IMG/VR virus record: IMGVR_UViG_3300037295_000263
Span: 96,001 to 160,000 of that record
Origin: a virus
Lineage: Duplodnaviria > Caudoviricetes
Length of the DNA: 64,000 nt
Strand: one strand, 5' to 3'
Numbering within the stretch: the first letter of the stretch is position 1; every line of letters begins with the position of its first letter. Under the pieces are notes generated by a model. That model ran no database searches and was not told where the DNA came from. It saw only the letters and a list, made by a program, of their open reading frames with translations. The position numbers were made by a program, and so were the translations under genes. Of this stretch, positions 1-64,000 are shown one piece after another.

Positions 1-8814: not shown

Positions 8815-9969
8815 TTACTTTTTGGTTTCTCTTAGTACATCGTACATTTCAAATCGTCCACCATTACGTTCGTAAATCAATCCTGCATAGACTTCCGACT
8901 TAGTTGATTCATTAAATTTTTGCGATGCCACACGTTGTGCCCATGTAAACAACGCTTTATCAATAGGATCAATTTGTTGTTGTCCGCCACTGGCTTCTAC
9001 AATAGAGATCATTTCTTTAAATGATAGTTTACGATCAACACTTTCTTTTACTGTAGACTTTTTCTTAGCAAAAGGATTTACTCCTTTTTTAGGAGCAGCA
9101 CCTTTCTTTTTATCAGCAGCAGCTTTTTTCATTGGCTCTTTCTTGTCACCGTCTTTATCTACATCTAAGAAATCAGGTTTAGCACCTTCTTTGACTTGCA
9201 TGCTTTTACAATCTTTAATCATTTCTTTTAATTTAGATTGGTCACAGTCTGGGTGCATCTTGCAAATTTCTGCTGTGGTTTTTCCATCTTTGCACATTTT
9301 AGCAATGTGCGCTTTGGACGGCATACTTTCTGTGCTATGATTCTTTCTTTCAGGCTTATCGAAGTCATATACAGAAGACTCGTCAGTTCTGTCTTCAGAG
9401 TCGCTATCTTTGTCGGAAACTTCTCTAACTTTAAGGTCGCCTAACGCCTTTAACGGATTGCCTAGCATATTGTCGAATGAAGTTTTAGCTTGTGCTTTTG
9501 TGTTAGCTTTTTTAGCAGCTTTTGCAGTTGGTTCTTTTTTATCGTCGTTTTTCTTTGCTTCTACCATTCTAGAAAACTTTAAGTCAAATGCATCGGTATT
9601 AAATGATTCTGTAGTAGCAGGTTCTTTAGCTGCAGTTTTTTTAGCGTCTCGTTTAACTTTTTTATCATCTTTATCGTCACTGCCTGGATCGTATAAACCT
9701 TTAGTTCTGTTATGACGCATACCAGTTTTAGTTTTAGTCGCCACTCCAGTCTTAGTTTGGTAAGTATCTCCTGGTTGTGCATTAGCATCAAACGCTTCTT
9801 TAGTTTCTTTTTCTTTTTTAGCCTCTGCAACATAAGATGTGCGTCCGCTCAACACTCGTAATTGAGCATCTTCAGTTAGCGTCATCGCAGAAGGTATAAC
9901 TGGAGCAGATGGAGTTTTGATTTTTCCATCGATGCTTTCAATTTTTTGAATAAGTTTTTTAAAATCCAT
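8815..9969 (-). CDS. Lys/Glu-rich putative prohead core/scaffold or internal head protein
   Basis: Low-complexity charged 384 aa; repeated hydrophobic-x-E sites (LTE, VAE, MVE, VRE, VKE, IVE); DFLDVDKDGD motif; late-type promoter upstream. Confidence 0.5.
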   Translation of the reverse strand: MDFKKLIQKIESIDGKIKTPSAPVIPSAMTLTEDAQLRVLSGRTSYVAEAKKEKETKEAFDANAQPGDTYQTKTGVATKTKTGMRHNRTKGLYDPGSDDKDDKKVKRDAKKTAAKEPATTESFNTDAFDLKFSRMVEAKKNDDKKEPTAKAAKKANTKAQAKTSFDNMLGNPLKALGDLKVREVSDKDSDSEDRTDESSVYDFDKPERKNHSTESMPSKAHIAKMCKDGKTTAEICKMHPDCDQSKLKEMIKDCKSMQVKEGAKPDFLDVDKDGDKKEPMKKAAADKKKGAAPKKGVNPFAKKKSTVKESVDRKLSFKEMISIVEASGGQQQIDPIDKALFTWAQRVASQKFNESTKSEVYAGLIYERNGGRFEMYDVLRETKK

Positions 9970-9995
9970 TTTTATTAATCCTAGAGTGTTAGATA

Positions 9996-10003
9996 TATTT
10001 ATC
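9996..10003 (-). promoter_or_regulatory. T4-type late promoter motif GATAAATA
   Basis: Overlaps the stop of the upstream gene, ~27 nt before ATG 9969. Confidence 0.55.
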
Positions 10004-10181
10004 TTTTTATGCTTCCGCCGGTCAAAAGGTTTGTTCCTTTTAAATCAAGCGCATTCTTGGCAGTACCGTTTTTATTTTTTAGGGTCTTGCCAGGTTTATT
10101 TTTATAAACAGCACCAACTGATACATTTCCTGCGGAAGTAGCACCTGCTGTTGCTGTCTCTAAAATATCTCGTATTTTCAT
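9999..10181 (-). CDS. Small putative internal virion protein (CTS-like N-terminus MKIRDILE)
   Basis: Start reassigned to 10181, 5 nt after GATAAATA; MKIRDILE|TATAG. Confidence 0.6.
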   Translation of the reverse strand: MKIRDILETATAGATSAGNVSVGAVYKNKPGKTLKNKNGTAKNALDLKGTNLLTGGSIKR

Positions 10182-10186
10182 ATTAT

Positions 10187-10194
10187 TATTTATC
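10187..10194 (-). promoter_or_regulatory. Late promoter, leaderless configuration
   Basis: GATAAATA-ATAAT-ATG. Confidence 0.65.
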
Positions 10195-10203
10195 ATAATG
10201 CTG

Positions 10204-10779
10204 CTACAAATTGCTGTTAAATTCCGGCCCTTGCAAGGTAGTGTTTGTTACTTTTTGTATAAGTTGCCATGCTAATCCTAATTTCTTCTTTTCCAATAAC
10301 TCTTTAAATATTGCTTTTTCTTCTTCGTTAGCAGACTTATAAAATTTCATAACTTCCATCATGCCAATATTTCCCTTATAACTGGCTTCGTGAGTAATAC
10401 TTTCGCCACCTCCGCCGTCGCCTCCCATAGTTCCGCTATATCCTGTATTAAACCCGTATCCTCCGTACCCCCATGCAGCACCACGAGCTTTTTTCTTTTT
10501 GCGAAATCTTTTACGTTCTTGTATGCTTTCGTCTGTATCTTTGTGCCAATAAAGAGAATTAGAATCGTAAGGCGGTGGGGCAAGATTGCGAAGCGTGCTT
10601 TTTTGTGCAGCATTGACTGCTTTGCTTCTTGCAGCAAGCGCCATTCTTTTTAAGGTTTCTGGGTCTTTTCTTTGTAATGCAGGAAAGGCACTAGTTTGAA
10701 AATGCTGTACCCACGTCGAAATGCTGTCGTTTGCAGTTGGTTTGATTCTGGATTCGACAGTAAATTCGCATGCTCTCAT
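10204..10779 (-). CDS. Putative internal virion protein (CTS-like N-terminus MRACEFTVE)
   Basis: Start at 10779 overlaps the erpA stop (ATGA); basic RKRFRKKKK patch and Gly-rich GYGGYG...GGDGGGGE segment. Confidence 0.6.
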
Positions 10780-11099
10780 ACATTGAAGCTGCTTCCGCAC
10801 CCGCATGTAGATTGTGCATTTGGATTACTAATGCTAAAAGAAGACCCCATGACATCTTCGGTATAGTCGATAACTGCTCCATACAAATACTGCATGCTCA
10901 TACAATCTACTAATAACTTAGTGTCGCCTAGGACTACTTCAAAATCGTCGTCTGATTGCTCGTCGTCGAATGTAAATCCGTATTGAAAACCACTACATCC
11001 TCCGCCTTGAACAAATGTTCGTAGTTTTAATTCAGGTTTCCCTTCTTCATGAAATAAGTCTAATATTTTAGATTTAGCTGATTCAGTAATGTTAATCAT
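10776..11099 (-). CDS. erpA: A-type Fe-S carrier, ErpA/HesB family
   Basis: [11 protein letters not shown] and C-terminal CGCGSSF motifs. Confidence 0.92.
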
Positions 11100-11107
11100 G
11101 TTTAATG

Positions 11108-11299
11108 TTATCCTGCAGCTTGGACAGATAACGACTTTTTGTGTTTATCGATTCCTTGCTTTGCTGCTTTTTTCTTGTTAGTGTGAGAACCTGCGCCGCC
11201 GCCGCCGATAGTAGCAGACGCATTTTTAGCAACGGGATTTCGTGGCTTAGCAGGTACAAGATTTTTTTTTAATTCAGTAATAAATTCGATAGCTCTCAT
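11108..11299 (-). CDS. Small basic putative internal virion protein (MRAIEFITE)
   Basis: Start 11299 lies 5 nt after GCTAAATA; N-terminus resembles T4 CTS MKTYQEFIAE. Confidence 0.65.
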
Positions 11300-11303
11300 A
11301 GTA

Positions 11304-11564
11304 CTATTTAGCATCTCCGAACCAATGTTTAAACCATTCGTCTGTTCCTGGTTTTATACTATTCTCCCTTGCTACTTGTCCTTTATTGCTGCCCTGTATG
11401 ACAGGTAGTGTTAAACTTCTATATGCAGATAGCGCAGCCTCTCCTCCTAATCCACCTAGCTGTCCGACAGCTTTTAATTGGTGGATTGGATCATCCGATG
11501 ATAATATACAATCATGGTCTTCTGACTGAGTTATATTTGCTGTTGTAATTCTAAATTGTTTCAT
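11304..11564 (-). CDS. Hypothetical protein
   Basis: Probable start MKQFRITT at 11564 (GGAA upstream); ends IKPGTDEWFKHWFG. Confidence 0.65.
   Translation of the reverse strand: MKQFRITTANITQSEDHDCILSSDDPIHQLKAVGQLGGLGGEAALSAYRSLTLPVIQGSNKGQVARENSIKPGTDEWFKHWFGDAK
11305..11312 (-). promoter_or_regulatory. Late promoter, leaderless configuration
   Basis: GCTAAATA-GTACT-ATG. Confidence 0.65.
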
Positions 11565-12150
11565 TTCCAAGACCCATTCCTTCCCTAACTCTATTATACA
11601 TCTCTCTAGAATATTTATCATTTCCAACAGTGTTGGTAAACTCGGAAAAATTGCCTTCTACTGCATGCTTTCTTGCGGTAGAAGCACTAATGCTTTCGAT
11701 ACCATCTGCATCAGGATCTCGATCTCCTGCAGATTTAAAATCTAGTTGATCAAAGTGGTAAAATCCATGGGCTTTGCCTTCTACTCCGTTATATGCAACC
11801 AACGTGTTATAAATTGATTTCCTGTCTGATCCAGCAACAAATGTTGCATTTCTATATCCAGATTCGTACAAAAATACAGCAACTTTTATTATAGTGGTTA
11901 GACTTTTATTGTTAACAACGTGACTTGCATATTTAGGATTCATTGCGCCAATAAATTTAATTTTTTCCTCATAAGTTAACGGATTCTTTTCTTTATCTTG
12001 AGTAGAACTTACAAATATCTTGTAATCGTCCCCCAGAGCGGACATGACCTCGAATAAATGAGCATGTCCTCGTGTGGGAGGATTCATTCTGCCAAAACAA
12101 AACGCAACTGTATTAGAATTAGGGTTCTCAAAGAGTTCAATTAGTTTCAT
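11551..12150 (-). CDS. HIGH-motif nucleotidyltransferase (cytidylyltransferase/NMNAT-like)
   Basis: FGRMNPPTRGH (HIGH-type), VAGSDR and ISASTARK (KMSKS-equivalent); N-terminus MKLIELFE. Confidence 0.85.
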   Translation of the reverse strand: MKLIELFENPNSNTVAFCFGRMNPPTRGHAHLFEVMSALGDDYKIFVSSTQDKEKNPLTYEEKIKFIGAMNPKYASHVVNNKSLTTIIKVAVFLYESGYRNATFVAGSDRKSIYNTLVAYNGVEGKAHGFYHFDQLDFKSAGDRDPDADGIESISASTARKHAVEGNFSEFTNTVGNDKYSREMYNRVREGMGLGNETI

Positions 12151-13046
12151 GATATAAAGTTACATATTTTTGTTTGTACATGAGTAAAGGCACTTTCGAT
12201 TTTAGACAACGACAGATTTTTTTCAATTTCTTTCATAGTTCCTATTTCTCCAGATTTTACAGTAATCATAGATTTAAATATGCCTTGTATTCTATTACCG
12301 CTTCGGGGGTTTGTCAACACCTGTTCTGAAGTTGTTAACAGTTCGTCAAATGATAAACTTAAATTATATTGATATAATAGTTTTCGTAAATCTTCAAAAT
12401 TCTTAGATGTCCATAAAATTTCTTTATTCAATTGATTAAATGTTCCAGGAACGTAACTAACTCTACGTAGCTGTAGTTCAACACTAGACAGATTAAATTC
12501 ATATTCTTGATCGAGTGGTAATTCACTATCTACTTCGATGCCCAACTTTGCAAATAGAATTGAAGGAGCAGTTTCGATAGCTGCAACTTTGACTAGTCCT
12601 AGTATTATACCTTGCTTAGCAGCAGGCAAATCCAAAAATTGTTTCTTAAATAGTGCTTCTGTAGAATCTAACGCAATGATATTGTCGATTTGCACACTAT
12701 ACCCTAACTGTTTGTCATAATAACGAACCGTAACTAGTTCTCCAGTGTTGTATGTCTTTTTACCTGAATGTTTAACAGAAGTAAACGGAACAATAACAGA
12801 ATCAGGCATCTGATTAAAGAATACCACTAATTCTTTTTTAACTGTAGGTTTATCATGAGCCGACTCGACATGTACAATGATATCGATATCACCAAAGCTT
12901 GTTTTGTTAAAATCGGAGTTGTAACTTCCTGAAACGTGCAACGAAACGAACCCTGGAAATTTTGAAATAATGTTGTCGTATGATAACAAAAATTTATCGA
13001 AGTCGGCTCTACTTTTTACCCGATCAGCACCAGTAGACCCGCTCAT
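12147..13046 (-). CDS. Pol-beta superfamily (minimal PolX-like) nucleotidyltransferase
   Basis: SGSY...FGDIDIIV plus third Asp in VQIDN. Confidence 0.7.
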   Translation of the reverse strand: MSGSTGADRVKSRADFDKFLLSYDNIISKFPGFVSLHVSGSYNSDFNKTSFGDIDIIVHVESAHDKPTVKKELVVFFNQMPDSVIVPFTSVKHSGKKTYNTGELVTVRYYDKQLGYSVQIDNIIALDSTEALFKKQFLDLPAAKQGIILGLVKVAAIETAPSILFAKLGIEVDSELPLDQEYEFNLSSVELQLRRVSYVPGTFNQLNKEILWTSKNFEDLRKLLYQYNLSLSFDELLTTSEQVLTNPRSGNRIQGIFKSMITVKSGEIGTMKEIEKNLSLSKIESAFTHVQTKICNFIS

Positions 13047-14032
13047 TATAATTGTGCTAACAAGTTTGATGTAGCAGGAAGAAATTTTCCTGACAAACTC
13101 AATTTATCTTTCCTTAAAATCCATTCCTCTTGCAAATTATTAGGAATATCTGCTCGTGTAGAATCAAGTATTTTAAAATATACATTCAAAAGCTGAGAAT
13201 AGTCTGCAGGTTTCATTTTTTCTTTAAGCAGTGCATGCAACTTAAAATAGTCTTCTGCATCTTCTTGTAATATATCAAACCCTAATCGTGCGCTTAGCAT
13301 TGCAAGTGCTTGACCTGGATCGTGTGCGACAACAAGATCAGTATCTTTATCTTTTACCCCAGTAACATGATTAAATGATAAATTAGCTACTTGGAATGCC
13401 GATAACATTAATTGTGTGCGATGCAGGCCCTTAACATTCGAAGTTAACAAACGCGGAGCAGAGTAATAAGAAAATTTAAGCCATGGCAGATCACCCACCA
13501 TCCAATCTATCTGAACATTTATATCTAGCTTTTTTCCAGAAGCATTACTTTGTGGGTAAAGCCCAAACATGTTTCCAGTGGAAACTTTTTTCTCGTCAGC
13601 TTTCAATACAGGTGCTTTGATGTTAATTTGTTTTGCTAATACTTTTAAAAATGCTTTCATTCTTAATTGAGAAGGTGTGGAAGTACGGGCTCGCTTAGTT
13701 AGTAATTGGAATTCAGCTAACACTTCAGCCGGGTCTACTCCCCATTCTGCAATAGCATTGTCTGACATATCTTTGTCTAAAATAACCGATACATCCACTG
13801 CTAAATCAATATCTCCTGATTCGTCTACTTTACCAACAGAACCTACAGGATTAAAGTATTGTTCATTAAAGATTTTAGACTTATTTGGAAAAATTGCAGC
13901 TAACTCTTTAAAATACTCATTTAATGTTGGGCTAATATTTTCTTTCTTAATGCCACTAGTTTGCCCTTTGAAAACGTTTCCGCCTTCAACTACTAATACT
14001 GGTTGTATGTCTGTGTGTTGATCAATCTTCAT
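13046..14032 (-). CDS. Pol-beta superfamily (minimal PolX-like) nucleotidyltransferase
   Basis: VGSVGK...SGDIDLAV plus third Asp in VQIDWM; N-terminal VVE|GGNVFK. Confidence 0.7.
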   Translation of the reverse strand: MKIDQHTDIQPVLVVEGGNVFKGQTSGIKKENISPTLNEYFKELAAIFPNKSKIFNEQYFNPVGSVGKVDESGDIDLAVDVSVILDKDMSDNAIAEWGVDPAEVLAEFQLLTKRARTSTPSQLRMKAFLKVLAKQINIKAPVLKADEKKVSTGNMFGLYPQSNASGKKLDINVQIDWMVGDLPWLKFSYYSAPRLLTSNVKGLHRTQLMLSAFQVANLSFNHVTGVKDKDTDLVVAHDPGQALAMLSARLGFDILQEDAEDYFKLHALLKEKMKPADYSQLLNVYFKILDSTRADIPNNLQEEWILRKDKLSLSGKFLPATSNLLAQL

Positions 14033-14363
14033 TGTAATCGCCTTTTGTGATAAATTGTTCTTGTTCCTCGGATATTTTTTTTGCTAACTTTTGTATTTCA
14101 TACTTGTCGAACTTTTCTTTTGAATTTTCTACTTCGTATTTTTCTAAATAATGTTTGAGACATTGCTTTACTGGCTGTACATATAATTTCCATACGTCAG
14201 GATTTCCAACATACTTTTTATGTTTTTCAACAGTAGGAAAGATGTAATTTCCTAGCATTTTGTTATCGTTATCGATAAAGAATTTTAAGTCAGCTGCCCA
14301 ATCGACATCTTGATCATTTTCTTTAGGACCACCAACAGGACTAAACATTTCTTTTAATAACAT
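14022..14363 (-). CDS. Hypothetical protein (N-terminus MLLKEMFS)
   Basis: 113-aa ORF; first gene of the NTase operon; GGTGAT SD-like sequence. Confidence 0.7.
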   Translation of the reverse strand: MLLKEMFSPVGGPKENDQDVDWAADLKFFIDNDNKMLGNYIFPTVEKHKKYVGNPDVWKLYVQPVKQCLKHYLEKYEVENSKEKFDKYEIQKLAKKISEEQEQFITKGDYNED

Positions 14364-14421
14364 ATTATCACCAGTTTTTGTACTAACATCATACCGACGT
14401 ATTCGGCTTATGATTTCTCAA

Positions 14422-14429
14422 TATTTATC
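14422..14429 (-). promoter_or_regulatory. Late promoter motif GATAAATA for the NTase operon
   Basis: Intergenic, upstream of 14363; the leader contains a hairpin at 14388-14414. Confidence 0.55.
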
Positions 14430-14431
14430 AG

Positions 14432-14788
14432 TTAAACACTATATCGAATTACATCAATTGTACCGTCCTGGATGCAAAATGCAGCTCGGATCCATACAAA
14501 GTTTCCTGTAAAGTTACGACTAGTATACACGGTTAACGGAACATTGTCAATTGATTCCACAGGAAGCCCGTTATCGTATTCTATATCAAACCAGTCTTTT
14601 TCACCAGGGTGTAGAATTAATGTACCTTGTAGCTTAACCTGACCTTTAAAATCATTAATTTGAAATATTGCAGTGTGTAGCGGAAATTCTTTACGATAGT
14701 ATCCAGCACCTTTCTGTTCTTTAGAATAAAGAAAGTTTTCAGAAATCGTACTGGCAGAATTTAATAAGATGATATTTTCAGTGGCCAT
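14432..14788 (-). CDS. Hypothetical (probably virion-associated) protein
   Basis: 118 aa, beta-rich; GATAAATA-ATGTT-ATG start. Confidence 0.7.
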   Translation of the reverse strand: MATENIILLNSASTISENFLYSKEQKGAGYYRKEFPLHTAIFQINDFKGQVKLQGTLILHPGEKDWFDIEYDNGLPVESIDNVPLTVYTSRNFTGNFVWIRAAFCIQDGTIDVIRYSV

Positions 14789-14793
14789 AACAT

Positions 14794-14801
14794 TATTTAT
14801 C
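14794..14801 (-). promoter_or_regulatory. Late promoter, leaderless configuration
   Basis: GATAAATA-ATGTT-ATG. Confidence 0.65.
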
Positions 14802-14818
14802 AGATAATATACGTGAAA

Positions 14819-14850
14819 GTGGGGCTCATTATTTGTATAATGTGCCCCAC
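14819..14850 (-). terminator. Hairpin, probable terminator after clpA
   Basis: GTGGGGC-A-CATTAT-ACAA-ATAATG-A-GCCCCAC followed by TTT on the minus strand. Confidence 0.6.
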
Positions 14851-14872
14851 TAGAATGTATAAATTTTACAAC

Positions 14873-17185
14873 TTACACTTGGTATATTTGCTCTTCGACC
14901 TTATTTAAAACTTTCTTTTTTCGAGGTGCTCTAGCAATTTTCATGCTTTTTTCTCTAAAAGTAAATTTAGGGCGATCTTCTTCGATAGTAACATCCACAT
15001 ACCCGCCATTTACCAATGCCCCGAATAATACTTCACGGCTCAGTGGAGATTTGATTTCGTTGTCGATTACCCGACCTAGCGGTCTAGCCCCCATCTTGCT
15101 ATCATAGCCTTTTTCGGATAACCACTTGTTTGTTGCATCATCGATGATAATTTCAATATTCTTATCATATAATTGTTCGTTAAGTTCTTTAATAAATTTC
15201 TCAACAATCTTATGCACAATTTTTGTATCAAGTTTAGCAAATTTAATGATACCATCTAATCGATTGCGGAACTCCGGAGGGAAGAATTTTTTAATAGCTT
15301 TATCGTCCTCGCCGTCTTTTGATAAATCGCCAAATCCGATAGTGTTATTTTCGTTATCGCGGGCACCTAAATTTGAAGTCATAATAAGAATGCAATTACG
15401 ACCATCAGCTTGTTTTCCATTCGATCCTGTGACAAATCCGTTATCCATAAACTGCAAAAGAATATTGCTAACATCCGAGTGGCTTTTTTCAATTTCGTCT
15501 AATAACAGCACACAGTTAGGATGTTCTTGTAGCTTAGTAATTAGCTGTCCAGCGTTGTCTTCATATCCTACATAGCCCGGAGGAGAGCCAATTAATCTAG
15601 AAACGGAATGCTTTTCTTGATATTCGCTCATGTCAAACCTTATCAATTCCATGCCCATTTTTTGGGCTAAGGCTTTAGCAGTCTCTGTTTTGCCTGTACC
15701 AGTAGGTCCAGAAAACAAGAAACTTCCTATGGGCCTATTGGGGTTTTTCATGCCTGCCTGCGATACAAAAATTTTGTCTAATAAAGTCTCAACTGCAGTA
15801 TTTTGCCCGTAAACTATCGATTTTAGATTATTTTCTAAATTAGCAAGGTTGTTGCTTTCTTTTTGAGCAACATTTTCCAATGGAATGTTAATCATCTTGC
15901 TTAATTCATAAACAATTTGTTCAACATCTACAATCTGCGTAATTCCTTCTTCGGCAGGATCATCTTTAAGTTTATATCGAGCAGCAGCACAGTCGAGTAT
16001 ATCGATGGCTTTATCTGGAAGTTTTTTGTCTGCCATGTATTTTACACTTAACTTTACTGCCTGTTCGATAGCACCGTCTGTGATTTTTACATTATGGTGT
16101 TGTTCGTAATATCTTTTAATACCTTTAAGTATTTTAACTGTAATTTCGGGAGTAGGTTCGTCGATAGTAACCCGCTGAAACCGGCGCATTAGTGCTCTAT
16201 CTTTTTCAAAATGCTTTCGGTATTCTTCCCAAGTTGTGCTAGCAATCAGTTTAATCAGACCTTTAGTTAACATGGGTTTAATCATATTACTCATATCATT
16301 AGATCCTTGGTTAGACGATCCTGCACCTTGCATCATGTGCGCTTCATCAATAAACAGGATAACTTTTCCTTTTTTCTCTAAAGCAGCCATAACCGACTTA
16401 ACTCTTTCTTCAAAGTCTCCTCGATATTTTGACCCTGCTAACATAGCACTAATGTCTAATGTATAAACTTCGTGATCAAGAATAAACTTAGGAACTTTTT
16501 TCTCAAATATTTTTCGAGCAATACCTTCCGCAATGGCTGTTTTACCTACGCCAGGGTCACCGACCATAAGAACATTACTTTTGTTACGTCGAGCCAATAC
16601 TAATTGTATTTTTTCAATTTCTTCATCTCGTCCAATTACCGGGTCAATTTTACGTTGCTTTGCTAACGCAGAAAGGTTTGTACAATAAGTGTTGATGACT
16701 TGATCGATTTGAGATTTATTTGGCTGGCTTGTACTATCGTTTGCTGCCTCGGGAAGATTTTCTTGACAATGCTTAATTAATTTTTCCTTAGTAAGACCGG
16801 CCTTAGACATAAAATAAAAACTAAAGCTATTCTTTTCGCTAAGAATGCTTAGTAACAAATCGGAAATGTTTATGTTTTCTCGGTTATTAAATAATACTTG
16901 CGTAAAACAACGGTTTAACACACGCTCAACCGAATTAGTTTTTTTAGGCTTCACCTCTTCATGATCAACTTTAATATCGTTAAGATTTGAAATAATGTAT
17001 TGATCAATATTTGCTTTAATAAATTTCGAATCTGCTCCTGCTTTCTTAATTAATTCGAACGAATCCTCATCCTGCATTATAGAATGTACTAAATGTTCGA
17101 TAGTTATGTATTCGTGTTTATGTAGAGTCGCTAACTCTACAGATTTATCAAAAATCTCTTGCAATTTTTTACTAGGTTCAATCAT
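14873..17185 (-). CDS. clpA: ATP-dependent Clp protease ATPase subunit ClpA
   Basis: Clp N-domain (HEYITIEHL); two AAA+ modules GDPGVGKT/FIDEAH and GPTGTGKT/LLDEIEK; GSPPGYVG; no ClpB middle domain. Confidence 0.93.
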   Translation of the reverse strand: MIEPSKKLQEIFDKSVELATLHKHEYITIEHLVHSIMQDEDSFELIKKAGADSKFIKANIDQYIISNLNDIKVDHEEVKPKKTNSVERVLNRCFTQVLFNNRENINISDLLLSILSEKNSFSFYFMSKAGLTKEKLIKHCQENLPEAANDSTSQPNKSQIDQVINTYCTNLSALAKQRKIDPVIGRDEEIEKIQLVLARRNKSNVLMVGDPGVGKTAIAEGIARKIFEKKVPKFILDHEVYTLDISAMLAGSKYRGDFEERVKSVMAALEKKGKVILFIDEAHMMQGAGSSNQGSNDMSNMIKPMLTKGLIKLIASTTWEEYRKHFEKDRALMRRFQRVTIDEPTPEITVKILKGIKRYYEQHHNVKITDGAIEQAVKLSVKYMADKKLPDKAIDILDCAAARYKLKDDPAEEGITQIVDVEQIVYELSKMINIPLENVAQKESNNLANLENNLKSIVYGQNTAVETLLDKIFVSQAGMKNPNRPIGSFLFSGPTGTGKTETAKALAQKMGMELIRFDMSEYQEKHSVSRLIGSPPGYVGYEDNAGQLITKLQEHPNCVLLLDEIEKSHSDVSNILLQFMDNGFVTGSNGKQADGRNCILIMTSNLGARDNENNTIGFGDLSKDGEDDKAIKKFFPPEFRNRLDGIIKFAKLDTKIVHKIVEKFIKELNEQLYDKNIEIIIDDATNKWLSEKGYDSKMGARPLGRVIDNEIKSPLSREVLFGALVNGGYVDVTIEEDRPKFTFREKSMKIARAPRKKKVLNKVEEQIYQV

Positions 17186-17679
17186 TTTAGGTTCTTCCTT
17201 AGTTTCTTCATAGCTAATTGTAATTTCAAAGGCGATACGTTGTCAACGAAGCAAACACCATTCAAGTGATCCAGCTCATGTTGAAAACATCTAGCAACGT
17301 ATCCGTCCATAGTCACTGTGTGCGTGTTGGCGTTGCTATCTTGGTATTCTGCAGTTATTTTTGAAGGTCGTTTAACGTTCAAATACAGTCCTGGATAACT
17401 AAGACATCCTTCTCGAAACAAGCTAGTTTCGGTACTTTCTTCGAGAATAACGGGATTGAATACACCAAATGGCATTGGAAATCCGTCGATGTTAAAACTG
17501 CCCATTACAAAAACACGATCGGTTAGCCCAATTTGATTAGCAGCCAGACCAATGCCGTTATTCGATATCATCAAGTTTATCATATCTTGTTCGAGTTGTT
17601 TTGCATTGTTATTTACAGAAAAATCCCAAGCTGTACTGGACATAACTAGACTTTCATGTTCTCCTAAATTATACTCCAT
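17182..17679 (-). CDS. def: Peptide deformylase
   Basis: GIGLAANQIG, EGCLS and QHELDHLNG motifs. Confidence 0.96.
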   Translation of the reverse strand: MEYNLGEHESLVMSSTAWDFSVNNNAKQLEQDMINLMISNNGIGLAANQIGLTDRVFVMGSFNIDGFPMPFGVFNPVILEESTETSLFREGCLSYPGLYLNVKRPSKITAEYQDSNANTHTVTMDGYVARCFQHELDHLNGVCFVDNVSPLKLQLAMKKLRKNLK

Positions 17680-18496
17680 CTTTAATTTCCTTTATTTTTT
17701 GTAATTGTTCAACAGATAAATTTGTCGGAATACTAGTTGATATTTTAATTAGCAAATTTCCTTTATCAGAAGATCGTAAAATTGGCATTCCTTCTGCTCG
17801 GCAGCTTAATATTGTTCCATGCTGTGTTCCTGATGGAATTGAAATTTGAAATTGTTTTTTAGACAACGTTTCGATAGTTAGTGTACTTCCTAATATAGCG
17901 TCCCATACTGAAATAGATTGTTCGTATATTAAATGATTACCTTCTCTGTGAAAGATTGCGTGGGGTAGCACATTAACGTTTACAATTAAATCTCCTGCAG
18001 GAATGCCAGGAATACTGTCATCACCCAAGCCGTGGTATTTTATCTGTTGCCGATGTAACACACCGGGCGGAATATTAATTTTAATAGTTTTATTTGAGTT
18101 ATCCGGAAGAGTTATGTCAGCACCAATCTCTTTTCCTACTAATACATCCTCGAGTGTAACATTTACTACAAAATTAAAAGATTTGTTTACCTGTTGACGT
18201 TGATGATGAAAGTTAAATCCAAAATGACTAAAGATATCATTAAAATTTCCAGAATCAAAATGGAAATCTTGTGAATTAGTAGGATTTTTAGATGAAGCTG
18301 GGTCGTGCCCAGCATCTATCATACTCTTTTTTTCTGGATCACTTAAAAATTCATAAGCTTGGTTTATTTTTTTAAAGTGTTCTTCATCACCTCCGCGATC
18401 CGGATGGTGCTTCATTGCTAATTTACGATAAGCTTTTTTAATTTCTTCAGAAGAAGATGGAGAAGTTAATTCTAGTAGGCTATAGTAATCTTTCAT
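17669..18496 (-). CDS. dnaJ: DnaJ/CbpA-type co-chaperone (no Zn finger)
   Basis: J-domain with HPD (KHHPDRGGD) and a DnaJ C-terminal domain. Confidence 0.92.
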   Translation of the reverse strand: MKDYYSLLELTSPSSSEEIKKAYRKLAMKHHPDRGGDEEHFKKINQAYEFLSDPEKKSMIDAGHDPASSKNPTNSQDFHFDSGNFNDIFSHFGFNFHHQRQQVNKSFNFVVNVTLEDVLVGKEIGADITLPDNSNKTIKINIPPGVLHRQQIKYHGLGDDSIPGIPAGDLIVNVNVLPHAIFHREGNHLIYEQSISVWDAILGSTLTIETLSKKQFQISIPSGTQHGTILSCRAEGMPILRSSDKGNLLIKISTSIPTNLSVEQLQKIKEIKDGV

Positions 18497-18516
18497 TTAT
18501 ATGCTCGCATAGTATA

Positions 18517-18545
18517 ACTATACTGTAAAAATATTACGTTGTCAA
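18517..18545 (-). promoter_or_regulatory. Sigma70-type promoter for dnaJ-def-clpA
   Basis: TTGACA-17 nt-TATAGT. Confidence 0.75.
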
Positions 18546-18551
18546 CTACGA

Positions 18552-18890
18552 CTAGCTAACAGAAGATTTTTTTTCATTCATATACTTGTCAAATATAGCG
18601 TTGGTAACCCATACTCCTATATATCCTACAAAATACCATTCTGTTAATTGCCCCATGACTACAAGATATATAAATCCCCATGTACTAACAATCCATGCTC
18701 CAAACCGTGCAAATTTTTCACTATCGATTTTGTTATTGGTAGAAATTAAATCCTCAAGGTTGATGTTGTCAGTTTTATCTAAATGTACTACAGTCAACGA
18801 AACCATTACGACTAGAATTAATGTAAACAACAACAACCCCATTATGTTTTCAGCATTAAATAATCTTAAAAATTCTGTAATAGTGTCCAT
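18552..18890 (-). CDS. Putative holin
   Basis: 112 aa with 2-3 TM segments, downstream of endolysin and spanins. Confidence 0.5.
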   Translation of the reverse strand: MDTITEFLRLFNAENIMGLLLFTLILVVMVSLTVVHLDKTDNINLEDLISTNNKIDSEKFARFGAWIVSTWGFIYLVVMGQLTEWYFVGYIGVWVTNAIFDKYMNEKKSSVS

Positions 18891-18898
18891 AGTTGCTC

Positions 18899-19159
18899 CT
18901 AGTCTACGCTTTCGAATATTGTTTTTTGTTCTTTATACCACGATTGCCATGCATTCACTTTTGCTTGACATTCGAGATACAAATTATAGTTGTCAGTAAC
19001 AACAACTAATAGGTCAGACATTTTAGTTGTATCGACGGGTACAAGTTGTAATGGAGCACACTGAGTTTTTATACTAGGAGGAATGTCGGGAAATTTACGT
19101 TCGACTATAGTTTGGCATCCTGTTAACAGCATAACAAATACTACAACAAATAATTTCAT
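18899..19159 (-). CDS. Outer-membrane spanin (Rz1-like lipoprotein)
   Basis: Signal peptide with lipobox LLTG-C; Pro-rich FPDIPP; two further Cys. Confidence 0.8.
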   Translation of the reverse strand: MKLFVVVFVMLLTGCQTIVERKFPDIPPSIKTQCAPLQLVPVDTTKMSDLLVVVTDNYNLYLECQAKVNAWQSWYKEQKTIFESVD

Positions 19160-19584
19160 CGAGATGCTCCTGTTGCTCTGTTTAGTATTTCTACAACTTT
19201 GGGATTAATTTGGCAGTTACTATCTAGCTCAGTTGAATATTCTCTTATACTACCCAACACTTCGTATTTTATTCGTTCAACAACTTGCACGCGATCTCTG
19301 TAGACATATTCTATAGAGGCATTAGCCTCTGATGCGCGTTGCTCTGCTCTTGCAATTTCTAATTGCATGTCAGCAAGGCGTTCGCGGTATTCACTATCCT
19401 TGCTAATTCCGCCAGCAAACCACACACCTACTACTGTTAAAAATAAACCTGCCAGAAGAATAGGAGTATTATATTTGCTAATAAACGGAAACTGTTGTAA
19501 AAATACGCTAACTATTATCAGCAATAGGCCGATTAGTAAAGCTGTATAGAAAACACCATCAGGTAAAAACCCAATTAGCCACAT
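19156..19584 (-). CDS. Inner-membrane spanin (Rz-like)
   Basis: N-terminal TM helices then a coiled coil; overlaps the o-spanin start (ATGA). Confidence 0.75.
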   Translation of the reverse strand: MWLIGFLPDGVFYTALLIGLLLIIVSVFLQQFPFISKYNTPILLAGLFLTVVGVWFAGGISKDSEYRERLADMQLEIARAEQRASEANASIEYVYRDRVQVVERIKYEVLGSIREYSTELDSNCQINPKVVEILNRATGASR

Positions 19585-19593
19585 ATAGGTTCC

Positions 19594-20046
19594 TTAAATT
19601 GACAATTCAAAATGAGGGCCGTCGATGAACGGTCTTCTTTTTTGAGACCTTCTTAAATCGATGTATTCGTCCATTGCATCCTGCATTGTAGAATCCCATT
19701 TCCTTATATCTTTTATATGCCAAGCTGCTCCCCATCTTACAGGCACATCAACTTCCATAGCTGCTAATCTTACAGCGTCGGCAATGTTATCGTAAAGATT
19801 CAACTCCCATGACACTCTAGTACCTATATATGCAACTAAATCTACAGCAAGCCCTTGAATGTGTTTTGAATCCATAGTTTGGCTAGCACCTGCTGCTACC
19901 AATTCACGCTGTCGATCTACTGAACGTAATCCTTCAGTAACTCCAAAATCAACTGAAGTATAATTAAAAGCTAACTTAACTACCTGTACTAACGAGTCGT
20001 TGACTCCAGATAGCCTGCTTAGACTTCTTTCCGATAAAATAAACAT
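19594..20046 (-). CDS. Endolysin, peptidase M15 (L-Ala-D-Glu peptidase, T5-like)
   Basis: EGLRSVDRQRELVAAGAS, SKHIQGLAVD, WGAAW and DGPHFEL motifs. Confidence 0.9.
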   Translation of the reverse strand: MFILSERSLSRLSGVNDSLVQVVKLAFNYTSVDFGVTEGLRSVDRQRELVAAGASQTMDSKHIQGLAVDLVAYIGTRVSWELNLYDNIADAVRLAAMEVDVPVRWGAAWHIKDIRKWDSTMQDAMDEYIDLRRSQKRRPFIDGPHFELSI

Positions 20047-20047
20047 A

Positions 20048-20782
20048 TTATAACCTTTTTAATAGTAATGAATTATCGCCATTCTTAAAAAGAAAATGGT
20101 CTTGATACTTGTCTATCTGATAATCTCCTAATACTTTGGTAAGCCAGAAAATCTCACCCATTGCATTAGTATCCAATGATGCTGCTCCTTCTATCACAGC
20201 TTGCGGATTATCTTCAGAAATTATCTCTAACTGAACTGTTTTTCCAAAGGGTTTATGTATTGTAATTATGTTGTTACTAATGGATAAATCATCCATTAAT
20301 GTTTTGTTAAAAAACTGTTTAATACCTTCTGTTTTAATTTTTAAAAGTAAACCATCGTATAGCTGAGGAGTCGAAGGAACTACTTCTCCGAGTACATCCA
20401 TGGAGGCTTCGTGTATTTGCGAATTCTTATGATATTTGAATTTCCAATCATTTATATTGGTTAATTTGTACACCCCATAAGTTAAGTCTTTAATTTGTTC
20501 AGATAATTGATCAGTTCTTTTTATTTCAACGAATATAGAATATTCTCCATTTTCGTTTTCTCCAGAGCTGATATCAGCATCTAATACAAAGTTATATCCT
20601 TTCTCAATAAACTCCATAAGATCTCTTGCAGGCGCCCGATCCTTAGCAGTAAAGCTTATCACACATACGTCTCGATCTTCGCCCATTTTTGATTTATAAG
20701 AATCAACTTCGAAGGTGGGGTATATCATTTCTTGTAAATCGTTAGTACGTAGTCCTTCAAATATCTGTTGGTAATTCTTCAT
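20048..20782 (-). CDS. Hypothetical phage protein (N-terminus MKNYQQIFE)
   Basis: Start reassigned to 20782; no catalytic motif recognised. Confidence 0.7.
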   Translation of the reverse strand: MKNYQQIFEGLRTNDLQEMIYPTFEVDSYKSKMGEDRDVCVISFTAKDRAPARDLMEFIEKGYNFVLDADISSGENENGEYSIFVEIKRTDQLSEQIKDLTYGVYKLTNINDWKFKYHKNSQIHEASMDVLGEVVPSTPQLYDGLLLKIKTEGIKQFFNKTLMDDLSISNNIITIHKPFGKTVQLEIISEDNPQAVIEGAASLDTNAMGEIFWLTKVLGDYQIDKYQDHFLFKNGDNSLLLKRL

Positions 20783-21293
20783 CTGTAATATCCTGTATTT
20801 TTTGTTCTGTGCTGTCTTTACTGGAGGCTTGTATAGTTTGTTGGTTAACAATGTCAGCTACTTTATTTTGGTCAAGATTTCGGTAACCTCTATTAATATC
20901 GTTCATAAGCTTCTTAGGAATAGTTATGCGAACACTCCAAATAGGGGAATAATCGATTTTACCTTTACGAGTTCCTGCTCGAATATCCTCTGGTTTTTTA
21001 ATTTTTCTAACACTTGCTATTTTACTTTCGGCAAATTCTACCTTGCATCCGTAATCAATTAGCCGTGTGCCGGCTGTTGGATCAGGCATTTTGTCGTATG
21101 GCCACATAAATGTACATTCGACAAAGTATCTTTTTTCGTACGGACCACTGACTAATTCCCCATCTATCCAGTTATCGTAAACATACATGTCTAGTTCATC
21201 TAACACTCTTTCAAAATCTTTGAGTAAATTTAAACTATTGTTAGATCCGTATATTTGCTCAATGTTTTGAATAATATCTTTAATATCGGCCAT
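20757..21293 (-). CDS. Hypothetical phage protein
   Basis: 178 aa; SD GAGGAG; late motif GATAAATA at 21310-21317. Confidence 0.75.
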   Translation of the reverse strand: MADIKDIIQNIEQIYGSNNSLNLLKDFERVLDELDMYVYDNWIDGELVSGPYEKRYFVECTFMWPYDKMPDPTAGTRLIDYGCKVEFAESKIASVRKIKKPEDIRAGTRKGKIDYSPIWSVRITIPKKLMNDINRGYRNLDQNKVADIVNQQTIQASSKDSTEQKIQDITDEELPTDI

Positions 21294-21309
21294 AATTTCT
21301 CCTCAAATG

Positions 21310-21317
21310 TATTTATC
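21310..21317 (-). promoter_or_regulatory. Late promoter motif GATAAATA
   Basis: Followed 5 nt later by GAGGAG (SD) and ATG 21293. Confidence 0.55.
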
Positions 21318-21357
21318 GCCATAATACAAACATAACACTTAATCTTTTTGCTGTTGA

Positions 21358-21365
21358 GTTAAATA
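21358..21365 (+). promoter_or_regulatory. Late promoter, leaderless configuration
   Basis: GTTAAATA-AGATT-ATG (ATG at 21371). Confidence 0.55.
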
Positions 21366-21370
21366 AGATT

Positions 21371-21421
21371 ATGCCAGAAACAAATAAAACGTTTGTAACT
21401 GCATATTCCAAGGAGGATTAA
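21371..21421 (+). CDS. Putative 16-aa leader peptide/uORF upstream of phoH
   Basis: MPETNKTFVTAYSKED*; its last codons contain AAGGAGG, the SD of phoH. Confidence 0.4.
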   Translation: MPETNKTFVTAYSKED

Positions 21422-21427
21422 CCTTAC

Positions 21428-22153
21428 ATGAAGCGTAAAAGATCAGCAGTTCAAAAACCTCAATATACCGAGTCTAATGTAGTAGGGCTTGCACAAGCCC
21501 CAAAAAAGAAGCAACGAGTGGTAATATATCCCAAAAATCTAAGCCAAGAAAATTACTTAATCAAACTCAATGATTTTGATAAAAAGATAATTTTTGCAAT
21601 AGGGCCAGCAGGTACTGGTAAAACTATGCTAGCAGTACAATGGGCAATTGACCAATTAAAAGACGGCATCGTCGAAAAGATTATTATTACTCGACCAGCC
21701 GTTTCTGTTGACGAAGAACATGGGTTTTTACCGGGAGATTTAAATGAAAAAATGGCACCGTGGACTAGACCGATCATGGATGTATTTGCAGAAAACTTTT
21801 GTGCTAAAGATATTGCTTCTATGATCGAAGAAGGTACGATAGAAACAAGTCCGCTAGCATATATGCGTGGTCGAACGTTTAAACATGCAGTAATTATTGC
21901 AGACGAAATGCAAAATGCAACTCCTAGTCAGATGAAAATGTTGCTCACTCGTTTAGGTACAGGTAGTAAAATGGTAGTAACTGGCGATTTACAGCAAGCA
22001 GACCGACCTAGCAATAACGGACTGTTGGAATTCCTAGGGTTATTTACTAACTTTGAAAAACAGAAGTATGTCGATATGTGCCATTTTACTGCATCTGACA
22101 TTGAACGTCATGAAGCTGTAAAGGAAATCTTAAAAATATACAAAGACGAATAG
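21428..22153 (+). CDS. phoH: PhoH-family ATPase
   Basis: GPAGTGKT Walker A, RPAV, GFLPG, YMRGRT, DEMQN and TGDLQQAD. Confidence 0.96.
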   Translation: MKRKRSAVQKPQYTESNVVGLAQAPKKKQRVVIYPKNLSQENYLIKLNDFDKKIIFAIGPAGTGKTMLAVQWAIDQLKDGIVEKIIITRPAVSVDEEHGFLPGDLNEKMAPWTRPIMDVFAENFCAKDIASMIEEGTIETSPLAYMRGRTFKHAVIIADEMQNATPSQMKMLLTRLGTGSKMVVTGDLQQADRPSNNGLLEFLGLFTNFEKQKYVDMCHFTASDIERHEAVKEILKIYKDE

Positions 22154-22181
22154 AATAACGCCGAGCATGCTCGGCGTTATT
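22154..22181. terminator. Perfect 28-bp palindrome, bidirectional terminator between phoH and fdxA
   Basis: AATAACGCCGAGCATGCTCGGCGTTATT between convergent genes. Confidence 0.7.
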
Positions 22182-22195
22182 GACGTTTGAAATTA

Positions 22196-22519
22196 CTATT
22201 CCTCGAGAAGATTAATTTTATTGGGTGTTCCGTTCCATTCGGCAGCATCGGGTAACGCTTCTTTTTTTCGAGTAATATTTGGCCATTTTTTGCTAAGCCG
22301 TGTATTAATATCGAGCCAAAAAACTACGTCAATATCGATATCGTTGTCTGTTTTAATAGCATCGACTGGGCATTCGGGTATGCACACTCCGCAGTCTATA
22401 CATTCATCGGGATCGATTGCTAAAAAGTTTGGACCTTCATAAAAACAATCAACAGGACATACTGAAACACAATCTGTATGTTTACATTTAATACAGTTAT
22501 CAGTTACTAGGTGTGTCAC
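22196..22519 (-). CDS. fdxA: 7Fe ferredoxin (FdxA family)
   Basis: [17 protein letters not shown] and [12 protein letters not shown]; GTG start. Confidence 0.95.
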
Positions 22520-23435
22520 GATTCAGCGCCGATAATTTAATAAGACATGCAGCTAAGTTAATTTCCGCATCCGCCACTAGCGTATGATCAACCAGGCCTT
22601 GTTTGATTATTACAATAGCACGGTCTTGTATTATTTCATCTCCGAAAATTTCTATATTGTCATATAACCATCTGTATACTTCTAGCATTTCTTCAGGTTG
22701 GATCTTACCACACAACATCCTTCTTGCATCAGTAATTTTTCCAGCTTTAAACATTTCTACCATATCAAACTTCCAATCTGCGATTCCCGAGTCACCTGCA
22801 GATGGAATACTTAGCTTACCTTCAATTACATTTTGTTGCAATAAGTTGATACATTTACGTAAGTCAGGGTAGGCAGCTCTTACATAGCTATCTAAAGTAT
22901 CGAGATCGAAATCGACATCTTCAGTAACAAGTATAGTTGCTACCCTGGCTGTAAACTCGGTATGATCAATTTTTTCAACATGAAATCCTTGACATCTGCT
23001 ATGGAGAGCTGGAATAATTTTATGAGGATAGTTACATGTAAGAATAAATCTTGCAGTACTATGGTATTCTTCCATAACTCCACGCAACGCTGCTTGCGCA
23101 TTAGGACTTAGGTAATCAGCTTCGTCGAGCAATACAACTTTAAATGGGCCAAACGGGATCATTTGCACAAAGTTAGTAATTTTATCTCTAACATCTTCAA
23201 CAGAGTTTGTACGACTAGCATTAATTTCTAAAACGTCAAATCCTTCTATTCCTATTTCGTTGATTAATATTTTGGCTAACGTTGTTTTACCGATACCTGC
23301 ACTTCCGCTGAGTAGTAAATGTGGTATACTTTTATCAGAAATCCATGTTTTAACTTGACGTTTTTGATTTTCGTCACGGAATACATATTCATTTACAGTT
23401 TTAGGACGATATTGCTCTACCCATAGTTGTTTCAT
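22500..23435 (-). CDS. Clamp loader small subunit (RFC/gp44-like)
   Basis: [20 protein letters not shown]-like EINAS, LDEAD, SRC and PDLRK motifs. Confidence 0.93.
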
Positions 23436-23488
23436 AATTACCTTTAATTGTTGTTTGTTTATACTGAAATATAAACACTATTACGCAT

Positions 23489-23875
23489 TCATTGAGAATT
23501 TTCTTTTTCTGCAGTTGTTAAAAATCCAGACAAGTTTGGAGGAATCCACCCTAGTGGTTTAAGAACCTTTCCGTCGTCACGCTTGCGAACCTTTCCGTCG
23601 TCGCCTATCTTAGCAAAGTTAGTGCTCATAACTTCTTTCCAAGCACCTTCTGCGTCAAAACCTGCAGAATGAATGGCACCAATTGTAACAACTAGAATGT
23701 CAATTAGTGCATCCAATGTTTCGATATTATCATTAGCTGCAATTGCATCATTTAACTCAGTTGTTTCTTCTGCTATCAATGAAACGTATAAGTTAAACTG
23801 TTCTTTATTAAAATTATCAACAGTTTGATCGCATGCTTTCATAAACTTAGATTGATCGCGAAATGGATTAGTCAT
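23489..23875 (-). CDS. MazG-like NTP pyrophosphohydrolase
   Basis: LIAEETTEL, DALIDILVV, EVMSTNFAK and DGKVLKP. Confidence 0.85.
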   Translation of the reverse strand: MTNPFRDQSKFMKACDQTVDNFNKEQFNLYVSLIAEETTELNDAIAANDNIETLDALIDILVVTIGAIHSAGFDAEGAWKEVMSTNFAKIGDDGKVRKRDDGKVLKPLGWIPPNLSGFLTTAEKENSQ

Positions 23876-23895
23876 TTATATTTCCTTAAACATTA

Positions 23896-23924
23896 ATTAT
23901 ACGCAATTGTTTAATATAAATCAA
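23896..23924 (-). promoter_or_regulatory. Sigma70-type promoter
   Basis: TTGATT-17 nt-TATAAT upstream of 23875. Confidence 0.75.
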
Positions 23925-23927
23925 CAT

Positions 23928-24317
23928 TTACATAAAGTCTTCTGGGCGAATGTTTGAACTACTGGTAAATTCTTGACCAATATAAGCATCGGATGGTTTT
24001 TCGTCAGATACTGCAAGTATTCCGGTTACATCTACTCGTTGTATTTCTTTTTCACCTCGGCTGTCTCGAATCTTTACTTTACGAGTCCATCTTCCATGCT
24101 CGATCAATATCCATTGTCCTTCTGATACATCTGTTTGTTTTGGTCCGACTTTATAAACTAACCCCCATCTAGGTTTAACTCCGTGTGCTTGAGCATCATC
24201 ACTTCGAAGTACAATGCCACCAGATGTGACAATTTCACCAAAATCCATATCTGTAATAATCACATTGTCGTGTATTGCACGAACTTCCATAGGTCGTGCT
24301 TCATAGATTGTTGTCAT
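23928..24317 (-). CDS. groES: GroES-like co-chaperonin
   Basis: RAIHDNVII, TSGGIVL mobile loop, VYKVGP and ILAV. Confidence 0.8.
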   Translation of the reverse strand: MTTIYEARPMEVRAIHDNVIITDMDFGEIVTSGGIVLRSDDAQAHGVKPRWGLVYKVGPKQTDVSEGQWILIEHGRWTRKVKIRDSRGEKEIQRVDVTGILAVSDEKPSDAYIGQEFTSSSNIRPEDFM

Positions 24318-24326
24318 GATATTCCT

Positions 24327-24545
24327 TTATTTTTTGTTAATTCGATCAGCAGCCGTACGATCATTATTGTTGTAATAATCCTGCAAAATTTCTTCTTTAG
24401 TACGGAGAATCTTTCCGCCCGGTCCCAACTCGTCTCCTCTGGCGTTTACGTTAATATTACCTACTGCAGGAGTTAGTTCGTTTTTTAATGCAAGCTTCTC
24501 CATATCAATTTCTTTACCTTTCATACTTGTGTATATTTTACCCAT
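24327..24545 (-). CDS. Hypothetical protein
   Basis: 72 aa; coupled to the upstream gene (TAATG-type overlap). Confidence 0.7.
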   Translation of the reverse strand: MGKIYTSMKGKEIDMEKLALKNELTPAVGNINVNARGDELGPGGKILRTKEEILQDYYNNNDRTAADRINKK

Positions 24546-25009
24546 TATTTTTCTCCTTTGAAAAATTCATTTATCGGTATCTCGTATTTAATACTATCGA
24601 TGCGGTGCACTCCTATTAAAAAGAGCACATAACTTGCTACGCTACTGCCTCTGCCTACACCCCAAATAACATTATTACTACGCAATACATCTACAATATA
24701 TTTCATAACATATAAAATGTCTAGCATTTCGTGCTTGATGTATAGTTCTAATTCCTGACTAACTCGATTTGTTTCTTCTTCTGTTTTGCACATTCCGTAT
24801 AAAATTTCTATAAGATTTGGACAATATTGTTCAGGAATGAACCAGTTATTTGGATTTATATCTTTTAACGGAACAGGATAGTTTAAATGCTCATTGTGTA
24901 ATCGAGTTGTATATTGACTTAAATCGTCTGAAGTTTGGCACCGGTCTAAAATATCTGGCCCGTGCCGCATAACTCCTTCTATTAAGTTTTCTATTGTATT
25001 AGTTGACAT
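24545..25009 (-). CDS. Stand-alone fragment homologous to the DNA polymerase III alpha (DnaE) mid-region
   Basis: RVSQELELY...MKYIVDVLR...GVGRGSSVASYVLFLIGVHRID matches DnaE; ends before the PDxDxD catalytic motif; no PHP domain. Confidence 0.75.
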   Translation of the reverse strand: MSTNTIENLIEGVMRHGPDILDRCQTSDDLSQYTTRLHNEHLNYPVPLKDINPNNWFIPEQYCPNLIEILYGMCKTEEETNRVSQELELYIKHEMLDILYVMKYIVDVLRSNNVIWGVGRGSSVASYVLFLIGVHRIDSIKYEIPINEFFKGEK

Positions 25010-25235
25010 TAATCAATTGATCCAAATCTCCGTTACCGTTATTATTAAATTTTTCACGGTTTCTTTTACTCATTTCCTCTTTATATATTGTAAGAAATGT
25101 TGAGAGTTGTGTCAAGAGGTCAATGTTGCCAAGACGCACTGCAATGTAATATTTTTTTGTTATTTCTTGTATTTTTTCTTCTAAATCAGTATCTTTCATG
25201 TCTGATAAATCGGTAGATAAGGGATGAAAAAACAT
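24999..25235 (-). CDS. Hypothetical protein
   Basis: 78-aa helical ORF coupled to the upstream gene. Confidence 0.65.
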   Translation of the reverse strand: MFFHPLSTDLSDMKDTDLEEKIQEITKKYYIAVRLGNIDLLTQLSTFLTIYKEEMSKRNREKFNNNGNGDLDQLINVN

Positions 25236-25786
25236 TAACTAAATTTTCCTAAATAGTTTAAAAACACCTTGTTTGAGCCATGTTTCCATATTTCGATAAT
25301 TACAGGATTATCAGTAGAGTCTAATATTACAGATTCTGGAAAATTACTGCTTTTTTTAATAATATTACTGCCGGAAGTGCCAAATGTCACAGTTCTACTG
25401 CCACTGTCGCAATATAGTTCTAGTGTTATCTTTCCTAACGTGTCAAGTGGAAATTTATCAAAATTGATAAGAGCATCTTGCAGCACTGTTAAGATATGAT
25501 AATTTCCTGTATCATATTCTACAGTATATATTTCAGTTTCGACATTGTTTACTAATACGCTTTCTGAACAGTTTTCAAAAACAGCAGATCTTACTAGCTG
25601 TCCATTGAAATCGTTTTCCTGATCTAATCTTGGCGAAATATTTTGTAGTAACGTAATTTCTTCTTTAGCTATTCTTAAACTATCTTTAATAGTGTCAAAG
25701 TTATCTCGTAATGTTTGGGTGTCATTATCTTCGCCGGCTACCGGAAACTGCTCATTAATATCATTATAGTTTATATTACTGCTCAT
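25235..25786 (-). CDS. Putative baseplate/tail accessory protein
   Basis: N-terminal FPVAGEDNDTQTLRDNF motif like phage fibre attachment segments; in the structural operon. Confidence 0.55.
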   Translation of the reverse strand: MSSNINYNDINEQFPVAGEDNDTQTLRDNFDTIKDSLRIAKEEITLLQNISPRLDQENDFNGQLVRSAVFENCSESVLVNNVETEIYTVEYDTGNYHILTVLQDALINFDKFPLDTLGKITLELYCDSGSRTVTFGTSGSNIIKKSSNFPESVILDSTDNPVIIEIWKHGSNKVFLNYLGKFS

Positions 25787-28545
25787 GGTAATTTTTCTCC
25801 ACGTTGCGGAAACGCAAGGTATTTATCTTCGATAGTTCCGTCTATTATGTCAATAATATATCTGTCAGCAGTAAAATTAATAGTTTTAAAATCAAATCCT
25901 GACAATTTAATTCTTGAAATAACAGATTCTGCAAATCCTACTTTAGTATAACATAATACTAATGCTTTGACGTACCCCGATTCTACCGGACTATTTGGTT
26001 GTATACTGCGCATCCATGCAGGTAAAAATTCTCTGTCTCTGATTCCAGCTTCTTTAATTCTTGATCTCATATTTTTAAAACTGTTAGGAAAGATTCGTTG
26101 GTGATCGCTATCGCTTACAAATGGAATATCACTATCGACTTTTATCGAATCGTAGCTGGTTAATACTTTGCTGTTTATATTATCGGGTAAGTTAACAGTC
26201 TTACTAATGCTTTTTCCATTTTTTTCGTACTCGTCAACTATCTCTACATATACTACTTCATATAATACTTCCTGAGTAACAAGGTCTCTGCCTATCGCCG
26301 ACGACACATTACCGAATTTAAGTTGTTTTTGGTAATGATTTTTTGCCATTGCTTGAATGTATTTTTCAGCTTTGATACTTTCTATACCAGCATAAACCAG
26401 TACTCGTAAAGTAGTTTGTACTCCAAAGTTAGGATCGCCGACTCTGTAAATTTCCGAAGGGTTAAAAATATTAACATCGGTAATAAAACTAGTCCACTGT
26501 AGTCTTTTAGATTTTTCTTGGAATGCTTTTATATACAAATTTGCAAATGTCGTGGAATCAGTTGCATTAATAGAAATAACAAAATCTTTAATGCTTTCTG
26601 CAAAATTTGCTGTATCTTTAGCTTTAATTTTAAAATTAAAATCTCTGTCAAACGTAGTATTATCGAGACTAAAAGTAGTGTTGAACTCTCGTACACCATC
26701 AACAACCTCGAAGAACCTAGTTAATCCTTTGCCGGATGCATCAGCAAATTGTTTAACTTTTCCTTGTATGCTTCCCGAAGCAGATACTGATAGTCCAGGA
26801 GGAAGAACGCCGTCTGATAATTCATAAACTATTTTAGAATTTCCAGCAAGTCCTATTGCCTTGACTTCTAGTGTGCTAGGCTGATTAGTTTTAATTGTTC
26901 CTAAATGTCGAGAGCTTACCCAAGTAATGCTATTTTCAATTTCTCCAACAATACTTACAGTAAATGTTTTCTCAGAACTAGAAACACCAATTTCCCAAAA
27001 TTCTAAATTAGTTGGGTAAATATTTTTGTTAGTCCGACGACAGATATAGATAAATCCTTGAAATCTAACTGTTTGATTTTCTGTATAAAAAATACCAGGA
27101 TTCCAATCTCCGACAAAATCGTAATTTTGAGCAGACAACTCTGCTGGAAAATTAACAGCCTGCATAGTGAATTTATATCCTATAGCAGTTGGTCGTTGAT
27201 ACGGTACTCGGCCTGCAATTTCTCCAGTGGATCTATCTAACTCCATGCCCGGGGGAAGTTCACTAATACTTTCAGGAACAATAGTTTCCCATAATGTACG
27301 ATTAGTAATTTGAAAAGTCTGATCGATAGTTGATAAATTATTTTTTGTCCAATAGAATCCTTCTTGAGGTTCGATATTTTCGATATTTTCGATATTGTTT
27401 TTTGATAAACGTACCCAAGTCTGATTAATTACTGCAGGATCCGTATCACTTTGAAAAATAACTGCATCGCCTGCATTGTATGTCAGAAAAGGGCTCCATG
27501 GTCCTTTTAAAGAATATTTAAAATAAGGAATTATATTGCTTAATTCAAAATTACCGTCGACTGTTTGTCCTGTTTCTATAATTTTATATTTTCCAGGATT
27601 TTTTTCAATTAAAAAATAAGTAATAGAACCAGGCAGCGAGGGCGGATTATAAACATCAAGATATATAGTTACGTAGTTGTTAGCACGATACCGACCTAGA
27701 TCAGATTCAGTAATCCATATAGGAGCCCGGTTTGAATTGTTATCAGCTCTAAATAGGTTGGTATCTACTTGAACAATAGTGTTGTCCGATTTTAGAAATT
27801 CTTCGGTGACTACCCACATCTTAAATACTTGCCTAACTTCGTGTAGTCCGTCGGACGCCGCAATTACAAAGCTGTAGGACCTGCTAATTCTTTTTGGAGT
27901 AATAGACTCGTCGGAGTAATCAAAAGTAAATGTATCGTATAAAAATGTATCAAAACCATTCGAAGTAGATCGATATACATCCAACGGGGAAATATCATAC
28001 CCAACAGTGTCGAACGCTCCTGTTTGATTGTCATAATCTACTGCAAATATTGGATCAGTAAATCCGGAAATTACGCCGTCGCGACTAAGAGCCAGCCCAG
28101 GCGGGAGTTGTCCACCTGATAATACTTGATAAAATTCTAACTTGTCTCCGGCTATTATATCTCTGTCGTCTGCAACTAGTTTATAATTAACATACGCATT
28201 ATCGAGTACAAAGTAATTGTTGCCTTGACCTACGTTAAGATATCCTTCTTTAGTAACCCATTCTGGTACATCAGAACCATTGACTACTAGATTAAATGTT
28301 ATATCTTTTATTGAGTCTCCATCCGATGCCCTAACAACAAATCGGCTAACAGTGGACCGTTGCACTTCACCGGGGCTGCCTTTAATAACTCCGTTATCTA
28401 ATCGTAATCCAGTTGGTAGTTTCCCTGCTATTATACGATAGGACACAGGACCTATTGATGAAATTGCTACAATAGGAATTTGAATAATTGCTCTTTCTTC
28501 TAACGTTCCTAGATTACCAGCGGGTGTGCTCCATGCTATTGCCAT
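25783..28545 (-). CDS. Putative baseplate wedge protein with Ig-like repeats
   Basis: Repeated GxLPxGLxL...GxIxG Ig-like (He_PIG-type) modules; 920 aa. Confidence 0.65.
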   Translation of the reverse strand: MAIAWSTPAGNLGTLEERAIIQIPIVAISSIGPVSYRIIAGKLPTGLRLDNGVIKGSPGEVQRSTVSRFVVRASDGDSIKDITFNLVVNGSDVPEWVTKEGYLNVGQGNNYFVLDNAYVNYKLVADDRDIIAGDKLEFYQVLSGGQLPPGLALSRDGVISGFTDPIFAVDYDNQTGAFDTVGYDISPLDVYRSTSNGFDTFLYDTFTFDYSDESITPKRISRSYSFVIAASDGLHEVRQVFKMWVVTEEFLKSDNTIVQVDTNLFRADNNSNRAPIWITESDLGRYRANNYVTIYLDVYNPPSLPGSITYFLIEKNPGKYKIIETGQTVDGNFELSNIIPYFKYSLKGPWSPFLTYNAGDAVIFQSDTDPAVINQTWVRLSKNNIENIENIEPQEGFYWTKNNLSTIDQTFQITNRTLWETIVPESISELPPGMELDRSTGEIAGRVPYQRPTAIGYKFTMQAVNFPAELSAQNYDFVGDWNPGIFYTENQTVRFQGFIYICRRTNKNIYPTNLEFWEIGVSSSEKTFTVSIVGEIENSITWVSSRHLGTIKTNQPSTLEVKAIGLAGNSKIVYELSDGVLPPGLSVSASGSIQGKVKQFADASGKGLTRFFEVVDGVREFNTTFSLDNTTFDRDFNFKIKAKDTANFAESIKDFVISINATDSTTFANLYIKAFQEKSKRLQWTSFITDVNIFNPSEIYRVGDPNFGVQTTLRVLVYAGIESIKAEKYIQAMAKNHYQKQLKFGNVSSAIGRDLVTQEVLYEVVYVEIVDEYEKNGKSISKTVNLPDNINSKVLTSYDSIKVDSDIPFVSDSDHQRIFPNSFKNMRSRIKEAGIRDREFLPAWMRSIQPNSPVESGYVKALVLCYTKVGFAESVISRIKLSGFDFKTINFTADRYIIDIIDGTIEDKYLAFPQRGEKLP

Positions 28546-28554
28546 TGAGAGTCC

Positions 28555-29076
28555 TTAAATCCCGCCAAGATCGAGACTTAAATCGGCAGGGTTGAGTATT
28601 GTTCCAAAATCTATCGGATTAACTGCTACCAGTAATTCTAATATGTTGGAGTAAGAATCGCCTATTTGTCCAAAGTCAAATGAAGTTAGCACTTGACTGA
28701 TAGATGACTTAGTGTCGATAGTAATATTGGCACCGTTTGAAACAACACTGATATTTTCTCCGCCTTTAACCGAGATGCTAGGATGATTTGAAGATTGTAC
28801 AACAGTGTTGTCTGTTTCTAGAGTAGTAAATGCATTAACAGTTATAGAAGTACTGGACGAAGTGATTCCAGCTCCTCTTAAAGTTTTAAATTGTAATTCA
28901 GCACCGACTTTCTGAGCAAAAATTCCTATTTCAGAATTATTTAAATTTCTTGCAGTGGTTATTAAATTGTTTCCTAGTTCTGTAAAGTTGTCATTTACTT
29001 TAACAAACGCTTCACGCAGGTTATCGCCTAAGCCGTCATTTACTGCATTGCCGATATTAATTTTCTGTATTGTCAT
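28555..29076 (-). CDS. Baseplate protein with T4 gp9/gp10-like N-terminus
   Basis: INIGNAVNDGLGDNLREAFVKVNDNF. Confidence 0.65.
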   Translation of the reverse strand: MTIQKINIGNAVNDGLGDNLREAFVKVNDNFTELGNNLITTARNLNNSEIGIFAQKVGAELQFKTLRGAGITSSSTSITVNAFTTLETDNTVVQSSNHPSISVKGGENISVVSNGANITIDTKSSISQVLTSFDFGQIGDSYSNILELLVAVNPIDFGTILNPADLSLDLGGI

Positions 29077-29094
29077 TGAATGCTCTCTATAGTA

Positions 29095-29102
29095 TATTTA
29101 CC
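29095..29102 (-). promoter_or_regulatory. Late promoter motif GGTAAATA
   Basis: Intergenic, upstream of 29076. Confidence 0.5.
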
Positions 29103-29112
29103 GCTAGTATTT

Positions 29113-32100
29113 TTAAGTCCTACCCACCGCAACTTCAATAGTGCCAATGTGATCTGACTGATAATTTTCCAACGCTTTGCCAATGATTGTTCCTGCTTTT
29201 GCGTTGCCTTTTGCCGAGATTGCAACTCCTGCAATGTTACTAGTAATCATTAAGTCGCCTTTTGACACAGTACCGACTACCTTGCAAGGTACTCGACCTT
29301 GTAGTGCTATCAAAGATTTAATACCAGGACACTCTGTATTCATAATGTACGCAGCATTATTGCTTACTACTCCAGCAACTTTATAATCTTCTGTAGTTTT
29401 AGACATAGTTACTTCGAACTCGCCACCGAATATAAGTACAGTTCCAGCTGGGTATGCTTTGTCACTTTGATAATATTCAGCTAAGTCGGCGTATGTAGCC
29501 TGTAACCTACTTCCAAACGACAAAGCCCATTCGCCGGTTATGACTCCAGCAGTGCTTGCTGCACCAGTTGATAATGTCTTAGATATTAACGTGCCTGTAG
29601 ATACATTGATAGATCCGGTTCCTACTGTAAGGTTACTTGTAGTTTCCATTGACCAGTTACCAGTCAATGTTCCTGCAGTAGCAACCGCTCCGGTAGTGAT
29701 ATTCGAAGCTATCAAAGTTCCAACTGACACGGAACCGTCTTGGGTTCCTAATCTATTTTTAAATAGATGTGAATCGTTGTAATAAAAAGATTTACGATCA
29801 GCTACAGTGTCACCGTCACCGATCAAGATACCTGCTTGATTTAAAAATCCATATACTTGAGTATATCCTCCCGAAGGTGTGGCAGATTTATTAACTGTTG
29901 GTGAACTGCCGATAATTAACTCCGATGCAGTTATTATTCTTGCAGAAAAATCTCCATTGATATTTCTTCTAACTAGTGTATTTGGATCTTCAGCTGATGA
30001 ATCATTAACTATGCTGTAGTCGCTATCGTTAATCGACGATGACGTTGACACACGTTTTAAATAACCAACTCCATTACTGTACTGGGACTTTTTAATTCCC
30101 AGCCCTTGATTTATTACTGTTGCAAATGTGACAGCAGTGACATTGGCAGTTTCGATAGTAGAATTTCCTAACACAGTACCTTGCGGAATTGTTTGCAATT
30201 TACTTAAGGTTAAGCCATTATCTTTAACGCTGATCCAACCTGAAGTTGAATTAAATTGTGCAGAATCTACAGATGCAAGTCCAAGGTCGGCTTGCGCAAT
30301 ATCAGTAGCATTTGCTCTAGTAGACGTGCTGTTCATGGACAACTTACTTTGTAATATAGCAGCAGAATTATTAATATTGCTGTTAACTATTGCACCATCG
30401 TTAATTTGAACATCGATAGTATTCGGTGAAGCACTCAAATTAAAAGAAACATCGCCTATGACTGATACGTTAACTGCAGACTTACCAGTGCCAGTAAATG
30501 CTAACAAGTCTGCAGAATCTGGAGTAGTTATTGTTGTATTTTGAAAATTGTCAAAAGTTAAACTTTGAAGATTTACAGCATCCTTAGGCTGTGACGGATT
30601 CGCCAACTCGATAATTTTCTTATCGCCCAAGTTCATATTGCTTTTCATCGCCAGTAAACCGTTAAGCGGCATATATCCGCCATCGTTTAATGGAATTAAA
30701 TCAGTTCCGTCCACTATTGCACCGTTGTGTGTAATACCCAATCGGCGCTCTATATATGTTCGAGTTGCCAGTTCTGTAGGCACGCTATCGACAGCATTAT
30801 CTGAAAACCCAGTGTCAATTGAAAATTCCGAAACCGGAACACCCCGTTTAAACCCAATACCGTCGAGCTTGCTTAGAGTTACAGTAGAACTAAGAGTAAC
30901 TTTGCCTGTTCCTTGGTCTACTCTGAAATACGGACCTACACTAAAATTTCCAAATTGATCAGTGGTTGCATAAAAAACACGTCCTACTGATCGTTCTTTG
31001 ACTTCATTTGCTGCGTTAAATGTATTTACAGGTGATCCGTATATCTCATTAGGAAAGTTGGTGTCTGCATAACTACCAGTTCCTATTTCCAACAAATCGT
31101 GGCTTGTAACTCTTGTTAAAGAAATCCGAATAGTTAAGGTTCCGGCTTGATTTTTCGAAAGCGCACTTTTTAAAGTAGGCGGAGTAGTGTAATTAATAAC
31201 GCTATCTTCCAGCGGCCTATTTAATGTTATTAGTCCGTAAGGCTTGCCAGTTTGTGCAGTAGATTGGTAACCGATAACAGAGTATTCTTCTCCAATCCAT
31301 ACTAGTTTAGAACCAACGAGTATAGACAAACTGTCACTACTAGATATTGTACTAACTGCATAAGTACTATCGCCGACTATTCCCAGAAGTCGTTCTGTGT
31401 AATGGATTCCTGATTGCGTTCCTGATGTTTCAATTGCCCCTCCAGTTGGAGTATCGGATAATACAAATGTATCGGGATCTACAACATTTTGCACCCAGAA
31501 CTGTCGAGATTCGATAATTCCAGTAGGCAATACGCCTTCGGTTTCAAATCGAATTACATCACCTGCTGAAAATCCGTGAGATGCTAATGTTACTACTCCT
31601 GGATTACCGATACTAATAGTACATGCTTTTCTAGTAGCTCGAAAAGGTTGCAGAGGGAATGTTGTAATTTCTACATAGTTGTAATTTTCTCGCAAGATTG
31701 CTACAGCTAGCCCTTCTACGGTGTACTTGTGTATACCGCTTTGAGTTCCCGATGTTTGAATCGGAGTTCCTTGTTTTTCTGCTGAAATCCTAAAACTGTT
31801 TTGGCTGAAACCTGCAGTTAACACGTAATATACTGTGTCTGCTACTATTCCGGCAGGAAGTACTCCAGAAGTTGAAAATTTTATTTGATAGTTAGGCAAC
31901 AGCTCATGCGCTGTATTTGATATAATTGCCGGATTACCGATACTAATAGTAGCTGTTTTAGCACCAGTCGAATCAGTATATGAGTCAAATTGTAAAATTC
32001 GATATACTTCTTCAGTATCTTCAAATACTAATCCAGTACTAGGTCGCGTGGCAACATTTACTACATTGCCTGTAAGCACGATAGATTCTAGCTGCCGAAT

Positions 32101-35100
32101 GGTCATTTTAGTATTATTAGGAACAGAGGCAACTAGTCCAGATGAGCCAAAACCTGAATTAGCATCCAATGACAATCTTGCAACCCCAACAGGCAATGCG
32201 TCTGTTGATACTGCAGAAATTCCATATCTGAAAATTCCCAACGGGCCGTGATCAATTTCTATTTCACTATTGTTTAACGGAACGTACTTGTAATTTGAAA
32301 CATAAATTACAACACCCTCGACAGTATTGGCAAAGCTCGGCGACGGAAAGTAGCAAGTAACTCCTTGCGAAAAATCAAAATAGTTGGTTACTGGTGTAGG
32401 AACTTCTAACGGGTCAGCGCCTTCGGCAACTAACGCATATACGCCATGCGCACTAGAGCTTGAAATACTTCTAATCTGTGCGCCATTTAACGAATACATC
32501 GAAGTATAACAATAGTATGTAAACACACTCACAGCTTCGCATAAGCCGCTGTTGGTGGCTAAAATACCGTAACCCATGTCGTTAATTTGAGTAAAGTCGT
32601 TTGCCAGCATACTTCTGTTACCTGGCATCAATACTTCGTGAATTCTAGAATCGGGAGGAAACGGCCACGGTGTAGTTTCATCTAACACAAACGATGCAGT
32701 AGAACCTTCAGTGTTAAATGAAAAATCTCTAACATAATTAATACGGTACCTGATATCGTTAACGATGAAACTTGCTGGCAACTGAGGAAAACGGGTCAAC
32801 CCTGATACTCTTAAAAAAGTGTCGGAGTCTTTGCTTGTAATTTGGAATTGTAAATTACCTGAAAAACCGTCAATAAACATTCCACCTGCAAATGTTTGTT
32901 TGTTGATACTTCGCGAAAAACTAGAACATTCCTGTGCATACGGCGACTTTGATAATATTTGACCAGTTGGGTCCAACACCATTGCAAATCCGCCTTGTCC
33001 TTGCATTCCCATTGCTTGAAATCTAACAGCATCGTTACACATAAACATATCTAAACTGTCGTTAGACTTAGGCATATTCACGACATTTATATCTTGTATA
33101 ATATCCAGAGATGCATCAAGAAGTGCTGTTGATACGCCTCCTAAATTGTTTGCTAACCCGCCACTAACATAACTGCTAAATCCTAAACCGTTGACTGCTT
33201 GCAACAAACCTGGATCGGAGTATAATTCAAAAGTTGTTTGATCTACAACAGAAACATAAAAATTTCCATTTATTTCTGCCATGCCAGTTACATTTGCAAT
33301 ATTAATTTTCTCTCCACGTAAAAATCCGTGGTTACTTGCGGTTGTAATTACAACAGGGTTCGATGAAGTAGCATTAATAACTGTAGCAGTATTGTCGACG
33401 CTGCTGCTTTCTGCAGTATATGAAGGATCGATAATTTGTATAGCAGCCAATTGATAAGTTACATCGATTGGCTGATTTTTAATTACAGATGTTATTAAAC
33501 TCTTTAGATGAGTTAATGTAGCAACAAATTCTGCAAGACTTGTTTCGATATCAAATAATTCAGCATTATGAAATTTCAACGCAGTAGAAATGGTCCTGTC
33601 TGACTCTCCCCACTTTAAATCGTATATCATCGAATCGACAATGAATGCAATACTCTTTTCTAAAGATACTTGATTAAATGTAAAAACAGAAGTGAACGGG
33701 CTAACGCTATTGCTAATTTGATAGTTAACCCATGCTATTATTTCTCTTTTTAGAAAATCTCTGTTTACGCTTAATAATTGTGCAGCCGAATTAAAAAAAC
33801 CTTTGTTGTTTATAGGTGAATAAATCGGAAAAGATACGTCGGAAAGATAATGATAACCGAATGGCTGAGATGCAATTGTTAAATTATCAATTAACGGATC
33901 TCTTCTAAAATTAATAAAAGCCCATGGGCTAGTGCTATCCCCAGCTTTTGGTCTTATCAACACACGCCGGAATTCGTCGCCGACGATAGAGACATTTGCA
34001 GGAACTCGTAACGGTAAGTTTTCTTCGTATATACCGCTTTCTACAAGTATAGTGATTTGTTTAGTATTAGCAATGTCGCCGTAAGCGATTGTTTCTCCTA
34101 ATTCGAAAGATCCATATTTAATATCCATGTCAAACAATTCATTGCCATCACCGTCGAGAACTCCGTTGTGAGACAGTATTTGAGCAAGAGCGTTAGAATT
34201 GTTTCCTTTTAAGTATAAACCTTCTCTAATATCTCGAGTTCTACTAGCTGCAATTGTAGGATTTACTACATCTCCGGTAAAATCAGTTCGCAAGCCGTTT
34301 GTAAAAATAGCAAACCTTGGCAGATTTACCAGTACGTTAGGTAATGAACTAAAATTACTGCCAGCATCAGTTATTGTTATACCTTGAATAGCAGTGTTTA
34401 ATACTTCAGCAGTACCAAACGCGCCAGTCCCGCCACCGCCGATAATTCTAACAGATACTAGTCCGTATCCGGTTCCTTGAGAAATAATATTTACTTTACT
34501 AACTTTATACGTAAGATCAAACGTTGCACTATTTCCTGGAGGGAGTTCAATAGTAGGTACTCCAATATTTCCTGGCAATAAGCTATAAGAGCCGCCAGTA
34601 ATCAATTTTGCTGAAATAATTGCACCCGGTGACCCTAGTGTAGATAATACTTCAAATTTAGCAGGCTCCGAAAAGTCCCCACCCGAGACAGTTATAATAT
34701 CTCCTTGAGTGTAATTAAAACCTCTGGAGTTAATTTTAAAAGAATCGATGGTCATTAACACTTGACCAGTAAATCCTACGCCGGAATTTGGAACAGCTTC
34801 GATAGAACTTAAAGTACACTCATTAGCACCGTTATCGTAAGTTAATGTCTTTGCATAAGGCCCTAATTCGAGCCTTGAAGATAACATGTCATCTTCCGCA
34901 CGTTTTAGTGCATATTCAAGCGAACTATACGCATACGCGAGTGCCCTGCCTTGAACTTCATCGCTGACCCCAGGGCGATAATCTGCTCCAGACTTAGCAA
35001 CGTATAAGTTAATGCTGCTGCCAAACGCTGCATTATCTACATAGCGTTTTGTAGCAGCTATTAATCCAGAGTATGCTTCGTCATCACTAAGTTGCGGATC

Positions 35101-35676
35101 TCTTGATAATATTAGCGGTCCTGACATAATTCCAAATTGTGAATTTTTTAAACCAGTGCCAGGGTCTATTGCATCGATTCCGCTTAGAGATACTTTGGAA
35201 TCTGCGTAAGCTTTGTTGACCGCTTCGTGTTTAAATAGCGGCTGTAATGGAGTTTCTGTGGTTCCGAGATTTATAATACGGCGTTGTATTACTCCGCTGA
35301 TTGCGCTTAGGTCTCCGCCTAATGTCGGGTTAGGATCTGTTTCTATAATGTTGAAAGTAGAAGTAACCTTAATTTCATCAGGATTTGAAACATAATCAAA
35401 ATTAACCCCCAACCCGGCAGTTAGTTTTTTAAACATTATTCCGTTTTGTTCGTTATTTACTGTAACAATAGGAGTAGCGTTCAGTGAAGTTACTAACCCG
35501 TCATAACTAACTAGGTCAGGAGTGTCGCTCAACCCTAAAAATGTTAAGCGTTCTCCTAACCCTAGTGAACTGTATAGCTCTCGAAAGTTGTCATTAACTT
35601 TCCTAAACGAGTCGCGTATGCTATCGCCCGTGCCGTCGTTTCCTACAGCTCCAATATCGATGATTTTTCTTGCCAT
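29113..35676 (-). CDS. Large tail fibre/baseplate-associated protein (2187 aa)
   Basis: gp9/gp10-like N-terminus (IDIGAVGNDGTGDSIRDSFRKVNDNF); internal repeated beta modules; C-terminal chaperone-like ADLAEYY...ALQGRVPCKVVG domain. Confidence 0.8.
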   Translation of the reverse strand: MARKIIDIGAVGNDGTGDSIRDSFRKVNDNFRELYSSLGLGERLTFLGLSDTPDLVSYDGLVTSLNATPIVTVNNEQNGIMFKKLTAGLGVNFDYVSNPDEIKVTSTFNIIETDPNPTLGGDLSAISGVIQRRIINLGTTETPLQPLFKHEAVNKAYADSKVSLSGIDAIDPGTGLKNSQFGIMSGPLILSRDPQLSDDEAYSGLIAATKRYVDNAAFGSSINLYVAKSGADYRPGVSDEVQGRALAYAYSSLEYALKRAEDDMLSSRLELGPYAKTLTYDNGANECTLSSIEAVPNSGVGFTGQVLMTIDSFKINSRGFNYTQGDIITVSGGDFSEPAKFEVLSTLGSPGAIISAKLITGGSYSLLPGNIGVPTIELPPGNSATFDLTYKVSKVNIISQGTGYGLVSVRIIGGGGTGAFGTAEVLNTAIQGITITDAGSNFSSLPNVLVNLPRFAIFTNGLRTDFTGDVVNPTIAASRTRDIREGLYLKGNNSNALAQILSHNGVLDGDGNELFDMDIKYGSFELGETIAYGDIANTKQITILVESGIYEENLPLRVPANVSIVGDEFRRVLIRPKAGDSTSPWAFINFRRDPLIDNLTIASQPFGYHYLSDVSFPIYSPINNKGFFNSAAQLLSVNRDFLKREIIAWVNYQISNSVSPFTSVFTFNQVSLEKSIAFIVDSMIYDLKWGESDRTISTALKFHNAELFDIETSLAEFVATLTHLKSLITSVIKNQPIDVTYQLAAIQIIDPSYTAESSSVDNTATVINATSSNPVVITTASNHGFLRGEKINIANVTGMAEINGNFYVSVVDQTTFELYSDPGLLQAVNGLGFSSYVSGGLANNLGGVSTALLDASLDIIQDINVVNMPKSNDSLDMFMCNDAVRFQAMGMQGQGGFAMVLDPTGQILSKSPYAQECSSFSRSINKQTFAGGMFIDGFSGNLQFQITSKDSDTFLRVSGLTRFPQLPASFIVNDIRYRINYVRDFSFNTEGSTASFVLDETTPWPFPPDSRIHEVLMPGNRSMLANDFTQINDMGYGILATNSGLCEAVSVFTYYCYTSMYSLNGAQIRSISSSSAHGVYALVAEGADPLEVPTPVTNYFDFSQGVTCYFPSPSFANTVEGVVIYVSNYKYVPLNNSEIEIDHGPLGIFRYGISAVSTDALPVGVARLSLDANSGFGSSGLVASVPNNTKMTIRQLESIVLTGNVVNVATRPSTGLVFEDTEEVYRILQFDSYTDSTGAKTATISIGNPAIISNTAHELLPNYQIKFSTSGVLPAGIVADTVYYVLTAGFSQNSFRISAEKQGTPIQTSGTQSGIHKYTVEGLAVAILRENYNYVEITTFPLQPFRATRKACTISIGNPGVVTLASHGFSAGDVIRFETEGVLPTGIIESRQFWVQNVVDPDTFVLSDTPTGGAIETSGTQSGIHYTERLLGIVGDSTYAVSTISSSDSLSILVGSKLVWIGEEYSVIGYQSTAQTGKPYGLITLNRPLEDSVINYTTPPTLKSALSKNQAGTLTIRISLTRVTSHDLLEIGTGSYADTNFPNEIYGSPVNTFNAANEVKERSVGRVFYATTDQFGNFSVGPYFRVDQGTGKVTLSSTVTLSKLDGIGFKRGVPVSEFSIDTGFSDNAVDSVPTELATRTYIERRLGITHNGAIVDGTDLIPLNDGGYMPLNGLLAMKSNMNLGDKKIIELANPSQPKDAVNLQSLTFDNFQNTTITTPDSADLLAFTGTGKSAVNVSVIGDVSFNLSASPNTIDVQINDGAIVNSNINNSAAILQSKLSMNSTSTRANATDIAQADLGLASVDSAQFNSTSGWISVKDNGLTLSKLQTIPQGTVLGNSTIETANVTAVTFATVINQGLGIKKSQYSNGVGYLKRVSTSSSINDSDYSIVNDSSAEDPNTLVRRNINGDFSARIITASELIIGSSPTVNKSATPSGGYTQVYGFLNQAGILIGDGDTVADRKSFYYNDSHLFKNRLGTQDGSVSVGTLIASNITTGAVATAGTLTGNWSMETTSNLTVGTGSINVSTGTLISKTLSTGAASTAGVITGEWALSFGSRLQATYADLAEYYQSDKAYPAGTVLIFGGEFEVTMSKTTEDYKVAGVVSNNAAYIMNTECPGIKSLIALQGRVPCKVVGTVSKGDLMITSNIAGVAISAKGNAKAGTIIGKALENYQSDHIGTIEVAVGRT

Positions 35677-35705
35677 GATTTACCCTAATAAACAGTGTTG
35701 ACAAG

Positions 35706-35713
35706 TATTTATC
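35706..35713 (-). promoter_or_regulatory. Late promoter motif GATAAATA
   Basis: Overlaps the iscA stop, upstream of the fibre gene. Confidence 0.55.
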
Positions 35714-36039
35714 TATACTGTAAAGCTTTCCCCGCACCCGCAACGAGCTTTTTCTTTGGAGTTTATGAATTCAAACCCTTCGTTAAGACCTTTCTTTTGC
35801 CAGTCTATTGTGATGCCATCTATATAGATAATGCTCTTACCATCTACCCAAATTTTAAAACCTGGCTGTTCGAACACCTGTTGATCCCTAGTCATAGGAG
35901 CACAGTCTACATATTCTAGTACATAAGCAAGACCCGAGCATCCTGTGGTTTTAACACCAATACGGATACCTAATCCTCTACCTCTTTTAGACAGCATGCG
36001 ATTAACTTTTTCTACAGCTAGATCAGTTAGTGTAATCAT
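35713..36039 (-). CDS. iscA: Fe-S assembly protein IscA
   Basis: GVKTTGCSGLAYVLEY and CGCGESF. Confidence 0.95.
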   Translation of the reverse strand: MITLTDLAVEKVNRMLSKRGRGLGIRIGVKTTGCSGLAYVLEYVDCAPMTRDQQVFEQPGFKIWVDGKSIIYIDGITIDWQKKGLNEGFEFINSKEKARCGCGESFTV

Positions 36040-36419
36040 TAATGTTTCTTTTTGTAATCTTCAACTGCTGCCTTAATGGCCTCTTCGGCCAAAATGCTGC
36101 AATGTATCTTAACTGGTGGTAAGGCCAGTTCTTGAGCAATGTGAGTATTTTTAATCTCTAGTGCTTCATCAAGATTCTTACCCTTGACCCATTCTGTTAC
36201 CAAGCTACTGGAAGCAATAGCTGAGCCACATCCATACGTTTTGAACTTGGCATCTGTTATGATACCTGTGACGGCGTCTACCTGTATCTGCAGCTTTAAA
36301 ACGTCGCCGCAGCTAGGTGCTCCTACTAAACCCGTTCCAACACTGTCATCGTTAACATCCAACTTTCCTACGTTGCGTGGATTTTCGTAGTGATCAAGTA
36401 CCTGGGGTGAATAAGCCAT
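36039..36419 (-). CDS. iscU: Fe-S scaffold IscU
   Basis: DHYENPRNVG, GAPSCGDV, GCGSAIASSS and LPPVKIHCSILAE. Confidence 0.97.
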   Translation of the reverse strand: MAYSPQVLDHYENPRNVGKLDVNDDSVGTGLVGAPSCGDVLKLQIQVDAVTGIITDAKFKTYGCGSAIASSSLVTEWVKGKNLDEALEIKNTHIAQELALPPVKIHCSILAEEAIKAAVEDYKKKH

Positions 36420-37011
36420 TAGTCTCTCCTATTATGTTTTTTACTACTTCAGTAGGCTGATCGTAGTGCCACTTTTTACGATTCTCCTCGCCTGTTATAA
36501 ACTGTATATTATTTCTTTTTCCTAGCAACACAGGATCTATTCCTAACTTGAATCCTTGCATTATAGGAATAATATGATCCAACTGCATATCAGACGGCAG
36601 CTTGCCTAGTATTGGAACATGATCCCCATTGCGTTTCATTTCTCTAATAGTCCTATATGTTTCGTATCTTACCTTACTACGATAAATCTTTAACAAATCA
36701 GTCTGTGGATTTTTTGGTCTTAAATTATTTGTTTTACCATTCCAATTAGGATTGCGTTCTCCTAAAATATATTGTCTCGCTAATTCATTTGGAATGCCTT
36801 TATTCCAACCCCGCCCTTTCTCTAATCCTGATGTATTCTGCTTTTCTTTTTGTTCTTTAGTAAGTTTAATACCTTTGTTCCAAGGGGTATGCCCGGGCCT
36901 GTTATTTGGATTCTTACAAGGTTGCGAACAATATAAATTAAATCGTGGACGAGTAGTAAACTCACCATCGCAATACAAACATTTTTTAATGATACCATAG
37001 TTACTTTTCAT
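36394..37011 (-). mobile_element. Free-standing HNH homing endonuclease with a Zn-finger and NUMOD3-like repeats
   Basis: CLYC...CSQPC; PWNKG/GWNKG/NPNWNG repeats; DHIIP...N...EENRKK; overlaps the iscU start by 26 nt. Confidence 0.7.
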
Positions 37012-37016
37012 ACAAC

Positions 37017-37024
37017 TATTTAGT
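37017..37024 (-). promoter_or_regulatory. Late promoter, leaderless configuration
   Basis: ACTAAATA-GTTGT-ATG. Confidence 0.65.
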
Positions 37025-37063
37025 ATCGTTGGCGCTCCCGCTATTACGAAAGTTTAACTTTGA

Positions 37064-37183
37064 TTATGTTACAACTACGATTAAATTTGTAACACGTTGC
37101 TGCAAAGATTTAGCCCAATCTGGCTGCGGCAAATTCCAACCTACAAATGCTCCAAGAACTATCCAAAATATTGTTTCTAACAT
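37064..37183 (-). CDS. 39-aa membrane peptide (absent from the ORF track)
   Basis: MLETIFWIVLGAFVGWNLPQPDWAKSLQQRVTNLIVVVT*; strong SD AAGGAGAAG. Confidence 0.65.
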   Translation of the reverse strand: MLETIFWIVLGAFVGWNLPQPDWAKSLQQRVTNLIVVVT

Positions 37184-37194
37184 TTTACTTCTCC

Positions 37195-38118
37195 TTATAA
37201 TAAACTACACAAGTTTTTAATAATACTCTTGCTAGTTTGTATTTCGTTTATATAATTTATGCCTTTTCCTGCAAATACATGTCCTGCAGTACCGGTTTTT
37301 ATACCTTGTACAAGACCTTCGGTGTTATTTTCTTTATTTTGATCAATGTTACTAAAAACTAGAGCATTTTGATTCAAATCATAGGTATCTAAGGTTTCGA
37401 TATTTTTAAAAGTAGACTCTATCATTCTTTTTTTTGTTTCAATACTAAGTATACTTTCTTGAGAAGCAGCAAATAATGTTCCTATTCCTACTGCTCCTGC
37501 TCCGCAATCTATTAATTGTTTCACTTCAACTGGAGATCCGACACCGCCACTTGCTATTATAAATTTGTCAGGATAGTTTTTTATAAACATTTCAGTTAAC
37601 ATCTGTAAAGTGTAGGTTTTATCAGATAACACACGTCCAGCACCGAGTGATCCTTTTACAATAATGCCGTCAAAATTTTCTTTAATATAGTTATTCCACT
37701 TGTTAGCAGAATCTAAAGGTGCAAACATTTTAGTAAGTAGCTTTATATTAGCAGATAACAGATCATCAATCAAGAATTTGACTTTTAAAAATTGTTCATT
37801 ATCTGCAAAAAAATTAACAAGAATTTCTACATATTTAATTTTGTATTCTTTAAAAATCGAAATTAAATAACTATGAGTTAATAAAAAATTATCATCGAGA
37901 CTAATAACTAAGTCATACTGATGGTGGTCAAATAAACTTAAATCATTTCTTAATTTTTCAACATTAAATATATTGTCATTTCTTGTAGATACATAATTAA
38001 AACAAGAAATGGTAGGAATTCCTCCTGCTTCAGCAACTGCAATAGCAAGAGTTATATCAGACACCTTATTCATACCAACTGCTACTATTGGATATTTTGA
38101 ATTAAATATTTTTGCCAT
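37195..38118 (-). CDS. Nitronate monooxygenase / FabK-like flavoenzyme
   Basis: PIVAVGM, AEAGGI, KGSLGAG, IASGG, GAVGIGTLF and FAGKG; start reassigned to 38118. Confidence 0.85.
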   Translation of the reverse strand: MAKIFNSKYPIVAVGMNKVSDITLAIAVAEAGGIPTISCFNYVSTRNDNIFNVEKLRNDLSLFDHHQYDLVISLDDNFLLTHSYLISIFKEYKIKYVEILVNFFADNEQFLKVKFLIDDLLSANIKLLTKMFAPLDSANKWNNYIKENFDGIIVKGSLGAGRVLSDKTYTLQMLTEMFIKNYPDKFIIASGGVGSPVEVKQLIDCGAGAVGIGTLFAASQESILSIETKKRMIESTFKNIETLDTYDLNQNALVFSNIDQNKENNTEGLVQGIKTGTAGHVFAGKGINYINEIQTSKSIIKNLCSLL

Positions 38119-38123
38119 AATTA

Positions 38124-38131
38124 TATTTATC
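38124..38131 (-). promoter_or_regulatory. Late promoter, leaderless configuration
   Basis: GATAAATA-TAATT-ATG. Confidence 0.65.
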
Positions 38132-38174
38132 GCTTTTTTTAAAGTGTAAATAATATACAAGGAGAATTAACACT

Positions 38175-38441
38175 ATGTTTAATTGGTTAAAAAAGTTATT
38201 TACAGGTGCTGAGCACACAGCAGCTGGTGCGGTAGGACATGTTCCGGCTGCGCCATACAAGGTAGAACCGCAACAGACGCATCAAGCAGAGGTACGTAAA
38301 GAAAAGCCTGTTAAACCGGCTGTTAAGCTGCAACAGTCTGTACCTAAAAAGTCAGCGCCCCTTAAGGCAAAGCCGGGTCCAAAAAAAGCAGGTAATGGTT
38401 CTAAGCCAAAAGTGAAATCACACCCACCACGTGCTAAGTAA
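38175..38441 (+). CDS. Small basic Lys/Pro-rich protein
   Basis: SD AAGGAGA; TGTAAATA at 38145-38152. Confidence 0.7.
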   Translation: MFNWLKKLFTGAEHTAAGAVGHVPAAPYKVEPQQTHQAEVRKEKPVKPAVKLQQSVPKKSAPLKAKPGPKKAGNGSKPKVKSHPPRAK

Positions 38442-38450
38442 ATTTTTAGC

Positions 38451-39455
38451 TTACGCTAGAAGGGCGTGAGCAGCAATGTTCTTTCCTTTGCTCTCCGCCA
38501 TTATATCAAAGTAGTCTCGAAAACTTAGTGCCCATTCATTAACTGCTGTATTCCAGTAGAATTCCGAATGTGCTCTGAGCTTTTGCTTTTTGTAACCAGC
38601 AGCTAATAGCGCAGGCATATCCGGTAATGTGTTAGGGCAGTGATCTACCAATACATTTTCTCTGCTAACACTATAATGCATAACAGGACGAACACCGCGC
38701 CAGGAATCCCGTACACGCTTAACGCTATCCGAATTTGGGTCAATATATTCGCCTTCTCTGCACCAGTTGTGGTGAACATCAAGAACAATAGGCACAATAT
38801 CACTAATACTGAGACAATCATCTAATCCCCATGAGTTTTCTTCGTTTTCGATTGTGATACAGTTTCTCGCTTCATTAGAAAGTCTAGGATACGCTGCTCT
38901 AATACCATCTGGGCCGAGTCGGCCGCTAATGTGTACATTGATTTTAAAGTCTTGAAAAGTTCGTCCATATCCCATCCACCTTGCCATATCAGCATGATAC
39001 TCAAATTCTTCTATACTCCTATTTACAATATCAGGAGTTTCGCTTGCCAAAACAGTAAACTGGCCAGGGTGGAAAGAAAGACGTACATTAAGCAGTCTTG
39101 CACTAGCACCCACTTGCTCAAAATGCCTAGACGCATATTCTTGTACGTCATTACGACGCCAGAAATAGCTAAAATCAGGCTGAGTATATACAGGCAAAAT
39201 ATCACTGCCAAGCCGAACCATTCTAAATTCATCAGGTAATTCTCCCACGCGGTTTACCAGCAGTCTAATACTTTCTATGTTTTGAACCATTAAATCCCAC
39301 AGCTTTTGTTCAGCTTCGTCGCGAGGTTGCCGCTTGAGCCAAGCTACTGTAGTACCACCCGTATTATATTTCTTACAGTCGTCTGTAGGTTTGATACCGT
39401 TAATTTGATCTACAGTATCAATCCACTTACAGGCAAATCCAATTTTGTTAGTCAT
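38451..39455 (-). CDS. uvsE: UV damage endonuclease (UvsE/UvdE)
   Basis: KIGFAC, RLSFHPGQF, NVHISG, TIENEE, LDVHH and HYS motifs. Confidence 0.93.
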   Translation of the reverse strand: MTNKIGFACKWIDTVDQINGIKPTDDCKKYNTGGTTVAWLKRQPRDEAEQKLWDLMVQNIESIRLLVNRVGELPDEFRMVRLGSDILPVYTQPDFSYFWRRNDVQEYASRHFEQVGASARLLNVRLSFHPGQFTVLASETPDIVNRSIEEFEYHADMARWMGYGRTFQDFKINVHISGRLGPDGIRAAYPRLSNEARNCITIENEENSWGLDDCLSISDIVPIVLDVHHNWCREGEYIDPNSDSVKRVRDSWRGVRPVMHYSVSRENVLVDHCPNTLPDMPALLAAGYKKQKLRAHSEFYWNTAVNEWALSFRDYFDIMAESKGKNIAAHALLA

Positions 39456-39658
39456 GCTTTTTTAATCATCTTAAAAAGACTATGATACGAATTTTTACAC
39501 TGCTGAAGTGCCCATGGCACTTGCCGGAGTGGAATATCGTCAACAACTTGATTTATATCTTTGTCTAGATTAGTCGGTGAGTACATGAGTTTGAACACCC
39601 TGTGGTTATGTGTTGATAATTTGCTAAGAAAATTTTTAATTTGTTCACGGCTTGTCAT
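39452..39658 (-). CDS. Hypothetical protein
   Basis: 68 aa; overlaps the uvsE start (ATGA). Confidence 0.65.
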   Translation of the reverse strand: MTSREQIKNFLSKLSTHNHRVFKLMYSPTNLDKDINQVVDDIPLRQVPWALQQCKNSYHSLFKMIKKA

Positions 39659-39664
39659 GTATCT

Positions 39665-39693
39665 ATTTTAGCATCGATATTGCCGATTGTCAA
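39665..39693 (-). promoter_or_regulatory. Sigma70-type promoter for the uvsE operon
   Basis: TTGACA-17 nt-TAAAAT. Confidence 0.75.
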
Positions 39694-39726
39694 AATTCTT
39701 TTATGTAAATAAATGAAGAGGGCATT

Positions 39727-40164
39727 ATGCAATTTAAAGAAACACAAACTCGCACAATAGCTAAAGTTATTTCGTGGAGAGTTTTTATTACCTTAAGTCA
39801 TTTTATAAATGCATTGATAGTAACAGGAAGTATTGCAGTTGGTTTACAGATTGCAGGTTTAGCAACTGTTATCAACAGCGTATTATTCTGGACACATGAA
39901 AGGGTATGGAATTATTTTCAATGGAATAGGAAAAAAGATACACTTTTGAAATTTAACGAAGGGTACCCTAGATCGGTAAGCAAGATTGTTTCTTGGAGAA
40001 TATTGATTACATTTAGTAATTTTTTAATTCCTTTTATTATTACAGGCAGCTGGGGATCAGCAGTAATGTTTGCCGGGATGGCTACTGCGGTTAATATAAT
40101 AATTTACTGGAGTCATGAAAGATTGTGGAACTGGTTTAAGTGGGGCAAAGTTGTTTTAAAATGA
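39727..40164 (+). CDS. Membrane protein with two DUF2061-like repeats
   Basis: RTIAKVISWR...HERVW and RSVSKIVSWR...HERLW. Confidence 0.8.
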   Translation: MQFKETQTRTIAKVISWRVFITLSHFINALIVTGSIAVGLQIAGLATVINSVLFWTHERVWNYFQWNRKKDTLLKFNEGYPRSVSKIVSWRILITFSNFLIPFIITGSWGSAVMFAGMATAVNIIIYWSHERLWNWFKWGKVVLK

Positions 40165-41324
40165 CACCCATTAATAAAAAATTAGGATATTACACAGTAG
40201 ATAGTTTAGAGTTCGATTCTAAGATTCGAGCATGTTTGTATGCATCCTGTGAAAATAAAGAAGTACAATGGCATTTTAATAATAAATGTTTTGAAAATTA
40301 CGATTGGAGTGTAGAACCTGATTACACGCTTGACCAATTGTACGATAAAAGGACTAGAGAATTAAGAGAACAATACGACTATATTATAATTAGTTATAGC
40401 GGCGGCGCCGACAGTCACAACATTGTTGCAAGTTTTATTCGGCAAAACTTGCACATTGATGAAATTATTGTAAACACGATGAAACAGCTTACTGATAAGT
40501 CTACTATTCTAGATTGTAATGTAAAAAATGCTGAAAATGCTGCTGCGGAATATGACCTTCAAACAGTACCAAGATTAAAAGAAATTAGTGCCCAGTGTCC
40601 TAAAACTAAAATCAGTGTGTTAGACATGTCCGACTATCTGTTAAAGTCTTGGTTAGAGATTGGAAATGCTAGTTGGATAATGGACAAACGCGAAGGCCTT
40701 AATCCTCTCAATGTAACTAGATTTAATTATATACACTTTAACAAGGTTCGAAAACAATTCGACAAGAGTAAATCGATTGCACTGATATTAGGCGTCGAAA
40801 AACCTAGAACTACTATCGGGCCTGACAATAAATTCTTTATTTCATTTTCTGACAGAGCAACAAATATAGTAACAATTGCAGAGCATGTAAAAGAATATAC
40901 AAATTCTACAGTAGAATATTTTTATTGGAGTCCGCAAGGCGCCGATATCGTATGCAAACAATCCCATGTTATTAAACAATGGCTAGAACAAGATACCAGT
41001 AGATGGCCACTATGGGACAGGAATTGTAACAACAATGTATATAGATTGTACCATGAAAGAATTTTACGACCATTAATTTATACTACTTGGAAAGACGAGT
41101 GGTATCAAGCCGACAAGGCTACAAAAGATTGGTATAGTGAATTTGACTCTTGGTTTATTAACGGACACAATGGCACTACGCAGCATAGAATATGGCTAGA
41201 CGGTATCGTATATATGCAAAAACATGCTAAAAAGTTTGTAAGCAATCATAATGGAATTAATGATGGACTACTAGTATTTGCCCATCATTATTTTGTAGAT
41301 TATATGAAAGACTATGCACGCTAA
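40161..41324 (+). CDS. PP-loop (adenine nucleotide alpha hydrolase) enzyme
   Basis: ISYSGGADSHN PP-loop; start reassigned to 40161. Confidence 0.7.
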   Translation: MTPINKKLGYYTVDSLEFDSKIRACLYASCENKEVQWHFNNKCFENYDWSVEPDYTLDQLYDKRTRELREQYDYIIISYSGGADSHNIVASFIRQNLHIDEIIVNTMKQLTDKSTILDCNVKNAENAAAEYDLQTVPRLKEISAQCPKTKISVLDMSDYLLKSWLEIGNASWIMDKREGLNPLNVTRFNYIHFNKVRKQFDKSKSIALILGVEKPRTTIGPDNKFFISFSDRATNIVTIAEHVKEYTNSTVEYFYWSPQGADIVCKQSHVIKQWLEQDTSRWPLWDRNCNNNVYRLYHERILRPLIYTTWKDEWYQADKATKDWYSEFDSWFINGHNGTTQHRIWLDGIVYMQKHAKKFVSNHNGINDGLLVFAHHYFVDYMKDYAR

Positions 41325-42234
41325 CAACTTAGATATTGGAATTAATTTTGGTTTCGAAGATAATAAGTTCTATGTAGAATACAGGTCCTGTGGGTATACG
41401 GTCGGAAATCTTCGACAAGAATTTGATAAAAGAGCAAGGCAATTGTACAAAATTAGTGATAAATTAATGTTAGGCATTAGTTCGGGCATGGATAGTCAAG
41501 CAGTTATGCATAGTTTTTGTAGTCAAGACTTGCATATTAAATATGCATTTTTATATATGCCAGGTTACAACGAAATAGAATTTCAGCAATTACAAATACT
41601 AATTAAAAAATATTCTATAGACCCATTCATTATAGAATTAGATCCTGCAGCACTTAAAGACGAATTAATAAACGAATTCAATTTAACTGGGATCGCTCCT
41701 AATCAACAATTGCATCGAAAATTTCTAAGTATGTTGCCTTCGGAAAATGATTTTATTCAGGGAATTCACGGCCCTGATTTCTTTTTTAAAGACAATACAG
41801 TATTCATCGTGGAGACAGCCAATTCTTTAGAGCTATCGAGGTTACTGGCATTTCAAACTCTTAATCGAAAAGGATCAATTATAGGGTGGGAAAGAACTAG
41901 CGAAATCTTAACTAGTTTGTTAACCGATGATGTTGTTACTTCTTTCATATATTCGTATAATTACATATCAAAAAATAGATTAGTATATGACGATGGCCAG
42001 CAAATTCCACTTATTGATTATTGGGATTTGTATATTAAACCCTATGTCTATGGAAAATATTGGAAAGATGAATTGGAATATTTTCCAAAATATCAAGGAT
42101 GTGAAGAAATAGATTGGATAATGAACAGTAGATGGCACGACTTTGGAAAGAATCGAGTAGCAATATCTTACGACCTTTTAATCCAACATCTTACTTCAAC
42201 AGTAAACGGTAGTAAAAAATTTTACGAATCGTGA
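41314..42234 (+). CDS. Divergent PP-loop protein
   Basis: LGISSGMDSQ after RQEFDKRARQL, paralleling the upstream gene. Confidence 0.6.
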   Translation: MHANNLDIGINFGFEDNKFYVEYRSCGYTVGNLRQEFDKRARQLYKISDKLMLGISSGMDSQAVMHSFCSQDLHIKYAFLYMPGYNEIEFQQLQILIKKYSIDPFIIELDPAALKDELINEFNLTGIAPNQQLHRKFLSMLPSENDFIQGIHGPDFFFKDNTVFIVETANSLELSRLLAFQTLNRKGSIIGWERTSEILTSLLTDDVVTSFIYSYNYISKNRLVYDDGQQIPLIDYWDLYIKPYVYGKYWKDELEYFPKYQGCEEIDWIMNSRWHDFGKNRVAISYDLLIQHLTSTVNGSKKFYES

Positions 42235-42683
42235 TGTTTAAAGGTATTAAACAATTTATCCCAAATAGGAAAAAACAATCCGTAATTTTTTTCCGGATTA
42301 CTATGGTGAACCAAGTGGGATTTGCCACTAGTTAATACAGGATATAAATCAAACGTTATATCGTGTTCTATTCTTTCTTGAATTATTGCGGCCCAGCAAT
42401 AATAAAATATCGAAATCCACCATTGCCCAGTTAGTATCGAGAATACCAACGTAGGAATTACTTCAGTCAACCATAAATCAATAGTGCTGTTCATTGTATC
42501 ATTAAACAGAAACAAATTATTCCAGTGCCATGTACTTTGATTCTTTTTAGTTTTTAATGAAACAGAGATGAATTTATGGTGATCTCTATGATAGTTTAGT
42601 AAAAATTTATTTGCATGAGCAGCTCTATGAATCCAATATAAAATAAAAGTCCATAATACAAAATAAAAAATATACTCAATCAT
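42222..42683 (-). CDS. Fatty acid hydroxylase / sterol desaturase-like membrane enzyme
   Basis: YWIHRAAH, YHRDHH, RIEHD and HLVHH His boxes; NYGLFFPIWDKLF. Confidence 0.8.
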   Translation of the reverse strand: MIEYIFYFVLWTFILYWIHRAAHANKFLLNYHRDHHKFISVSLKTKKNQSTWHWNNLFLFNDTMNSTIDLWLTEVIPTLVFSILTGQWWISIFYYCWAAIIQERIEHDITFDLYPVLTSGKSHLVHHSNPEKNYGLFFPIWDKLFNTFKHHDS

Positions 42684-43187
42684 TTAACTGAATAAATCCT
42701 CGTTCCATTCTCTATGTCCTTCTCGGAAAGCCATGTTACTTTGTGTTTCGCGAACTTCCACACGATAACACCATAAGCGTTCTGCTTCAGAAGGACCCCA
42801 CATATCTGGAATATAAACACCATTTACATATTTGTACAGCATATCGGCTAATCCTTCGCACCCTAATTTTGGAAGAATTGTTAGTTTAGCTAATTTCTTT
42901 TCTTGTAATAACTTGTAGGTATCTAATTCTGGATCGTCTTCTGCTACTAACAATGTGTGATCGAATTGGTTCTCTAAGATTCCTTTGAGTTCTTTAAGAC
43001 CTCCGTAGTCAGCTGCCCAGTTTCTAACATCCAGACTGTCTGTTCCAAAATAAAACTTCATGCTAAAACTGTAGCCGTGAATCAAATTACAATGGCTGTC
43101 GGCTCTCCACTGTCTATATGCAACAGGAAATGCATCGTGATATTCTTTAGTGCTGGTATATTTGTATTGTCTTGATTGATTTGCCAT
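42684..43187 (-). CDS. queD: 6-carboxy-5,6,7,8-tetrahydropterin synthase QueD / PTPS
   Basis: HCNLIHGY, DYGGLK, FDHTLL and VRET; start 43187 after AAGGAGA. Confidence 0.85.
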   Translation of the reverse strand: MANQSRQYKYTSTKEYHDAFPVAYRQWRADSHCNLIHGYSFSMKFYFGTDSLDVRNWAADYGGLKELKGILENQFDHTLLVAEDDPELDTYKLLQEKKLAKLTILPKLGCEGLADMLYKYVNGVYIPDMWGPSEAERLWCYRVEVRETQSNMAFREGHREWNEDLFS

Positions 43188-43194
43188 CTCTAGT

Positions 43195-43261
43195 CTCCTT
43201 AATGGTAGCAAGTTTGACGGCTGCAGAGTATTTAAAGTGGGTTGAAGCCATAAAGTCCACT
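43195..43261 (-). ncRNA. Candidate cis-regulatory pseudoknot (preQ1-I-like) in the queD leader
   Basis: P1 AGTGG/CCACT; loop ATGGCT pairs with downstream AGCCGT; loop ends AAC; tail TTAAATA; SD follows. Confidence 0.4.
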
Positions 43262-43280
43262 GGTTGTATTTAACAATAAT

Positions 43281-44444
43281 TTAAACTACTTTCAACAATA
43301 CAGTATCCTCGTTAATTCTGCCATTCAATTTAATGTCAACTGCATTAATATCTTCAAGGAACTTTCTTAATTGGACTTTGCCCATAGAGTTAAAAGACTT
43401 TAGCTGTTCTGCAGGCTTTCTTAATGTTTTTTGTAAGCTCTTTTCCACATCAAAATTAATAATAGTTGTGCCTTTAACACTCAAATCACTAAATTCAGCA
43501 GCAATGTATTTTCCAATTTTTCTAGTTTTAGTATTATAGATCCAAAGTTCTTTAGAACCCACTACATCCAATGGATTAACCGAAACTAATTTTAAACCAG
43601 TATCGGTCTTTTTAAATTTAAGTTTAGCAATTAATTTATCTTTGCTCACTGATTTTACTGCACGGGGCTTTCGATTTATCTTAGCTTCTTGTCCTAGCAT
43701 TTCGCAAGCACTAATAATTTCGTTGTAAAAGTCTAAAATCTTTTTAAGATTCTTTTTGCCAAGATGTTCGTACGCTTCTTTCAGTGTTTCGTCTTTTTTA
43801 TTGGTATATGCTTCTTGCAATTCTTGTTGGTTGTTCTTATACAGCCCTTGAATAATCCGAGCATGCGCTGCTTTAACTTGCCGACTCCTCAAGAGATTTA
43901 CTAATTTAAATGATTTAGGATCGAATGTTTCTGGATCTTTCTGAAATAACTCAATAGCATCTTCAATTTCATCAGTCATCCTTAAACTAGATTCGCGTAA
44001 CCGTTCTTGAATACTAGGAGTATAAGTAGGCTTACTATCTACTACCACTTCTTCTGTATCGTTGATCCCTTCTTTGAGTACTTCATCTATTTCTTTTTTC
44101 AACCACTCGGCAGAGTTTTTACTTTGATTAAATTCTTCTCTCGAATCTGGCATACCACGTAACAAGTTACTAGCAACAGCACCCATAGTGCCACTGCACC
44201 GATAGTCTTTAGTGGATTTGAATTGTTTAATAGTATCCTTAGAGTATTCAACACGACTCATCCAATTAATTACCCGGCTTTTTAGTTCAGCAGATTTATG
44301 ATTAATGTGATAATATTTCATAGCCTCATGAAAGAAACTAAAGAACACTTCATTATTCCATGTTTCATGACCAGCCCAATTAGGACTAGGATCTTTAATT
44401 CGAATTGCACGTGCTTCTGCTGCCTTTGCTGATTTAACTGCCAT
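43281..44444 (-). CDS. Hypothetical phage protein
   Basis: 387-aa ORF; no motif assigned. Confidence 0.8.
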   Translation of the reverse strand: MAVKSAKAAEARAIRIKDPSPNWAGHETWNNEVFFSFFHEAMKYYHINHKSAELKSRVINWMSRVEYSKDTIKQFKSTKDYRCSGTMGAVASNLLRGMPDSREEFNQSKNSAEWLKKEIDEVLKEGINDTEEVVVDSKPTYTPSIQERLRESSLRMTDEIEDAIELFQKDPETFDPKSFKLVNLLRSRQVKAAHARIIQGLYKNNQQELQEAYTNKKDETLKEAYEHLGKKNLKKILDFYNEIISACEMLGQEAKINRKPRAVKSVSKDKLIAKLKFKKTDTGLKLVSVNPLDVVGSKELWIYNTKTRKIGKYIAAEFSDLSVKGTTIINFDVEKSLQKTLRKPAEQLKSFNSMGKVQLRKFLEDINAVDIKLNGRINEDTVLLKVV

Positions 44445-44472
44445 TATTATACTCCGTAGTTAAGATGTACAT

Positions 44473-44501
44473 AGTGTACTATAAAATTTATTTACTGTCA
44501 A
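44473..44501 (-). promoter_or_regulatory. Sigma70-type promoter
   Basis: TTGACA-17 nt-TACACT. Confidence 0.65.
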
Positions 44502-44503
44502 TA

Positions 44504-45034
44504 TTAGAACTTTTCCCAGTCGCCTCCAGGCGCAAGAACCCAACCTAATGTTTTTAAGTCAGTTCTGATTTCTTCTGTTACACATCCTTCCGGTATACTT
44601 GTATTTTTTGAATCACTAGGATCATAGTTGTGTGACATGCCCGAGCAATACCAATTGATGTAATCGCCTTCTTGCCTCATATCTGCAACAACGCCGCCTG
44701 CATACCTCCAGCTAAATCCCACAGTGTCTTCTTTAAGGATAGAAATTACATCTAATTTTTGAAAACTGTTATTACAAAACGCGGCATATAGACTTTGCGA
44801 ATACACCTCGCTAGTTCGTACTTTTTCTAAAATCCAGTCAGTGGTTAGTAAGTCGTATTCAAGATTATTTTCTCGAGAAGCTGGGTCTGAAAATTTATTT
44901 TTATGTTGGGTAATAACTTTGTCAAACATGTCTACATATTCTTGACTAACTGGCTCATTTTTTTCTTCTTTACGTTTCATGTAATTTGCTTTTTGAAAAG
45001 TAAATCTATCAGGACTTGTTGAATGATTGGACAT
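44504..45034 (-). CDS. Hypothetical protein
   Basis: 176-aa ORF in the minus-strand array. Confidence 0.75.
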   Translation of the reverse strand: MSNHSTSPDRFTFQKANYMKRKEEKNEPVSQEYVDMFDKVITQHKNKFSDPASRENNLEYDLLTTDWILEKVRTSEVYSQSLYAAFCNNSFQKLDVISILKEDTVGFSWRYAGGVVADMRQEGDYINWYCSGMSHNYDPSDSKNTSIPEGCVTEEIRTDLKTLGWVLAPGGDWEKF

Positions 45035-45335
45035 CGGTAACTGCCTGCTTGATAGTTTCTGCGTAAGTCAATGCCTGCTGTTCGTTCATAACTAACGTAT
45101 TTTCAAACTTTGCAGAACCTGTAGTTAACAACTGCCAAATGTAGTGCCATCTTGAGCGGTCCCAAAAAGCAGTTCGTACAGTGGTATAGATTGTAACGTT
45201 TACTGAATCGTCAGTCTCAATGTCAATTGTATGCGTATGCTCGTCGTCACCGCACTGGCATACTGCCTTGTACATTTTTGATGTTCCCCAATCGTTTACT
45301 AATAAAATTCCTTCTGCTGGCTTTTGTGGTTTCAC
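45009..45335 (-). CDS. Hypothetical protein
   Basis: 108 aa, GTG start; CQC...H motif. Confidence 0.7.
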   Translation of the reverse strand: MKPQKPAEGILLVNDWGTSKMYKAVCQCGDDEHTHTIDIETDDSVNVTIYTTVRTAFWDRSRWHYIWQLLTTGSAKFENTLVMNEQQALTYAETIKQAVTDVQSFNKS

Positions 45336-45362
45336 TATACTGCCCTTGAGTTAAATGTAAAT

Positions 45363-45602
45363 TTATTGATAGTAATTCGGTGGTGCATTTATAATTTTAA
45401 CATCACCTCGTAAATCCGAAATACGGTCTACAATGTTGTTATAACCTTCTTCCGATAGCACAGTTTTATAAAGAGTTAGTGCGTGAGTCATTAAAATTGC
45501 AGCTATTTCAATAGGGTTATTTTCTTCCATCTTTGTAGCATGAAAATCCCAGTAATCACTGCTAAGATCAGTTAGTTCTGCGTTGTCTGTGTCTATATTC
45601 AC
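45363..45602 (-). CDS. Hypothetical protein
   Basis: 79-aa ORF. Confidence 0.65.
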   Translation of the reverse strand: MNIDTDNAELTDLSSDYWDFHATKMEENNPIEIAAILMTHALTLYKTVLSEEGYNNIVDRISDLRGDVKIINAPPNYYQ

Positions 45603-45741
45603 GTTTTAACCACCATTTGTAATTGTTCCAATATTGATTAATTGTAGCAGGACTTTCGCTGTACGTCAACCGTTCGTCGCAGTTCTGCCTCCACAACTCT
45701 TCGACCCACTGCCTAAAAGCACTTGATTTTTGAATTGACAT
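45568..45741 (-). CDS. Hypothetical Trp-rich small protein
   Basis: Probable start MSIQKSS after GGAGG. Confidence 0.55.
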   Translation of the reverse strand: MSIQKSSAFRQWVEELWRQNCDERLTYSESPATINQYWNNYKWWLKREYRHRQRRTN

Positions 45742-45752
45742 AACATGGCCTC

Positions 45753-46589
45753 CTAGGTCCATAATCCGTGGCGTACTCGAATTAATCTTATCATCATATC
45801 TTCTTCTTCCTGCTCGTAATTTGCTTCCATTTTAGTTAGAATTTTGTAAGCACAGTCGTGTTCTTCTCGCAGCACAGGATCTGTCGGCTGACTAAAACTT
45901 AGCCTACCGCCGTTTTCTTGTCGTTGTCGCTCGCAAACGGCTGACCATCCACTAGCATGGTAAGGATCTGGACGGTTACGATATGTGTCAGTCCACCAAA
46001 TGTAGAGATCTAATATTTCTTGAGCTTTGATTGCTTGTTGAGTTAACTTGTCCACATCTGGGCTGTCTTCTCCAACTTCATCTTCTTGCCATCGTAAGTT
46101 ACGTTGCCATTCTAAGTTGTCTAAACCTGCTTGTGTGCTGCGCCATGTTCTTGATCTAAACCAGCCCGTGGCCCAAAATGGTGCAGAATATTTTTTACAC
46201 TGTTCTTCGTCGCCCCACGCAATTTGGCTCCATGCTAGTTCAACTTCGACAAAATCAACTAGTTCATTAAACAGGCAAGGAAGAAACCGGTTGCCGGTAT
46301 CACACCAGCTGCCTGGTTTGATATCTTTTTTATCTGCAGTAAGAGCGTGTGTGCGAGTTACCCATCTGTTGTTTATATAGTACTTGATGCTGTGTAAAGT
46401 ATCCGGAATGTAATAGACTACATTTGAGATATACCGTAGTCCTTCTTCTGCTATCCAGTAACGTATTGGATGTGATAATTTGGCAGCATCGTCCCATTCG
46501 TCCCACCCTTCGCTTGTAGCACAGGAAGGCTTTTTAGTTCCCCTAAGCCAATCGGCAAACTTTGAACAACTCCAATAGTGCGATCTCAT
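45753..46589 (-). CDS. Hypothetical Trp-rich protein
   Basis: 278 aa; SD AAGGAAG. Confidence 0.8.
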   Translation of the reverse strand: MRSHYWSCSKFADWLRGTKKPSCATSEGWDEWDDAAKLSHPIRYWIAEEGLRYISNVVYYIPDTLHSIKYYINNRWVTRTHALTADKKDIKPGSWCDTGNRFLPCLFNELVDFVEVELAWSQIAWGDEEQCKKYSAPFWATGWFRSRTWRSTQAGLDNLEWQRNLRWQEDEVGEDSPDVDKLTQQAIKAQEILDLYIWWTDTYRNRPDPYHASGWSAVCERQRQENGGRLSFSQPTDPVLREEHDCAYKILTKMEANYEQEEEDMMIRLIRVRHGLWT

Positions 46590-46609
46590 ATACTTCCTTT
46601 AGTGTTAAA

Positions 46610-47281
46610 TTACTTTCGATTTCCAAACAACTGTAGTAGCTGTAAAAACAAATTGATAAAGTCCAGGTACAATGTCAATGCGCCCATAATCTCTGCTTTG
46701 CTTGTATCGCCACCATACGACACTGCTTCGCGAATCTTCTGAGTGTCATACGCAGTCAATCCTAGAAACACGATAATAGCAATAGCCGAGATGGTCATTT
46801 GCAGCGCAGTTGATCCAATAAACAGATTTATCACACTGGCAATAATCACAGCAATAAGCCCCACAAACATATATTGACCAAGACTGGTTAAATCTTTTTT
46901 GGTAAAGTAACCATAAAAACTTAGTACTCCAAATAGCACAGCCGCTCCCATAAACGCAGTAAAGATACTGCCCATAGTATAAACAGCAAAGATCATGGAA
47001 AAACTCAATCCCATTAATGCCGCAAAGCCGTATAGGAATAGTTGTAATCCGGTTTTAGTAAAGTGTTCCATGGCAAAGCTCATTACTAGTATAGCAGCCA
47101 ACGGAGAAAGAATCACGATCCATTTTAATATGCCAGTAAAAAAGAACTGTAGTAATTCTGGACTTGATCCTACAAAATAGCTAACCACCATACTGATTAA
47201 TACTGCTATGCCCATATGGCCATAAACTCGACCCATTGCTTCGTTTAGTTCCGAAGCTGAACGATAAGAAGTTGCGTACAT
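46610..47281 (-). CDS. BAX inhibitor-1/YccA-family membrane protein
   Basis: Seven TM segments; TKKDLT, TAYDTQKI and ALTLYLDFINLF. Confidence 0.93.
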   Translation of the reverse strand: MYATSYRSASELNEAMGRVYGHMGIAVLISMVVSYFVGSSPELLQFFFTGILKWIVILSPLAAILVMSFAMEHFTKTGLQLFLYGFAALMGLSFSMIFAVYTMGSIFTAFMGAAVLFGVLSFYGYFTKKDLTSLGQYMFVGLIAVIIASVINLFIGSTALQMTISAIAIIVFLGLTAYDTQKIREAVSYGGDTSKAEIMGALTLYLDFINLFLQLLQLFGNRK

Positions 47282-47292
47282 TATAATCCTTG

Positions 47293-48135
47293 TTAAACAG
47301 CCATATCGGCCTTGATTGGTGGGTGCGGAATGTACCCATCTAGTTTAAAGCTATCAACAGTATACTGGTCTATTGGCTTTGTGTCAAACTTTAAAGTAGG
47401 AAGTGGACGAATATCTCTACTTAATTGTTCGCGTACCGCATCAAAGTGGTTGTTGTAGATATGACAATCACCACCTGTCCAAATAAAGTCGCCTACTTCG
47501 AGTCCACACTCCCTAGCAATGATATGAGTAAGTAAGCTATAGCTGGCAATGTTAAAAGGTACACCTAAAAACATATCACAACTACGTTGATACATTTGAC
47601 AACTAAGTTCACCGTCTGTAACATCAAATTGGCTCAGTATGTGGCACGGAGGTAATACCATGTAGTTTAGCTCAGCAGGATTCCACGCTGACACAATATG
47701 ACGCCTACTGCTAGGATCTTTCTTGATACCGTCAATTAAATTTTTAATTTGATCAACGGAAACTCCGCCTCTTGGAGATTCCCATCTACGCCATTGTACT
47801 CCGTATACTCGTCCTAGGTCACCCGGAAACAGAGCTTTTTGTTTCCAGTAATCGGCTTGAGCATTTGCTGTCCAAATAGTTTTCTTGTCCGATTCGTCCG
47901 AACCATGCAATATCTTGGCCAGTCTGCGCTCATTACCACTTCCTTCCAAAAACCAAAGTAGCTCACTTACTACAGCACGCCATGCCAATTGCTTTGTAGT
48001 AACTGCCGGAAACGAATGACGCAAGTCAAATCTCATTTGGTATCCAAATACTGACCTAGTACCTACTCCAGTACGATCTGTCTTGTCACGTCCATGGGCC
48101 ATGACATGTTCTAATGCTTGACTATATTCTTTCAT
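47293..48135 (-). CDS. thyA: Thymidylate synthase
   Basis: DRTGVGT, LPPCH, YQRSCDMFLGVPFNIASY and HIYNNH. Confidence 0.98.
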   Translation of the reverse strand: MKEYSQALEHVMAHGRDKTDRTGVGTRSVFGYQMRFDLRHSFPAVTTKQLAWRAVVSELLWFLEGSGNERRLAKILHGSDESDKKTIWTANAQADYWKQKALFPGDLGRVYGVQWRRWESPRGGVSVDQIKNLIDGIKKDPSSRRHIVSAWNPAELNYMVLPPCHILSQFDVTDGELSCQMYQRSCDMFLGVPFNIASYSLLTHIIARECGLEVGDFIWTGGDCHIYNNHFDAVREQLSRDIRPLPTLKFDTKPIDQYTVDSFKLDGYIPHPPIKADMAV

Positions 48136-48604
48136 AAACCTCCACAGTGCAGGAACTACAGTCTCTGCTATTTGTTAATTTAAATCCTGATAAAATTTCC
48201 GGTAAATTTAAATGAGTATCGCACATAAAATCTCCAGGAATCCGTGTAATGTACAAGCATTCTAAAACAGGCAATGCTTGTTTTAATATGTTAGCACCTC
48301 CTATAACAAATAAATTTTTAGTAGGTCGAAGCTTGTAAAATTTTAAAAGGCCTTCACATACATCCCCGCTAAATTGATCGATGTCTAGACGATCAAGAAA
48401 GTTATTAGTTATTACAACATTAACTCTATTAGGTAACGGTTTGACCATATCAGGACTGTCCCAGGTCTGTCTTCCCATTACTACCACACTATCTGTAGTT
48501 ATATGTTTAAACCACTGCATGTCTTCCTTGTTACGAGGCCATGGTATAGTTCCATCTCTTCCTATTCCACCGAGGTCATCGACTGCAAATACTGCTCCGA
48601 TCAT
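48122..48604 (-). CDS. folA: Dihydrofolate reductase
   Basis: GIGRDGTIPW, VVMGRQTW, PLPNRVN and VIGG. Confidence 0.95.
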   Translation of the reverse strand: MIGAVFAVDDLGGIGRDGTIPWPRNKEDMQWFKHITTDSVVVMGRQTWDSPDMVKPLPNRVNVVITNNFLDRLDIDQFSGDVCEGLLKFYKLRPTKNLFVIGGANILKQALPVLECLYITRIPGDFMCDTHLNLPEILSGFKLTNSRDCSSCTVEVYERI

Positions 48605-48996
48605 CTTTTTAAAATCTCCATTAATTTTTCTTTCTCTAAGATTTCTTTTTCCAATGCTTCATATTGTTCTTTTATTTGCCTAAGACTATCCCACTTTGTT
48701 TCTAGTTCAGGATTACCATTTAAAATAACTAAGCGTTTTTCTATAGCGTCTAACGATTTAACTAAACTTTTGCCTGCAAGTACTATGTCATCTTCTGTTA
48801 TGCAAGTGCGACCGACAGTAATGTACGATGTTGGAGAATAACTCATATCCGGATTACAGGTGTAGTTGTAGTTAACAGGGTACGTTGATGAATCCATAGT
48901 AATAGTATTAGTAGTGCTTCCGCCAGTAATAGTTAAATCACTATAAGTGTAGCCACTACCAAGACTAACAGTTACAATGTCGTCTTGATCGTCCAT
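48601..48996 (-). CDS. Hypothetical protein
   Basis: 131 aa; Ser/Thr-rich N-terminus and coiled-coil C-terminus. Confidence 0.7.
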   Translation of the reverse strand: MDDQDDIVTVSLGSGYTYSDLTITGGSTTNTITMDSSTYPVNYNYTCNPDMSYSPTSYITVGRTCITEDDIVLAGKSLVKSLDAIEKRLVILNGNPELETKWDSLRQIKEQYEALEKEILEKEKLMEILKR

Positions 48997-48998
48997 AG

Positions 48999-49196
48999 TT
49001 ACGCTGCTTTTTTAGCTTCTGCTCTAGCATTTTTTTCAGCAGTAATTTCATTGCGGCGTGCTTTTACACCTTTGGCAACTTCTTGCAATGCTTTGCGACT
49101 GCGTGTGCCTGCTGCTGCATTTCCTGCTGAAAACTTAGTATCTTCTGCTAAAAATTCTTCAAAGTCTTTTTTTAATTGCTCTACTGTGTTTGACAT
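48999..49196 (-). CDS. Histone H1-like (Hc1-type) small DNA-binding protein
   Basis: KFSAGNAAAGTRSRKALQE motif; Ala/Lys-rich tail. Confidence 0.75.
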   Translation of the reverse strand: MSNTVEQLKKDFEEFLAEDTKFSAGNAAAGTRSRKALQEVAKGVKARRNEITAEKNARAEAKKAA

Positions 49197-49240
49197 ATTG
49201 TTTCCTTTTAAAATGTCTTTTACTTATATCGTATTACTTA

Positions 49241-49340
49241 TATGGCTGGTAGGACTCGAACCTACAAAGCGGTATCTATGATGTTGCTATTCCCTTTAAA
49301 CTAAGTTTATCGGAGGTCTGCCAATTCCTCTCACAGCCAT
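49241..49340 (-). tRNA. Aberrant tRNA-like RNA (class II/Leu-like scaffold, non-canonical anticodon arm)
   Basis: Acceptor ATGGCTG/CAGCCAT + A discriminator; D-arm GAGG-AATTGGCAGA-CCTC; T-arm GTAGG-TTCGAGT-CCTAC; no encoded CCA. Confidence 0.65.
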
Positions 49341-49346
49341 GTCACT

Positions 49347-49375
49347 AGTATATAACCGCATTTTATTAAAATCAA
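49347..49375 (-). promoter_or_regulatory. Sigma70-type promoter for the tRNA-like RNA
   Basis: TTGATT-17 nt-TATACT; predicted +1 near 49340. Confidence 0.75.
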
Positions 49376-49400
49376 TGCCGCGTTTATTAAATAATACTAG

Positions 49401-50393
49401 ATGATGACAACTAAATTTAAAAATATTCCGTTTCAAAGTATTGCGAAATTTGGACAGCGTACTATGCTGTCGCGCCCTTTATTCTCAACAAGTTGGATTT
49501 TGGGAAGGTTCTGCAACTATAAGTGTAGCTACTGCTGGCCTTATGCTCGCAGTGACAAAATAGATCACCAGTCATTGGAAACTTACACGCATACTATAGA
49601 CGAAATTAAACGGCAGGCTCGCCAAAATGGATTCACCGAGTTCCACTGGAGCTTTAGTGGAGGTGAGCCTACTGCTTACAAACAGTTAACAGAATTAATT
49701 AAACACTTAGACGATGGTGATGCAACACCGTATCAAAGCATTCACATGACAACCAATTTATCGCCAGGTGTGAAATGGTGGAAATCATGGGTTGAAACAA
49801 CAAGAGTACTGCAACGATGCAGCATCACTGCCAGCTTTCATGATGAGTTTGCCAAGGAACAAGAGTTTGGAGACAAGATCTTATACCTAATGAGTGAGGG
49901 GGTGCATGTCACAATCAATCAAGTAATGGTTCCGGAAAAGTTTAACGAACTGTATGAACGCTTAGCACGTTTTGCCTACCTCGGGATTAATGTCACCCTG
50001 AAACCTCAAAGTGATCCCACTGCCAGTCAAGTAGTATCCGGTTATACCGATAGCATGATTTCCGCCATGCGTACAGGATTCCCACAACACGCCAACGGTG
50101 AAGACACTTATCAGATAGCACTATACGATGCAAATGATACTGAATACTTGTTTGATCAAGCAGAACGATTTAATGCGTTTGGATTCAACAAGTTTACCAA
50201 TTGGACTTGCAATTCAGGGTATCAAAGTGTTATAATAAGAGGTAATGAAGTTAAACGTGGCTATAGTTGCCACGATCACCCGTTAGGCAATATATTAACA
50301 GGATTTGATCTGTTCAATGAGCCACAATCATGTATAACACCCAGTTGTGTTAGTTCAGCGGATTCAAAGATACCAAAATGCAAAATTATTTAA
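49401..50393 (+). CDS. Radical SAM enzyme with C-terminal Cys-rich (twitch/SPASM-like) domain
   Basis: CNYKCSYC, FSGGEPT; C-terminal CNSG...SC...CITPSC. Confidence 0.92.
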   Translation: MMTTKFKNIPFQSIAKFGQRTMLSRPLFSTSWILGRFCNYKCSYCWPYARSDKIDHQSLETYTHTIDEIKRQARQNGFTEFHWSFSGGEPTAYKQLTELIKHLDDGDATPYQSIHMTTNLSPGVKWWKSWVETTRVLQRCSITASFHDEFAKEQEFGDKILYLMSEGVHVTINQVMVPEKFNELYERLARFAYLGINVTLKPQSDPTASQVVSGYTDSMISAMRTGFPQHANGEDTYQIALYDANDTEYLFDQAERFNAFGFNKFTNWTCNSGYQSVIIRGNEVKRGYSCHDHPLGNILTGFDLFNEPQSCITPSCVSSADSKIPKCKII

Positions 50394-51139
50394 TCTGGAA
50401 TACAATGTTAGATGACGTCAGGAAGAATAGATTTCTCCCTGTAGATTGCAAAATGTCTAAGATCTTTGCAGAATCAGACACTGAAGAGCTGTTTAATGCT
50501 AACTTAAAAACTCAACCCGCAGATTGGGAATATCGAACTAAACCAATTAATTATACCTATAACAAAGACTTCTACAGAACAGGTGAATTTAAAAACTTAG
50601 ATTGGGCAAATAGTATTGTGATATTCGGATGCAGTAATGTTTTTGGAGTTGGGCAAGACGAGTACGACACCGTGTCCAGCACAGTAGAACGACTGGTAGG
50701 AATGCCAGTTATCAATATGGGGGTAGGTGGGTCGAGTATTAATTTTTCATTGCATAACAGCATTATAATGAGTCGAGAGTACCCAACACCAAAGGCTGTA
50801 GTGCATCTCTGGACCGAAGAGTCTCGATGCGTATATTATTCTAAAAAGAAATTATTTAATCTAGGTAGTTGGAATAGGAGAGAACGATATGATTATTTTA
50901 ATGCGTGGACTGCTGACCCTTATAACTATAAGACTAATGCACTTTTTGCTAGTTTAATTAGCCAACAGCTATGGGAAGGAAAATGCAAGTATTATGAGGC
51001 CAGTTATTTTGAAGAAACCTCCAAGACTTTAAAGTGCGATAAACTTAAAAGTATTGATCTATCAAGAGATATTATACATTACGGTCCCAAGACAACATTG
51101 TATGCAGCAACAAAAATTGCTAATAATTTAAACTTATGA
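50378..51139 (+). CDS. SGNH/GDSL-like fold protein
   Basis: FGCSNVFGVG, INMGVGGSS and DIIHYG (D-x-x-H). Confidence 0.55.
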   Translation: MQNYLIWNTMLDDVRKNRFLPVDCKMSKIFAESDTEELFNANLKTQPADWEYRTKPINYTYNKDFYRTGEFKNLDWANSIVIFGCSNVFGVGQDEYDTVSSTVERLVGMPVINMGVGGSSINFSLHNSIIMSREYPTPKAVVHLWTEESRCVYYSKKKLFNLGSWNRRERYDYFNAWTADPYNYKTNALFASLISQQLWEGKCKYYEASYFEETSKTLKCDKLKSIDLSRDIIHYGPKTTLYAATKIANNLNL

Positions 51140-51726
51140 ACATAGATACAGATCACTTGCATTATTGGATGCAAGCAATACGTCAGAGCACAGATCCTAT
51201 GCGTACTATGGATGCGTTTTGGTCAGGACAAATTAAAAGCAAAGAATGGCTAATTAGTTGTTTAACACAATATGTAAACAAACCGGTGACTATAGATATA
51301 CACGGTGGATGGGTTGGCACTTTAGCAAGTTTATTATTTCAAAGCAGTCTTCCTATAAAACACATTAATAGCATCGACATAGATCCATGTGTGAATTCGA
51401 TTGCTATTAACATGAATAAACTAGAAGAAATAGAAGGAAGATTTCAAGCGTTTACAGCAGATATGTGCAACACTCATTCAGTTGCAGATATTATTATAAA
51501 TACTAGCTGCGAACATATTACCCAAGAACAATACAATACGTGGCTTAAGAATCAGCCAACCGATAGTATATTACTAGTACAAAGTAACAATTACGATATA
51601 CCTGAGCATATAAGAACAGCAAGTTCCTTAGATCATTTTGTTGAACAAAGCAACCTGGATGTATCATTAGCAGTAGAACTAACATTACCGTTATATAAAA
51701 GATTTATGATTATCGGAAAAAAATAG
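51136..51726 (+). CDS. Class I SAM-dependent methyltransferase-like protein
   Basis: IDIHGGWVG, SIDID and IINTSCEH. Confidence 0.7.
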   Translation: MNIDTDHLHYWMQAIRQSTDPMRTMDAFWSGQIKSKEWLISCLTQYVNKPVTIDIHGGWVGTLASLLFQSSLPIKHINSIDIDPCVNSIAINMNKLEEIEGRFQAFTADMCNTHSVADIIINTSCEHITQEQYNTWLKNQPTDSILLVQSNNYDIPEHIRTASSLDHFVEQSNLDVSLAVELTLPLYKRFMIIGKK

Positions 51727-51802
51727 CATATCTGTTTTGTTTATAGGTTAAATTTTCTTTGATAATTAAGTGTACAACATTACTTTTAAACTTAAAAATT
51801 AT

Positions 51803-52723
51803 ATGAAAATTTTAATAACAGGAACTTCAGGGTTCATCGGTTCGCATTTGTCAACGTTTCTGGCAGTGAACAATGCAGTACACTCGCTAACGAGCGATTT
51901 GCTAGACCATGCAGCAGTACAAGAAGAAGTAAAATCTATATCTCCCGATATCATTGTACACTTGGCAGCAAGAACAGAAGTAGAAAAAAGCTTTTACGAA
52001 CAAGTAACATTTAGCGAAATAAATTATGTAGGCACAGTCAATCTAATTGAAGCTGCTGCCAAAGTAAAAAATTTAAAAAACTTTGTATTCGCTAGTACTA
52101 TGGAAGTATACGGGTGGCAGCCAATTAGCGACGAAGTTCAGTCACATAGTATTCCACAGACATTTATTTCATTCGATGAAAATACTCAGCCTAATCCGAA
52201 TGCTCCGTATTCTGTAGCTAAGTATGCTTGTGAAAAATATTTACAGTATGCCCATAGATGCTTAGGACTCCCGTTTACAATTATACGTCAAACAAATGCA
52301 TACGGTCGCAGAGATAATGTATTTTTTGTAACTGAACAAATTATTACACAAATGCTAAATTGTCCTACTGAAATAAATCTAGGATACTCCGAACCTTATA
52401 GAAATTTTATTTTTATCACCGACTTATTAGCAGCATGGCAAGTAGTTGTTGGCAACCCCGCGAAAGTTAATGACGGCAAAATTTTTACCATCGGGCCTGA
52501 CAATCCTATCAAAATACGAGACTACGCTAATCTAATTGCTAAAAAGCTAAATTGGAATGGGCAAATTAATTGGGACACTAAACCGCATCGTCCAGGAGAA
52601 ATATTTTGGTTAAATAGCAATCATAACTTGATTACAGAGCTTACCGGGTGGAAACCTGAAGTTAGCTTAGATACCGGACTAGATTTAACTATCGACATTT
52701 GGAAACAAAAAATTAAAAAATGA
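51803..52723 (+). CDS. NAD-dependent epimerase/dehydratase (extended SDR, NDP-sugar)
   Basis: ITGTSGFIG, VHLAA, YSVAK (YxxxK), NAYG and HRPGE; probable start 51803. Confidence 0.93.
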   Translation: MKILITGTSGFIGSHLSTFLAVNNAVHSLTSDLLDHAAVQEEVKSISPDIIVHLAARTEVEKSFYEQVTFSEINYVGTVNLIEAAAKVKNLKNFVFASTMEVYGWQPISDEVQSHSIPQTFISFDENTQPNPNAPYSVAKYACEKYLQYAHRCLGLPFTIIRQTNAYGRRDNVFFVTEQIITQMLNCPTEINLGYSEPYRNFIFITDLLAAWQVVVGNPAKVNDGKIFTIGPDNPIKIRDYANLIAKKLNWNGQINWDTKPHRPGEIFWLNSNHNLITELTGWKPEVSLDTGLDLTIDIWKQKIKK

Positions 52724-53403
52724 CTACTAAAAACTGGAAACCTTATCTCAAGTTAGGTGCTAACGGTTTTCCGTGCATGGCACAGCAGACGTATGAACCA
52801 CTAGTAAGCCCTGACGGAGATACATTTTGTAAAAATTATAACTTTCCAAATAACTATCAGTATTTAGAAACTAAAGATAGACCGTTATATACTCAAGAAG
52901 TAGTTGACTGGTTTTTCCAAAACGAAGTAAGATGGATTGAATATTTTAAAAACAAACCATACAGTCCTGAAATAATCGACATTGATTTCAAACGTAAAAA
53001 AATATTCTTAAAATGGTATAAAGAATCGTGCAACCAAGTAATGTTTTCCGGCAGAAGTTGGCCTACTGAATGGCTAGATAAAATAAAAAATATAATTCTA
53101 GACCAGTATGCTACAGGAGTGTATAAATTAACCATGTATCCACATTGTCACTATATCGACAGTCACGACAACATGCGAGCAATCGATTGGTACGGATGTG
53201 TGTTAGTGGCAAATCCGTACATAGAAGAAAAATACATGCAAGGGATTATTCACGAAACTGCACAATTTCGATTAGATGAAACAGGATCTGCTATCGATAA
53301 TAAACTAAATTTAGAGATTATGTTTAAAAGAAGTTTAGGACAACATGTTATGTGGGGAGAACAAAACATGAGTTATATATACAAGGAATTATTCGATGCC
53401 TAA
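52720..53403 (+). CDS. Kinase-like fold protein (tentative)
   Basis: E-helix FQNEV, YPHCHYID and AIDWYG (DFG-like). Confidence 0.4.
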   Translation: MTTKNWKPYLKLGANGFPCMAQQTYEPLVSPDGDTFCKNYNFPNNYQYLETKDRPLYTQEVVDWFFQNEVRWIEYFKNKPYSPEIIDIDFKRKKIFLKWYKESCNQVMFSGRSWPTEWLDKIKNIILDQYATGVYKLTMYPHCHYIDSHDNMRAIDWYGCVLVANPYIEEKYMQGIIHETAQFRLDETGSAIDNKLNLEIMFKRSLGQHVMWGEQNMSYIYKELFDA

Positions 53404-53977
53404 GTTTATTTGCAATACTAATAATTTTATAAACTGGAATAATTTTATAGAAACTATCGACTATCACGGCAGTGTTATGCCTAACTTCTTATTTGATGTG
53501 TCAAAAACTATAGAAGAAAATTTAGTTATAGAAGTACCAGAAGGAAAAGGATTGCCTACTGATGATTACACATCCATCGAAAACACTACTCGGTCTCCAT
53601 TTAACTGGCATTCGGTAAATTGGACTGACTATAACTTAGAACACTCTGCAATCGTTGACAAGATTTCTTTATATTTAGAAGTAAATGTGCTGCGATCATT
53701 TGTTTCAAAAGTAGATCCCGGTATCTGTGTTCCGTTGCACTGGGACATCGGAGATGTACAATTTAGGACCAAGGATAACTTAGATAAAATATTCAGATAT
53801 ACTTGTTTCATACGTCCGCCTGTAGCAGGACAGACATTTTCGGTCGATCAGCATTGCTTTTATAACGAAAAAGAAGGAAACTTGTACGAGTGGAACCACT
53901 ACACCGATGTGCATTCTACATTCAATGCCAGCACAGAACCACATTATATATTCCATCTAGTAGGCGAGAAAAAATGA
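53396..53977 (+). CDS. Fe(II)/2OG oxygenase, Asp/Asn beta-hydroxylase-like
   Basis: PLHWD...HSTFN (HxD...H). Confidence 0.7.
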   Translation: MPKFICNTNNFINWNNFIETIDYHGSVMPNFLFDVSKTIEENLVIEVPEGKGLPTDDYTSIENTTRSPFNWHSVNWTDYNLEHSAIVDKISLYLEVNVLRSFVSKVDPGICVPLHWDIGDVQFRTKDNLDKIFRYTCFIRPPVAGQTFSVDQHCFYNEKEGNLYEWNHYTDVHSTFNASTEPHYIFHLVGEKK

Positions 53978-54561
53978 AAATTAAATTAATAGGAAATACT
54001 GCAGACTTAATCGATTGGGATCGTATTATATTAACATGTCAAGAGAATTTCGAAAATTCCGACAAAAATACGGTTACCTCAGTAGTAGACCGAAGTGAGG
54101 CTGGAGATTCAACAGAAGACAATTGGTTATTAGATAATTACCGATCTGTAATTGGTAATTGGAAAAATGCAGGATATAACTTATCAGAAATAGTGTGGTA
54201 CGACTATTATCCAGGGCAACACTTTCCGATGGAGATACAGGAAGTATTTTCTAAATTTGTCGGAGCTGAACCGTTGCGTGTTTTTATTAGCGAAGTTCTT
54301 CCAGGCGCAGTTATTCCTTATCACTGGGACGTGGAAGATAAAGAACAAGAATGGCTTGCAAATTATGGACAATTGTACAGATATGTATGTTGCATAGATA
54401 AACCCAAAACTGGTGCTGGGCTGTTTTTCGATGAAGATTACTTATATCTTAATAAACAAGGAGATGTTTACGAATGGGCCAATTATAAAGATCATCATTC
54501 TAGTGCAAATTCAGGGGAGCATCCATCATATTACTTCCACTTTTTAGGATACAAAAAATGA
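53974..54561 (+). CDS. Fe(II)/2OG oxygenase, Asp/Asn beta-hydroxylase-like
   Basis: PYHWD...HSSAN; start reassigned to 53974 (ATGA overlap). Confidence 0.7.
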   Translation: MKIKLIGNTADLIDWDRIILTCQENFENSDKNTVTSVVDRSEAGDSTEDNWLLDNYRSVIGNWKNAGYNLSEIVWYDYYPGQHFPMEIQEVFSKFVGAEPLRVFISEVLPGAVIPYHWDVEDKEQEWLANYGQLYRYVCCIDKPKTGAGLFFDEDYLYLNKQGDVYEWANYKDHHSSANSGEHPSYYFHFLGYKK

Positions 54562-55106
54562 AATATATTGGAAATTGTAGTAACATTATTGATTGGGATA
54601 CTGTTATATCCAGTTTCGAATTTGCAACTCCTTCTTATGTAGGACCTAGCCACAAAAAAGGCGACAACATTCCTGGATTAGACGAAGTTGCTGACTTATG
54701 GGAACGAGCAAAATTTAGAACAGTTCACGACGACTCTAATGGTACTGTGGGATGGGATATGTTTTTATCTGGAAAAGATTTTGACGAAAGAATCACAGAG
54801 AAATTTTTAAATTTTGTAAACGTTCCTGGATACACTTCTTGTTGGATAAGCAGAATTAATATAGGAAAGATGGCTCCGTGGCATTGGGACGTAAATGATA
54901 ACGAAGAACAATTATCAAAAGAACCTGAAAAGAAAAGATTTCACTGTCATATAGGTAAACCTCAACACGGGCATGTCTTTTTACTAGAAGACCAGTGCTT
55001 TTATAATCAAAAACAAGGAGCAACTTACGAATGGTCTGCAAGAACATTGTGGCATGCAGGTATGAATTCCGGATTAACTCCCAAATACATTTTAAACTTA
55101 TGGTAA
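54558..55106 (+). CDS. Fe(II)/2OG oxygenase, Asp/Asn beta-hydroxylase-like
   Basis: PWHWD...HAGMN. Confidence 0.7.
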   Translation: MKYIGNCSNIIDWDTVISSFEFATPSYVGPSHKKGDNIPGLDEVADLWERAKFRTVHDDSNGTVGWDMFLSGKDFDERITEKFLNFVNVPGYTSCWISRINIGKMAPWHWDVNDNEEQLSKEPEKKRFHCHIGKPQHGHVFLLEDQCFYNQKQGATYEWSARTLWHAGMNSGLTPKYILNLW

Positions 55107-55110
55107 CATT

Positions 55111-55713
55111 ATGATGGTTGAAAAAGAAATATTAAATATGCCCCGCATTTCTGTTTTTACTAACGTACTAAGCGACGAAGAATCTGACTACATTGTCGAC
55201 AAATATTCTAAAATAGGATTGAATCCAGTAGCAGGTATGGAATCGAGACAGCAAACGTATGGGCAAATTACAGAAGAAGTAGAACAACGTAGCATTAGTT
55301 GGGACACTTCAATAGAAGATAAAGATTTATTTAAAAATAAGTTGTTGCAAGCAGTAGGAATTCCAGTAAGTCATATCGAAGCTGGTGATATTTACAAATA
55401 CGATCCAGGGCAGGAATTCGGTCCACACCATGATTTTCCATACGTTCCGAAAAAAGTTCCTTATTATCAAAATGGTGGTGACAGAGCTGCTACTGCAATA
55501 TTTTGGCTTAATGACGGGTATACTGGAGGGGAGCTAATTTTTCCATTATTAGATATTCGAATAACTCCAGTCAAGAATGGATTAGTGTATTTTGAATACG
55601 ATTACGATGACGAAATATTAAACATGTCGACATGGCATAAAGCACTGAGTGTTAGGCATAATCCAAAATGGATTGCAGCATTTTTCTGTGCCAATGGCCC
55701 TCGTGTAGAGTAA
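55111..55713 (+). CDS. Prolyl 4-hydroxylase-like 2OG-Fe(II) oxygenase
   Basis: YKYDPGQEFGPHHD, DRAAT, WLND...GGEL.FP and HKALSV...KW. Confidence 0.88.
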   Translation: MMVEKEILNMPRISVFTNVLSDEESDYIVDKYSKIGLNPVAGMESRQQTYGQITEEVEQRSISWDTSIEDKDLFKNKLLQAVGIPVSHIEAGDIYKYDPGQEFGPHHDFPYVPKKVPYYQNGGDRAATAIFWLNDGYTGGELIFPLLDIRITPVKNGLVYFEYDYDDEILNMSTWHKALSVRHNPKWIAAFFCANGPRVE

Positions 55714-55714
55714 T

Positions 55715-56734
55715 ATGTATCCTAGTAAATCTTCAGTAATACATATTGAGCTTACTGACAAGTGTCAAGCTAGTTGTCCTATGTGTGCTAGAAATATCAA
55801 CGGAGGTGCCGAAAGAAACTTTGTTGGCAACAATGAAATTACACTTTCCCAGTTTAAAGCATGGTTTCCTGCAGAATTTTTATCTAACGTAGTTAATTTT
55901 TATGCTTGCGGAAATTACGGAGACCCTATTATTGCTAAAGACTGTTTGGAAATTTTTGAATATGTCAGAAGTGTTAACAACGAATGCCGATTATCTATCC
56001 ATACAAACGGTAGTGCTAGGTCTACAGAATGGTGGAAGAAATTAGCAAACGTGTTAGGCGATCACCATATGGTAACATTTGGAATCGATGGATTCTCTGA
56101 TAGTCATAAATTATATCGCAGAGGAACAGATTGGCATAAAATTATTGAAAATGCATGTGCATTTATTAGTGTCGGAGGTAAAGCAGAAATAGATTGTTTA
56201 GTTTTCAAGCATAACGAAAACGAAGTAGACGAATTCAAAAGACAAATGCTCGAGAAGGGATTCTTTAAAGTAAATTTAAAATATACAAGAAGGTTCTATG
56301 ACATGCTAGCATTTCCTGTTCAAGATAAATCTGGTAACTTTGAATACAATCTCGAGCCGGCAAGTTTTAAACAGAATGTACAATTTATACCTCTTGAAAA
56401 AATTAGTAAAGATATTAAAATATGGGAACGTACTGTTGAGGCTTCGGAAATATCTCCTAAATGCATCAGTAATAACGAAATGTACATCGATGCTCGCGGC
56501 AACGTGTTTCCTTGTTGCTGGATCGGTTCTGATTTAATAGAGGAACCGATTGTAGAAAAAATGCCAATTCAAAAATTGAGAAATTTAGTAGTAGAAAATT
56601 CTAAAGATAAATTTTCAAAATATGCAATGGGTAATCTTAATGAAACAGAAATTTCAAAAATTATTTGGTATAACTTCGACAGCTTTATAAAAAATGAAAA
56701 ACCTTGGACTTGTGTGAAAAATTGTAATGGATAA
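55715..56734 (+). CDS. Radical SAM enzyme with SPASM/twitch domain
   Basis: CQASCPMC, CGNYGDP; C-terminal PKC...PCCW...CVKNC. Confidence 0.92.
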   Translation: MYPSKSSVIHIELTDKCQASCPMCARNINGGAERNFVGNNEITLSQFKAWFPAEFLSNVVNFYACGNYGDPIIAKDCLEIFEYVRSVNNECRLSIHTNGSARSTEWWKKLANVLGDHHMVTFGIDGFSDSHKLYRRGTDWHKIIENACAFISVGGKAEIDCLVFKHNENEVDEFKRQMLEKGFFKVNLKYTRRFYDMLAFPVQDKSGNFEYNLEPASFKQNVQFIPLEKISKDIKIWERTVEASEISPKCISNNEMYIDARGNVFPCCWIGSDLIEEPIVEKMPIQKLRNLVVENSKDKFSKYAMGNLNETEISKIIWYNFDSFIKNEKPWTCVKNCNG

Positions 56735-58139
56735 AATATTTTGGCTGCAACCCGCTGAAAGTAAAATTGGTCAGTGGCAAAACAGGATAAAAACTTTAAG
56801 TAACAGTGATACATTTTGTGTGTTGCCATGGATTCATTTTGCTACTAGGCCAAATGGAGATATGCGACTATGTTGCAACAGCAACTCTAGTGGTGCTGGT
56901 GGAGATCATGAAATTGGATTAGTTAAAAATGAAACAGGGCGTCCTGCTAATTTTGGAAAAGAAACTCCAATGAGCGCATGGAACAACGACTATATGAAAT
57001 CAGTCAGAACAACCATGCTAAGTGGAAATATTCCGGCAAGCTGCAAAAAATGTTTCGACGAAGAATCTAAAGGAGTAGCCAGCAAGCGTATATGGGAAAC
57101 TGCAACGTGGGTTGAAGAAGGTATTAGCATTGAAGAGCTTGTTGCAGAAACACAACAAGACGGAACTGTTCCTGAAAAATTAGTCTACTTAGATCTCAGG
57201 CTGGGACATACTTGCAACTTAAAATGTATTATGTGCAGTCCGCACGATAGTAGCAAATGGGTAGCGGATCATAAGAAAGTATTTCCGTTATTTCAAAATA
57301 GCGAATTAAAAAGGCAAATGCAATGGGACCAATCATCATTTAATAATAAATGGCACGAAAATCCAGATTTTTGGAAAGAAATGTATTCTCAAATTCCTAA
57401 TCTTCGTCAAGTATATTTTGCTGGTGGCGAACCGTTAATGATTAAAGAACATAAAACATTTCTAGAAGAAATTGTGCGACAAGGCTATGCTGACAAAATA
57501 TTAATAAGGTATAATACAAACGGATTATTAATCGATGATGATATGATCGAGCTGTGGACTAAATTTAAAAAAGTAAAAGTAGGTGTGAGTATCGATGCAG
57601 TAGGAGAACGTAATCACTATATTAGATATCCAACTGACTGGAAAACAATAGTATCAACTTTACATAAGCTAGATAATAGTCCTATCAATATTCAAACTAG
57701 TATTGCAACAGCTATCCAAATACTCAACATTAAACATTTACCCGAGTTGGCAAAATGGAAAATACAACAAGGATTTAAAAAGATAAATTTTGAAAATGTC
57801 ACCGGCGGAATAGAAGCTGGCGGCGGTATATTCAATATGCATTTGTTGTATATACCTACTTACTTGAGTATACGATGTTTGCCCGAGCAAGATAAAATAG
57901 AAGTAAGAAAGAAGTTTGCAGAATTTGCAGATTGGTTATACAACAACTATAGAACTGACGAAGACTTTTGGAAAACTAACCCGTACGGATGGAAAAGGTG
58001 GCAGGCTATTTTAGATTTTATGAATAGTGAAGATCACACTCACTTACTTCCCGCCTTTCAAGAATATATCAACAAAATGGATTCTGTTAGAAAGATTAAT
58101 TGTAGCTACATATTTCCAGAGATTTCACATTTAATATGA
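56727..58139 (+). CDS. Radical SAM enzyme with N-terminal twitch-like domain
   Basis: FCVLPW...CCN...CKKC then CNLKCIMC and FAGGEPL. Confidence 0.92.
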   Translation: MDKIFWLQPAESKIGQWQNRIKTLSNSDTFCVLPWIHFATRPNGDMRLCCNSNSSGAGGDHEIGLVKNETGRPANFGKETPMSAWNNDYMKSVRTTMLSGNIPASCKKCFDEESKGVASKRIWETATWVEEGISIEELVAETQQDGTVPEKLVYLDLRLGHTCNLKCIMCSPHDSSKWVADHKKVFPLFQNSELKRQMQWDQSSFNNKWHENPDFWKEMYSQIPNLRQVYFAGGEPLMIKEHKTFLEEIVRQGYADKILIRYNTNGLLIDDDMIELWTKFKKVKVGVSIDAVGERNHYIRYPTDWKTIVSTLHKLDNSPINIQTSIATAIQILNIKHLPELAKWKIQQGFKKINFENVTGGIEAGGGIFNMHLLYIPTYLSIRCLPEQDKIEVRKKFAEFADWLYNNYRTDEDFWKTNPYGWKRWQAILDFMNSEDHTHLLPAFQEYINKMDSVRKINCSYIFPEISHLI

Positions 58140-59128
58140 AAAAAATTATTAAAATAGACTCTAATACTCCTTCAAATTTTTTAAGAATAGAATTATTTTT
58201 AAGTAATCTTTGTAACTACAAATGTTGGTATTGTTTTCCAGGATGTAATGAAGGAACAGTAAATTGGCCGGAATTAGAATTGTTGAAAAAAAATCTCGGA
58301 CACTTACTTAAATATTATAAAGACAAACAAAATAAAGAAGTAATACTTCTGCATATCATCGGGGGCGAGCCTACATTGTGGAGTAAATTGGGGGAATTTG
58401 TTAAGTATTTTAAAGAAATACATAATTGCTTAATTAGCATTTCAACGAACGGATCTAGGACTTATAGGTGGTGGGACGAATATGGACATTATATGGACCA
58501 CATTATGTTTAGTTGTCATCATGAAAATATGGATAACAATCATATTATAAAGGTAATGGACTTGCTATATTCCAAGGACGTTAATGTGTCTGCTATGGTA
58601 TTAATGGATGCTTATCAATGGGATAAATGTGTAAGCATTGTAGAAGATTTAAAAAATAGTCAGTATCGATGGTCAATTACAGCTATTAATTTAATCACTG
58701 ACAAGTTCAAGTACACTGATGAGCAAAAAAAATATCTCGAACATGCTGATAAAAGAATGCCAGATCTTGAGTACTGGCACCGAACTAATAAACGACCACG
58801 CGAAGACTCTACTATTACGTTCGACGATGGCGAACGACTACAAGTTAACGACAATTGGGTGGCGTTAAACAATTTAAATTATTTTTATAATTGGGAATGT
58901 TCTTTGGGTATTGAAACCTTTTATATCGACACTGACGGATACATTCGAGGAGCATGCAACCAATACTTATATAATTTAGATTATCGTTATAATATTTTCG
59001 ATTCTGATTTTACAAATTTATTTAAACCAAATATTGTTCCAGTAATATGCAAACGAGCCAATGCGTGTACTTGCCAACCAGAAATTAATGCATCAAAGAA
59101 AAAAATTATTCCTATAATTGCTTCTTAG
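58136..59128 (+). CDS. Radical SAM enzyme
   Basis: CNYKCWYC, IIGGEPT; C-terminal CSLG...AC...C...CTC. Confidence 0.92.
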   Translation: MKKIIKIDSNTPSNFLRIELFLSNLCNYKCWYCFPGCNEGTVNWPELELLKKNLGHLLKYYKDKQNKEVILLHIIGGEPTLWSKLGEFVKYFKEIHNCLISISTNGSRTYRWWDEYGHYMDHIMFSCHHENMDNNHIIKVMDLLYSKDVNVSAMVLMDAYQWDKCVSIVEDLKNSQYRWSITAINLITDKFKYTDEQKKYLEHADKRMPDLEYWHRTNKRPREDSTITFDDGERLQVNDNWVALNNLNYFYNWECSLGIETFYIDTDGYIRGACNQYLYNLDYRYNIFDSDFTNLFKPNIVPVICKRANACTCQPEINASKKKIIPIIAS

Positions 59129-59999
59129 TTATTGGAATATCTGCTGCACAAGTGCAATAATTCCTATCGCATATAACAGGCTCAATAGGTAAAATAAAAC
59201 TACTTTGGTAAATATTTCCCAAGCTGCCTCCGACTCTGCAAGTAGCACGATGTACATCACCATCCCAATTTATCATAAGACTTTCTATACCCGCATTGCA
59301 TGACCAGCCTTTATACTTGTTTAAATGTAATTTAATTATATCGTTGGCATGGATAGTTTGTGTTCCATCAATTACACAATTACCCTGCACGGTTGCATCT
59401 TGTTCTTTAATCCATTTTAAGTCATCTGGATGGTATCGCATATCATCAAACAAGTCGTGATCACCTTCAGTCCAGCGTATACGGCGAACGGTGCTAGGAA
59501 TTTCAGCTAGTAAACACCTAGCACGTAACTGCATTACAGCATCCATGTAATCGTGGTGTGCCATAATCTGTGCTATTACTTTTGTTTGAGTTAAATCTAC
59601 TATACTTTCTACAGTATTAAATACACGTTTCCAGTCGTACTCTAAATGAATACTAAACACTAGTTGATCAACTTTTAGACCAGCATAAAACTCATAAGGC
59701 AATGTGCCATTAGTTGTGACACTAATCCACTCAACACCTGCATGATTACAGTGGTGTATTAGTTCTTTAAATTTAGGGTGTACACAAGGTTCTCCACCTG
59801 TAAAACTTAATCGCACAGGTTTTCCCAAAGTGATGAGTTTATCTACTGTGGATTTTAAGATTTCGATATCAGTGTGTGGACTTGTGCTATCGTGTATAGA
59901 ACTAGGGCAGTAACTGCAATCGTAGTTGCAACGCTTGCCCAGGTTCCATTCAATCTTAATACTACCCTGATGTGGCCACCTGCTGGTTACACTATGCAT
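59112..59999 (-). CDS. Radical SAM enzyme
   Basis: CNYDCSYC, FTGGEP; C-terminal CNAG...TC...CDRNYCTC. Confidence 0.92.
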   Translation of the reverse strand: MHSVTSRWPHQGSIKIEWNLGKRCNYDCSYCPSSIHDSTSPHTDIEILKSTVDKLITLGKPVRLSFTGGEPCVHPKFKELIHHCNHAGVEWISVTTNGTLPYEFYAGLKVDQLVFSIHLEYDWKRVFNTVESIVDLTQTKVIAQIMAHHDYMDAVMQLRARCLLAEIPSTVRRIRWTEGDHDLFDDMRYHPDDLKWIKEQDATVQGNCVIDGTQTIHANDIIKLHLNKYKGWSCNAGIESLMINWDGDVHRATCRVGGSLGNIYQSSFILPIEPVICDRNYCTCAADIPITKKQL

Positions 60000-61257
60000 A
60001 CGGTTTAAACTCTGGTATTGTTTCTAATAAATTTTGATTCCTGGTAGCATCTAATTGGTAGTTAAATTCTAAAAAATCTGGCCACAGATTAAATTGGTCT
60101 CTGGATTCGAGATAATTTATATTATCTCGAATTTGTTGTTGTGTTATGATTTCAAGCAACGGATATTTTGTAACAGCTTCCCAGGTGTTTACTTTTAAAC
60201 TAACTGCTTTTAATCTGTCTATTGCAATTATCTTTAAATCTGCAGGTAGCACTTGTGCCGATAGACAATTTGGATAACTCACTCTATGACTGTAAAATAC
60301 AATGCCCATCTTGTTAATAAAATAATCAATGCATTCCGCAGCTTGCAATATATTTCCAGCTTGGGCGGTGAACGCACCTACTACTCTACTTACATTGGGG
60401 ATTTTTTTTATTTCTTTAATGTTCTCTTCCACTTGAGAAAAGTCACCGTTGCCGCGAATGTAATTATAAACATCATGAATGCCGTCAATGCTGACATTAA
60501 CTGCAACACTTTTGAAATGTGGCCAATAGTCATGGACGGTTCTTCCTTTACTAATGCCTAGAGTAGTTCCATTAGTAGCATATTTAATTTCGATATTTTT
60601 ACCATAGGGTTTCAACATGTCCAATATACGGTAATGTTGCGGATCCATTAATGGCTCGCCTCCTGCAAATTCTACCCTTCTAAAATAAGGTAATAATTTC
60701 TTAAAGCTATCCCACCAGTTATCACTATCGTCAAACGCTCCTATATATTGTCCAGGCGATTTAACAAGCTTTTCAATTGTAGGCACAAGGTAATTATTTT
60801 CTTTTTTATAAAAAGGAACTACTTTGTTCCAATCTTTCCAATTAGTGCTATCTAACGGATTGCACATTCGACATTTAAGATTGCACAAGTTGTTTAGTTT
60901 AATTTCCATTGTAGGAAATTCAAATGGCATCGAGTAGTCTTCTCGTAATGTATCTAAAGCATTGGGATACAAATTAATCCTAGCTTCGGGTATAATACCT
61001 TTTATGTGACGTTGACGTAGACTTTCTACTCCTTGGTCTTCTAGATCAAAACACGGTTTGCATACATCTGCACGTTCTCCGCATAAGACTTTTTTTCGTA
61101 CATCTTTAATAATGTCGTTATTCCAAATTTCTTCCAAAGTATTATCTTGAATGTTTCCAATTGGCGCACTTCGACAACAGACTTTAACAGCCCCGTCTTC
61201 CCTTGTTGCTAATCCAGTAAACGGATGCATACAAAATGTTTTACTTTGTTTGTTCAA
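59992..61257 (-). CDS. Radical SAM enzyme with N-terminal twitch-like domain
   Basis: FCMHPF...CCR...CKPC then CNLKCRMC and FAGGEPL; probable TTG start ~61257 overlapping the upstream stop (ORF track gives 61308). Confidence 0.9.
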   Translation of the reverse strand: MNKQSKTFCMHPFTGLATREDGAVKVCCRSAPIGNIQDNTLEEIWNNDIIKDVRKKVLCGERADVCKPCFDLEDQGVESLRQRHIKGIIPEARINLYPNALDTLREDYSMPFEFPTMEIKLNNLCNLKCRMCNPLDSTNWKDWNKVVPFYKKENNYLVPTIEKLVKSPGQYIGAFDDSDNWWDSFKKLLPYFRRVEFAGGEPLMDPQHYRILDMLKPYGKNIEIKYATNGTTLGISKGRTVHDYWPHFKSVAVNVSIDGIHDVYNYIRGNGDFSQVEENIKEIKKIPNVSRVVGAFTAQAGNILQAAECIDYFINKMGIVFYSHRVSYPNCLSAQVLPADLKIIAIDRLKAVSLKVNTWEAVTKYPLLEIITQQQIRDNINYLESRDQFNLWPDFLEFNYQLDATRNQNLLETIPEFKPYA

Positions 61258-62011
61258 TTGCCCACTCTCTTTCTTTGCACCAAAAGCACTTTCCACATAC
61301 TGGAACAAGCTGATGGTGTAGATAATTAGTATAATCTAATCCTTCAATTATGCCTTCGCAACTACGAGTAATTGACAATAAATCAGTGATTCCTAAACGG
61401 GAATATTGTTTTATAATCCAATCTTTAGTTGTAAATCTAAATGGATGACATGCAATTATACCTAAATGATTCATTATAGTCAAGTGAAAGTTTTCTTTAC
61501 AAGGTTCTGCATCTCTAGTAGGCATTCCTCCCGAAACTACAGGTGGATTTTTTGTAACAGCATTAAAGTATGCAGGAATATCGTTAGTAGTGCATACATA
61601 TTCAGTAAATGCTCTTAACTCTATGTTATCTCCACTAACTAGCTTTCCGTACTCATCTAGCATAGTCGGTCCGGTATCTCCCCATTCAAACTCCGGAGGT
61701 ATAAAATTTTTATGTAAAAAAAATTTAATATTGGTAAATCTATCATTAAAATACGTAACAACTTCTGCTGCAATATGTTGTTGCCACGGTTTTGTCTTCC
61801 ATTCTCGTATACTGTTAATGAAATGAACTTCTACTGACAAATCGAATTCTGTTATTATTTGACATATTAAAAATGCCAACATCGCACTGTCTGCGCCACC
61901 GCTTAACGCAATGCTTACTTTTTTCCAAGATTTGTCGAAAGGAATTATTTGTCCGTCTATTTCGTGCATAATTTTATTGTACGGACTATCATTATATAGT
62001 TGTTGTATCAT
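61241..62011 (-). CDS. QueC-like PP-loop ATPase (7-cyano-7-deazaguanine synthase-like)
   Basis: IALSGGADS PP-loop and TRSC...CGKCFWC Zn motif as in QueC; start reassigned to 62011. Confidence 0.7.
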   Translation of the reverse strand: MIQQLYNDSPYNKIMHEIDGQIIPFDKSWKKVSIALSGGADSAMLAFLICQIITEFDLSVEVHFINSIREWKTKPWQQHIAAEVVTYFNDRFTNIKFFLHKNFIPPEFEWGDTGPTMLDEYGKLVSGDNIELRAFTEYVCTTNDIPAYFNAVTKNPPVVSGGMPTRDAEPCKENFHLTIMNHLGIIACHPFRFTTKDWIIKQYSRLGITDLLSITRSCEGIIEGLDYTNYLHHQLVPVCGKCFWCKEREWAIEQTK

Positions 62012-62016
62012 GATAA

Positions 62017-62024
62017 TATTTACA
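62017..62024 (-). promoter_or_regulatory. Late promoter, leaderless configuration
   Basis: TGTAAATA-TTATC-ATG (62011). Confidence 0.65.
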
Positions 62025-62038
62025 CAGGATCGACAGTG

Positions 62039-62046
62039 CATAAATA
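62039..62046 (+). promoter_or_regulatory. Late promoter, leaderless configuration
   Basis: CATAAATA-TTTTC-ATG (62052). Confidence 0.65.
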
Positions 62047-62051
62047 TTTTC

Positions 62052-62720
62052 ATGTTATCTAAAACTATTCACACTGTGCCATTATCTATAATAGATAATG
62101 CTATTGAAGAAATGCCTTTAGTAGATTTTAAAATGCCATTAAATGCGCCTTCTGGGAATTTCTTCTACGATCCCTGGCATATTCGCCCTGAATTTGTAGG
62201 ATCTATATGGGAAACTATTTTAAATACTTTACCTTTTGATTTAGGGGAAGCACGCATTATTAAATTAGAACCTGGAAATAGTTATCTAAGCCACGCTGAC
62301 ATAGACGATAGATGGCACTTGTCATTGACTGGAAATAGATCATATTTAATTGATCTAGATAGCCATAAGGTTCACTTATTAAAAAAAGACGGGATATGGT
62401 ACAAGATGAATGCTGGCAAGTTACACACTGCTTCTAACTTTGGCCAAATACCTCGATATCAGCTAGTAGTAAGAAAGCTATTAAAAAATAGCTGCTTAAC
62501 TAATGTAAAATTGGTAAAAATTGAACCTGCATACCCACAATTTGACTATCGATATACATTTGATAATACAATAAGCCCTTGGCTAAACTACGCAGCCAAA
62601 CAACATTATCTTTTAAATTTTTCAGTAAATGAATCGACAGTTCAATTTCATTTATTAGAATCTCAAATTAGTAGTTTAAATGGTATTTTAACTAATAATT
62701 TTAAAGTAACTTATGAATAA
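62052..62720 (+). CDS. Fe(II)/2OG oxygenase-like (Asp/Asn hydroxylase-type) protein
   Basis: ARIIKL.PG, SHADIDDRWH and HTASN; start reassigned to 62052. Confidence 0.7.
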   Translation: MLSKTIHTVPLSIIDNAIEEMPLVDFKMPLNAPSGNFFYDPWHIRPEFVGSIWETILNTLPFDLGEARIIKLEPGNSYLSHADIDDRWHLSLTGNRSYLIDLDSHKVHLLKKDGIWYKMNAGKLHTASNFGQIPRYQLVVRKLLKNSCLTNVKLVKIEPAYPQFDYRYTFDNTISPWLNYAAKQHYLLNFSVNESTVQFHLLESQISSLNGILTNNFKVTYE

Positions 62721-63204
62721 GGTATGCTGTATAACTGGACATACTACAGGGCTTGGAAAATTCTTATATGATTATTTTATAAATCAAGGGTGGACAGTAG
62801 TAGGATTTAGCAGATCTTCGGGATTTAATATTGAACAAGATCCTGTCAAAGTGGCAAACCTGATACAGGGTTGCGAGTTGTTTATTAACAATGCGTATGC
62901 CCACGGAGCTCAATTAGACTTAATTAATCTTACAGTAGGGCATGTTAAAAAAATGGTAGTATGCGGATCTGTTGCTGCAGACTATCCTGATCCTGCAATG
63001 GTTGAATATAGTCAACATAAAAAAATTATAGAAGATAGATGCAATGCTCTTTCTGATGTAAAAATAAATAACACTGACATATTGTTACTAAAGCTCACAA
63101 GCAGTTCTTACAAAGACTACCTTACAGTTTCTAGTACTATCAATTTTTGGTTAGATAACCCGTCTATTACCCAAATTAAATTTAATGTAAAGGAAATAAT
63201 ATGA
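62713..63204 (+). CDS. Short SDR-family oxidoreductase
   Basis: ITGHTTGLG, FINNA and YSQHK (YxxxK). Confidence 0.8.
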   Translation: MNKVCCITGHTTGLGKFLYDYFINQGWTVVGFSRSSGFNIEQDPVKVANLIQGCELFINNAYAHGAQLDLINLTVGHVKKMVVCGSVAADYPDPAMVEYSQHKKIIEDRCNALSDVKINNTDILLLKLTSSSYKDYLTVSSTINFWLDNPSITQIKFNVKEII

Positions 63205-63815
63205 AATGTGTAATAACTGGCCATACGTCTGGTATAGGAAAAACTCTATACGAACACTACACAGCATTAGGGTGGACAGTAGTTGGATTGTCGAGATCTA
63301 ACGGTTACAATATTAAAGAAAATTTTAAAAAAGTTGTAGATGCCGTACAAGGATGCGACTTGTTTATTAACAATGCTTACCGAGATCAACAACAACTAGA
63401 ATTACTAATAGCACTAAAACGTAGTGTTAAAAAAATAGTAGTGTGTGGCTCTGTTAGCAGATTGTATCCTGACCTTATTAAAACCGACTACGTAGAAGAT
63501 AAACTAGACTTATCGGAATATTGCAGGATGATGTCATTAAGTGATGATCCAACATTAGCAACGGTATTGCATTTAGATTTAAGTTTTATCGAAAGTACGC
63601 CTGTTGACTTGTCCGACCCTAATAGTTTTACTAGTGACTATTTTATTACCTATTCTCAAATAACATCAGCTATTGACTTTTGGCTATCTAATACATCAAT
63701 ACGACAAATAGAATTTACTTGGAAATTAACGCCTTTTGTTTATGAACAACTTCAACGTGCAAATACAAATACAGCACCGTTAAATAAATTGCTTGAACAA
63801 GTTAAATCCATCTAG
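63201..63815 (+). CDS. Short SDR-family oxidoreductase (paralog of the upstream gene)
   Basis: ITGHTSGIG, FINNA and YVEDK. Confidence 0.8.
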   Translation: MKCVITGHTSGIGKTLYEHYTALGWTVVGLSRSNGYNIKENFKKVVDAVQGCDLFINNAYRDQQQLELLIALKRSVKKIVVCGSVSRLYPDLIKTDYVEDKLDLSEYCRMMSLSDDPTLATVLHLDLSFIESTPVDLSDPNSFTSDYFITYSQITSAIDFWLSNTSIRQIEFTWKLTPFVYEQLQRANTNTAPLNKLLEQVKSI

Positions 63816-64000
63816 GATATTTGTTTAAACTTTCCTCAAAAGCATCAGCATCTAACTTCCATACTGTTTGTTCGAGGCCTCTGTATACTACGTTCTTTAT
63901 TCTAGCAGCTATGCCTTTTTGTTCTAACCCTGGAAAGTAGTAATTATGCACAAGTCTTTGCGACCCCATTTTACTGTCGTTAGATGTAGCATATAAATTT
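63802..64000 (-). CDS. C-terminal part of an ORF entering from the window end (possibly GNAT-like)
   Basis: Manual translation ...NLYATSNDSKMGSQRLVHNYYFPGLEQKG...YRGLEQTVWKLD...YPRWI*. Confidence 0.6.
   Translation of the reverse strand, partial: NLYATSNDSKMGSQRLVHNYYFPGLEQKGIAARIKNVVYRGLEQTVWKLDADAFEESLNKYPRWI

Follow-up and report, generated by a model that had tools for sequence, protein, structure and literature searches.

Unrelated late proteins begin with a shared N-terminal tag

Several unrelated late proteins of an uncultured freshwater jumbo phage of the T4 superfamily were found to carry the same N-terminal tag, and because this tag ends in a cut site of the head protease, capsid loading is the most likely reason for it. 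By analogy, the shared N-terminus is probably the counterpart, in this lineage, of the T4 capsid targeting sequence (CTS), and the proteins bearing it would be cargo loaded into the capsid. The window analysed was a stretch of 64,000 nucleotides of the phage DNA, and the genome scanned comprised 216.7 kb. The polymerase of the phage was 43-51% identical to the Phosso, Atu_ph07 and RaK2-group polymerases. The motif M-[KR]-x-x-[ED]-[FIL]-x(1-2)-E begins four genes within positions 9999-12150 of the window:

11551..12150, minus strand: HxGH nucleotidyltransferase, 199 aa, tag MKLIELFE (12127-12150), matching PF01467 and phrog_3041
11108..11299, minus strand: p63, 63 aa, tag MRAIEFITE (11273-11299), profile score 10.7, pI 11.0 without the tag
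10204..10779, minus strand: p191, 191 aa, low-complexity, basic, tag MRACEFTVE (10753-10779), profile score 4.8, pI 9.8 without the tag
9999..10181, minus strand: p60, 60 aa, tag MKIRDILE (10158-10181), then ATAGATSAGNV (10125-10157) and a basic tail ending KR

A cluster of CTS-like N-termini had been proposed in the initial annotation, and all six of its starts (14363, 12150, 11299, 10779, 10181 and 20782) were confirmed on the minus strand. Three of these were corrected starts, and they are supported by relatives, gene overlaps and promoter-like boxes: the ATG of p63 at 11299 lies 4 nt past the stop of the preceding ORF, that of p191 at 10779 shares an ATGA with the stop of the IscA-like gene before it, and that of p60 at 10181 corresponds to the beginning MKI[RK][ED]I[LF]E of 39 distinct relatives, in which the in-frame upstream residues are unconserved and often run into a stop within 1-2 codons.

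In a genome-wide search, the strict motif of the initial annotation matched 7 of 622 candidate starts and none of 1039 internal methionines. Tagged genes were more frequent in this stretch (4/11 genes) than elsewhere (2/242; Fisher p = 3e-5). A profile trained solely on the tags of relatives was also scored across the 216.7 kb. The four cluster genes gave 10.7, 10.7, 10.3 and 4.8, and the only other matches were a head-module gene (5.1) and a gene for a ParB_N-like protein (4.9); the next-best gene start scored 1.3, and at internal methionines one position reached 5.0 and all others were below 0. When all six frames of a 282-kb relative were searched with a tag expression, just 6 ORF starts matched, each of them on the coding strand. 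About 80 uncultured relatives have the gene block in synteny, again with the tag on unrelated bodies, and in these contigs 221 tag-bearing ORF starts lay on the gene strand and 0 on the opposite strand.

The consensus of the tag is M-[KR]-[AI]-x-[ED]-[FIL]-[ILVF]-(x)-E, and its [ILVF]-x-E ending takes the form ILE in p60, ITE in p63, LFE in the HxGH enzyme, FFE in the 81-aa head-module protein and VVE in the ParB_N-like protein. As in T4, the tag spans some 10 residues from the very N-terminus and closes with (I/L)-x-Glu, with the exception of p191, most p63 relatives and the neighbouring gene p113 described below. In p191 the ending is T-V-E, its P3 Thr lying outside the I/L-x-E preference; relatives at this position have MRAxEF[IV]xE, then a K/R run and then a G/Y-rich stretch. 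The relatives of p63 keep M[RK]AK[ED]F[IV] followed by PxSKPRNFVAKN, the final Glu being mostly absent, and in p60 the E8 of the tag was invariant (24 sequences). The tag is the only part common to these proteins, again as in T4, their bodies being an HxGH enzyme, a ParB_N-like domain, a G/Y-rich basic protein and two different small basic peptides. Without the tag, the products have pI values of 9.3-11, whereas the genome median is 5.9 and only 5% of the predicted proteome has a pI >10.

The HxGH nucleotidyltransferase is annotated as 'cytidylyltransferase' in T4-like aquatic phages. Its PF01467 match reached 25.9 bits against a cut-off of 21, and the FGRMNPPTRGH motif was present. The AF2 model (pLDDT 87 overall and 52 for residues 1-10, first strand from residue 13) points to a Rossmann-like fold with the (H/T)xGH motif after the first strand, and its nearest folds were PPAT and NMNAT (target-normalised TM ~0.6-0.7). 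Among 31 sequences, M1 and E8 of the tag were invariant and L3, L6 and F7 were at least 90% conserved, which equals the conservation of the catalytic motif. The ParB_N-like protein bearing the same tag is encoded elsewhere in the genome.

A T4-like head module and its protease

Both Gp23 and Peptidase_S77 are encoded by the phage genome, the latter as follows:

Genome 29027-29656: gp21-type prohead protease, assigned by PF03420 (Peptidase_S77), 86 bits

A T4-type CTS requires a gp21-family protease with a catalytic His and Ser, and both are kept in the phage: EVDHP (His77) and the Ser of GVSSRG align with ELNHP (H85) and GVSSRG (S140) of T4 gp21, in which H85 and S140 are the catalytic residues (PMC12991175). 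A search with the protease gave at least 8000 matches, and the best 120 of these were 88-92% identical. The scaffold protein (phrog_10922) starts with MLDFVKQLFE, a likeness to the tag that was judged by eye, neither the motif nor the profile having matched this start, and the 81-aa head-module gene adjoining the portal, in the position of gp67, starts with MLLLEFFE. The corresponding T4 N-termini are MLKEQLIAE in gp22, MELITELFDE in Alt and MAKINELLRE in gp24. Endings like (I/L)-x-Glu were also seen in the scaffold (LFE) and in the capsid protein (LAE), whose predicted cut site is L-A-E (..YLAE), with the Glu followed by [ST]ATAGATSAGNV.

This capsid segment is repeated in p60, where ATAGATSAGNV stands right behind the tag Glu just as it stands right behind the predicted L-A-E cut site of the capsid protein. 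The two genes agree here in 11/11 residues and 25/33 nt, every difference being synonymous. Both p60 (pI 10.5 without the tag) and p63 (11.0) are small and highly basic in the manner of T4 internal proteins, but, unlike in T4, no tagged protein was homologous to IPI, IPII or IPIII by Pfam, PHROG or NCBIfam, which for p60, p63, p191 and the downstream p384 gave only weak matches to PHROGs of unknown function. For p60 and p384 no tblastn match was obtained in 50,697 phage records and no homologue was detectable in cultured phages.

Tagged proteins in virions of a cultured relative

S-CREM2 is a cultured T4-like cyanophage, a distant relative which differs from the jumbo lineage in belonging to Kyanoviridae and in its host. 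The SAM hydrolase gp6, gp13, the kinase gp14 and the cytidylyltransferase gp154 were all found in its CsCl-purified virions, and the authors caution that abundant proteins may be carried along when virions are purified (PMC10665884). These four proteins share an MK-x-[FL]-x-x-F-L-x-E start, a 10-residue tag of the T4 type unlike that of the jumbo phage, and gp154 is homologous to the 199-aa HxGH nucleotidyltransferase of the window. An expression for the T4-type tag matched four starts in the whole S-CREM2 genome, those of gp6, gp13, gp14 and gp154, all among the 52 virion-detected proteins; since the expression was designed after seeing these N-termini, the informative part is only that no virion-undetected protein bears the tag. 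As judged by a search for that phrase, the S-CREM2 paper makes no mention of a targeting sequence (PMC10665884).

The tagged proteins could enter the prohead solely as parts of its assembly, being core- or scaffold-like or DNA-condensing as are gp67, gp68, gp22 and the internal peptides of T4, with no role in the next host and no effector payload. Such a role would suit p60, p63, p191 and p384, which are low-complexity, basic or K/D/E-rich and have no enzyme fold, as well as the tag-like start of the scaffold and the tag on the gene in the gp67 position; the copy of the capsid segment in p60 also suggests a structural role, and the block is strongly conserved and syntenic, whereas the T4 internal-protein loci are hypervariable (PMC3012670). 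However, two of the tagged proteins, the HxGH nucleotidyltransferase and the ParB_N-like protein, are enzymes, and a tagged SAM hydrolase, kinase and cytidylyltransferase are found in mature S-CREM2 virions, so that a role in assembly only is considered unlikely. The small basic and low-complexity products may just as well condense DNA or belong to the core as be ejected anti-defence factors.

Untagged and weakly tag-like genes

The following genes lack the tag or resemble it only weakly:

20048..20782, minus strand: 244-aa protein, start MKNYQQIFE, phrog_13138 (4e-25)
14432..14788, minus strand: p118, 118 aa, untagged, opening the apparent late unit, weakly matched (1e-7) by phrog_14467 'virion structural protein'
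14022..14363, minus strand: p113, 113 aa, acidic, tag-like start MLLKEMFS, profile score only 1.1
12147..14032, minus strand: two Pol-beta-like nucleotidyltransferase-fold genes, 328 and 299 aa, untagged, with GDIDL and GDIDI motifs
11304..11564, minus strand: protein of ~86 aa, untagged, relatives beginning MKQY[RK][VI]T, homologues in 66 loci
10776..11099, minus strand: IscA/HesB-type Fe-S carrier, untagged, PF01521 (1e-16), present in 63 related loci and conserved inside the block
8815..9969, minus strand: p384, 384 aa, K/D/E-rich, conserved N-terminus MDFK[SK]LIxKIxS, pI 9.3

Homologues of p118 were present in 64 related loci and those of p113 in 75, the latter lying directly upstream of the nucleotidyltransferase in relatives. 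Two N-termini that the initial annotation had counted with the tags fared less well. In MLLKEMFS (14363) residue 8 is a conserved Ser, not Glu: among the 40 commonest distinct N-termini listed, a single one departs from Ser, with Gly. With its profile score of 1.1, this start is only tag-like. For MKNYQQIFE (20782) the start itself is supported by AGGA 8 nt upstream, but the tag is not conserved, since close relatives begin M(H/S)NQ..QQLNE; this family has a short variable N-terminus ending [IL]-x-E and then a conserved GLR motif. Its homologues are annotated as virion structural in Atu_ph07, GAP32 and RaK2 and are present unannotated in Phosso (tblastn). In p384, which has homologues in 70 loci, residue 11 is not a conserved Glu. 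Since the final Glu is missing in most p63 relatives, replaced by Ser in p113 and variable in p384, the predicted cutting is not universal. The two Pol-beta-like genes had no Pfam, PHROG or NCBIfam match and were missing at the corresponding spot in 80 related loci (no tblastn match); Atlas links them to NTP_transf_2 and Pol-beta palm clusters and to a cluster of which 30% of members have CTP_transf_like as well.

Some of the surrounding genes could also mean that the tag is the recognition site of another machine, either a radical-SAM maturase or the phage's own ClpA/DnaJ/deformylase set. The genome has about nine radical-SAM genes that exceed the Pfam cut-off, of which six lie at 49-61 kb of the window, the conserved Fe-S carrier of IscA type lies inside the block, and ClpA, PDF and DnaJ are encoded just upstream (14873-18496). 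Yet an ORF with CxxxCxxC was found within ~6 kb of the block in only 4 of 80 related loci, while the protease motif at the end of the tag, the like N-termini of head-core proteins, the capsid cut site copied in p60 and the virion association of tagged S-CREM2 proteins all speak for the head, which makes recognition by such a machine very unlikely.

Late-promoter-like boxes

The late promoter box of T4 is TATAAATA. By their resemblance to it, the NATAAATA boxes of the phage, which also precede structural genes, are regarded as late-promoter-like. Within and around the block they were located as follows:

14794..14801, minus strand: GATAAATA, T4 late-promoter-like, 5 nt before the p118 start
11612..11619, minus strand: GATAAATA, inside the 3' end of the HxGH nucleotidyltransferase gene, upstream of the next genes
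10187..10194, minus strand: GATAAATA, 5 nt before the p60 ATG at 10181
9996..10003, minus strand: GATAAATA, 26 nt before the p384 gene

The NATAAATA box lay 4-5 nt upstream of p118 in 30/30 distinct relatives and 4-7 nt upstream of p60 in 38/41 distinct upstream regions, and the box of p384 was at 25-35 nt in 34/36. No Shine-Dalgarno sequence can be recognised ahead of the tagged genes, and the p60 mRNA is probably near-leaderless. The likeness of the tags could then be translational, as a codon pattern aiding initiation without a Shine-Dalgarno sequence, or inherited from a duplicated ancestral gene start, some tags (MRAYEFVVE included) being similar enough to be copies, in both cases with no role in sorting. 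This is hardly credible, given that substitutions at the protein level are conservative (K/R, E/D, I/L/F) while the codons vary, that the peptide is absent from untagged genes whose promoter spacing is the same, p118 for example, and that the tag of the HxGH enzyme is kept across sequences only 50-57% identical.

Comparison with known head-targeting sequences

The T4 CTS, MKTYQEFIAE, targets proteins, is cleaved after its Glu and is the sole common part of the T4 internal proteins (PMC8442874, PMC3012670, PMC9026906), which are basic (PMC8442874). It is found on IPI-III and in the Alt and gp24 propeptides and is removed by the prohead protease gp21 (Mullaney and Black 1996; PMC8442874, PMC9026906, PMC5694885). 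The phage tag is similar in covering ~8-10 residues from Met1, with hydrophobics spaced as on one helix face and [IL]-x-Glu at the end; a homologous Peptidase_S77 protease that shares its catalytic His and Ser with gp21, a predicted cargo of small very basic proteins and one enzyme, and scaffold and core proteins that begin with peptides similar to the tag complete the likeness. In contrast to T4, the tag is shorter by one or two residues, the block is conserved and syntenic in ~80 relatives and not hypervariable, some family members have no tag Glu, and one cargo protein, p60, copies the post-cleavage N-terminus of the capsid protein; moreover, the CTS is established for T4, whereas the phage tag is a prediction from sequence.

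In the giant phages SPN3US and phiKZ, head and ejection proteins have N-terminal propeptides that are cut after Glu by the prohead protease and are thought to be head-targeting (PMC5694885, PMC10052503). The phage tag is likewise N-terminal, ends in Glu and is a predicted substrate of the prohead protease, but the propeptides are mostly 80-130 residues long with the motif A/S-x-E, compared with 8-9 residues for the tag, and these phages have no confirmed gp22-type scaffold, while the head module of the present phage is plainly T4-like.

The claim of the initial annotation that T4 CTS-like leaders mark capsid-destined proteins thus stands in part. It agrees with the protease, the [ILVF]-x-E ending, the N-termini of scaffold and head-core proteins, the capsid copy in p60, the late-promoter-like boxes, the basic products and the S-CREM2 virion mass spectrometry, and it does not extend to MLLKEMFS without its Glu, to the unconserved MKNYQQIFE or to most p63 relatives, where the Glu is missing.

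Proposed function of the tag

The tagged proteins would be made late in infection from late promoters of the NATAAATA type, and the short amphipathic tag may dock them on the scaffolding core of the prohead. The [ILVF]-x-E motif would then be cut behind its Glu by the gp21-type protease, with predicted sites that include MKLIELFE in the HxGH enzyme and ..YLAE in the capsid protein, and the trimmed products would stay with the DNA inside the head. As cargo one would expect two very basic peptides, 52 and 54 residues long once trimmed, together with the basic low-complexity protein and the HxGH nucleotidyltransferase. We infer with good support that the tagged proteins are packaged; that they dock, are cut, stay in the head and reach the host are steps that we infer in turn, and their ejection into the host with an anti-defence role may be conjectured.

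More tentatively, the tag might be an address label used throughout the lineage and readable from sequence. It would show which proteins are packaged, and probably injected, both in very abundant uncultured freshwater T4-like phages and in marine Kyanoviridae, and it would explain the 'non-structural' enzymes in cyanophage virions. In this wider proposal, which is possible but doubtful, p60 would mimic the N-terminal arm of the capsid protein and either compete for its docking and cleavage site or share it, and the packaged HxGH enzyme would act on the host nucleotide or cofactor pool at DNA entry.

Cytidylyltransferase, kinase and SAM hydrolase have been detected repeatedly in cyanophage virions; the T4-type tag on each would explain this simply, and no such explanation was found in the literature. 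If the tag works as in T4, the packaged proteins of a large, abundant group of uncultured aquatic phages would become predictable from sequence. The tagged proteins would be natural first candidates for factors acting before phage gene expression, and the tag might be put to use in loading such phages with foreign proteins.

Source phage and gene block

The window covers positions 96001-160000 of an IMG/VR viral contig of 216.7 kb, which is about 59% complete (CheckV). The family-B DNA polymerase of the contig shares 51% identity with the polymerase of Sinorhizobium phage Phosso, 46% with that of Atu_ph07 and 43% with those of the RaK2 group, and the contig also encodes a major capsid protein of the T4 Gp23 family (PF07068) and a prohead protease of the T4 gp21 type (PF03420). 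A BLASTP alignment with T4 gp21 shows that the catalytic His (EVDHP versus ELNHP) and Ser (GVSSRG in both) are retained in the protease; in T4 these are H85 and S140 (PMC12991175). The polymerase, capsid protein and protease matches place the source in the T4 superfamily, as an uncultured jumbo phage. In metagenomes the protease has a great many homologues, of which the best 120 are 88-92% identical. Searches of 50,697 phage records by megablast with the region and by tblastn with p384 and p60 gave no match, and therefore no close relative in culture is available. The genes of the block are as follows (window coordinates; proteins named by residue count).

14432-14788, minus, p118
14022-14363, minus, p113, N-terminus MLLKEMFS
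12147-14032, two Pol-beta-like genes
11551-12150, minus, 199-aa HxGH nucleotidyltransferase, N-terminus MKLIELFE
11304-11564, minus, p86
11108-11299, minus, p63, N-terminus MRAIEFITE
10776-11099, minus, IscA-like protein
10204-10779, minus, p191, N-terminus MRACEFTVE
9999-10181, minus, p60, N-terminus MKIRDILE
8815-9969, minus, p384

No usable family was found in Pfam, PHROG or NCBIfam for p60, p63, p191, p384, p113 or either of the Pol-beta-like proteins.

The tag at gene starts

The initial annotation had likened the 8-9-residue N-termini of several of these proteins to the T4 capsid targeting sequence (CTS). All the quoted N-termini were found on the minus strand of the window, and the three starts that had been corrected (10181, 10779 and 11299) proved right from relatives, from gene overlap or spacing and from an upstream box. 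At 10181, MKI[RK][ED]I[LF]E opens the protein in 39 distinct relatives, in which the residues upstream in frame are unconserved or a stop lies within 1-2 codons, and a NATAAATA box stands 4-7 nt upstream of the p60 start in 38 of 41 distinct upstream regions. The ATG at 10779 and the stop codon before it overlap in the sequence ATGA, and at 11299 the preceding stop lies 4 nt ahead of the ATG.

For the whole-genome search, 253 genes from a home-made caller and 622 candidate starts were used, with final starts judged from relatives. The proposed motif, M-[KR]-x-x-[ED]-[FIL]-x(1-2)-E, matched 7 of the 622 candidate starts and none of 1039 internal Met. A profile trained solely on tags of related contigs scored 10.7, 10.7, 10.3 and 4.8 for the four cluster genes, 5.1 for an 81-aa gene adjoining the portal gene and 4.9 for a 120-aa ParB_N-like gene (genome 210193-210555); the next-best start after these six scored 1.3. 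The tag is indeed more frequent in the cluster, being present in 4/11 genes there versus 2/242 elsewhere (Fisher p = 3e-5). In a 282-kb relative, the tag regex run over six frames found six ORF starts, all on the coding strand and each at most 12 codons from an upstream stop. The ParB N-terminal-domain-like protein, encoded outside the window, starts MRAYEFVVE with a GATAAATA box 5 nt upstream, and is by its sequence a further candidate packaged enzyme.

Conservation of the block and the tag

An IMG/VR scan with the nucleotidyltransferase returned 162 relatives, and 80 loci were kept. The block is syntenic (p118, p113, nucleotidyltransferase, p86, p63, IscA-like, p191 family, p60, p384), its genes each being present in 59-75 of the 80 loci with the exception of p191, the body of which varies. 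The two Pol-beta-like genes have no counterpart at the same spot in these 80 loci. The tag was found on 221 ORF starts in related loci, all on the gene strand, and the bodies behind it clearly differ: the enzyme, the p60 family, K/R-plus-G/Y-rich proteins, a KQRLDPKCWKGKHKEGT family, a NFADGKKPGRKGLAKRSG family and others. That the likeness of the tags is translational or merely inherited is unlikely, since the amino-acid changes are conservative whereas the codons vary freely.

Most relatives of p63 start M[RK]AK[ED]F[IV]P.SKPRNF, without the final Glu, position 11 of p384 is variable among relatives, and residue 8 of p113 in the listed N-termini of relatives is Ser, with one Gly. From the variation in these three proteins, the best-kept part of the tag is therefore M-[KR]-[AI]-x-[ED]-[FI]-[IV]. 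In the T4 CTS, residues 4 and 7 serve targeting and residues 8 and 10 cutting, and Asp at position 10 stops cutting but not targeting (PMC9026906). The best-kept part fits these T4 genetics, and p63 relatives, p113 and p384 may be targeted yet uncut, or may lie outside the tagged set. MLLKEMFS of p113, proposed as a tag, was rejected as a cleavable one because of the conserved Ser where the tag has Glu; given the effect of Asp10 in T4, a targeting variant without cleavage is possible.

MKNYQQIFE, which heads the 244-aa p244 (20048-20782, minus), also failed as a true tag, as this N-terminus is not conserved as such: in close relatives the protein starts M(H/S)NQ..QQLNE, and the short N-termini of cultured jumbo phages are different again. 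Homologues in Atu_ph07, GAP32 and RaK2 are annotated as virion structural proteins, and that of Phosso as hypothetical. Every homologue examined carries [IL]-x-E 0-2 residues ahead of a conserved GLR (IFE, LNE, LRE, IVE, IYE). Its position near residue 10 suggests a short propeptide removed by the protease, and p244 may be a separately processed head protein. The p178-p244 gene pair (window 20048-21293) is adjacent also in Phosso, Atu_ph07, GAP32 and RaK2, both proteins being annotated as virion structural in the last three.

The head module and the predicted capsid cut site

The head module contains the following genes (genome coordinates).

30875-32587, portal
30616-30861, 81-aa protein, N-terminus MLLLEFFE
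29669-30514, 281-aa acidic protein
29027-29656, prohead protease
27920-29011, 363-aa scaffold (phrog_10922), N-terminus MLDFVKQLFE
26729-27901, major capsid protein

The scaffold N-terminus resembles the tag by eye and matches neither the motif nor the profile; T4 core and head proteins have similar starts (gp22 MLKEQLIAE, Alt MELITELFDE, gp24 MAKINELLRE). The capsid protein reads ..RKYLAE followed by SATAGATSAGNVATLNRV.., which is kept in three relatives. In an alignment with T4 gp23, this segment falls on the conserved N-terminal arm, immediately after the FLTE/AEIGG junction, at which we take the gp23 cut to lie. The gp23 propeptide has 65 residues (PMC5694885). In p60, MKIRDILE is followed by TATAGATSAGNV.., identical to the capsid segment in 11/11 residues and 25/33 nt. 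All the nucleotide differences are synonymous. Thus p60 joins the tag to the predicted post-cleavage context of the capsid protein, kept by selection on the peptide. We take this copy as the strongest internal sign that the tag Glu is a protease site. Complex prediction with the protease (18-row alignment) and p60 (24-row alignment) gave no usable answer (score 0.00) and counts neither way. All p60-family members end in [IV][KR]R and retain DGTAKNALD, and they differ in the middle by a P/G/K-rich insertion of 25 residues.

Without the tag, the pI values of p60, p63, p191 and p384 are 10.5, 11.0, 9.8 and 9.3 (genome median 5.9), basic as T4 internal proteins are (PMC8442874). That the tagged proteins are purely structural core or DNA-condensing parts, with no effectors among them, seems to us rather improbable.

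Promoter-like boxes

The T4 late promoter is TATAAATA. Nine GATAAATA boxes occur in the window; every one is on the coding strand, a short way ahead of a gene start. Four stand before p118, p113, p60 and p384, another falls within the final part of the enzyme gene, and further ones precede the p178 virion-protein homologue and a 2187-aa protein. Of the 44 ATAAATA sites in the whole genome, 25 have a called gene starting within the next 80 nt, among them a site ahead of the head module's first gene, and the boxes ahead of p118, p60 and p384 are conserved in relatives. By analogy with T4, we infer that the boxes would be late promoters. At five genes a NATAAATA box stands 4-7 nt before the ATG, and none of the five has a Shine-Dalgarno sequence; the box-to-ATG regions are:

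window 10182-10194, p60
window 14789-14801, p118
window 38119-38131, gene 37195-38118
genome 30862-30876, 81-aa head gene
genome 210556-210568, ParB_N-like gene

The spacing is kept in relatives (38/41 for p60, 30/30 for p118). If transcription starts a few bases past the box as in T4, late mRNAs of these genes would be leaderless or nearly so.

The nucleotidyltransferase and cyanophage S-CREM2

Among 31 enzyme sequences only 50-57% identical, M1 and E8 of the tag are invariant and L3, L6 and F7 at least 90% conserved. Canonical members of the fold begin 2-3 residues ahead of the first strand (alignment to PPAT 3k9w); in the AF2 model, with pLDDT 87 overall and 52 for residues 1-10, strand 1 starts at residue 13. 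Being conserved, yet ahead of strand 1 and of low pLDDT, the tag behaves as a conserved linear motif outside the fold. In most relatives the ORF has 300-520 aa, with a C-terminal extension absent from the window's 199 aa, and one structural neighbour of the 328-aa Pol-beta-like protein in the Atlas is a cluster of 531 aa with CTP_transf_like in 30% of members, so that phages may exist in which the two nucleotidyltransferase kinds are fused.

The enzyme corresponds to the "cytidylyltransferase" common to T4-like cyanophages and Methylophilales phage Melnitz. Neighbouring genes in Melnitz, C48C1 and Syn9 carry T4-type tags (e.g. MKKFSEIIE, MKKFSAFLSE, MLTFKQLSE). The virion proteome of S-CREM2 comprises 52 proteins, including cytidylyltransferase gp154; its authors state that cyanophage virions often contain such enzymes, and caution on co-purification with virions (PMC10665884). 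The N-terminus of gp154 is MKNFSSFLTE. Run over all ORF starts in the S-CREM2 genome, a T4-type regex gave four matches, gp6 (SAM hydrolase), gp13, gp14 (kinase) and gp154, all 4/4 in the virion list; searching for the DNA pattern returned these four sites again, and a reversed control none. The chance of 4/4 for random genes, out of about 219, is about 0.003 by arithmetic from the counts, but the regex was written after seeing the N-termini, so that the information lies in the absence of the tag from undetected proteins. Residues 18-25 of the virion-detected "Cas9-like" gp12 of S-CREM2 (7704-10313, minus), numbered as annotated, read ..RFASFMAE, which looks like the same tag; translation may begin further downstream than annotated, or the tag may be internal.

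Interpretation of the tag

An improbable reading is that some other machine recognises the tag: radical-SAM genes (about nine over the Pfam cut-off) and genes for ClpA, PDF and DnaJ are present in the genome, but a CxxxCxxC ORF lies near the block in just 4/80 related loci. A link to a radical-SAM maturase was rejected, with no neighbourhood linkage in these 80 loci. The number of Radical_SAM genes (about nine over the cut-off, 12 at E <= 0.001) is unusually large for a phage; six are crowded in window 49401-61308, and others lie at genome 166-170 kb and 187 kb. The IscA-type Fe-S carrier (10776-11099) may serve these enzymes.

The CTS principle is textbook for T4, and we consider it probable that the tag described here is a T4-CTS-like address tag, its trimming by the gp21-type protease being optional. 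Loading of varied proteins by CTS-like tags in T4-like phages has already been suggested by reviews (PMC9026906). A literature search for "capsid targeting sequence" gave, among the matches listed, no title on aquatic T4-like phages or this jumbo lineage, and the phrase was not found in the S-CREM2 paper (PMC10665884). The new elements would be the capsid-mimicking p60 and an explanation of virion-borne cyanophage enzymes.

Follow-up and report, generated by a model that had tools for sequence, protein, structure and literature searches.

Fused TAAATA-ATG units in the window

The window analysed here is a stretch of 64,000 nucleotides (positions 96,001 to 160,000 of the 216,704-bp IMG/VR record IMGVR_UViG_3300037295_000263) from an uncultured freshwater giant T4-like phage, whose genome is 64% A+T. 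It holds eight genes in which the hexamer TAAATA sits almost directly against the start codon, an arrangement referred to as a fused unit and written as TAAATA, a short spacer of k nucleotides (Nk) and ATG, N5 thus denoting five nucleotides between box and ATG. Seven of these genes are at N5 and one is at N7. The spacers of fused units are 4–7 nt long and A/T-rich, contain no Shine-Dalgarno (SD) core and leave no room for one. The initial annotation had listed eight TAAATA-N5-ATG sites as leaderless gene starts, and all eight 14-mers were recovered with the same coordinates and strands; seven are indeed gene starts, while the eighth, at 21371(+), is a chance ATG inside the phoH leader.

Three of the units lie on the minus strand between 10179 and 14799. 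The unit gATAAATAataatATG (10179–10192, −; box 10187–10192, 5-nt spacer, ATG 10179–10181) starts a 60-aa gene (9999–10181), and 11 of 13 orthologues have both a box at N4–N7 and the same Met start. The unit cTAAATAgtactATG (11297–11310, −) starts a 63-aa gene (11108–11299), with its box overlapping the preceding gene's TAG stop codon; because the orthologues, which share the Met start, have AGGA-type SDs instead of a box, this box is confined to the present genome, which makes it the weakest case among the seven. The unit gATAAATAatgttATG (14786–14799, −) starts a 118-aa gene (14432–14788) with a weak match to a virion-structural PHROG. About 45 orthologues of this gene retain GATAAATA at N4 or N5, and the box falls in three different frames of the upstream gene, being conserved as GAT-AAA-TAA, as xxT-AAA-TAx or in yet another frame. 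Between the 14788 box and the stop codon of the protease gene is a stable hairpin (AGTGGGGC...GCCCCACT; 14818–14851, −), terminator-like without a T-run, the 70 nt that precede the box folding at −23.8 kcal/mol; an 8-mer of this hairpin is enriched in non-coding DNA.

Further along the minus strand, cTAAATAgttgtATG (37009–37022, −) starts a 205-aa gene (36394–37011); here, as at 14788, the open frame contains no in-frame start codon, of whatever kind, ahead of the fused ATG. Two relatives were found, and the one examined carries GATAAATAatagtATG at the same Met. The unit gATAAATAtaattATG (38116–38129, −) starts the 307-aa gene of an NMO/IMPDH-like oxidoreductase (37195–38118), for which no relatives were found in IMG/VR; its ATG is the first of its frame, with only an in-frame TTG 42 nt upstream. 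On the plus strand, TAAATAatactagATG (49388–49403, +) is an N7 unit that was absent from the initial annotation and starts a 330-aa radical-SAM gene at 49401, the head of a plus-strand operon (49401–59128).

The remaining two units form a divergent pair (62009–62054, both strands) with boxes back to back in a 40-bp intergenic region. One box (62017–62022, −) is at N5 before ATG 62011 of a 256-aa PP-loop/QueC-like gene, and the other (62041–62046, +) is at N5 before ATG 62052 of a 222-aa gene. About 40 relatives have ATAAATA at N4/N5 ahead of the 62052 orthologue, most with the same divergent two-box layout, and the sequence between the boxes varies though both boxes are kept. Residue 1 of the orthologues aligns with starts 10181, 11299, 14788, 37011 and 62052. 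The motif had also been said to correct several start calls; at 62011 and 62052 no correction is needed, because automatic gene calls on a public contig already use both.

Enrichment, spacing and two leader designs

Dinucleotide-preserving shuffles of the window (n = 100) gave 2.33 ± 1.35 TAAATA-N5-ATG matches with a maximum of 6, and none of the 100 reached 8; the eight sites seen against 2.3 expected correspond to a Poisson P of ~0.003. A peak at 5 in the TAAATA-to-ATG spacing, which the initial annotation had named as a check, is present across the whole record in a histogram made without any gene calls for k = 0 to 39, with 16 occurrences at k = 5 vs a mean of 4.3 (maximum 13) at the other spacings (P ~1e-5). 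In the same type of histogram, permuted hexamers, other A/T-only hexamers and single-mismatch variants gave no N5-type peak, and the σ70 box TATAAT gave no fused peak in the phage record.

By k-mer enrichment, the most over-represented non-coding words were TAAATA, ATAAATA and GATAAATA, and the consensus of the box in the record is (G/A)ATAAATA or NTAAATA. The full T4 octamer TATAAATA, which had been taken as the reference box, does not describe this phage; it is all but missing, as the 216.7 kb hold only 3 copies and none of them is in the 45 nt ahead of an ATG.

At gene starts, the distances from box to ATG are bimodal, with three at N4, ten at N5, three at N7, none from N8 to N14, and then a second group at 15–60 nt, mostly with an SD; this fits two designs, one leaderless and the other with enough leader to accommodate an SD. 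About a third of the phage boxes abut an ATG. The claim that leaderless transcripts are used systematically was overstated, since fused genes (box at N4–N7) make up ~16 of ~237 in the record (~7%) and SD leaders predominate among the virion genes examined, including those of the baseplate. The box stands 15–45 nt ahead of the genes for the baseplate hub, the baseplate wedge, tail-fibre-like proteins and virion structural proteins, and an SD follows it.

In such longer leaders the SD begins 5–6 nt past the box, as had been noted for boxes 21310–21315(−) and 38147–38152(+). The former is followed by cattt, the SD GAGGAG and the ATG at 21293 (21293–21315, −) of a 178-aa virion structural protein, the onset of the SD coinciding with the predicted +1. 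The latter is followed by atatac, the SD AAGGAG and the ATG at 38175 (38147–38177, +) of an 88-aa gene, the divergent partner of the 38118 unit, and is an example of a minimal SD leader. Among relatives, counts of SD onset are 1–13 at spacings below N5 and 27, 29, 41 and 48 at N5–N8, and this sharp onset at N5 brackets the predicted +1 at no more than 6 nt past the box. A recognisable SD is missing from ~100 of 237 genes in the record, even within operons, so its absence at fused sites is not special by itself, and the fused genes may be translated from longer, read-through transcripts.

The phoH leader (21360–21430, +) consists of the box (21360–21365), a 57-nt leader that includes the SD AAGGAGG (21409–21415), and the phoH ATG at 21428. 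The ATG at 21371(+) was rejected as a leaderless gene start, as it opens only a 16-codon uORF, whose end falls 7 nt short of the phoH ATG. In relatives, the box lies 69–78 nt ahead of the phoH ATG in 60/60 cases and is followed by a short uORF in 9/60, and the conserved structured leader starts at G, the sixth nucleotide past the box (TAAATA-CTTTT-G...).

Putative late transcription machinery and the predicted start site

The gp55-like late σ factor that the initial annotation had proposed to look for was located on the minus strand of the record (genome 40725–41570). This gp55-family protein of 281 aa matches phrog_12791 (E=2.5e-73), phrog_234 (E=3.8e-23) and T4 gp55 (E=1.1e-6), and carries an N-terminal extension of roughly 130–150 aa. 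The window also encodes a small DNA-binding protein resembling T4 DsbA (8461–8727, −; phrog_639, E=2.9e-13), which aligns with T4 DsbA by BLASTP over 67 colinear residues (E=8e-5); the T4 annotation describes DsbA as helping transcription from some late promoters. A query with T4 gp33, a short protein that diverges widely, found no match in the record, which is ~59% complete. The ORF that follows the DsbA-like gene was rejected as gp33, being hydrophobic and unrelated. Searches of the same ~59% complete record with T4 gp45, PF02916 and PF09116 gave nothing above threshold.

The TAAATA box is very probably the gp55-type late promoter of this phage, and its enrichment in non-coding DNA, its association with virion genes and the encoded gp55-family σ support the late-promoter identity initially assigned to it. 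The fused genes themselves would be expressed late; since most of those in the window have non-structural roles or no known function, it is the box that would mark them as such. The initial annotation further proposed that such messages might withstand SD-directed shutoff or toxins. The phage resembles T4 in the TAAATA core, the lack of an evident −35 element, the gp55-family σ, the DsbA-like protein and the placing of the box ahead of baseplate and virion genes (PMC1524935). It differs in the first two positions of the octamer, which are TA in T4 and (G/A)A here, and in its σ, which is 281 aa long and N-terminally extended. T4 late transcription uses the σ gp55, the co-activator gp33 and the clamp gp45. 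Among T4 relatives, departures from the T4 octamer at −13 and −12 are on record: position −13 of the late box is variable (RB49, KVP40 and S-PM2) and Aeh1 uses CTAAATA; in all four the TAAATA core is conserved and the flanks vary, as in the present phage (PMC1524935).

The T4 late box occupies −13 to −6, which puts +1 at the sixth nucleotide past the box (PMC1524935), and the initial annotation had quoted this geometry correctly. Its further claim, that geometry alone fixes +1 on the A of the fused ATGs, is not borne out: in relatives, N4 and N5 are equally common when one gene family is considered at a time, and an N4 spacing read by strict T4 rules would have +1 at the T of ATG, pointing to either a flexible start site or a geometry that differs by one base. 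The base at −1 is a pyrimidine at 15/16 fused sites vs 48% of SD-led starts (P=1.4e-4), and in relatives at 93% of N5 sites and, more weakly, 67% of N4 sites. Bacterial RNA polymerase prefers a pyrimidine at −1 and a purine at +1, and the base at fused sites matches this preference. The start codon is ATG at 16/16 fused sites in the record, and N4 and N5 sites in relatives have 317 ATG, 11 GTG and 2 TTG, with 8 for CTG as control; this use of almost only ATG is as expected were a 5'-terminal AUG required. Divergent intergenic gaps are as small as 40 bp (62011/62052) and 25 bp (genome 161047/161073), and stable hairpins end 4–31 nt ahead of the box at 14788, genome 30861 and genome 210555, which together leave no room for another promoter.

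Probable leaderless messages and rival readings

In T4, taken as a control, distances from TATAAATA to ATG peak at 21–29 nt, a stretch that includes an SD, and a single one is N5; the fused layout is absent from T4. In published accounts of variant boxes in T4-like phages, the late genes behind the boxes have ordinary leaders and no box fused with a start codon is described, and literature searches found no leaderless case in the T4 family. The cultured SAR11 (Pelagibacter) phage HTVC008M has an N5 peak (14 vs a background of 3.5), and 13/14 of its N5 sites open ORFs of at least 85 aa, often as TAAATAGTAnTATG; it differs in being a marine member of the Kyanoviridae whose genome measures 147 kb, and its relation to the present phage is distant. 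No transcript map of HTVC008M was found in the literature.

Phage messages that begin at AUG are known elsewhere. The λ cI mRNA made from PRM is leaderless, and Sevostyanova and colleagues reportedly found in 2007 that middle and late transcripts of the large Thermus myovirus phiYS40 are too; the promoters in both cases are of the host σ70/σA type, and neither phage is related to the present one. In Deinococcus-Thermus, a −10 element 6–7 bp before the ORF, with no RBS, gives leaderless mRNAs, is conserved in orthologues and has been used for re-annotating starts (Zhong et al. 2025, PMC12340547). The likeness lies in a box of the −10 type that precedes the start codon by just a few bp, is conserved among orthologues and comes without an RBS (PMC12340547). 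The Deinococcus-Thermus box is nevertheless the −10 of the housekeeping σA (TANNNT), a cellular element at about one third of ORFs, whereas the present one is a phage late-σ box at ~7% of genes.

Three other readings of the fused sites were weighed. An origin by chance in an AT-rich genome, helped by motif-guided choice of starts, could appeal to the 64% A+T content, to the admission in the initial annotation that some starts were chosen with the motif in mind and to 21371, which is a chance ATG; for the class as a whole it is refuted by the shuffles and spacing histogram, which use no gene calls, and by conservation in dozens of IMG/VR relatives, whose orthologues retain the box, at N4 or N5, even in differing frames of the upstream gene, and it is given almost no weight. 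It is improbable, if less extremely so, that TAAATA at this spacing is a translational element that recruits ribosomes independently of an SD through its A/U-richness, for instance by binding ribosomal protein S1. The hexamer does occupy the usual position of an RBS, A/U-rich translation enhancers are known, and the host may use few SDs. The peak is nonetheless limited to the exact hexamer, which is also found 15–45 nt ahead of virion genes that have an SD and at the 5' boundary of the conserved phoH leader, and which is the late box of the T4 family in a phage that encodes a gp55-family σ. The Deinococcus −10 motif at the equivalent position is, moreover, not replaceable by an RBS (PMC12340547).

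A somewhat stronger rival, although still an unlikely one, accepts the boxes as true late promoters and regards their closeness to ATG as a by-product of compaction, the protein being made mainly from longer transcripts that begin upstream and are translated by SD-independent or coupled initiation, with 5'-AUG transcripts minor or poorly translated. Many genes of the present phage do overlap adjacent ones and have no SD, the box of the 14788 orthologues sits in relatives inside the end of a co-directional upstream gene, and a 62011 orthologue within an operon carries no box. Compaction does not by itself predict the sharp N4/N5 peak, the gap from N8 to N14, the −1 pyrimidine or the ATG-only rule, and the divergent pairs 25–40 bp apart and the upstream hairpins leave at least seven fused genes with no co-directional upstream transcript.

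The best reading, and on balance a probable one, is that the fused genes yield late mRNAs that are leaderless or nearly so. Host RNA polymerase with the phage gp55-family σ would read TAAATA, in the form (G/A)ATAAATA, as a late promoter, and as no −35 element is needed, the box can adjoin the coding region directly. At the ~16 genes with the box 4–7 nt before ATG, transcription would most likely start on the A of ATG or 1–2 nt earlier, and the resulting mRNAs would be translated by recognition of the 5'-terminal AUG without SD pairing. The other late genes examined, baseplate and virion genes included, would use the same box followed by a 10–40-nt leader that bears an SD.

The box and its spacing from start codons

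The source record is 216,704 bp long with 35.8% G+C and is estimated by CheckV to be ~59% complete. Its DNA polymerase is of the T4 family, with the nearest cultured phages, Sinorhizobium phage Phosso and Agrobacterium phage Atu_ph07, at 46–51% identity. A megablast search of deposited phage genomes gave no match to 10 kb of the window, and IMG/VR contains hundreds of relatives. The most over-represented words in the non-coding DNA of the record are TAAATA, ATAAATA and GATAAATA, the box consensus being (G/A)ATAAATA or NTAAATA, and the T4 octamer TATAAATA is near-absent, with three copies in the record. Variation at positions −13 and −12 of the late box has been published for phages RB49, KVP40, S-PM2 and Aeh1 (PMC1524935).

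The box, followed by a leader bearing a Shine-Dalgarno (SD) sequence, is located upstream of the genes for the baseplate hub, a 1130-aa baseplate wedge protein, a tail-fibre-like protein and virion structural proteins. A search for a late sigma factor resembling T4 gp55 was successful: a 281-aa protein, encoded ~55 kb before the window at positions 40725–41570 of the whole record (hereafter “genome”; minus strand, 1378–2223 of the piece designated L002), matches phrog_12791 (E=2.5e-73) and T4 gp55 (E=1e-6). The box is very probably the late promoter of this phage. Likeness of the sigma factor to T4 gp55 begins near residue 140, which leaves an N-terminal extension of ~130–150 aa. A gene for a small DNA-binding protein like T4 DsbA lies on the minus strand at 8461–8727 of the window, immediately upstream of the leader of the DNA polymerase gene. 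The co-activator gp33 and the sliding clamp gp45 were not found in the record, which says little because the record is incomplete and such small proteins are divergent; the 99-aa ORF behind the DsbA-like gene (8162–8461), a candidate for gp33 by synteny, encodes a hydrophobic, unrelated protein.

The initial annotation had listed eight TAAATA boxes exactly 5 nt before an ATG (N5, where Nk denotes k nt between box and start codon), with the ATGs at 10181(−), 11299(−), 14788(−), 21371(+), 37011(−), 38118(−), 62011(−) and 62052(+), and all eight matches are present at these positions. Dinucleotide-preserving shuffles of the window (n=100) contain 2.33 ± 1.35 matches with a maximum of 6, so that none of the 100 reaches eight. 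To avoid bias from chosen starts, TAAATA-Nk-ATG spacings were counted independently of gene calls over both strands of the full record, and the resulting histogram has the peak at k=5 that the annotation implied (16 against a mean of 4.3 at other spacings; Poisson P ~1e-5), together with a second, broad bump at k=31–32.

Two other origins of the spacing were considered. Fusion of host-type promoters to the ATG was dropped, as the sigma-70 box TATAAT and similar hexamers show no short-spacing peak in the genome; nor is there a comparable peak for other A/T-only hexamers or for single-mismatch variants of the box. The TAA of the box could alternatively be kept as the stop codon of an upstream gene, and among the ~45 orthologues of the 14788 gene (35–62% protein identity), which keep GATAAATA 4 or 5 nt before the ATG, the box does overlap such a gene: a ~230-aa gene, which the window genome lacks, extends into the box in these relatives, and the box is kept in each of three readings, namely GAT-AAA-TAA, a frame shifted by one in which its TAA is the stop, and a third frame that reads ATA-AAT. 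Since the box is kept in all three frames relative to the upstream gene, the constraint acts on DNA and not on protein, and the stop codon is rejected as the sole explanation of the motif. Against it also stand 10181, 14788, 37011, 38118, 62011 and 62052, where the upstream stop is elsewhere or there is no co-directional upstream gene.

The ~230-aa gene sits between an ATP-dependent protease and the 14788 orthologue in the relatives (sequences L003–L082). In its place, window 14789–14872 contains a hairpin, AGTGGGGC...GCCCCACT, whose 8-mer has six copies in the record, five of them non-coding.

Genes and transcription units headed by fused boxes

Seven of the eight ATGs begin real genes. Neither 14788 nor 37011 has an earlier start codon of any kind in its open frame, and residue 1 of orthologues coincides with 10181, 11299, 14788, 37011 and 62052. 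The starts at 62052 and 62011 are already used by existing gene calls on a public contig, and in an exact-protein look-up the sole hit for the 62052 gene was a DNA contig, whereas the 14788 gene had no hit. No orthologues of the 38118 gene were found in IMG/VR, and its start is therefore judged from its being the first ATG of the frame, with an in-frame TTG 42 nt upstream as the only alternative, and from a Pfam domain that begins at residue 7.

The remaining ATG, 21371(+), opens only 16 codons. This ORF ends 7 nt short of the phoH start codon (ATG at 21428), and phoH is served by a separate AAGGAGG. All 60 relatives examined have a box 69–78 nt upstream of phoH, heading a conserved leader, and a short ORF follows that box in just nine of them, always at N3. 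A functional leaderless upstream ORF is rejected on these counts; the 21371 box is an ordinary promoter followed by a leader of the usual kind, and the ATG behind it is there by chance. In relatives (L252–L331, about 1125–1203), a conserved stem-loop showing a few compensatory changes occupies the ~65 nt from the box to the SD of phoH, and an additional small AAGG...CCTT hairpin spans the SD; the leader of one representative (L256) has no match in Rfam 15. Window 21360–21430 keeps the SD hairpin and has A/T-rich sequence in place of the 5′ stem-loop.

With fused sites taken as those where the box lies 4–7 nt before the ATG, distances at gene starts in the record are N4 (three), N5 (ten) and N7 (three), then none from N8 to N14, and then 15–60 nt, where most starts carry an SD core (the start at 158052 was added to this tally by hand). 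The empty N8–N14 gap fits two designs only, either no leader or a leader that holds an SD and its spacer. Fused sites account for ~7% of genes and about one-third of box-associated starts, so the systematic use of leaderless transcripts suggested by the initial annotation is too strong a description. The absence of an SD at fused sites is not diagnostic in itself, as ~100 of 237 genes, operon-internal genes included, lack a recognisable one. In the first 5.5 kb of the record, outside the window, the ORFs called mostly have GTG or TTG starts without an SD, unlike the remainder; these calls come from a crude gene caller, and the coding status of genome 1–5600 is doubtful.

The fused genes of the window encode small proteins of unknown function, an NMO/IMPDH-like oxidoreductase, a PP-loop/QueC-like protein and radical-SAM enzymes. 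These are not classic late genes, and it is thus by the box that they are classed as late. One fused site in the window had been overlooked, an N7 box at 49401(+) that heads a radical-SAM operon. It belongs to an island of tailoring enzymes, where the first genes of six divergent transcription units examined between 49 and ~71 kb in window coordinates carry a fused box: 49401 (N7), 62011 and 62052 (N5), 65047 and 65073 (N4), and genome 166600, where a TAAGTA variant at N5 (TAAGTA-gtatt-ATG, genome 166589–166602, or 70589–70602 on the window scale and so outside it) heads a radical-SAM-like gene. No box is recognisable before the opposite-strand unit across the intergenic region from 166600 (ATG at about genome 166560). 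TAAGTA also precedes 62052 orthologues at N5–N7 in several relatives, and exact-hexamer counts may therefore underestimate the fused class.

Several fused units leave no space for another promoter. The divergent 62011/62052 pair is separated by a 40-bp intergenic region containing two back-to-back boxes, and the tightest pair, genome 161047/161073 just past the window end (genome 161037–161075, window scale 65037–65075), has a 25-bp intergenic region in which the TAAATA boxes are 4 bp apart, each at N4 from its ATG. The 38118 unit is back to back with an SD-led gene at 38175. Folding places the ends of stable hairpins 4–31 nt upstream of the box at 14788, genome 30861 and genome 210555; a simple consensus terminator scan found no excess over shuffles and missed the long-loop hairpin at 14818–14851 that folding detected.

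Conservation in relatives and the predicted transcription start

The box at N4–N7 is kept by 11 of 13 orthologues of the 10181 gene. Two relatives were found for the 37011 gene, and the one examined has GATAAATA-N5-ATG. For the 62052 gene, about 40 orthologues have ATAAATA at N4 or N5, mostly as a divergent two-box module in which the sequence between the boxes differs among relatives. Orthologues of the 11299 gene have an SD in place of the box, which is thus specific to the window genome. Across 320 related loci, N4/N5 boxes before ORFs of at least 60 aa define at least 14 gene families with at least three members.

In T4, the late box occupies −13 to −6, making the sixth base after the box +1 (PMC1524935). 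Four sequence observations fit, indirectly, a +1 at the same base in this phage. SD cores behind the box in relatives have an abrupt onset at N5, with counts of 1–13 below N5 and then 27, 29, 41 and 48 at N5–N8; the window’s minimal leaders likewise start their SD at N5–N6, bearing out the ~5 nt noted in the initial annotation. In the phoH leader of relatives, the conserved stem-loop, which covaries in part, starts at a G located at box+6 and preceded by T. A pyrimidine precedes the ATG at 15 of 16 fused sites, as against 48% of SD-led starts (P=1.4e-4), and at 93% of N5 sites in relatives; a pyrimidine at −1 followed by a purine at +1 is the signature of bacterial transcription start sites. 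Start codons at fused sites of relatives are ATG (317), GTG (11) and TTG (2), with 8 for the CTG control, and near-exclusive ATG is expected if the ribosome recognises a 5′-terminal AUG. Because N4 and N5 alternate inside single gene families of the 320 loci, geometry does not locate +1 to the exact base: either initiation is on the A whichever the spacing, or one class has a 1-nt leader.

Other phages and the meaning of the fused boxes

T4 differs from this phage in that its 32 TATAAATA boxes lie mostly 21–29 nt before the next ATG, with one at N5, and in Atu_ph07 the N5 count is not clearly raised (15 matches, compared with 9 for a reversed-pattern control). The cultured SAR11 phage HTVC008M shares the N5 peak (14 against a background of 3.5; P ~2e-5), with 13 of its 14 N5 sites opening ORFs of at least 85 aa, often as TAAATAGTAnTATG, and this shared signature makes a bench test possible.

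The translation genes of these phages offer further observations. The window encodes a peptide deformylase at 17182–17679 (−; phrog_2890, E=5e-39), and the deformylase-like gene carries a fused N5 box in some relatives. No phage IF1 or IF3, possible tuners of leaderless translation, was found in the record; the first gene of Atu_ph07 (NC_042013.1, 244–747) is annotated as a translation initiation factor.

The same leaderless architecture is known from lambda cI and, reportedly, from transcripts of the middle and late classes in Thermus phage phiYS40. In Deinococcus-Thermus, the housekeeping −10 element is located 6–7 bp before about one-third of ORFs in this arrangement (PMC12340547). AR9 has 5′ UTRs of 26–491 nt, no leaderless transcripts were seen in a dRNA-seq map of early phiKZ infection, and the paper on the OM43 phage Melnitz merely lists late promoters found with TATAAAT. 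In full-text literature searches, no transcript map for HTVC008M turned up, nor any paper that connects leaderless mRNAs with late promoters of gp55 or T4-like type. The T4-type late box and leaderless mRNAs are each already known, and their combination is a variant of two known things; what the window contributes is a further instance with some new arguments, not a new phenomenon.

The initial annotation is upheld in its observation and partly supported in its interpretation. It is reasonably probable, judging from the sequence, that late promoters of the gp55 type lie directly against the start codon in a defined minority of genes, whose messages would be leaderless or nearly so. If transcript mapping confirms this, it would be the first T4-family case of a late promoter fused to the start codon, in which the late sigma factor decides both the RNA start and the mode of ribosome recruitment, and the box would allow start codons and transcription units to be called cheaply and accurately in thousands of genomes of uncultured aquatic myophages. 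It also raises the question of whether leaderless messages form a separately regulated late translation class in streamlined hosts.

A wider proposal is more speculative and on balance unlikely, namely that a broad clade of aquatic T4-like phages, comprising this phage, its hundreds of IMG/VR relatives and HTVC008M, runs a distinct leaderless late regulon. A gp55-type sigma factor, here with a long N-terminal extension, would start RNA exactly on the A of the AUG, and late translation of a defined gene subset, the heads of radical-SAM tailoring operons among them, would follow an SD-independent, 70S-type route. If the proposal is true, T4-type late promoters would be a direct tool for start-codon annotation, and these phages would possess a second, separately tunable translation channel.

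Follow-up and report, generated by a model that had tools for sequence, protein, structure and literature searches.

Why would a large phage carry, in one coupled string, three genes that each appear to encode a nucleotidyl-transfer enzyme, and where would their products act? The locus lies in a stretch of 64,000 nucleotides (the window; positions 96,001 to 160,000 of IMG/VR record IMGVR_UViG_3300037295_000263) from a large uncultured T4-like water phage, whose 216.7-kb record is 59% complete according to CheckV. An earlier note on this DNA had described three translationally coupled genes, and these read as claimed. On the minus strand, NTase-A (13046..14032, 328 aa) and NTase-B (12147..13046, 299 aa), both minimal PolX-like nucleotidyltransferases, are followed by a HIGH-signature nucleotidyltransferase of the phage 'cytitidyltransferase' family (11551..12150, 199 aa), hereafter A, B and HIGH. 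The stop of A and the start of B overlap as TAATG at 13046, and the stop of B and the start of HIGH as ATGA at 12147-12150. The first gene of the coupled string is orf113 (14022..14363, minus strand), which overlaps the start of A by 11 nt and has an N-terminus (MLLKEMF...) that resembles a capsid-targeting sequence and conforms to the strict leader motif; neither Pfam nor PHROG gave a match for it, and none of 80 related viral loci has a homolog. A blastn search of the region against 50,697 phage records returned no match, and Flavobacterium phage immuto was the sole match by tblastn.

Both NTases carry the complete GS...DxD...D triads that had been read from the sequence. The catalytic motif of A, GS-x8-DID (13805..13843, minus strand), has G64, S65, D74, I75 and D76 invariant across a 38-sequence family alignment, and its third-carboxylate motif, Q174-I-D176 (13505..13513, minus strand), has Q174 and D176 invariant. 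In B the corresponding motifs are GS-x11-DID (12882..12929, minus strand; G40, S41, D53, I54 and D55 invariant in a 38-sequence alignment of that family) and Q119-I-D121 (12684..12692, minus strand; Q119 and D121 invariant). Each protein has a Pol-beta-type palm with its hG[GS], DxD and third Asp, and in the predicted models this palm is followed directly by a PolX-type thumb, the C-terminal subdomain of Pol beta that binds the nascent base pair. Both models align to Pol beta residues 142-338 only; the 8-kDa dRP-lyase domain and the HhH fingers are absent from both, and no residue of either model aligned to Pol beta 1-141, in agreement with the earlier claim that the lyase domain is missing. 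The Pol X of African swine fever virus (ASFV) also lacks the 8-kDa and HhH modules, so these absences exclude the canonical architecture for A and B and leave the minimal PolX type open. The fold comparison proposed in the earlier note, against CD-NTase, MenT, PolX and CCA-adding enzymes, returned a Pol-beta/PolX fold with intact triads and favored family X. Matches to family-X polymerases comprise palm plus thumb (160-180 aligned residues), whereas those to CD-NTase, MenT, CCA-adding enzyme and TUTase comprise the palm only (about 105 residues), with CD-NTase, MenT and OAS (about 105-118 palm residues) ranking below every family-X entry. To judge from these models, A and B are most likely two different minimal family-X (Pol-beta-like) polymerases, and both appear to be catalytically intact. 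The common fold is compatible with DNA or RNA as substrate, and with templated or untemplated synthesis.

The suggestion that A and B look paralogous, on the other hand, is unsupported at the level of sequence. BLASTP found no similarity between them and hhalign gave E 0.07 over 53 columns, confined to the GS/DxD region, indicating a common fold rather than a recent duplication. Both proteins have an extra C-terminal helical segment of ~60 aa, and A has a helical insertion at residues 81-139. Against the Pfam model DNA_pol_B_palm (cut-off 25), window B scores 12.4 bits and window A has no match, and three divergent members of the B family reach 25.5-27.5 bits. The A and B profiles gave chance matches only in the PDB, and in hhalign comparisons with DUF6267 A reached E 0.59 and B E 0.21. 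The A family has at least 1534 members by a word-indexed search, and the B family has 199 clusters at 50% identity by an exhaustive one.

The third gene had been called a HIGH-type nucleotidyltransferase, and both signatures and a Pfam match place it in that superfamily. Its HIGH motif, GRMNPPTRGH (residues 20-29, with PPTRGH at 24-29; 12064..12093, minus strand), has H29 invariant and G20, P24 and T26 nearly invariant in the family alignment. The second signature, ISASTAR (ISxSxxR type, residues 154-160; 11671..11691, minus strand), has S155 and R160 nearly invariant, and the protein scores 25.9 bits against PF01467 (Pfam CTP_transf_like, cut-off 21). It matches phrog_3041 at 7.6e-44 and phrog_395 at 9.4e-37, as well as 550 phage records at 29-44% identity. 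The family profile matches the NMNAT MJ0541 at 1.5e-4 and PPAT at 1.8e-4 in the PDB, and by these scores the family is equidistant from the two. An NMNAT ortholog, as the earlier note had entertained, is not what the curated equivalog models indicate: HIGH fails all of them (NF002243, 17.5 vs 127 bits; NF003790, 16.5 vs 403; TIGR01527, 13.6 vs 181; TIGR01526, 12.9 vs 341), and no Nampt/NAPRTase partner was found in the 59% complete record, although HIGH may still have an NMNAT-like activity. Literature searches found no functional study of the 'cytitidyltransferase', of DUF6267 or of a phage PolX.

We examined the genomic context of these genes. In all 80 related viral loci from IMG/VR, A immediately precedes B, and among 150 B-family representatives the domain orders include B-HIGH (~60), A-B (6), HIGH-A-B (5) and A-B-HIGH (1). 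By synteny and fusions, A, B and HIGH form one unit. In the C-terminal extensions of the B-HIGH fusions Pfam yields only DUF6321 and weak GNAT and DUF matches, and tblastn found no counterpart of these extensions in the window genome. PolB is encoded near A-B in 27 loci and ClpA in 22, and the neighbors also include RNR, a DnaB-like helicase, ligase and UvdE; in immuto, the pair comes after a primase and an exonuclease. A co-directional string of ATP-dependent DNA ligase, UvdE, three small ORFs, A, B and HIGH is present in 10-11 loci, a synteny restricted to one sublineage. UvdE lies 24 kb from A-B-HIGH in the window genome, and a search of the 216.7-kb record found no ATP-dependent DNA ligase, LigA adenylation domain, RNA ligase, NAPRTase/Nampt or DUF6267, absences that are weak evidence because so much of the genome is missing from the record. 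In cyanophages, the same HIGH family occurs after, or fused to, DUF6267, which has the ligase-like motifs KxDG, EGxV and KxVDR. DUF6267 was found in none of the 80 A-B loci and not in the window genome, and the A and B HMMs matched no gene beside the cyanophage HIGH gene.

The N-termini point to a possible destination for these enzymes. Residues 1-16 of A (13985..14032, minus strand), ending V-V-E, form a putative capsid-targeting propeptide with predicted removal at E16|G17, and the predicted mature protein would begin with GGNVF (13970..13984, minus strand), in which G17, G18, N19 and F21 are invariant; residues 1-14 have pLDDT <50 in the model. Leaders in the A family range from 0 to 74 aa and are most commonly 9-10 aa long. 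The residue before the invariant GGN (P1) is glutamate in 149 of 155 A sequences (96%), and P3 is L, I, V or M in 152 of them (98%; L 86, I 53, V 11, M 2). A further 23 A sequences are leaderless and start MGGN, and gp089 of immuto, the only cultured relative, begins MGGNVF; in such homologs, including the cultured one, packaging may be absent. The pattern recurs within fusions, where 18 of 19 internal junctions before B read [LIM]-x-E|SG, and where the junctions before A in larger fusions (HIGH-A-B, x-A-B), together with one N-terminal leader, show I-x-E|GGN without exception (6 of 6). HIGH itself starts MKLIELFE. Tripeptides of the h-x-E kind are commonplace, and the cut sites given here are predicted.

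T4-type cargo carries a capsid-targeting sequence (CTS), a propeptide of about 10-20 aa that ends in L/I-x-E directly before the mature protein (motif definition from PMC9026906), and the A family has such a putative propeptide. T4 gp21 cuts after L/I-X-E, and a 10-aa CTS suffices for head targeting (PMC9026906). The VVE|GGN site and the CTS-like start singled out in the earlier note are real, family-wide features. A gp21-type prohead protease gene is present in the same genome (PF03420, E 2.3e-25; G000:29156-29605), with the portal gene (PF07230) on one side and the major capsid gene (PF07068) on the other. S-CREM2 gp154, a homolog of HIGH (35% identical, E 5e-27) with the leader MKNFSSFLTE, was detected by mass spectrometry in cyanophage virions, with the authors' caution that carry-over of abundant proteins is possible (PMC10665884). 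Given their frequent fusion in related phages and the predicted head-protease cut sites, the three enzymes probably travel inside the virus head and are injected into the host, where they would repair or otherwise process nucleic acid. A reading of the HIGH leader as a mere structural helix, persisting as a linker in fusions, was dropped because an h-x-E site is found at every kind of domain junction.

A late, payload-like character had been proposed for these genes, and comparison lends it support through the [L/I]-x-E borders, the 9-10-aa leaders, the protease gene, the family member detected in cyanophage virions and an upstream GATAAATA motif. This motif, a candidate T4-type late promoter, lies at 14422..14429 (minus strand), 58 nt upstream of orf113. 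Of the exact T4 late box TATAAATA the window contains a single copy, whereas 11 would be expected, and it was on account of this rarity that the GATAAATA variant was examined; the ATAAATA core is likewise depleted there (14 found, 40 expected). All 17 GATAAATA sites in the 216.7-kb genome are followed, at a distance of 5-83 nt, by a same-sense ORF of at least 50 aa, among them a head-core gene of the gp67 type and the gene that comes next after that for the major capsid protein. A scan for sigma-70-type promoters performed no better than on shuffled sequence. Most likely, orf113, A, B and HIGH constitute one late-expressed operon.

Together, these observations suggest, with a probability that we put at roughly 45%, that the operon encodes a nucleotidyl-transfer unit of three enzymes, which is probably taken up by the prohead and enters the host along with the DNA, and in which two mini-PolX enzymes and HIGH serve fill-in or repair. 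Short N-terminal targeting leaders would load A, B and HIGH into the prohead, where a T4-type prohead protease would cut them at [L/I]-x-E sites. A and B, perhaps dividing the labor, would then extend or fill in 3' ends in phage DNA that is entering the cell or being replicated, at gaps and nicks and where ends are recessed or damaged. HIGH, as an NMNAT/PPAT-like adenylyltransferase, would supply an adenylylated cofactor or intermediate; the simplest guess is that it regenerates NAD+ from NMN for an NAD+-dependent ligase that seals the filled gap. Several observations count against this reading: A and B lack the 8-kDa, HhH and fingers modules with which canonical PolX grips DNA, the window A and B are near neutral (pI 6.5 and 6.2) although the family medians are 8.4 and 9.1, neither protein reaches a Pfam PolX model, the ligase/UvdE synteny belongs to one sublineage, and HIGH falls short of every NMNAT cut-off. 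The earlier note had listed decoy signals, tRNA repair, NMPylation and NAD+ restoration as functions. Its enzymes, two Pol-beta-fold NTases and a HIGH enzyme, stand, but the list is broader than the evidence, which favors fill-in or repair first. A bolder version, which we consider very improbable, has a capsid-delivered machine that both fills and seals, with a Pol-beta-fold enzyme taking over the ligase step and HIGH adenylylating the 5'-phosphate or supplying an adenylylated donor. For one of the PolX-like enzymes the activated 5' end would take the place of the 'incoming nucleotide', so that the strands are joined, and the second mini-PolX would hold the position of the ligase-like DUF6267, the partner of HIGH in sister phages. 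The predicted mature N-termini are strictly conserved (GGNVF in A, SG..GADR in B) and, once exposed by Met removal or by [L/I]-x-E cleavage, might add chemistry of their own, such as an alpha-amine lyase nucleophile in place of the missing 8-kDa domain.

Other readings place the trio elsewhere. It might perform injected anti-defense nucleotide chemistry on small molecules or host factors instead of phage DNA, for example restoring NAD+ after Thoeris- or SIR2-type depletion (with HIGH as an NMNAT), making or capping signaling nucleotides, or nucleotidylating host proteins or tRNAs. The packaging signals and the late promoter would suit a protein that acts at the moment of entry, the N-terminal motif GRFQPPTxGH of HIGH resembles GRFQPFHKGH of archaeal NMNAT, its best PDB profile match (E 1.5e-4), and the authors of cyanophage papers have speculated on an NAD+ role. 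We nevertheless regard this as rather unlikely: CD-NTase, MenT and OAS match the palm only (about 105-118 residues) and rank below all family-X entries, HIGH reaches 12.9-17.5 bits against NMNAT cut-offs of 127-403 and matches PPAT equally well, Nampt/NAPRTase was not found in the 59% complete record, and the reading offers no reason why HIGH should be fused to a pair of polymerase-like domains or, in sister systems, to one that resembles a ligase. Alternatively, the enzymes could be unpackaged cytoplasmic accessories of replication or repair, filling Okazaki gaps or serving UvdE-initiated excision repair, with leaders that are ordinary helices or linkers. The replication and auxiliary gene neighbors (PolB, 27 loci; ClpA, 22; RNR, DnaB-like helicase, ligase and UvdE), the placement of the immuto pair after a primase and an exonuclease, the retention of the HIGH 'leader' as an internal linker in B-HIGH fusions and the 23 leaderless A homologs are all consistent with such a role. 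Ordinary linkers, however, would not account for the glutamate at P1 (96%) and the hydrophobic residue at P3 (98%), which mark the domain border precisely, both in leaders and in all types of fusion junction. Moreover, the commonest leader length of 9-10 aa equals that of the T4 CTS, a HIGH family member is found in virions and a late-type motif precedes the operon, and we consider the cytoplasmic role unlikely.

Two further possibilities concern the substrate. A and B could be RNA-directed terminal transferases that add nucleotides sequentially to RNA 3' ends, as in rebuilding tRNA CCA ends that a host nuclease has attacked or tailing host transcripts, and two distinct, always-paired, active-looking NTases do recall the split CC-adding and A-adding enzymes. 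This appears improbable, given that the TUTase/PAP matches are palm-only, that the models appear to have a beta-containing PolX thumb and neither an all-helical central or PAP-associated domain nor a CCA-type neck and body, and that the neighborhood yielded no gene for an RNA ligase, PNK or tRNA repair. The least probable reading, and one to which we give very little weight, is DNA hypermodification, in which the role of the NTases would be to incorporate modified nucleotides or to activate them, and that of HIGH to produce a nucleotide-activated donor. Oxidoreductase genes do lie at 1125-2911, and NDP-activated donors are typical products of HIGH enzymes, but across the 80 loci DNA-modification genes do not accompany A-B, and the same HIGH family occurs in about 550 phages, cyanophages included, irrespective of a modification cluster.

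ASFV Pol X (O174L) is the minimal family-X polymerase of a virion-packaged base-excision-repair set. A and B have no detectable sequence similarity to it, and they differ in having 299-328 aa with the additional C-terminal segment, in the helical insertion and invariant N-terminal GGNVF of A, and in forming an obligate pair of two different enzymes, to which a HIGH nucleotidyltransferase, and not a ligase or an AP endonuclease, is added as the third member. Among non-self clusters, fold searches of Atlas and BFVD placed giant-virus PolX enzymes and PolX-ligase fusions nearest to A and B. PgVPolX of Phaeocystis globosa virus is described as joining a PolX core to another nucleotidyl-transfer enzyme within one fusion, for fill-and-seal repair (PMC5537341), and the logic of linking such a core to a second enzyme of this kind is the same here. 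The giant-virus enzymes, however, keep the HhH and fingers modules, match the Pfam PolX models and are fused to a bona fide NAD+- or ATP-dependent ligase, whereas the partners of A and B are a second mini-PolX and HIGH. Like T4 internal proteins and Alt, which a CTS directs to the head and which gp21 processes before they are injected, the trio combines short leaders ending [L/I]-x-E, a gp21-type protease gene and diverse non-structural cargo, here predicted from sequence; unlike them, the cargo has nucleotidyl-transfer folds and is sometimes a polyprotein with the same sites at its internal borders. The window HIGH is a member of the 'cytitidyltransferase' family (PHROG 395/3041) of T4-like cyanophages and RaK2-like jumbo phages, but its partner is the A-B pair, whereas in cyanophages it is DUF6267 (fused in phrog_455). 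HIGH shares the Rossmann-type HIGH fold and the (H/T)xGH and ISxSxxR signatures with the NMNATs NadM, NadR and NadD and the PPAT CoaD, and is set apart from them by the family-specific motifs AGSDR and RDPDAD and by having no Nudix or kinase partner domain.

If the preferred reading of a packaged repair unit is correct, miniature family-X polymerases would be carried inside the capsids of aquatic T4-like and jumbo phages that form a large group with a wide distribution. The packaging of repair enzymes, known from ASFV and giant viruses, would then reach bacteriophages, and the T4 capsid-targeting route would widen from small inhibitors to multi-enzyme cargo and polyproteins. It would also give a testable role to three orphan families, including the 'cytitidyltransferase' that recurs in T4-like cyanophage genomes, and suggest how sunlight-damaged phage DNA could be mended at entry. 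At ~300 aa and without accessory domains, the mini-PolX enzymes would be attractive compact polymerases for biochemistry.

The two PolX-like nucleotidyltransferases, A and B, and the enzyme with the HIGH signature (hereafter HIGH) belong to a string of four coupled ORFs on the minus strand. It opens with a small gene, orf113 (14022-14363), which has 11 nt in common with the start of A (13046-14032, 328 aa). A and B (12147-13046, 299 aa) meet in a TAATG, and B shares an ATGA with HIGH (11551-12150, 199 aa), so the coupling read from these two junctions in the earlier note is present. The motifs that it listed, GS/DID/QID in A and B and GRMNPPTRGH in HIGH, are confirmed and are invariant in the family alignments, and HIGH carries the second signature of its superfamily, ISASTAR. 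The IMG/VR record containing the window is 216.7 kb long (completeness 59% by CheckV), and the phage's replication and head genes are of T4 type: they comprise a family-B polymerase (5422-8091), a clamp loader and, in other parts of the genome, genes for a portal, a gp21-type protease and a gp23-type capsid protein. A gene for a HesB/IscA-type iron-sulphur cluster assembly protein (10776-11099, minus strand; PF01521, 1e-16; phrog_17776) follows closely downstream of the trio; in 18 related loci ferritin genes are similarly placed.

Neither A nor B matched a Pfam, NCBIfam or PHROG family with a meaningful score, and their sequence profiles found no match among solved structures. Structural comparison of the models, proposed in the earlier note with PolX, CD-NTase and MenT among the targets, favoured PolX, and Foldseek against PDB, Swiss-Prot, BFVD and ESM Atlas gave a concordant result. 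Alignments to family X take in both palm and thumb (Pol beta residues 142-338), whereas only ~105 palm residues aligned with TUTases, poly(A) polymerases, OAS, CD-NTases and MenT. The clusters closest to A and B outside their own families are those of PolX proteins and PolX-ligase fusions from giant viruses, and three divergent B-family members reach the gathering score of Pfam DNA_pol_B_palm. From these alignments, neighbours and scores, both proteins are minimal PolX-like enzymes comparable to ASFV Pol X; other leading entries in both lists of structural matches are TdT, Leishmania Pol beta, Pol lambda, Thermus PolX and Pol mu. As first observed, there is no lyase (8-kDa) domain, and the fingers module is missing as well. 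Each protein differs from ASFV Pol X in an added C-terminal helical segment of ~60 residues. The suspected paralogy of A and B, in contrast, is not recognisable: BLASTP found nothing, and profile-profile comparison aligned only the helix-GS-DxD stretch (E 0.07).

A lies immediately upstream of B in 80/80 related IMG/VR loci. An exhaustive search of 1.84 billion representatives yielded 199 B-family clusters, and domain orders were tallied on the best 150 of them. B stands alone in 55 clusters, precedes HIGH in about 60 (mostly with a long uncharacterised C-terminal extension) and carries an uncharacterised extension in 17; the orders A-B and HIGH-A-B occur in six and five, and A-B-HIGH, the order of the window, occurs in one as a single 842-aa protein. 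This synteny and these fusions establish that A, B and HIGH are one unit. The sole cultured relative, Flavobacterium phage immuto, encodes A as gp089 and B-HIGH plus extension as gp088 (907 aa, annotated 'NMNAT'). In B-HIGH fusions (e.g. L013:6001-9369, L008:6001-8952 and the 1580-aa protein P0290), 300-1000 aa follow HIGH, almost without family matches apart from DUF6321 and a weak GNAT match; no counterpart of these extensions was found in the genome of this phage.

HIGH is a member of the phage 'cytitidyltransferase' family (phrog_3041, 7.6e-44; phrog_395, 9.4e-37), which has 550 phage records, chiefly from T4-like cyanophages and RaK2-like jumbo phages, and for which a literature search found no functional study. 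Both signatures of the superfamily are present, but the protein falls below every NMNAT equivalog cut-off, and the family profile matches archaeal NMNAT (1.5e-4) and PPAT (1.8e-4) almost equally well. A DUF6267 gene directly precedes the HIGH gene in cyanophages and Melnitz-type phages (cyanophage-type examples are L002:2332-3555, L003:2920-3789 and L004:2362-3609), and phrog_455 is a DUF6267-HIGH fusion. The invariant VKWDGAPAI, EGxV and KxVDR of DUF6267 resemble motifs I, IV and V of ligases or capping enzymes. No DUF6267 was found in the available 216.7 kb of this genome or in any of the 80 A-B loci; the HIGH family thus has as its partner either a ligase-like protein or the mini-PolX pair, which shows that the A-B pair substitutes for DUF6267 rather than accompanying it. 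T4-like cyanophages are generally regarded as lacking a DNA ligase, and DUF6267 may therefore be an overlooked joining enzyme. The model of A also superimposes on the representative of an Atlas cluster with DUF6267 (PF19782), with a TM of 0.56-0.57 over 220 residues; the two have no sequence similarity, and their catalytic motifs appear different.

The payload character that the earlier note had proposed for the operon finds support in the N-termini. In the A family between 0 and 74 residues precede the invariant GGNVF, and this segment, when present, ends in h-x-E (h, hydrophobic), with E as the last residue before the predicted cut in 149/155 and L, I, V or M two residues earlier in 152/155. 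The commonest leader length is 9-10 residues, 97 of the 132 short leaders have the pattern M-x(1,2)-h-x-[EDQ]-h-h, and 23 homologs, including immuto gp089, begin exactly at MGGNVF. The pattern recurs inside fusions: with the slash as the predicted cut, I-x-E/GGN precedes A in 6/6 cases checked (five larger fusions, HIGH-A-B and x-A-B, and one N-terminal leader), [LIM]-x-E/SG precedes B in 18/19 fusions, and HIGH has h-x-E 8-9 residues ahead of its first strand in leaders and linkers alike. In T4, L/I-X-E is the gp21 cleavage site, cut after E (PMC9026906), and the 10-residue IPIII leader suffices for head targeting (PMC9026906; PMC5694885). A gp21-type protease is encoded in this genome. The starts of orf113 (MLLKEMF) and HIGH (MKLIELFE) resemble that of a core gene (MLLLEFFE; 81 aa; G000:30616-30861 of the whole record, outside the window, minus strand), which is flanked by the portal and prohead-protease genes and which, from position and size, we take to correspond to T4 gp67. 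A HIGH homolog, cytidylyltransferase gp154 of cyanophage S-CREM2, was seen by mass spectrometry in purified virions, with a warning of carry-over from its authors (PMC10665884); it is 35% identical to HIGH of the window (E 5e-27) and begins MKNFSSFLTE. For A and B themselves we infer packaging.

Mature A would begin with GGNVF (residues 17-21, 13970-13984) and mature B with SG..GADR (residues 2-9, 13020-13043), N-termini that would be exposed by removal of Met (M-G, M-S) or by [L/I]-x-E cleavage. Their strict conservation and exposure by either route hint that the free N-terminus of each enzyme is itself functional.

The exact T4 late box is nearly missing, and the ATAAATA core is depleted about three-fold (14 found, 40 expected). 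The nine sense-strand copies of the core in the window all have the form GATAAATA (9996-10003, 10187-10194, 11612-11619, 14422-14429, 14794-14801, 21310-21317, 25820-25827, 35706-35713 and 38124-38131, all minus strand). Genome-wide, 17/17 copies of GATAAATA are followed at 5-83 nt by an ORF in the same sense with 50 aa or more, among them the gp67-like core gene (7 nt) and the gene following the capsid gene; five of the 17 fall within 9996-14801, and one of these precedes orf113 by 58 nt. Upstream of A in related loci, NATAAATA is about twice as frequent as in the background, with clusters at 33-50 and 413-453 nt. GATAAATA thus appears to act like a late promoter of the phage, a motif-based reading under which the operon would be expressed late. 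Five copies in the genome, including those at 10187, 14794 and 38124 of the window, stand exactly 5 nt before an ATG, a spacing that suggests leaderless late mRNAs.

We favour, with a probability of about 0.45, a late operon encoding a three-enzyme cargo for filling nucleic-acid ends. The enzymes would enter the prohead, undergo trimming at [L/I]-x-E and travel with the DNA on delivery; two distinct mini-PolX enzymes would extend or fill 3' ends of gapped or damaged nucleic acid, and HIGH would contribute a cofactor or intermediate in adenylylated form, perhaps NAD+ for an NAD+-dependent ligase. The analysis shows the folds, the motifs, the linkage, the pattern of cut sites and the protease gene; we infer DNA as the substrate, a need for two polymerases, and the substrate of HIGH. 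Injected anti-defence nucleotide chemistry is a doubtful alternative, to be set beside the leaders on one side and the palm-only likeness to CD-NTases and MenT on the other.

The genes surrounding the pair in related loci have replication or auxiliary roles (PolB, ClpA-like, ferritin, RNR, DnaB-like helicase, DnaJ, deformylase). In one sublineage of 10-11 loci (L039-L041, L045, L047, L049, L053, L058-L061) a co-directional string runs from an ATP-dependent DNA ligase and UvdE through three small uncharacterised ORFs to A, B and HIGH; an epimerase and PolB lie farther downstream. The window has a UvdE-type UV-damage endonuclease gene (38451-39455, minus strand; PF03851, E 2.2e-37), and no ligase was found in the available 216.7-kb part of the genome (59% complete). 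Considered against this setting and the cut-site pattern, an unpackaged accessory of replication or repair seems slightly less probable than the anti-defence role. Tailing or repair of RNA 3' ends is unlikely, the TUTase and poly(A) polymerase alignments being confined to the palm, and a part in DNA hypermodification is very improbable. The UvdE gene is directly upstream of, and slightly overlaps, an ORF with GATAAATA before its start.

The closest known systems are ASFV Pol X, giant-virus PolX-ligase fusions (PMC5537341), T4 cargo with a capsid-targeting sequence and the uncharacterised phage cytidylyltransferase family. What is new is the combination, an obligate pair of distinct mini-PolX enzymes joined to HIGH in every permutation, together with the putative head-protease sites bordering all three enzymes and the wide occurrence of the set among aquatic phages.

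Further small genes with leader-like starts and an upstream GATAAATA lie at 8815-11627 and 20757-21293 (minus strand): 384 aa beginning MDFKKLIQKIE, 60-65 aa beginning MKIRDILE and 178 aa beginning MADIKDIIQNIE. With another outside the window (G000:210568, MRAYEFVVE), they are candidates for additional head cargo.

Follow-up and report, generated by a model that had tools for sequence, protein, structure and literature searches.

The leader of the queD-like gene in the window (the whole 64,000-nt stretch of viral DNA that was analysed) contains a compact H-type pseudoknot, which with high probability is a functional, selected cis-acting RNA structure. On balance, comparison of related sequences and modelling of their folds favor a new class of ON-type translational riboswitch that senses a metabolite, although this identity is held much less firmly than the structure itself. 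The element is conserved with compensating changes in more than a hundred related uncultured phages and matches no catalogued RNA family, which makes it a strong candidate for new riboswitch-like regulation of the synthesis of DNA-modification precursors.

The window derives from an IMG/VR virus record of 216.7 kb with a CheckV completeness of 59%. The queD product matches the Pfam family PTPS (6e-14) and PHROG 2389, annotated as 'QueD-like' (5e-36), with a weak NCBIfam QueD match; it is 40−54% identical to the QueD proteins of cultured phages, the dPreQ0 phage Iggy among them. The Cx3HGY motif of the protein is present in 147 of 152 unique family members, at the position where canonical QueD has Cx3HGH. 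On the minus strand, the 93-nt intergenic gap from the stop codon of the upstream 387-aa ORF to the queD ATG is occupied by the pseudoknot element; the FA_hydroxylase-like ORF downstream of queD is probably co-transcribed with it. FolE is encoded in the same record (C1:93277-93810), and the Pfam models for QueC and TGT/DpdA gave no match in the 216.7 kb available of this partially complete genome. Among the related loci, GTP cyclohydrolase I lies ~1.6 kb upstream in 49, and the gene directly upstream encodes a phosphoribosyltransferase (44 loci), a HIT protein (41) or a cytidylyltransferase-like protein (23). On the downstream side, 71 loci encode a 272-aa protein without annotation and 61 a protein with a weak radical-SAM/Fer4_12 match, the latter being taken to be QueE-like. 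The features of the locus are collected in Table 1.

Table 1. Features of the queD locus and its leader in the window, listed in the direction of transcription.
Feature	Position	Strand	Remarks
Upstream ORF, 387 aa	stop 43283-43281	minus	PHROG 11903 (function unknown)
T4-late-type promoter-like box, GTTAAATA	43267..43274	minus	T4 spacing would give a start at ~A43261, the first P1 base
P1 5′ strand, AGTGG	43257..43261	minus	pairs with 43240-43236
L1, ACTTTAT	43250..43256	minus	4-10 nt among relatives; positions 2-3 (CU) conserved, position 1 variable
P2 5′ strand, GGCT, within the P1 loop	43246..43249	minus	partner AGCC 43222-43219
L2, TCAAC	43241..43245	minus	family consensus TCATC; terminal C invariant
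P1 3′ strand, CCACT	43236..43240	minus	pairs with AGTGG
L3, TTAAATAC + TCTGC	43223..43235	minus	adenines 3, 5 and 7 and the TCTG(C) block (nearly) invariant
P2 3′ strand, AGCC	43219..43222	minus	partner GGCT 43249-43246
Anti-start strand, GCCGTC	43216..43221	minus	shares 3 nt with P2 3′; pairs with start-codon GATGGC; present in the MFE fold
Shine-Dalgarno (SD) site, AAGGAGA	43194..43200	minus	direct sequence reading
GATGGC, start-codon side of the sequestering helix	43183..43188	minus	contains ATG 43187-43185
QueD-like 6-carboxytetrahydropterin/PTPS-family gene, 167 aa	42684..43187	minus	ATG 43187-43185; motif Cx3HGY
Downstream ORF, FA_hydroxylase-like	42222..42683	minus	start overlaps queD stop by 4 nt

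The coordinates of P1, the loop, the tail, the SD site and the ATG were all verified on the minus strand, and the P1 helix AGTGG/CCACT, which had been placed correctly by the original prediction, covaries among relatives. The loop-to-tail pairing proposed there, of ATGGCT (43251-43246) with AGCCGT (43222-43217), holds for its GGCT/AGCC core, which also covaries, but not for the outer A-U and U.G pairs, which are not conserved; the suggested extension of P2 by TTT/AAA across a bulge is likewise not kept by the relatives. When folded singly the window leader has an MFE of −16.5 kcal/mol and a z-score of −0.26 against shuffled sequences, i.e. no better than these; the case for the element therefore rests on comparison with relatives. 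The unexceptional single-sequence fold counts against a riboswitch. The motif pattern has one match in the window where none is expected. The covariance model R1 scores this copy at 34.3 bits (E 7e-9), its sole significant match in the 216.7-kb record; the next-best match reaches 13 bits, and the element is single-copy there.

The consensus of the family reads, from 5′ to 3′, A-G-N-G-G for P1; N-C-U plus 1−7 nt for L1; G-R-C-N(-N) for P2; U-C-A-Y-C for L2; C-C-N-C-U for the 3′ strand of P1; and N-U-A-N-A-N-A-Y then U-C-U-G-C for L3, followed by the 3′ strand of P2. The spacer enclosed by P1 varies from 13 to 19 nt among members. L2 is TCATC in 89 of the 123 unique sequences, TCACC in 15 and TCAAC in 6, with a terminal C that is invariant in both alignments made (A1 and A2); the UCUGC block directly before P2 is invariant as well. 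The second position of L1 (C) is invariant and the third (T) at least 90% conserved in A1, which did not select on these two positions. Together L1, L2 and L3 contain at least 13 invariant or nearly invariant unpaired positions.

Both helices covary strongly among the queD leaders of related phages, a check that had been proposed for the element. As the lengths of L1 and L2 vary, the MAFFT alignment A1 mis-registers P2; an anchored script and a gap-free alignment (A2) of 37 members of equal length, combined with the pseudoknotted structure, were used in its place. Standard pairs fill 93.8% of the cells in A2 compared to 73.1% after shuffling (0 of 500 shuffles as high), with a covariation score of 0.574 versus 0.194; changes on both sides are seen in eight of the ten pairs, namely three of the five P1 pairs and all five P2 columns, and sliding the 3′ partner by 1−3 columns leaves only 37−55% pairing. 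P1 occurs as AGCGG/CCGCT, AGTGG/CCACT, ATCGG/CCGAT, ACCGG/CCGGT, AGAGG/CCTCT and TGCGG/CCGCA; P2 has ~50 haplotypes, such as GGCG/CGCC, GGCA/TGCC, GGCTT/AAGCC, GACGC/GTGTC, GACTT/AAGTC, GGCAT/ATGCC and TGGTG/CACC. The parser by which members were collected demanded a fully paired P1, so that the 100% pairing of P1 among them is partly circular; pairing of P2 was never a selection criterion. The four inner P2 pairs are formed in 87.6% of cases across the 123 unique members, compared to 50% with shuffled partners (maximum 58.7% in 1000) and 21−43% in slid registers. When mapped on a FastTree phylogeny of 148 QueD proteins, the state of the third P1 pair changed at least 29 times and those of the P2 pairs 27−53 times; these repeated changes represent many independent events rather than a single inherited one.

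The motif is abundant in uncultured phages and tied to queD. When IMG/VR was scanned with the QueD-like protein as anchor, relatives of it turned up on at least 591 contigs, and the best 80 were fetched. Seventy-four of the 80 carry the element no more than 260 nt ahead of the gene, and R1 adds a further three, one of them with the element ~0.9 kb upstream. In two of the other three the upstream sequence is truncated; the third (L022) appears to lack the element. A second scan was blind to the gene and used a pattern whose sole fixed bases were GG-N-CT, TCA, CCC, one A and TCTGC; ~100 of the 120 stretches listed are clearly the same motif, a lower bound. The three P1 pairs that lie outside the pattern are all formed in 93 of 100 motif matches listed, with one pair unformed in the remaining seven. 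Parsing of IMG/VR yielded 170 instances (123 unique aptamer sequences), ~95 of these instances came from the gene-blind scan, and a QueD-like ORF follows on the same strand in all 170, nearly always within ~120 nt. The encoded proteins are 30−94% identical to that of the window, the most distant sharing 30−40%. In the INPHARED collection of cultured phages, BLASTN with the leaders returned chance matches only, and R1 found nothing in the regions upstream of queD in cultured phages ACP17, X1, IME-SM1 and Motura, which are overlapping or short. A pattern scan of cellular genomes gave only chance occurrences in GC-rich coding DNA in all 120 stretches among the matches listed. The motif appears to be phage-specific and is abundant: related queD-like loci in IMG/VR number more than 590, and gene-blind matches at least ~100.

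Leaders fall into classes according to the sequence downstream of P2. Class A (82 unique leaders) follows the scheme ..NGCC-UAUG..loop..CAUAGGAG, in which the AGG of the SD site is masked by a CCUAUG/CAUAGG hairpin whose first two C's are the final two bases of P2. Class B (53 unique leaders, that of the window among them) has a helix of G-Y-C-R-U-Y and R-A-U-G-R-C that spans the start codon and whose 5′ strand shares 3 nt with the P2 3′ strand; in the window GCCGTC (43221-43216) pairs with GATGGC (43188-43183). RNAalifold analysis of 48 class B leaders retains the six-bp helix in 46−48 of them, with a double change from C-G to U-A in 12 sequences plus consistent one-sided changes. In a third design AUGUCU pairs with AGACAU at the 3′ edge of the SD site (e.g. 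L020 and L175). All of these designs, whether directed at the SD site, the start codon or the SD 3′ edge, reuse the 3′ strand of P2. The SD site itself lies 9−30 nt downstream of P2, and the P2 3′ strand contains no SD sequence.

Aptamer and platform are mutually exclusive in classes A and B, as the P2 3′ strand shares 2−4 nt with the helix that sequesters the ribosome-binding site (RBS). In pseudoknot-free MFE folds this strand pairs with the region from the SD site to the start codon in 130 of 150 unique leaders, compared to 53% once this 7-mer has been shuffled. Since the same strand can also pair with the SD site or start codon, pseudoknot formation and occlusion of the ribosome site would compete, and this modelled competition points to a translational switch of the ON type. 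The sequestering hairpin of the window (−11.6 kcal/mol) outweighs the P2 duplex (−4.2 kcal/mol for 4 bp to −6.5 kcal/mol for 6 bp), so the pseudoknot would need extra stabilisation. Across the family, blocking of the P2 3′ strand weakens the platform from a median of −7.1 to −4.0 kcal/mol; the predicted paired fraction of the RBS window hardly changes (0.44 to 0.41), and the ON direction is rated lower for this reason. That pseudoknot formation would free the RBS is thus only moderately supported by the modelling.

The position of the element relative to the transcript start can be approached through promoter-like boxes. Of 151 unique upstream regions, 107 have a TAA[AG]TA box (ATAAATA, ATAAGTA, GTTAAATA or similar) in the 40 nt preceding P1, mostly 5−11 nt from it; such a box occurs in only 2% of random 40-mers from the same loci. 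Several leaders without this box have a TATAAT-like box in the same place. TATAAAT is a known late promoter of T4-like phages (as used in PMC9004378). It may be inferred from the position of these sequences that the queD transcript starts at P1, i.e. that the element lies in the 5′ UTR. No sigma-70 promoter was found on the coding strand of the window leader, and no intrinsic terminator in the leaders of the window and the class A relative L003.

The preferred explanation is a riboswitch in which the first ~45 nt of the queD mRNA would form a compact H-type pseudoknot with a P1 of 5 bp, a P2 of 4−5 bp joining the P1 loop to the tail, a 5-nt L2 of sequence UCAYC, and a 13-nt L3 in which alternating adenines precede UCUGC. 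The 3′ strand of P2 would otherwise pair with the RBS region, at the start codon in the window and other class B leaders and at the SD site in class A. In the ON state the pseudoknot would be formed and the RBS free; in the OFF state P2 would be open and the RBS occluded. The switch would be specific to the phage 7-deazaguanine pathway; its hypothesized ligand would stabilise the pseudoknot and be a guanine-faced compound read by the invariant cytosine of L2. The controlled enzyme consumes the FolE product; a pterin, a 7-deazaguanine intermediate or a guanine nucleotide would therefore be the most reasonable ligand classes. The FolE product, CPH4, CDG, preQ0 and a guanine nucleotide are examples of such guanine-faced ligands. 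The leader has several traits general to riboswitches: a conserved structured element in the presumed 5′ UTR, covariation, conserved unpaired nucleotides and a platform structure mutually exclusive with the aptamer. The structure, its covariation, the exclusive tie to queD, the promoter-like box and the competing helix are shown by the comparison; that a ligand acts, of which class, in the ON direction and on a transcript starting at P1 is inferred. A biosynthetic gene would more intuitively be placed under feedback repression, which counts against an ON-type riboswitch.

Phages use the 7-deazaguanine pathway for DNA modification against restriction (PMC6884629), and the motif is tied to one enzyme of this pathway. 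Few phage riboswitches are known, and those published are borrowed bacterial classes, e.g. the glutamine riboswitches of marine myophages (PMC9004378). In the literature on queD/PTPS riboswitches, preQ1-IV, the preQ0 riboswitch and structured phage RNAs, no description of the motif was found. A fuller version of the proposal is offered tentatively and is somewhat less likely to be right than wrong: the element could represent an undescribed class confined to a large clade of uncultured T4-like aquatic phages, sensing a guanine-faced metabolite on the route from GTP to 7-deazaguanine and switching queD ON, and it would then be the first riboswitch for the supply of precursors for viral DNA hypermodification. 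If metabolite binding is true, the element would provide a new variant of aptamer fold with a logic opposite to that of the preQ1 classes, would reveal which pathway intermediate phages monitor, and would be a compact (~45 nt) ON-switch part.

A protein-binding translational operator, in which the pseudoknot is recognised by QueD itself or by a phage translational regulator, is the less probable but most serious competing explanation. Pseudoknot operators are known in both phages and bacteria: the 5′-end H-type pseudoknot of the T4 gene 32 leader controls downstream translation by nucleating cooperative binding of gp32 along the unstructured leader, and the rpsO pseudoknot bound by S15, a case treated in PMC3985624, is reportedly a translational operator of the same kind. 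A conserved pseudoknot with conserved single-stranded bases at the presumed 5′ end of a phage mRNA, in a T4-like genome context with late-type promoter boxes, is consistent with such a role. The queD leader differs from that of gene 32 in having a defined helix that competes for the RBS and in having no known protein partner. Even where QueD has diverged to 30% identity and the neighbouring genes differ, the motif is kept; no single co-occurring candidate for the binding protein was identified; and compact junctions with an invariant C are more often seen in small-molecule pockets, all of which argues against an operator. If protein binding is nevertheless true, the motif would be a new translational operator of T4-like phages.

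A ligand-independent element, acting as a kinetic timer (a pseudoknot that folds during transcription and holds the RBS open on newly made mRNA), as protection of the 5′ end from decay or as an RNA thermometer, is considered rather unlikely. The motif is at the predicted 5′ end, its pseudoknot strands are transcribed ahead of the RBS, and the alternative hairpin is favored (−11.6 versus about −4 to −6.5 kcal/mol), so that the ON state could conceivably decay to OFF with time or temperature. The 13 or more invariant or nearly invariant unpaired positions exceed what a stabiliser or thermometer usually needs, however, and the exclusive tie to one enzyme gene suggests metabolic sensing.

A divergent preQ1-I riboswitch, in which preQ1 or preQ0 at the P1/P2 junction would repress queD by feedback, is also unlikely, and slightly more so. 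Characteristic features of preQ1-I are a conserved specificity cytosine at the end of L2, a ligand-contacting uridine in L1 and adenine in L3, and a poly-A stretch before P2 (PMC10622847). The queD leader resembles this class in its small H-type pseudoknot with a P1 of ~5 bp and a short P2 that joins the P1 loop to the 3′ tail; in a multi-nucleotide L2 ending in a conserved cytosine, here the putative reader of the ligand; in the adenines of L3; and in its exclusive association with a gene of the queuosine/7-deazaguanine pathway and its predicted control of translation. The original prediction had likened the element to preQ1-I as an H-type pseudoknot with a 5-bp P1, a likeness borne out by the covariation of both helices, and had pointed to an AAC at the loop end, of which the terminal C is invariant across the family and the AAC is specific to the window (consensus UCAUC). 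It had also read the A at the start of L1 as a substitution for the usual U; this position is U in 51, C in 44 and A in 28 of the 123 unique sequences (41%, 36% and 23%), and being variable across the family it is not a mutated conserved U.

Several differences set the queD leader apart from preQ1-I. The preQ1-I (RF00522, types I−III), -II and -III covariance models, proposed earlier as a check, gave no match, neither at E ≤ 10 in slices of the window and L003 nor at the gathering score in the window and 15 relatives. L1 is longer (4−10 nt) and has no conserved ligand-contacting uridine; L3 has 13 nt and no A-tract, with the invariant UCUGC rather than adenine ahead of P2; and the motif was found only in uncultured phages among the matches listed. 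In preQ1-I part of the SD site lies within the P2 3′ strand, so that ligand binding represses translation. In the queD leader this strand is free of SD sequence and otherwise masks the SD site or AUG; as an anti-RBS strand it gives a logic opposite (ON) to that of the preQ1 riboswitches and predicts activation, not repression. Of the variant riboswitch originally envisaged ahead of queD, the conserved H-type pseudoknot, the riboswitch-like traits and the restriction to queD (170/170) have survived, and membership of preQ1-I has not.

Comparison to other RNAs gave no closer relative. Rfam 15 assigned no family at the gathering score to the whole window or 15 related loci, and at E ≤ 10 three slices (96 nt each of the window and L003, and 701 nt of the window) returned chance-level hits only, to Thr_leader, ssnA, SAM_alpha (9.9 bits) and caiA. 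SAM-II (RF00521), the only Rfam near-match (9.9 bits, E 3.5, versus a gathering threshold of 36 bits), has in common with the queD leader, as has SAM-V of the same clan, a classic H-type pseudoknot with a long L3 along P1; the conserved triplex nucleotides of these riboswitches are absent from the queD leader, and the queD context is unrelated to methionine/SAM metabolism. The guanidine-III riboswitch (ykkC-III) is an H-type pseudoknot of ~41 nt that acts as a translational ON switch for guanidine exporter and carboxylase genes; the queD leader is similar in its H-type pseudoknot and predicted ON logic, but is unrelated in sequence, has no Rfam match and precedes other genes. A superficial resemblance of the sequence P1-UUAAAUA to the pistol ribozyme was considered and rejected, there being no Rfam match and no P2/P3 substrate helix.

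A DNA-level signal, either a promoter with an operator or an inverted repeat for a dimeric regulator, is very improbable: class A leaders do contain TTTACA-17 nt-TGnTATAAT (11 of 12 consensus positions, spanning L3 to the P3 loop) and the A/T-rich L3 resembles late-promoter boxes in some members, yet the window and all class B leaders retain the motif without a −10 element, a P1 spacer of 13−19 nt is incompatible with a fixed dimer site, and the crossing loop-to-tail covariation of P2 has no explanation in DNA binding. The P3 hairpin of class A is almost invariant and coincides with this near-consensus sigma-70 promoter; part of its conservation may therefore act at the DNA level.

The HGY variant of the zinc-binding motif is present in 147 of the 152 unique homologues encoded downstream of the leader motif; the window protein also carries AYRQW, at the position of AAHRL in E. 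coli QueD. The QueD proteins of cultured dPreQ0 phages are 40-54% identical to the window protein, and a subfamily defined by sequence similarity includes both.

Features of the queD region, the whole record (G000:C1) and a class A relative (L003)
Feature	Coordinates	Strand	Remark
QueD-like protein	window 42684-43187	-	Cx3HGY in place of canonical Cx3HGH zinc-binding motif
FA_hydroxylase-family ORF	window 42222-42683	-	153 aa
Convergent ORF	window 41314-42234	+	no Pfam family
Convergent ORF	window 40140-41324	+	no Pfam family
UvdE UV endonuclease	window 38451-39455	-	near queD locus
Bax inhibitor-1 family membrane protein	window 46610-47281	-	near queD locus; 1.5e-55
Thymidylate synthase ThyA	window 47293-48135	-	near queD locus
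GTP cyclohydrolase I	G000:C1:93277-93810		just outside window
Near-consensus sigma-70 promoter, TTTACA-17 nt-TGnTATAAT	L003:964-992		class A relatives; absent from window

Pfam models for QueC and TGT/DpdA have no match anywhere in the 216.7-kb record (59% complete), and the gene directly upstream of the motif in related loci encodes a phosphoribosyltransferase, a HIT protein or a cytidylyltransferase-like protein; deazapurines could therefore be handled at the nucleotide level instead of by DNA transglycosylation. The two convergent ORFs, of which the one at 41314-42234 has a weak NCBIfam match to NAD synthase (PP-loop; E 0.006), may be divergent QueC-like adenylating enzymes.

In class A leaders, where the SD can be masked by a hairpin sharing bases with the P2 3' strand, the internal sigma-70-type promoter has 11 of 12 consensus matches plus an extended -10, and runs through L3, the 3' strand of P2 and the loop of that hairpin. 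Transcription from this promoter would yield an mRNA with an open SD and no aptamer, which hints at two mRNAs in class A, an early one that is unregulated and a regulated one driven by the TAAATA box further upstream. The leader motif seems altogether absent from the close relative L022 (IMGVR_UViG_3300042022_000197; 90% protein identity), in which the upstream gene extends as far as the queD SD; L022 provides a natural 'motif-less' comparator.

The FA_hydroxylase-family ORF is probably co-translated with queD, as its start lies 4 nt ahead of the queD stop; the usual gene after queD in relatives encodes instead an unannotated 272-aa protein. In 26 related loci, UvdE again lies on the downstream side of queD.
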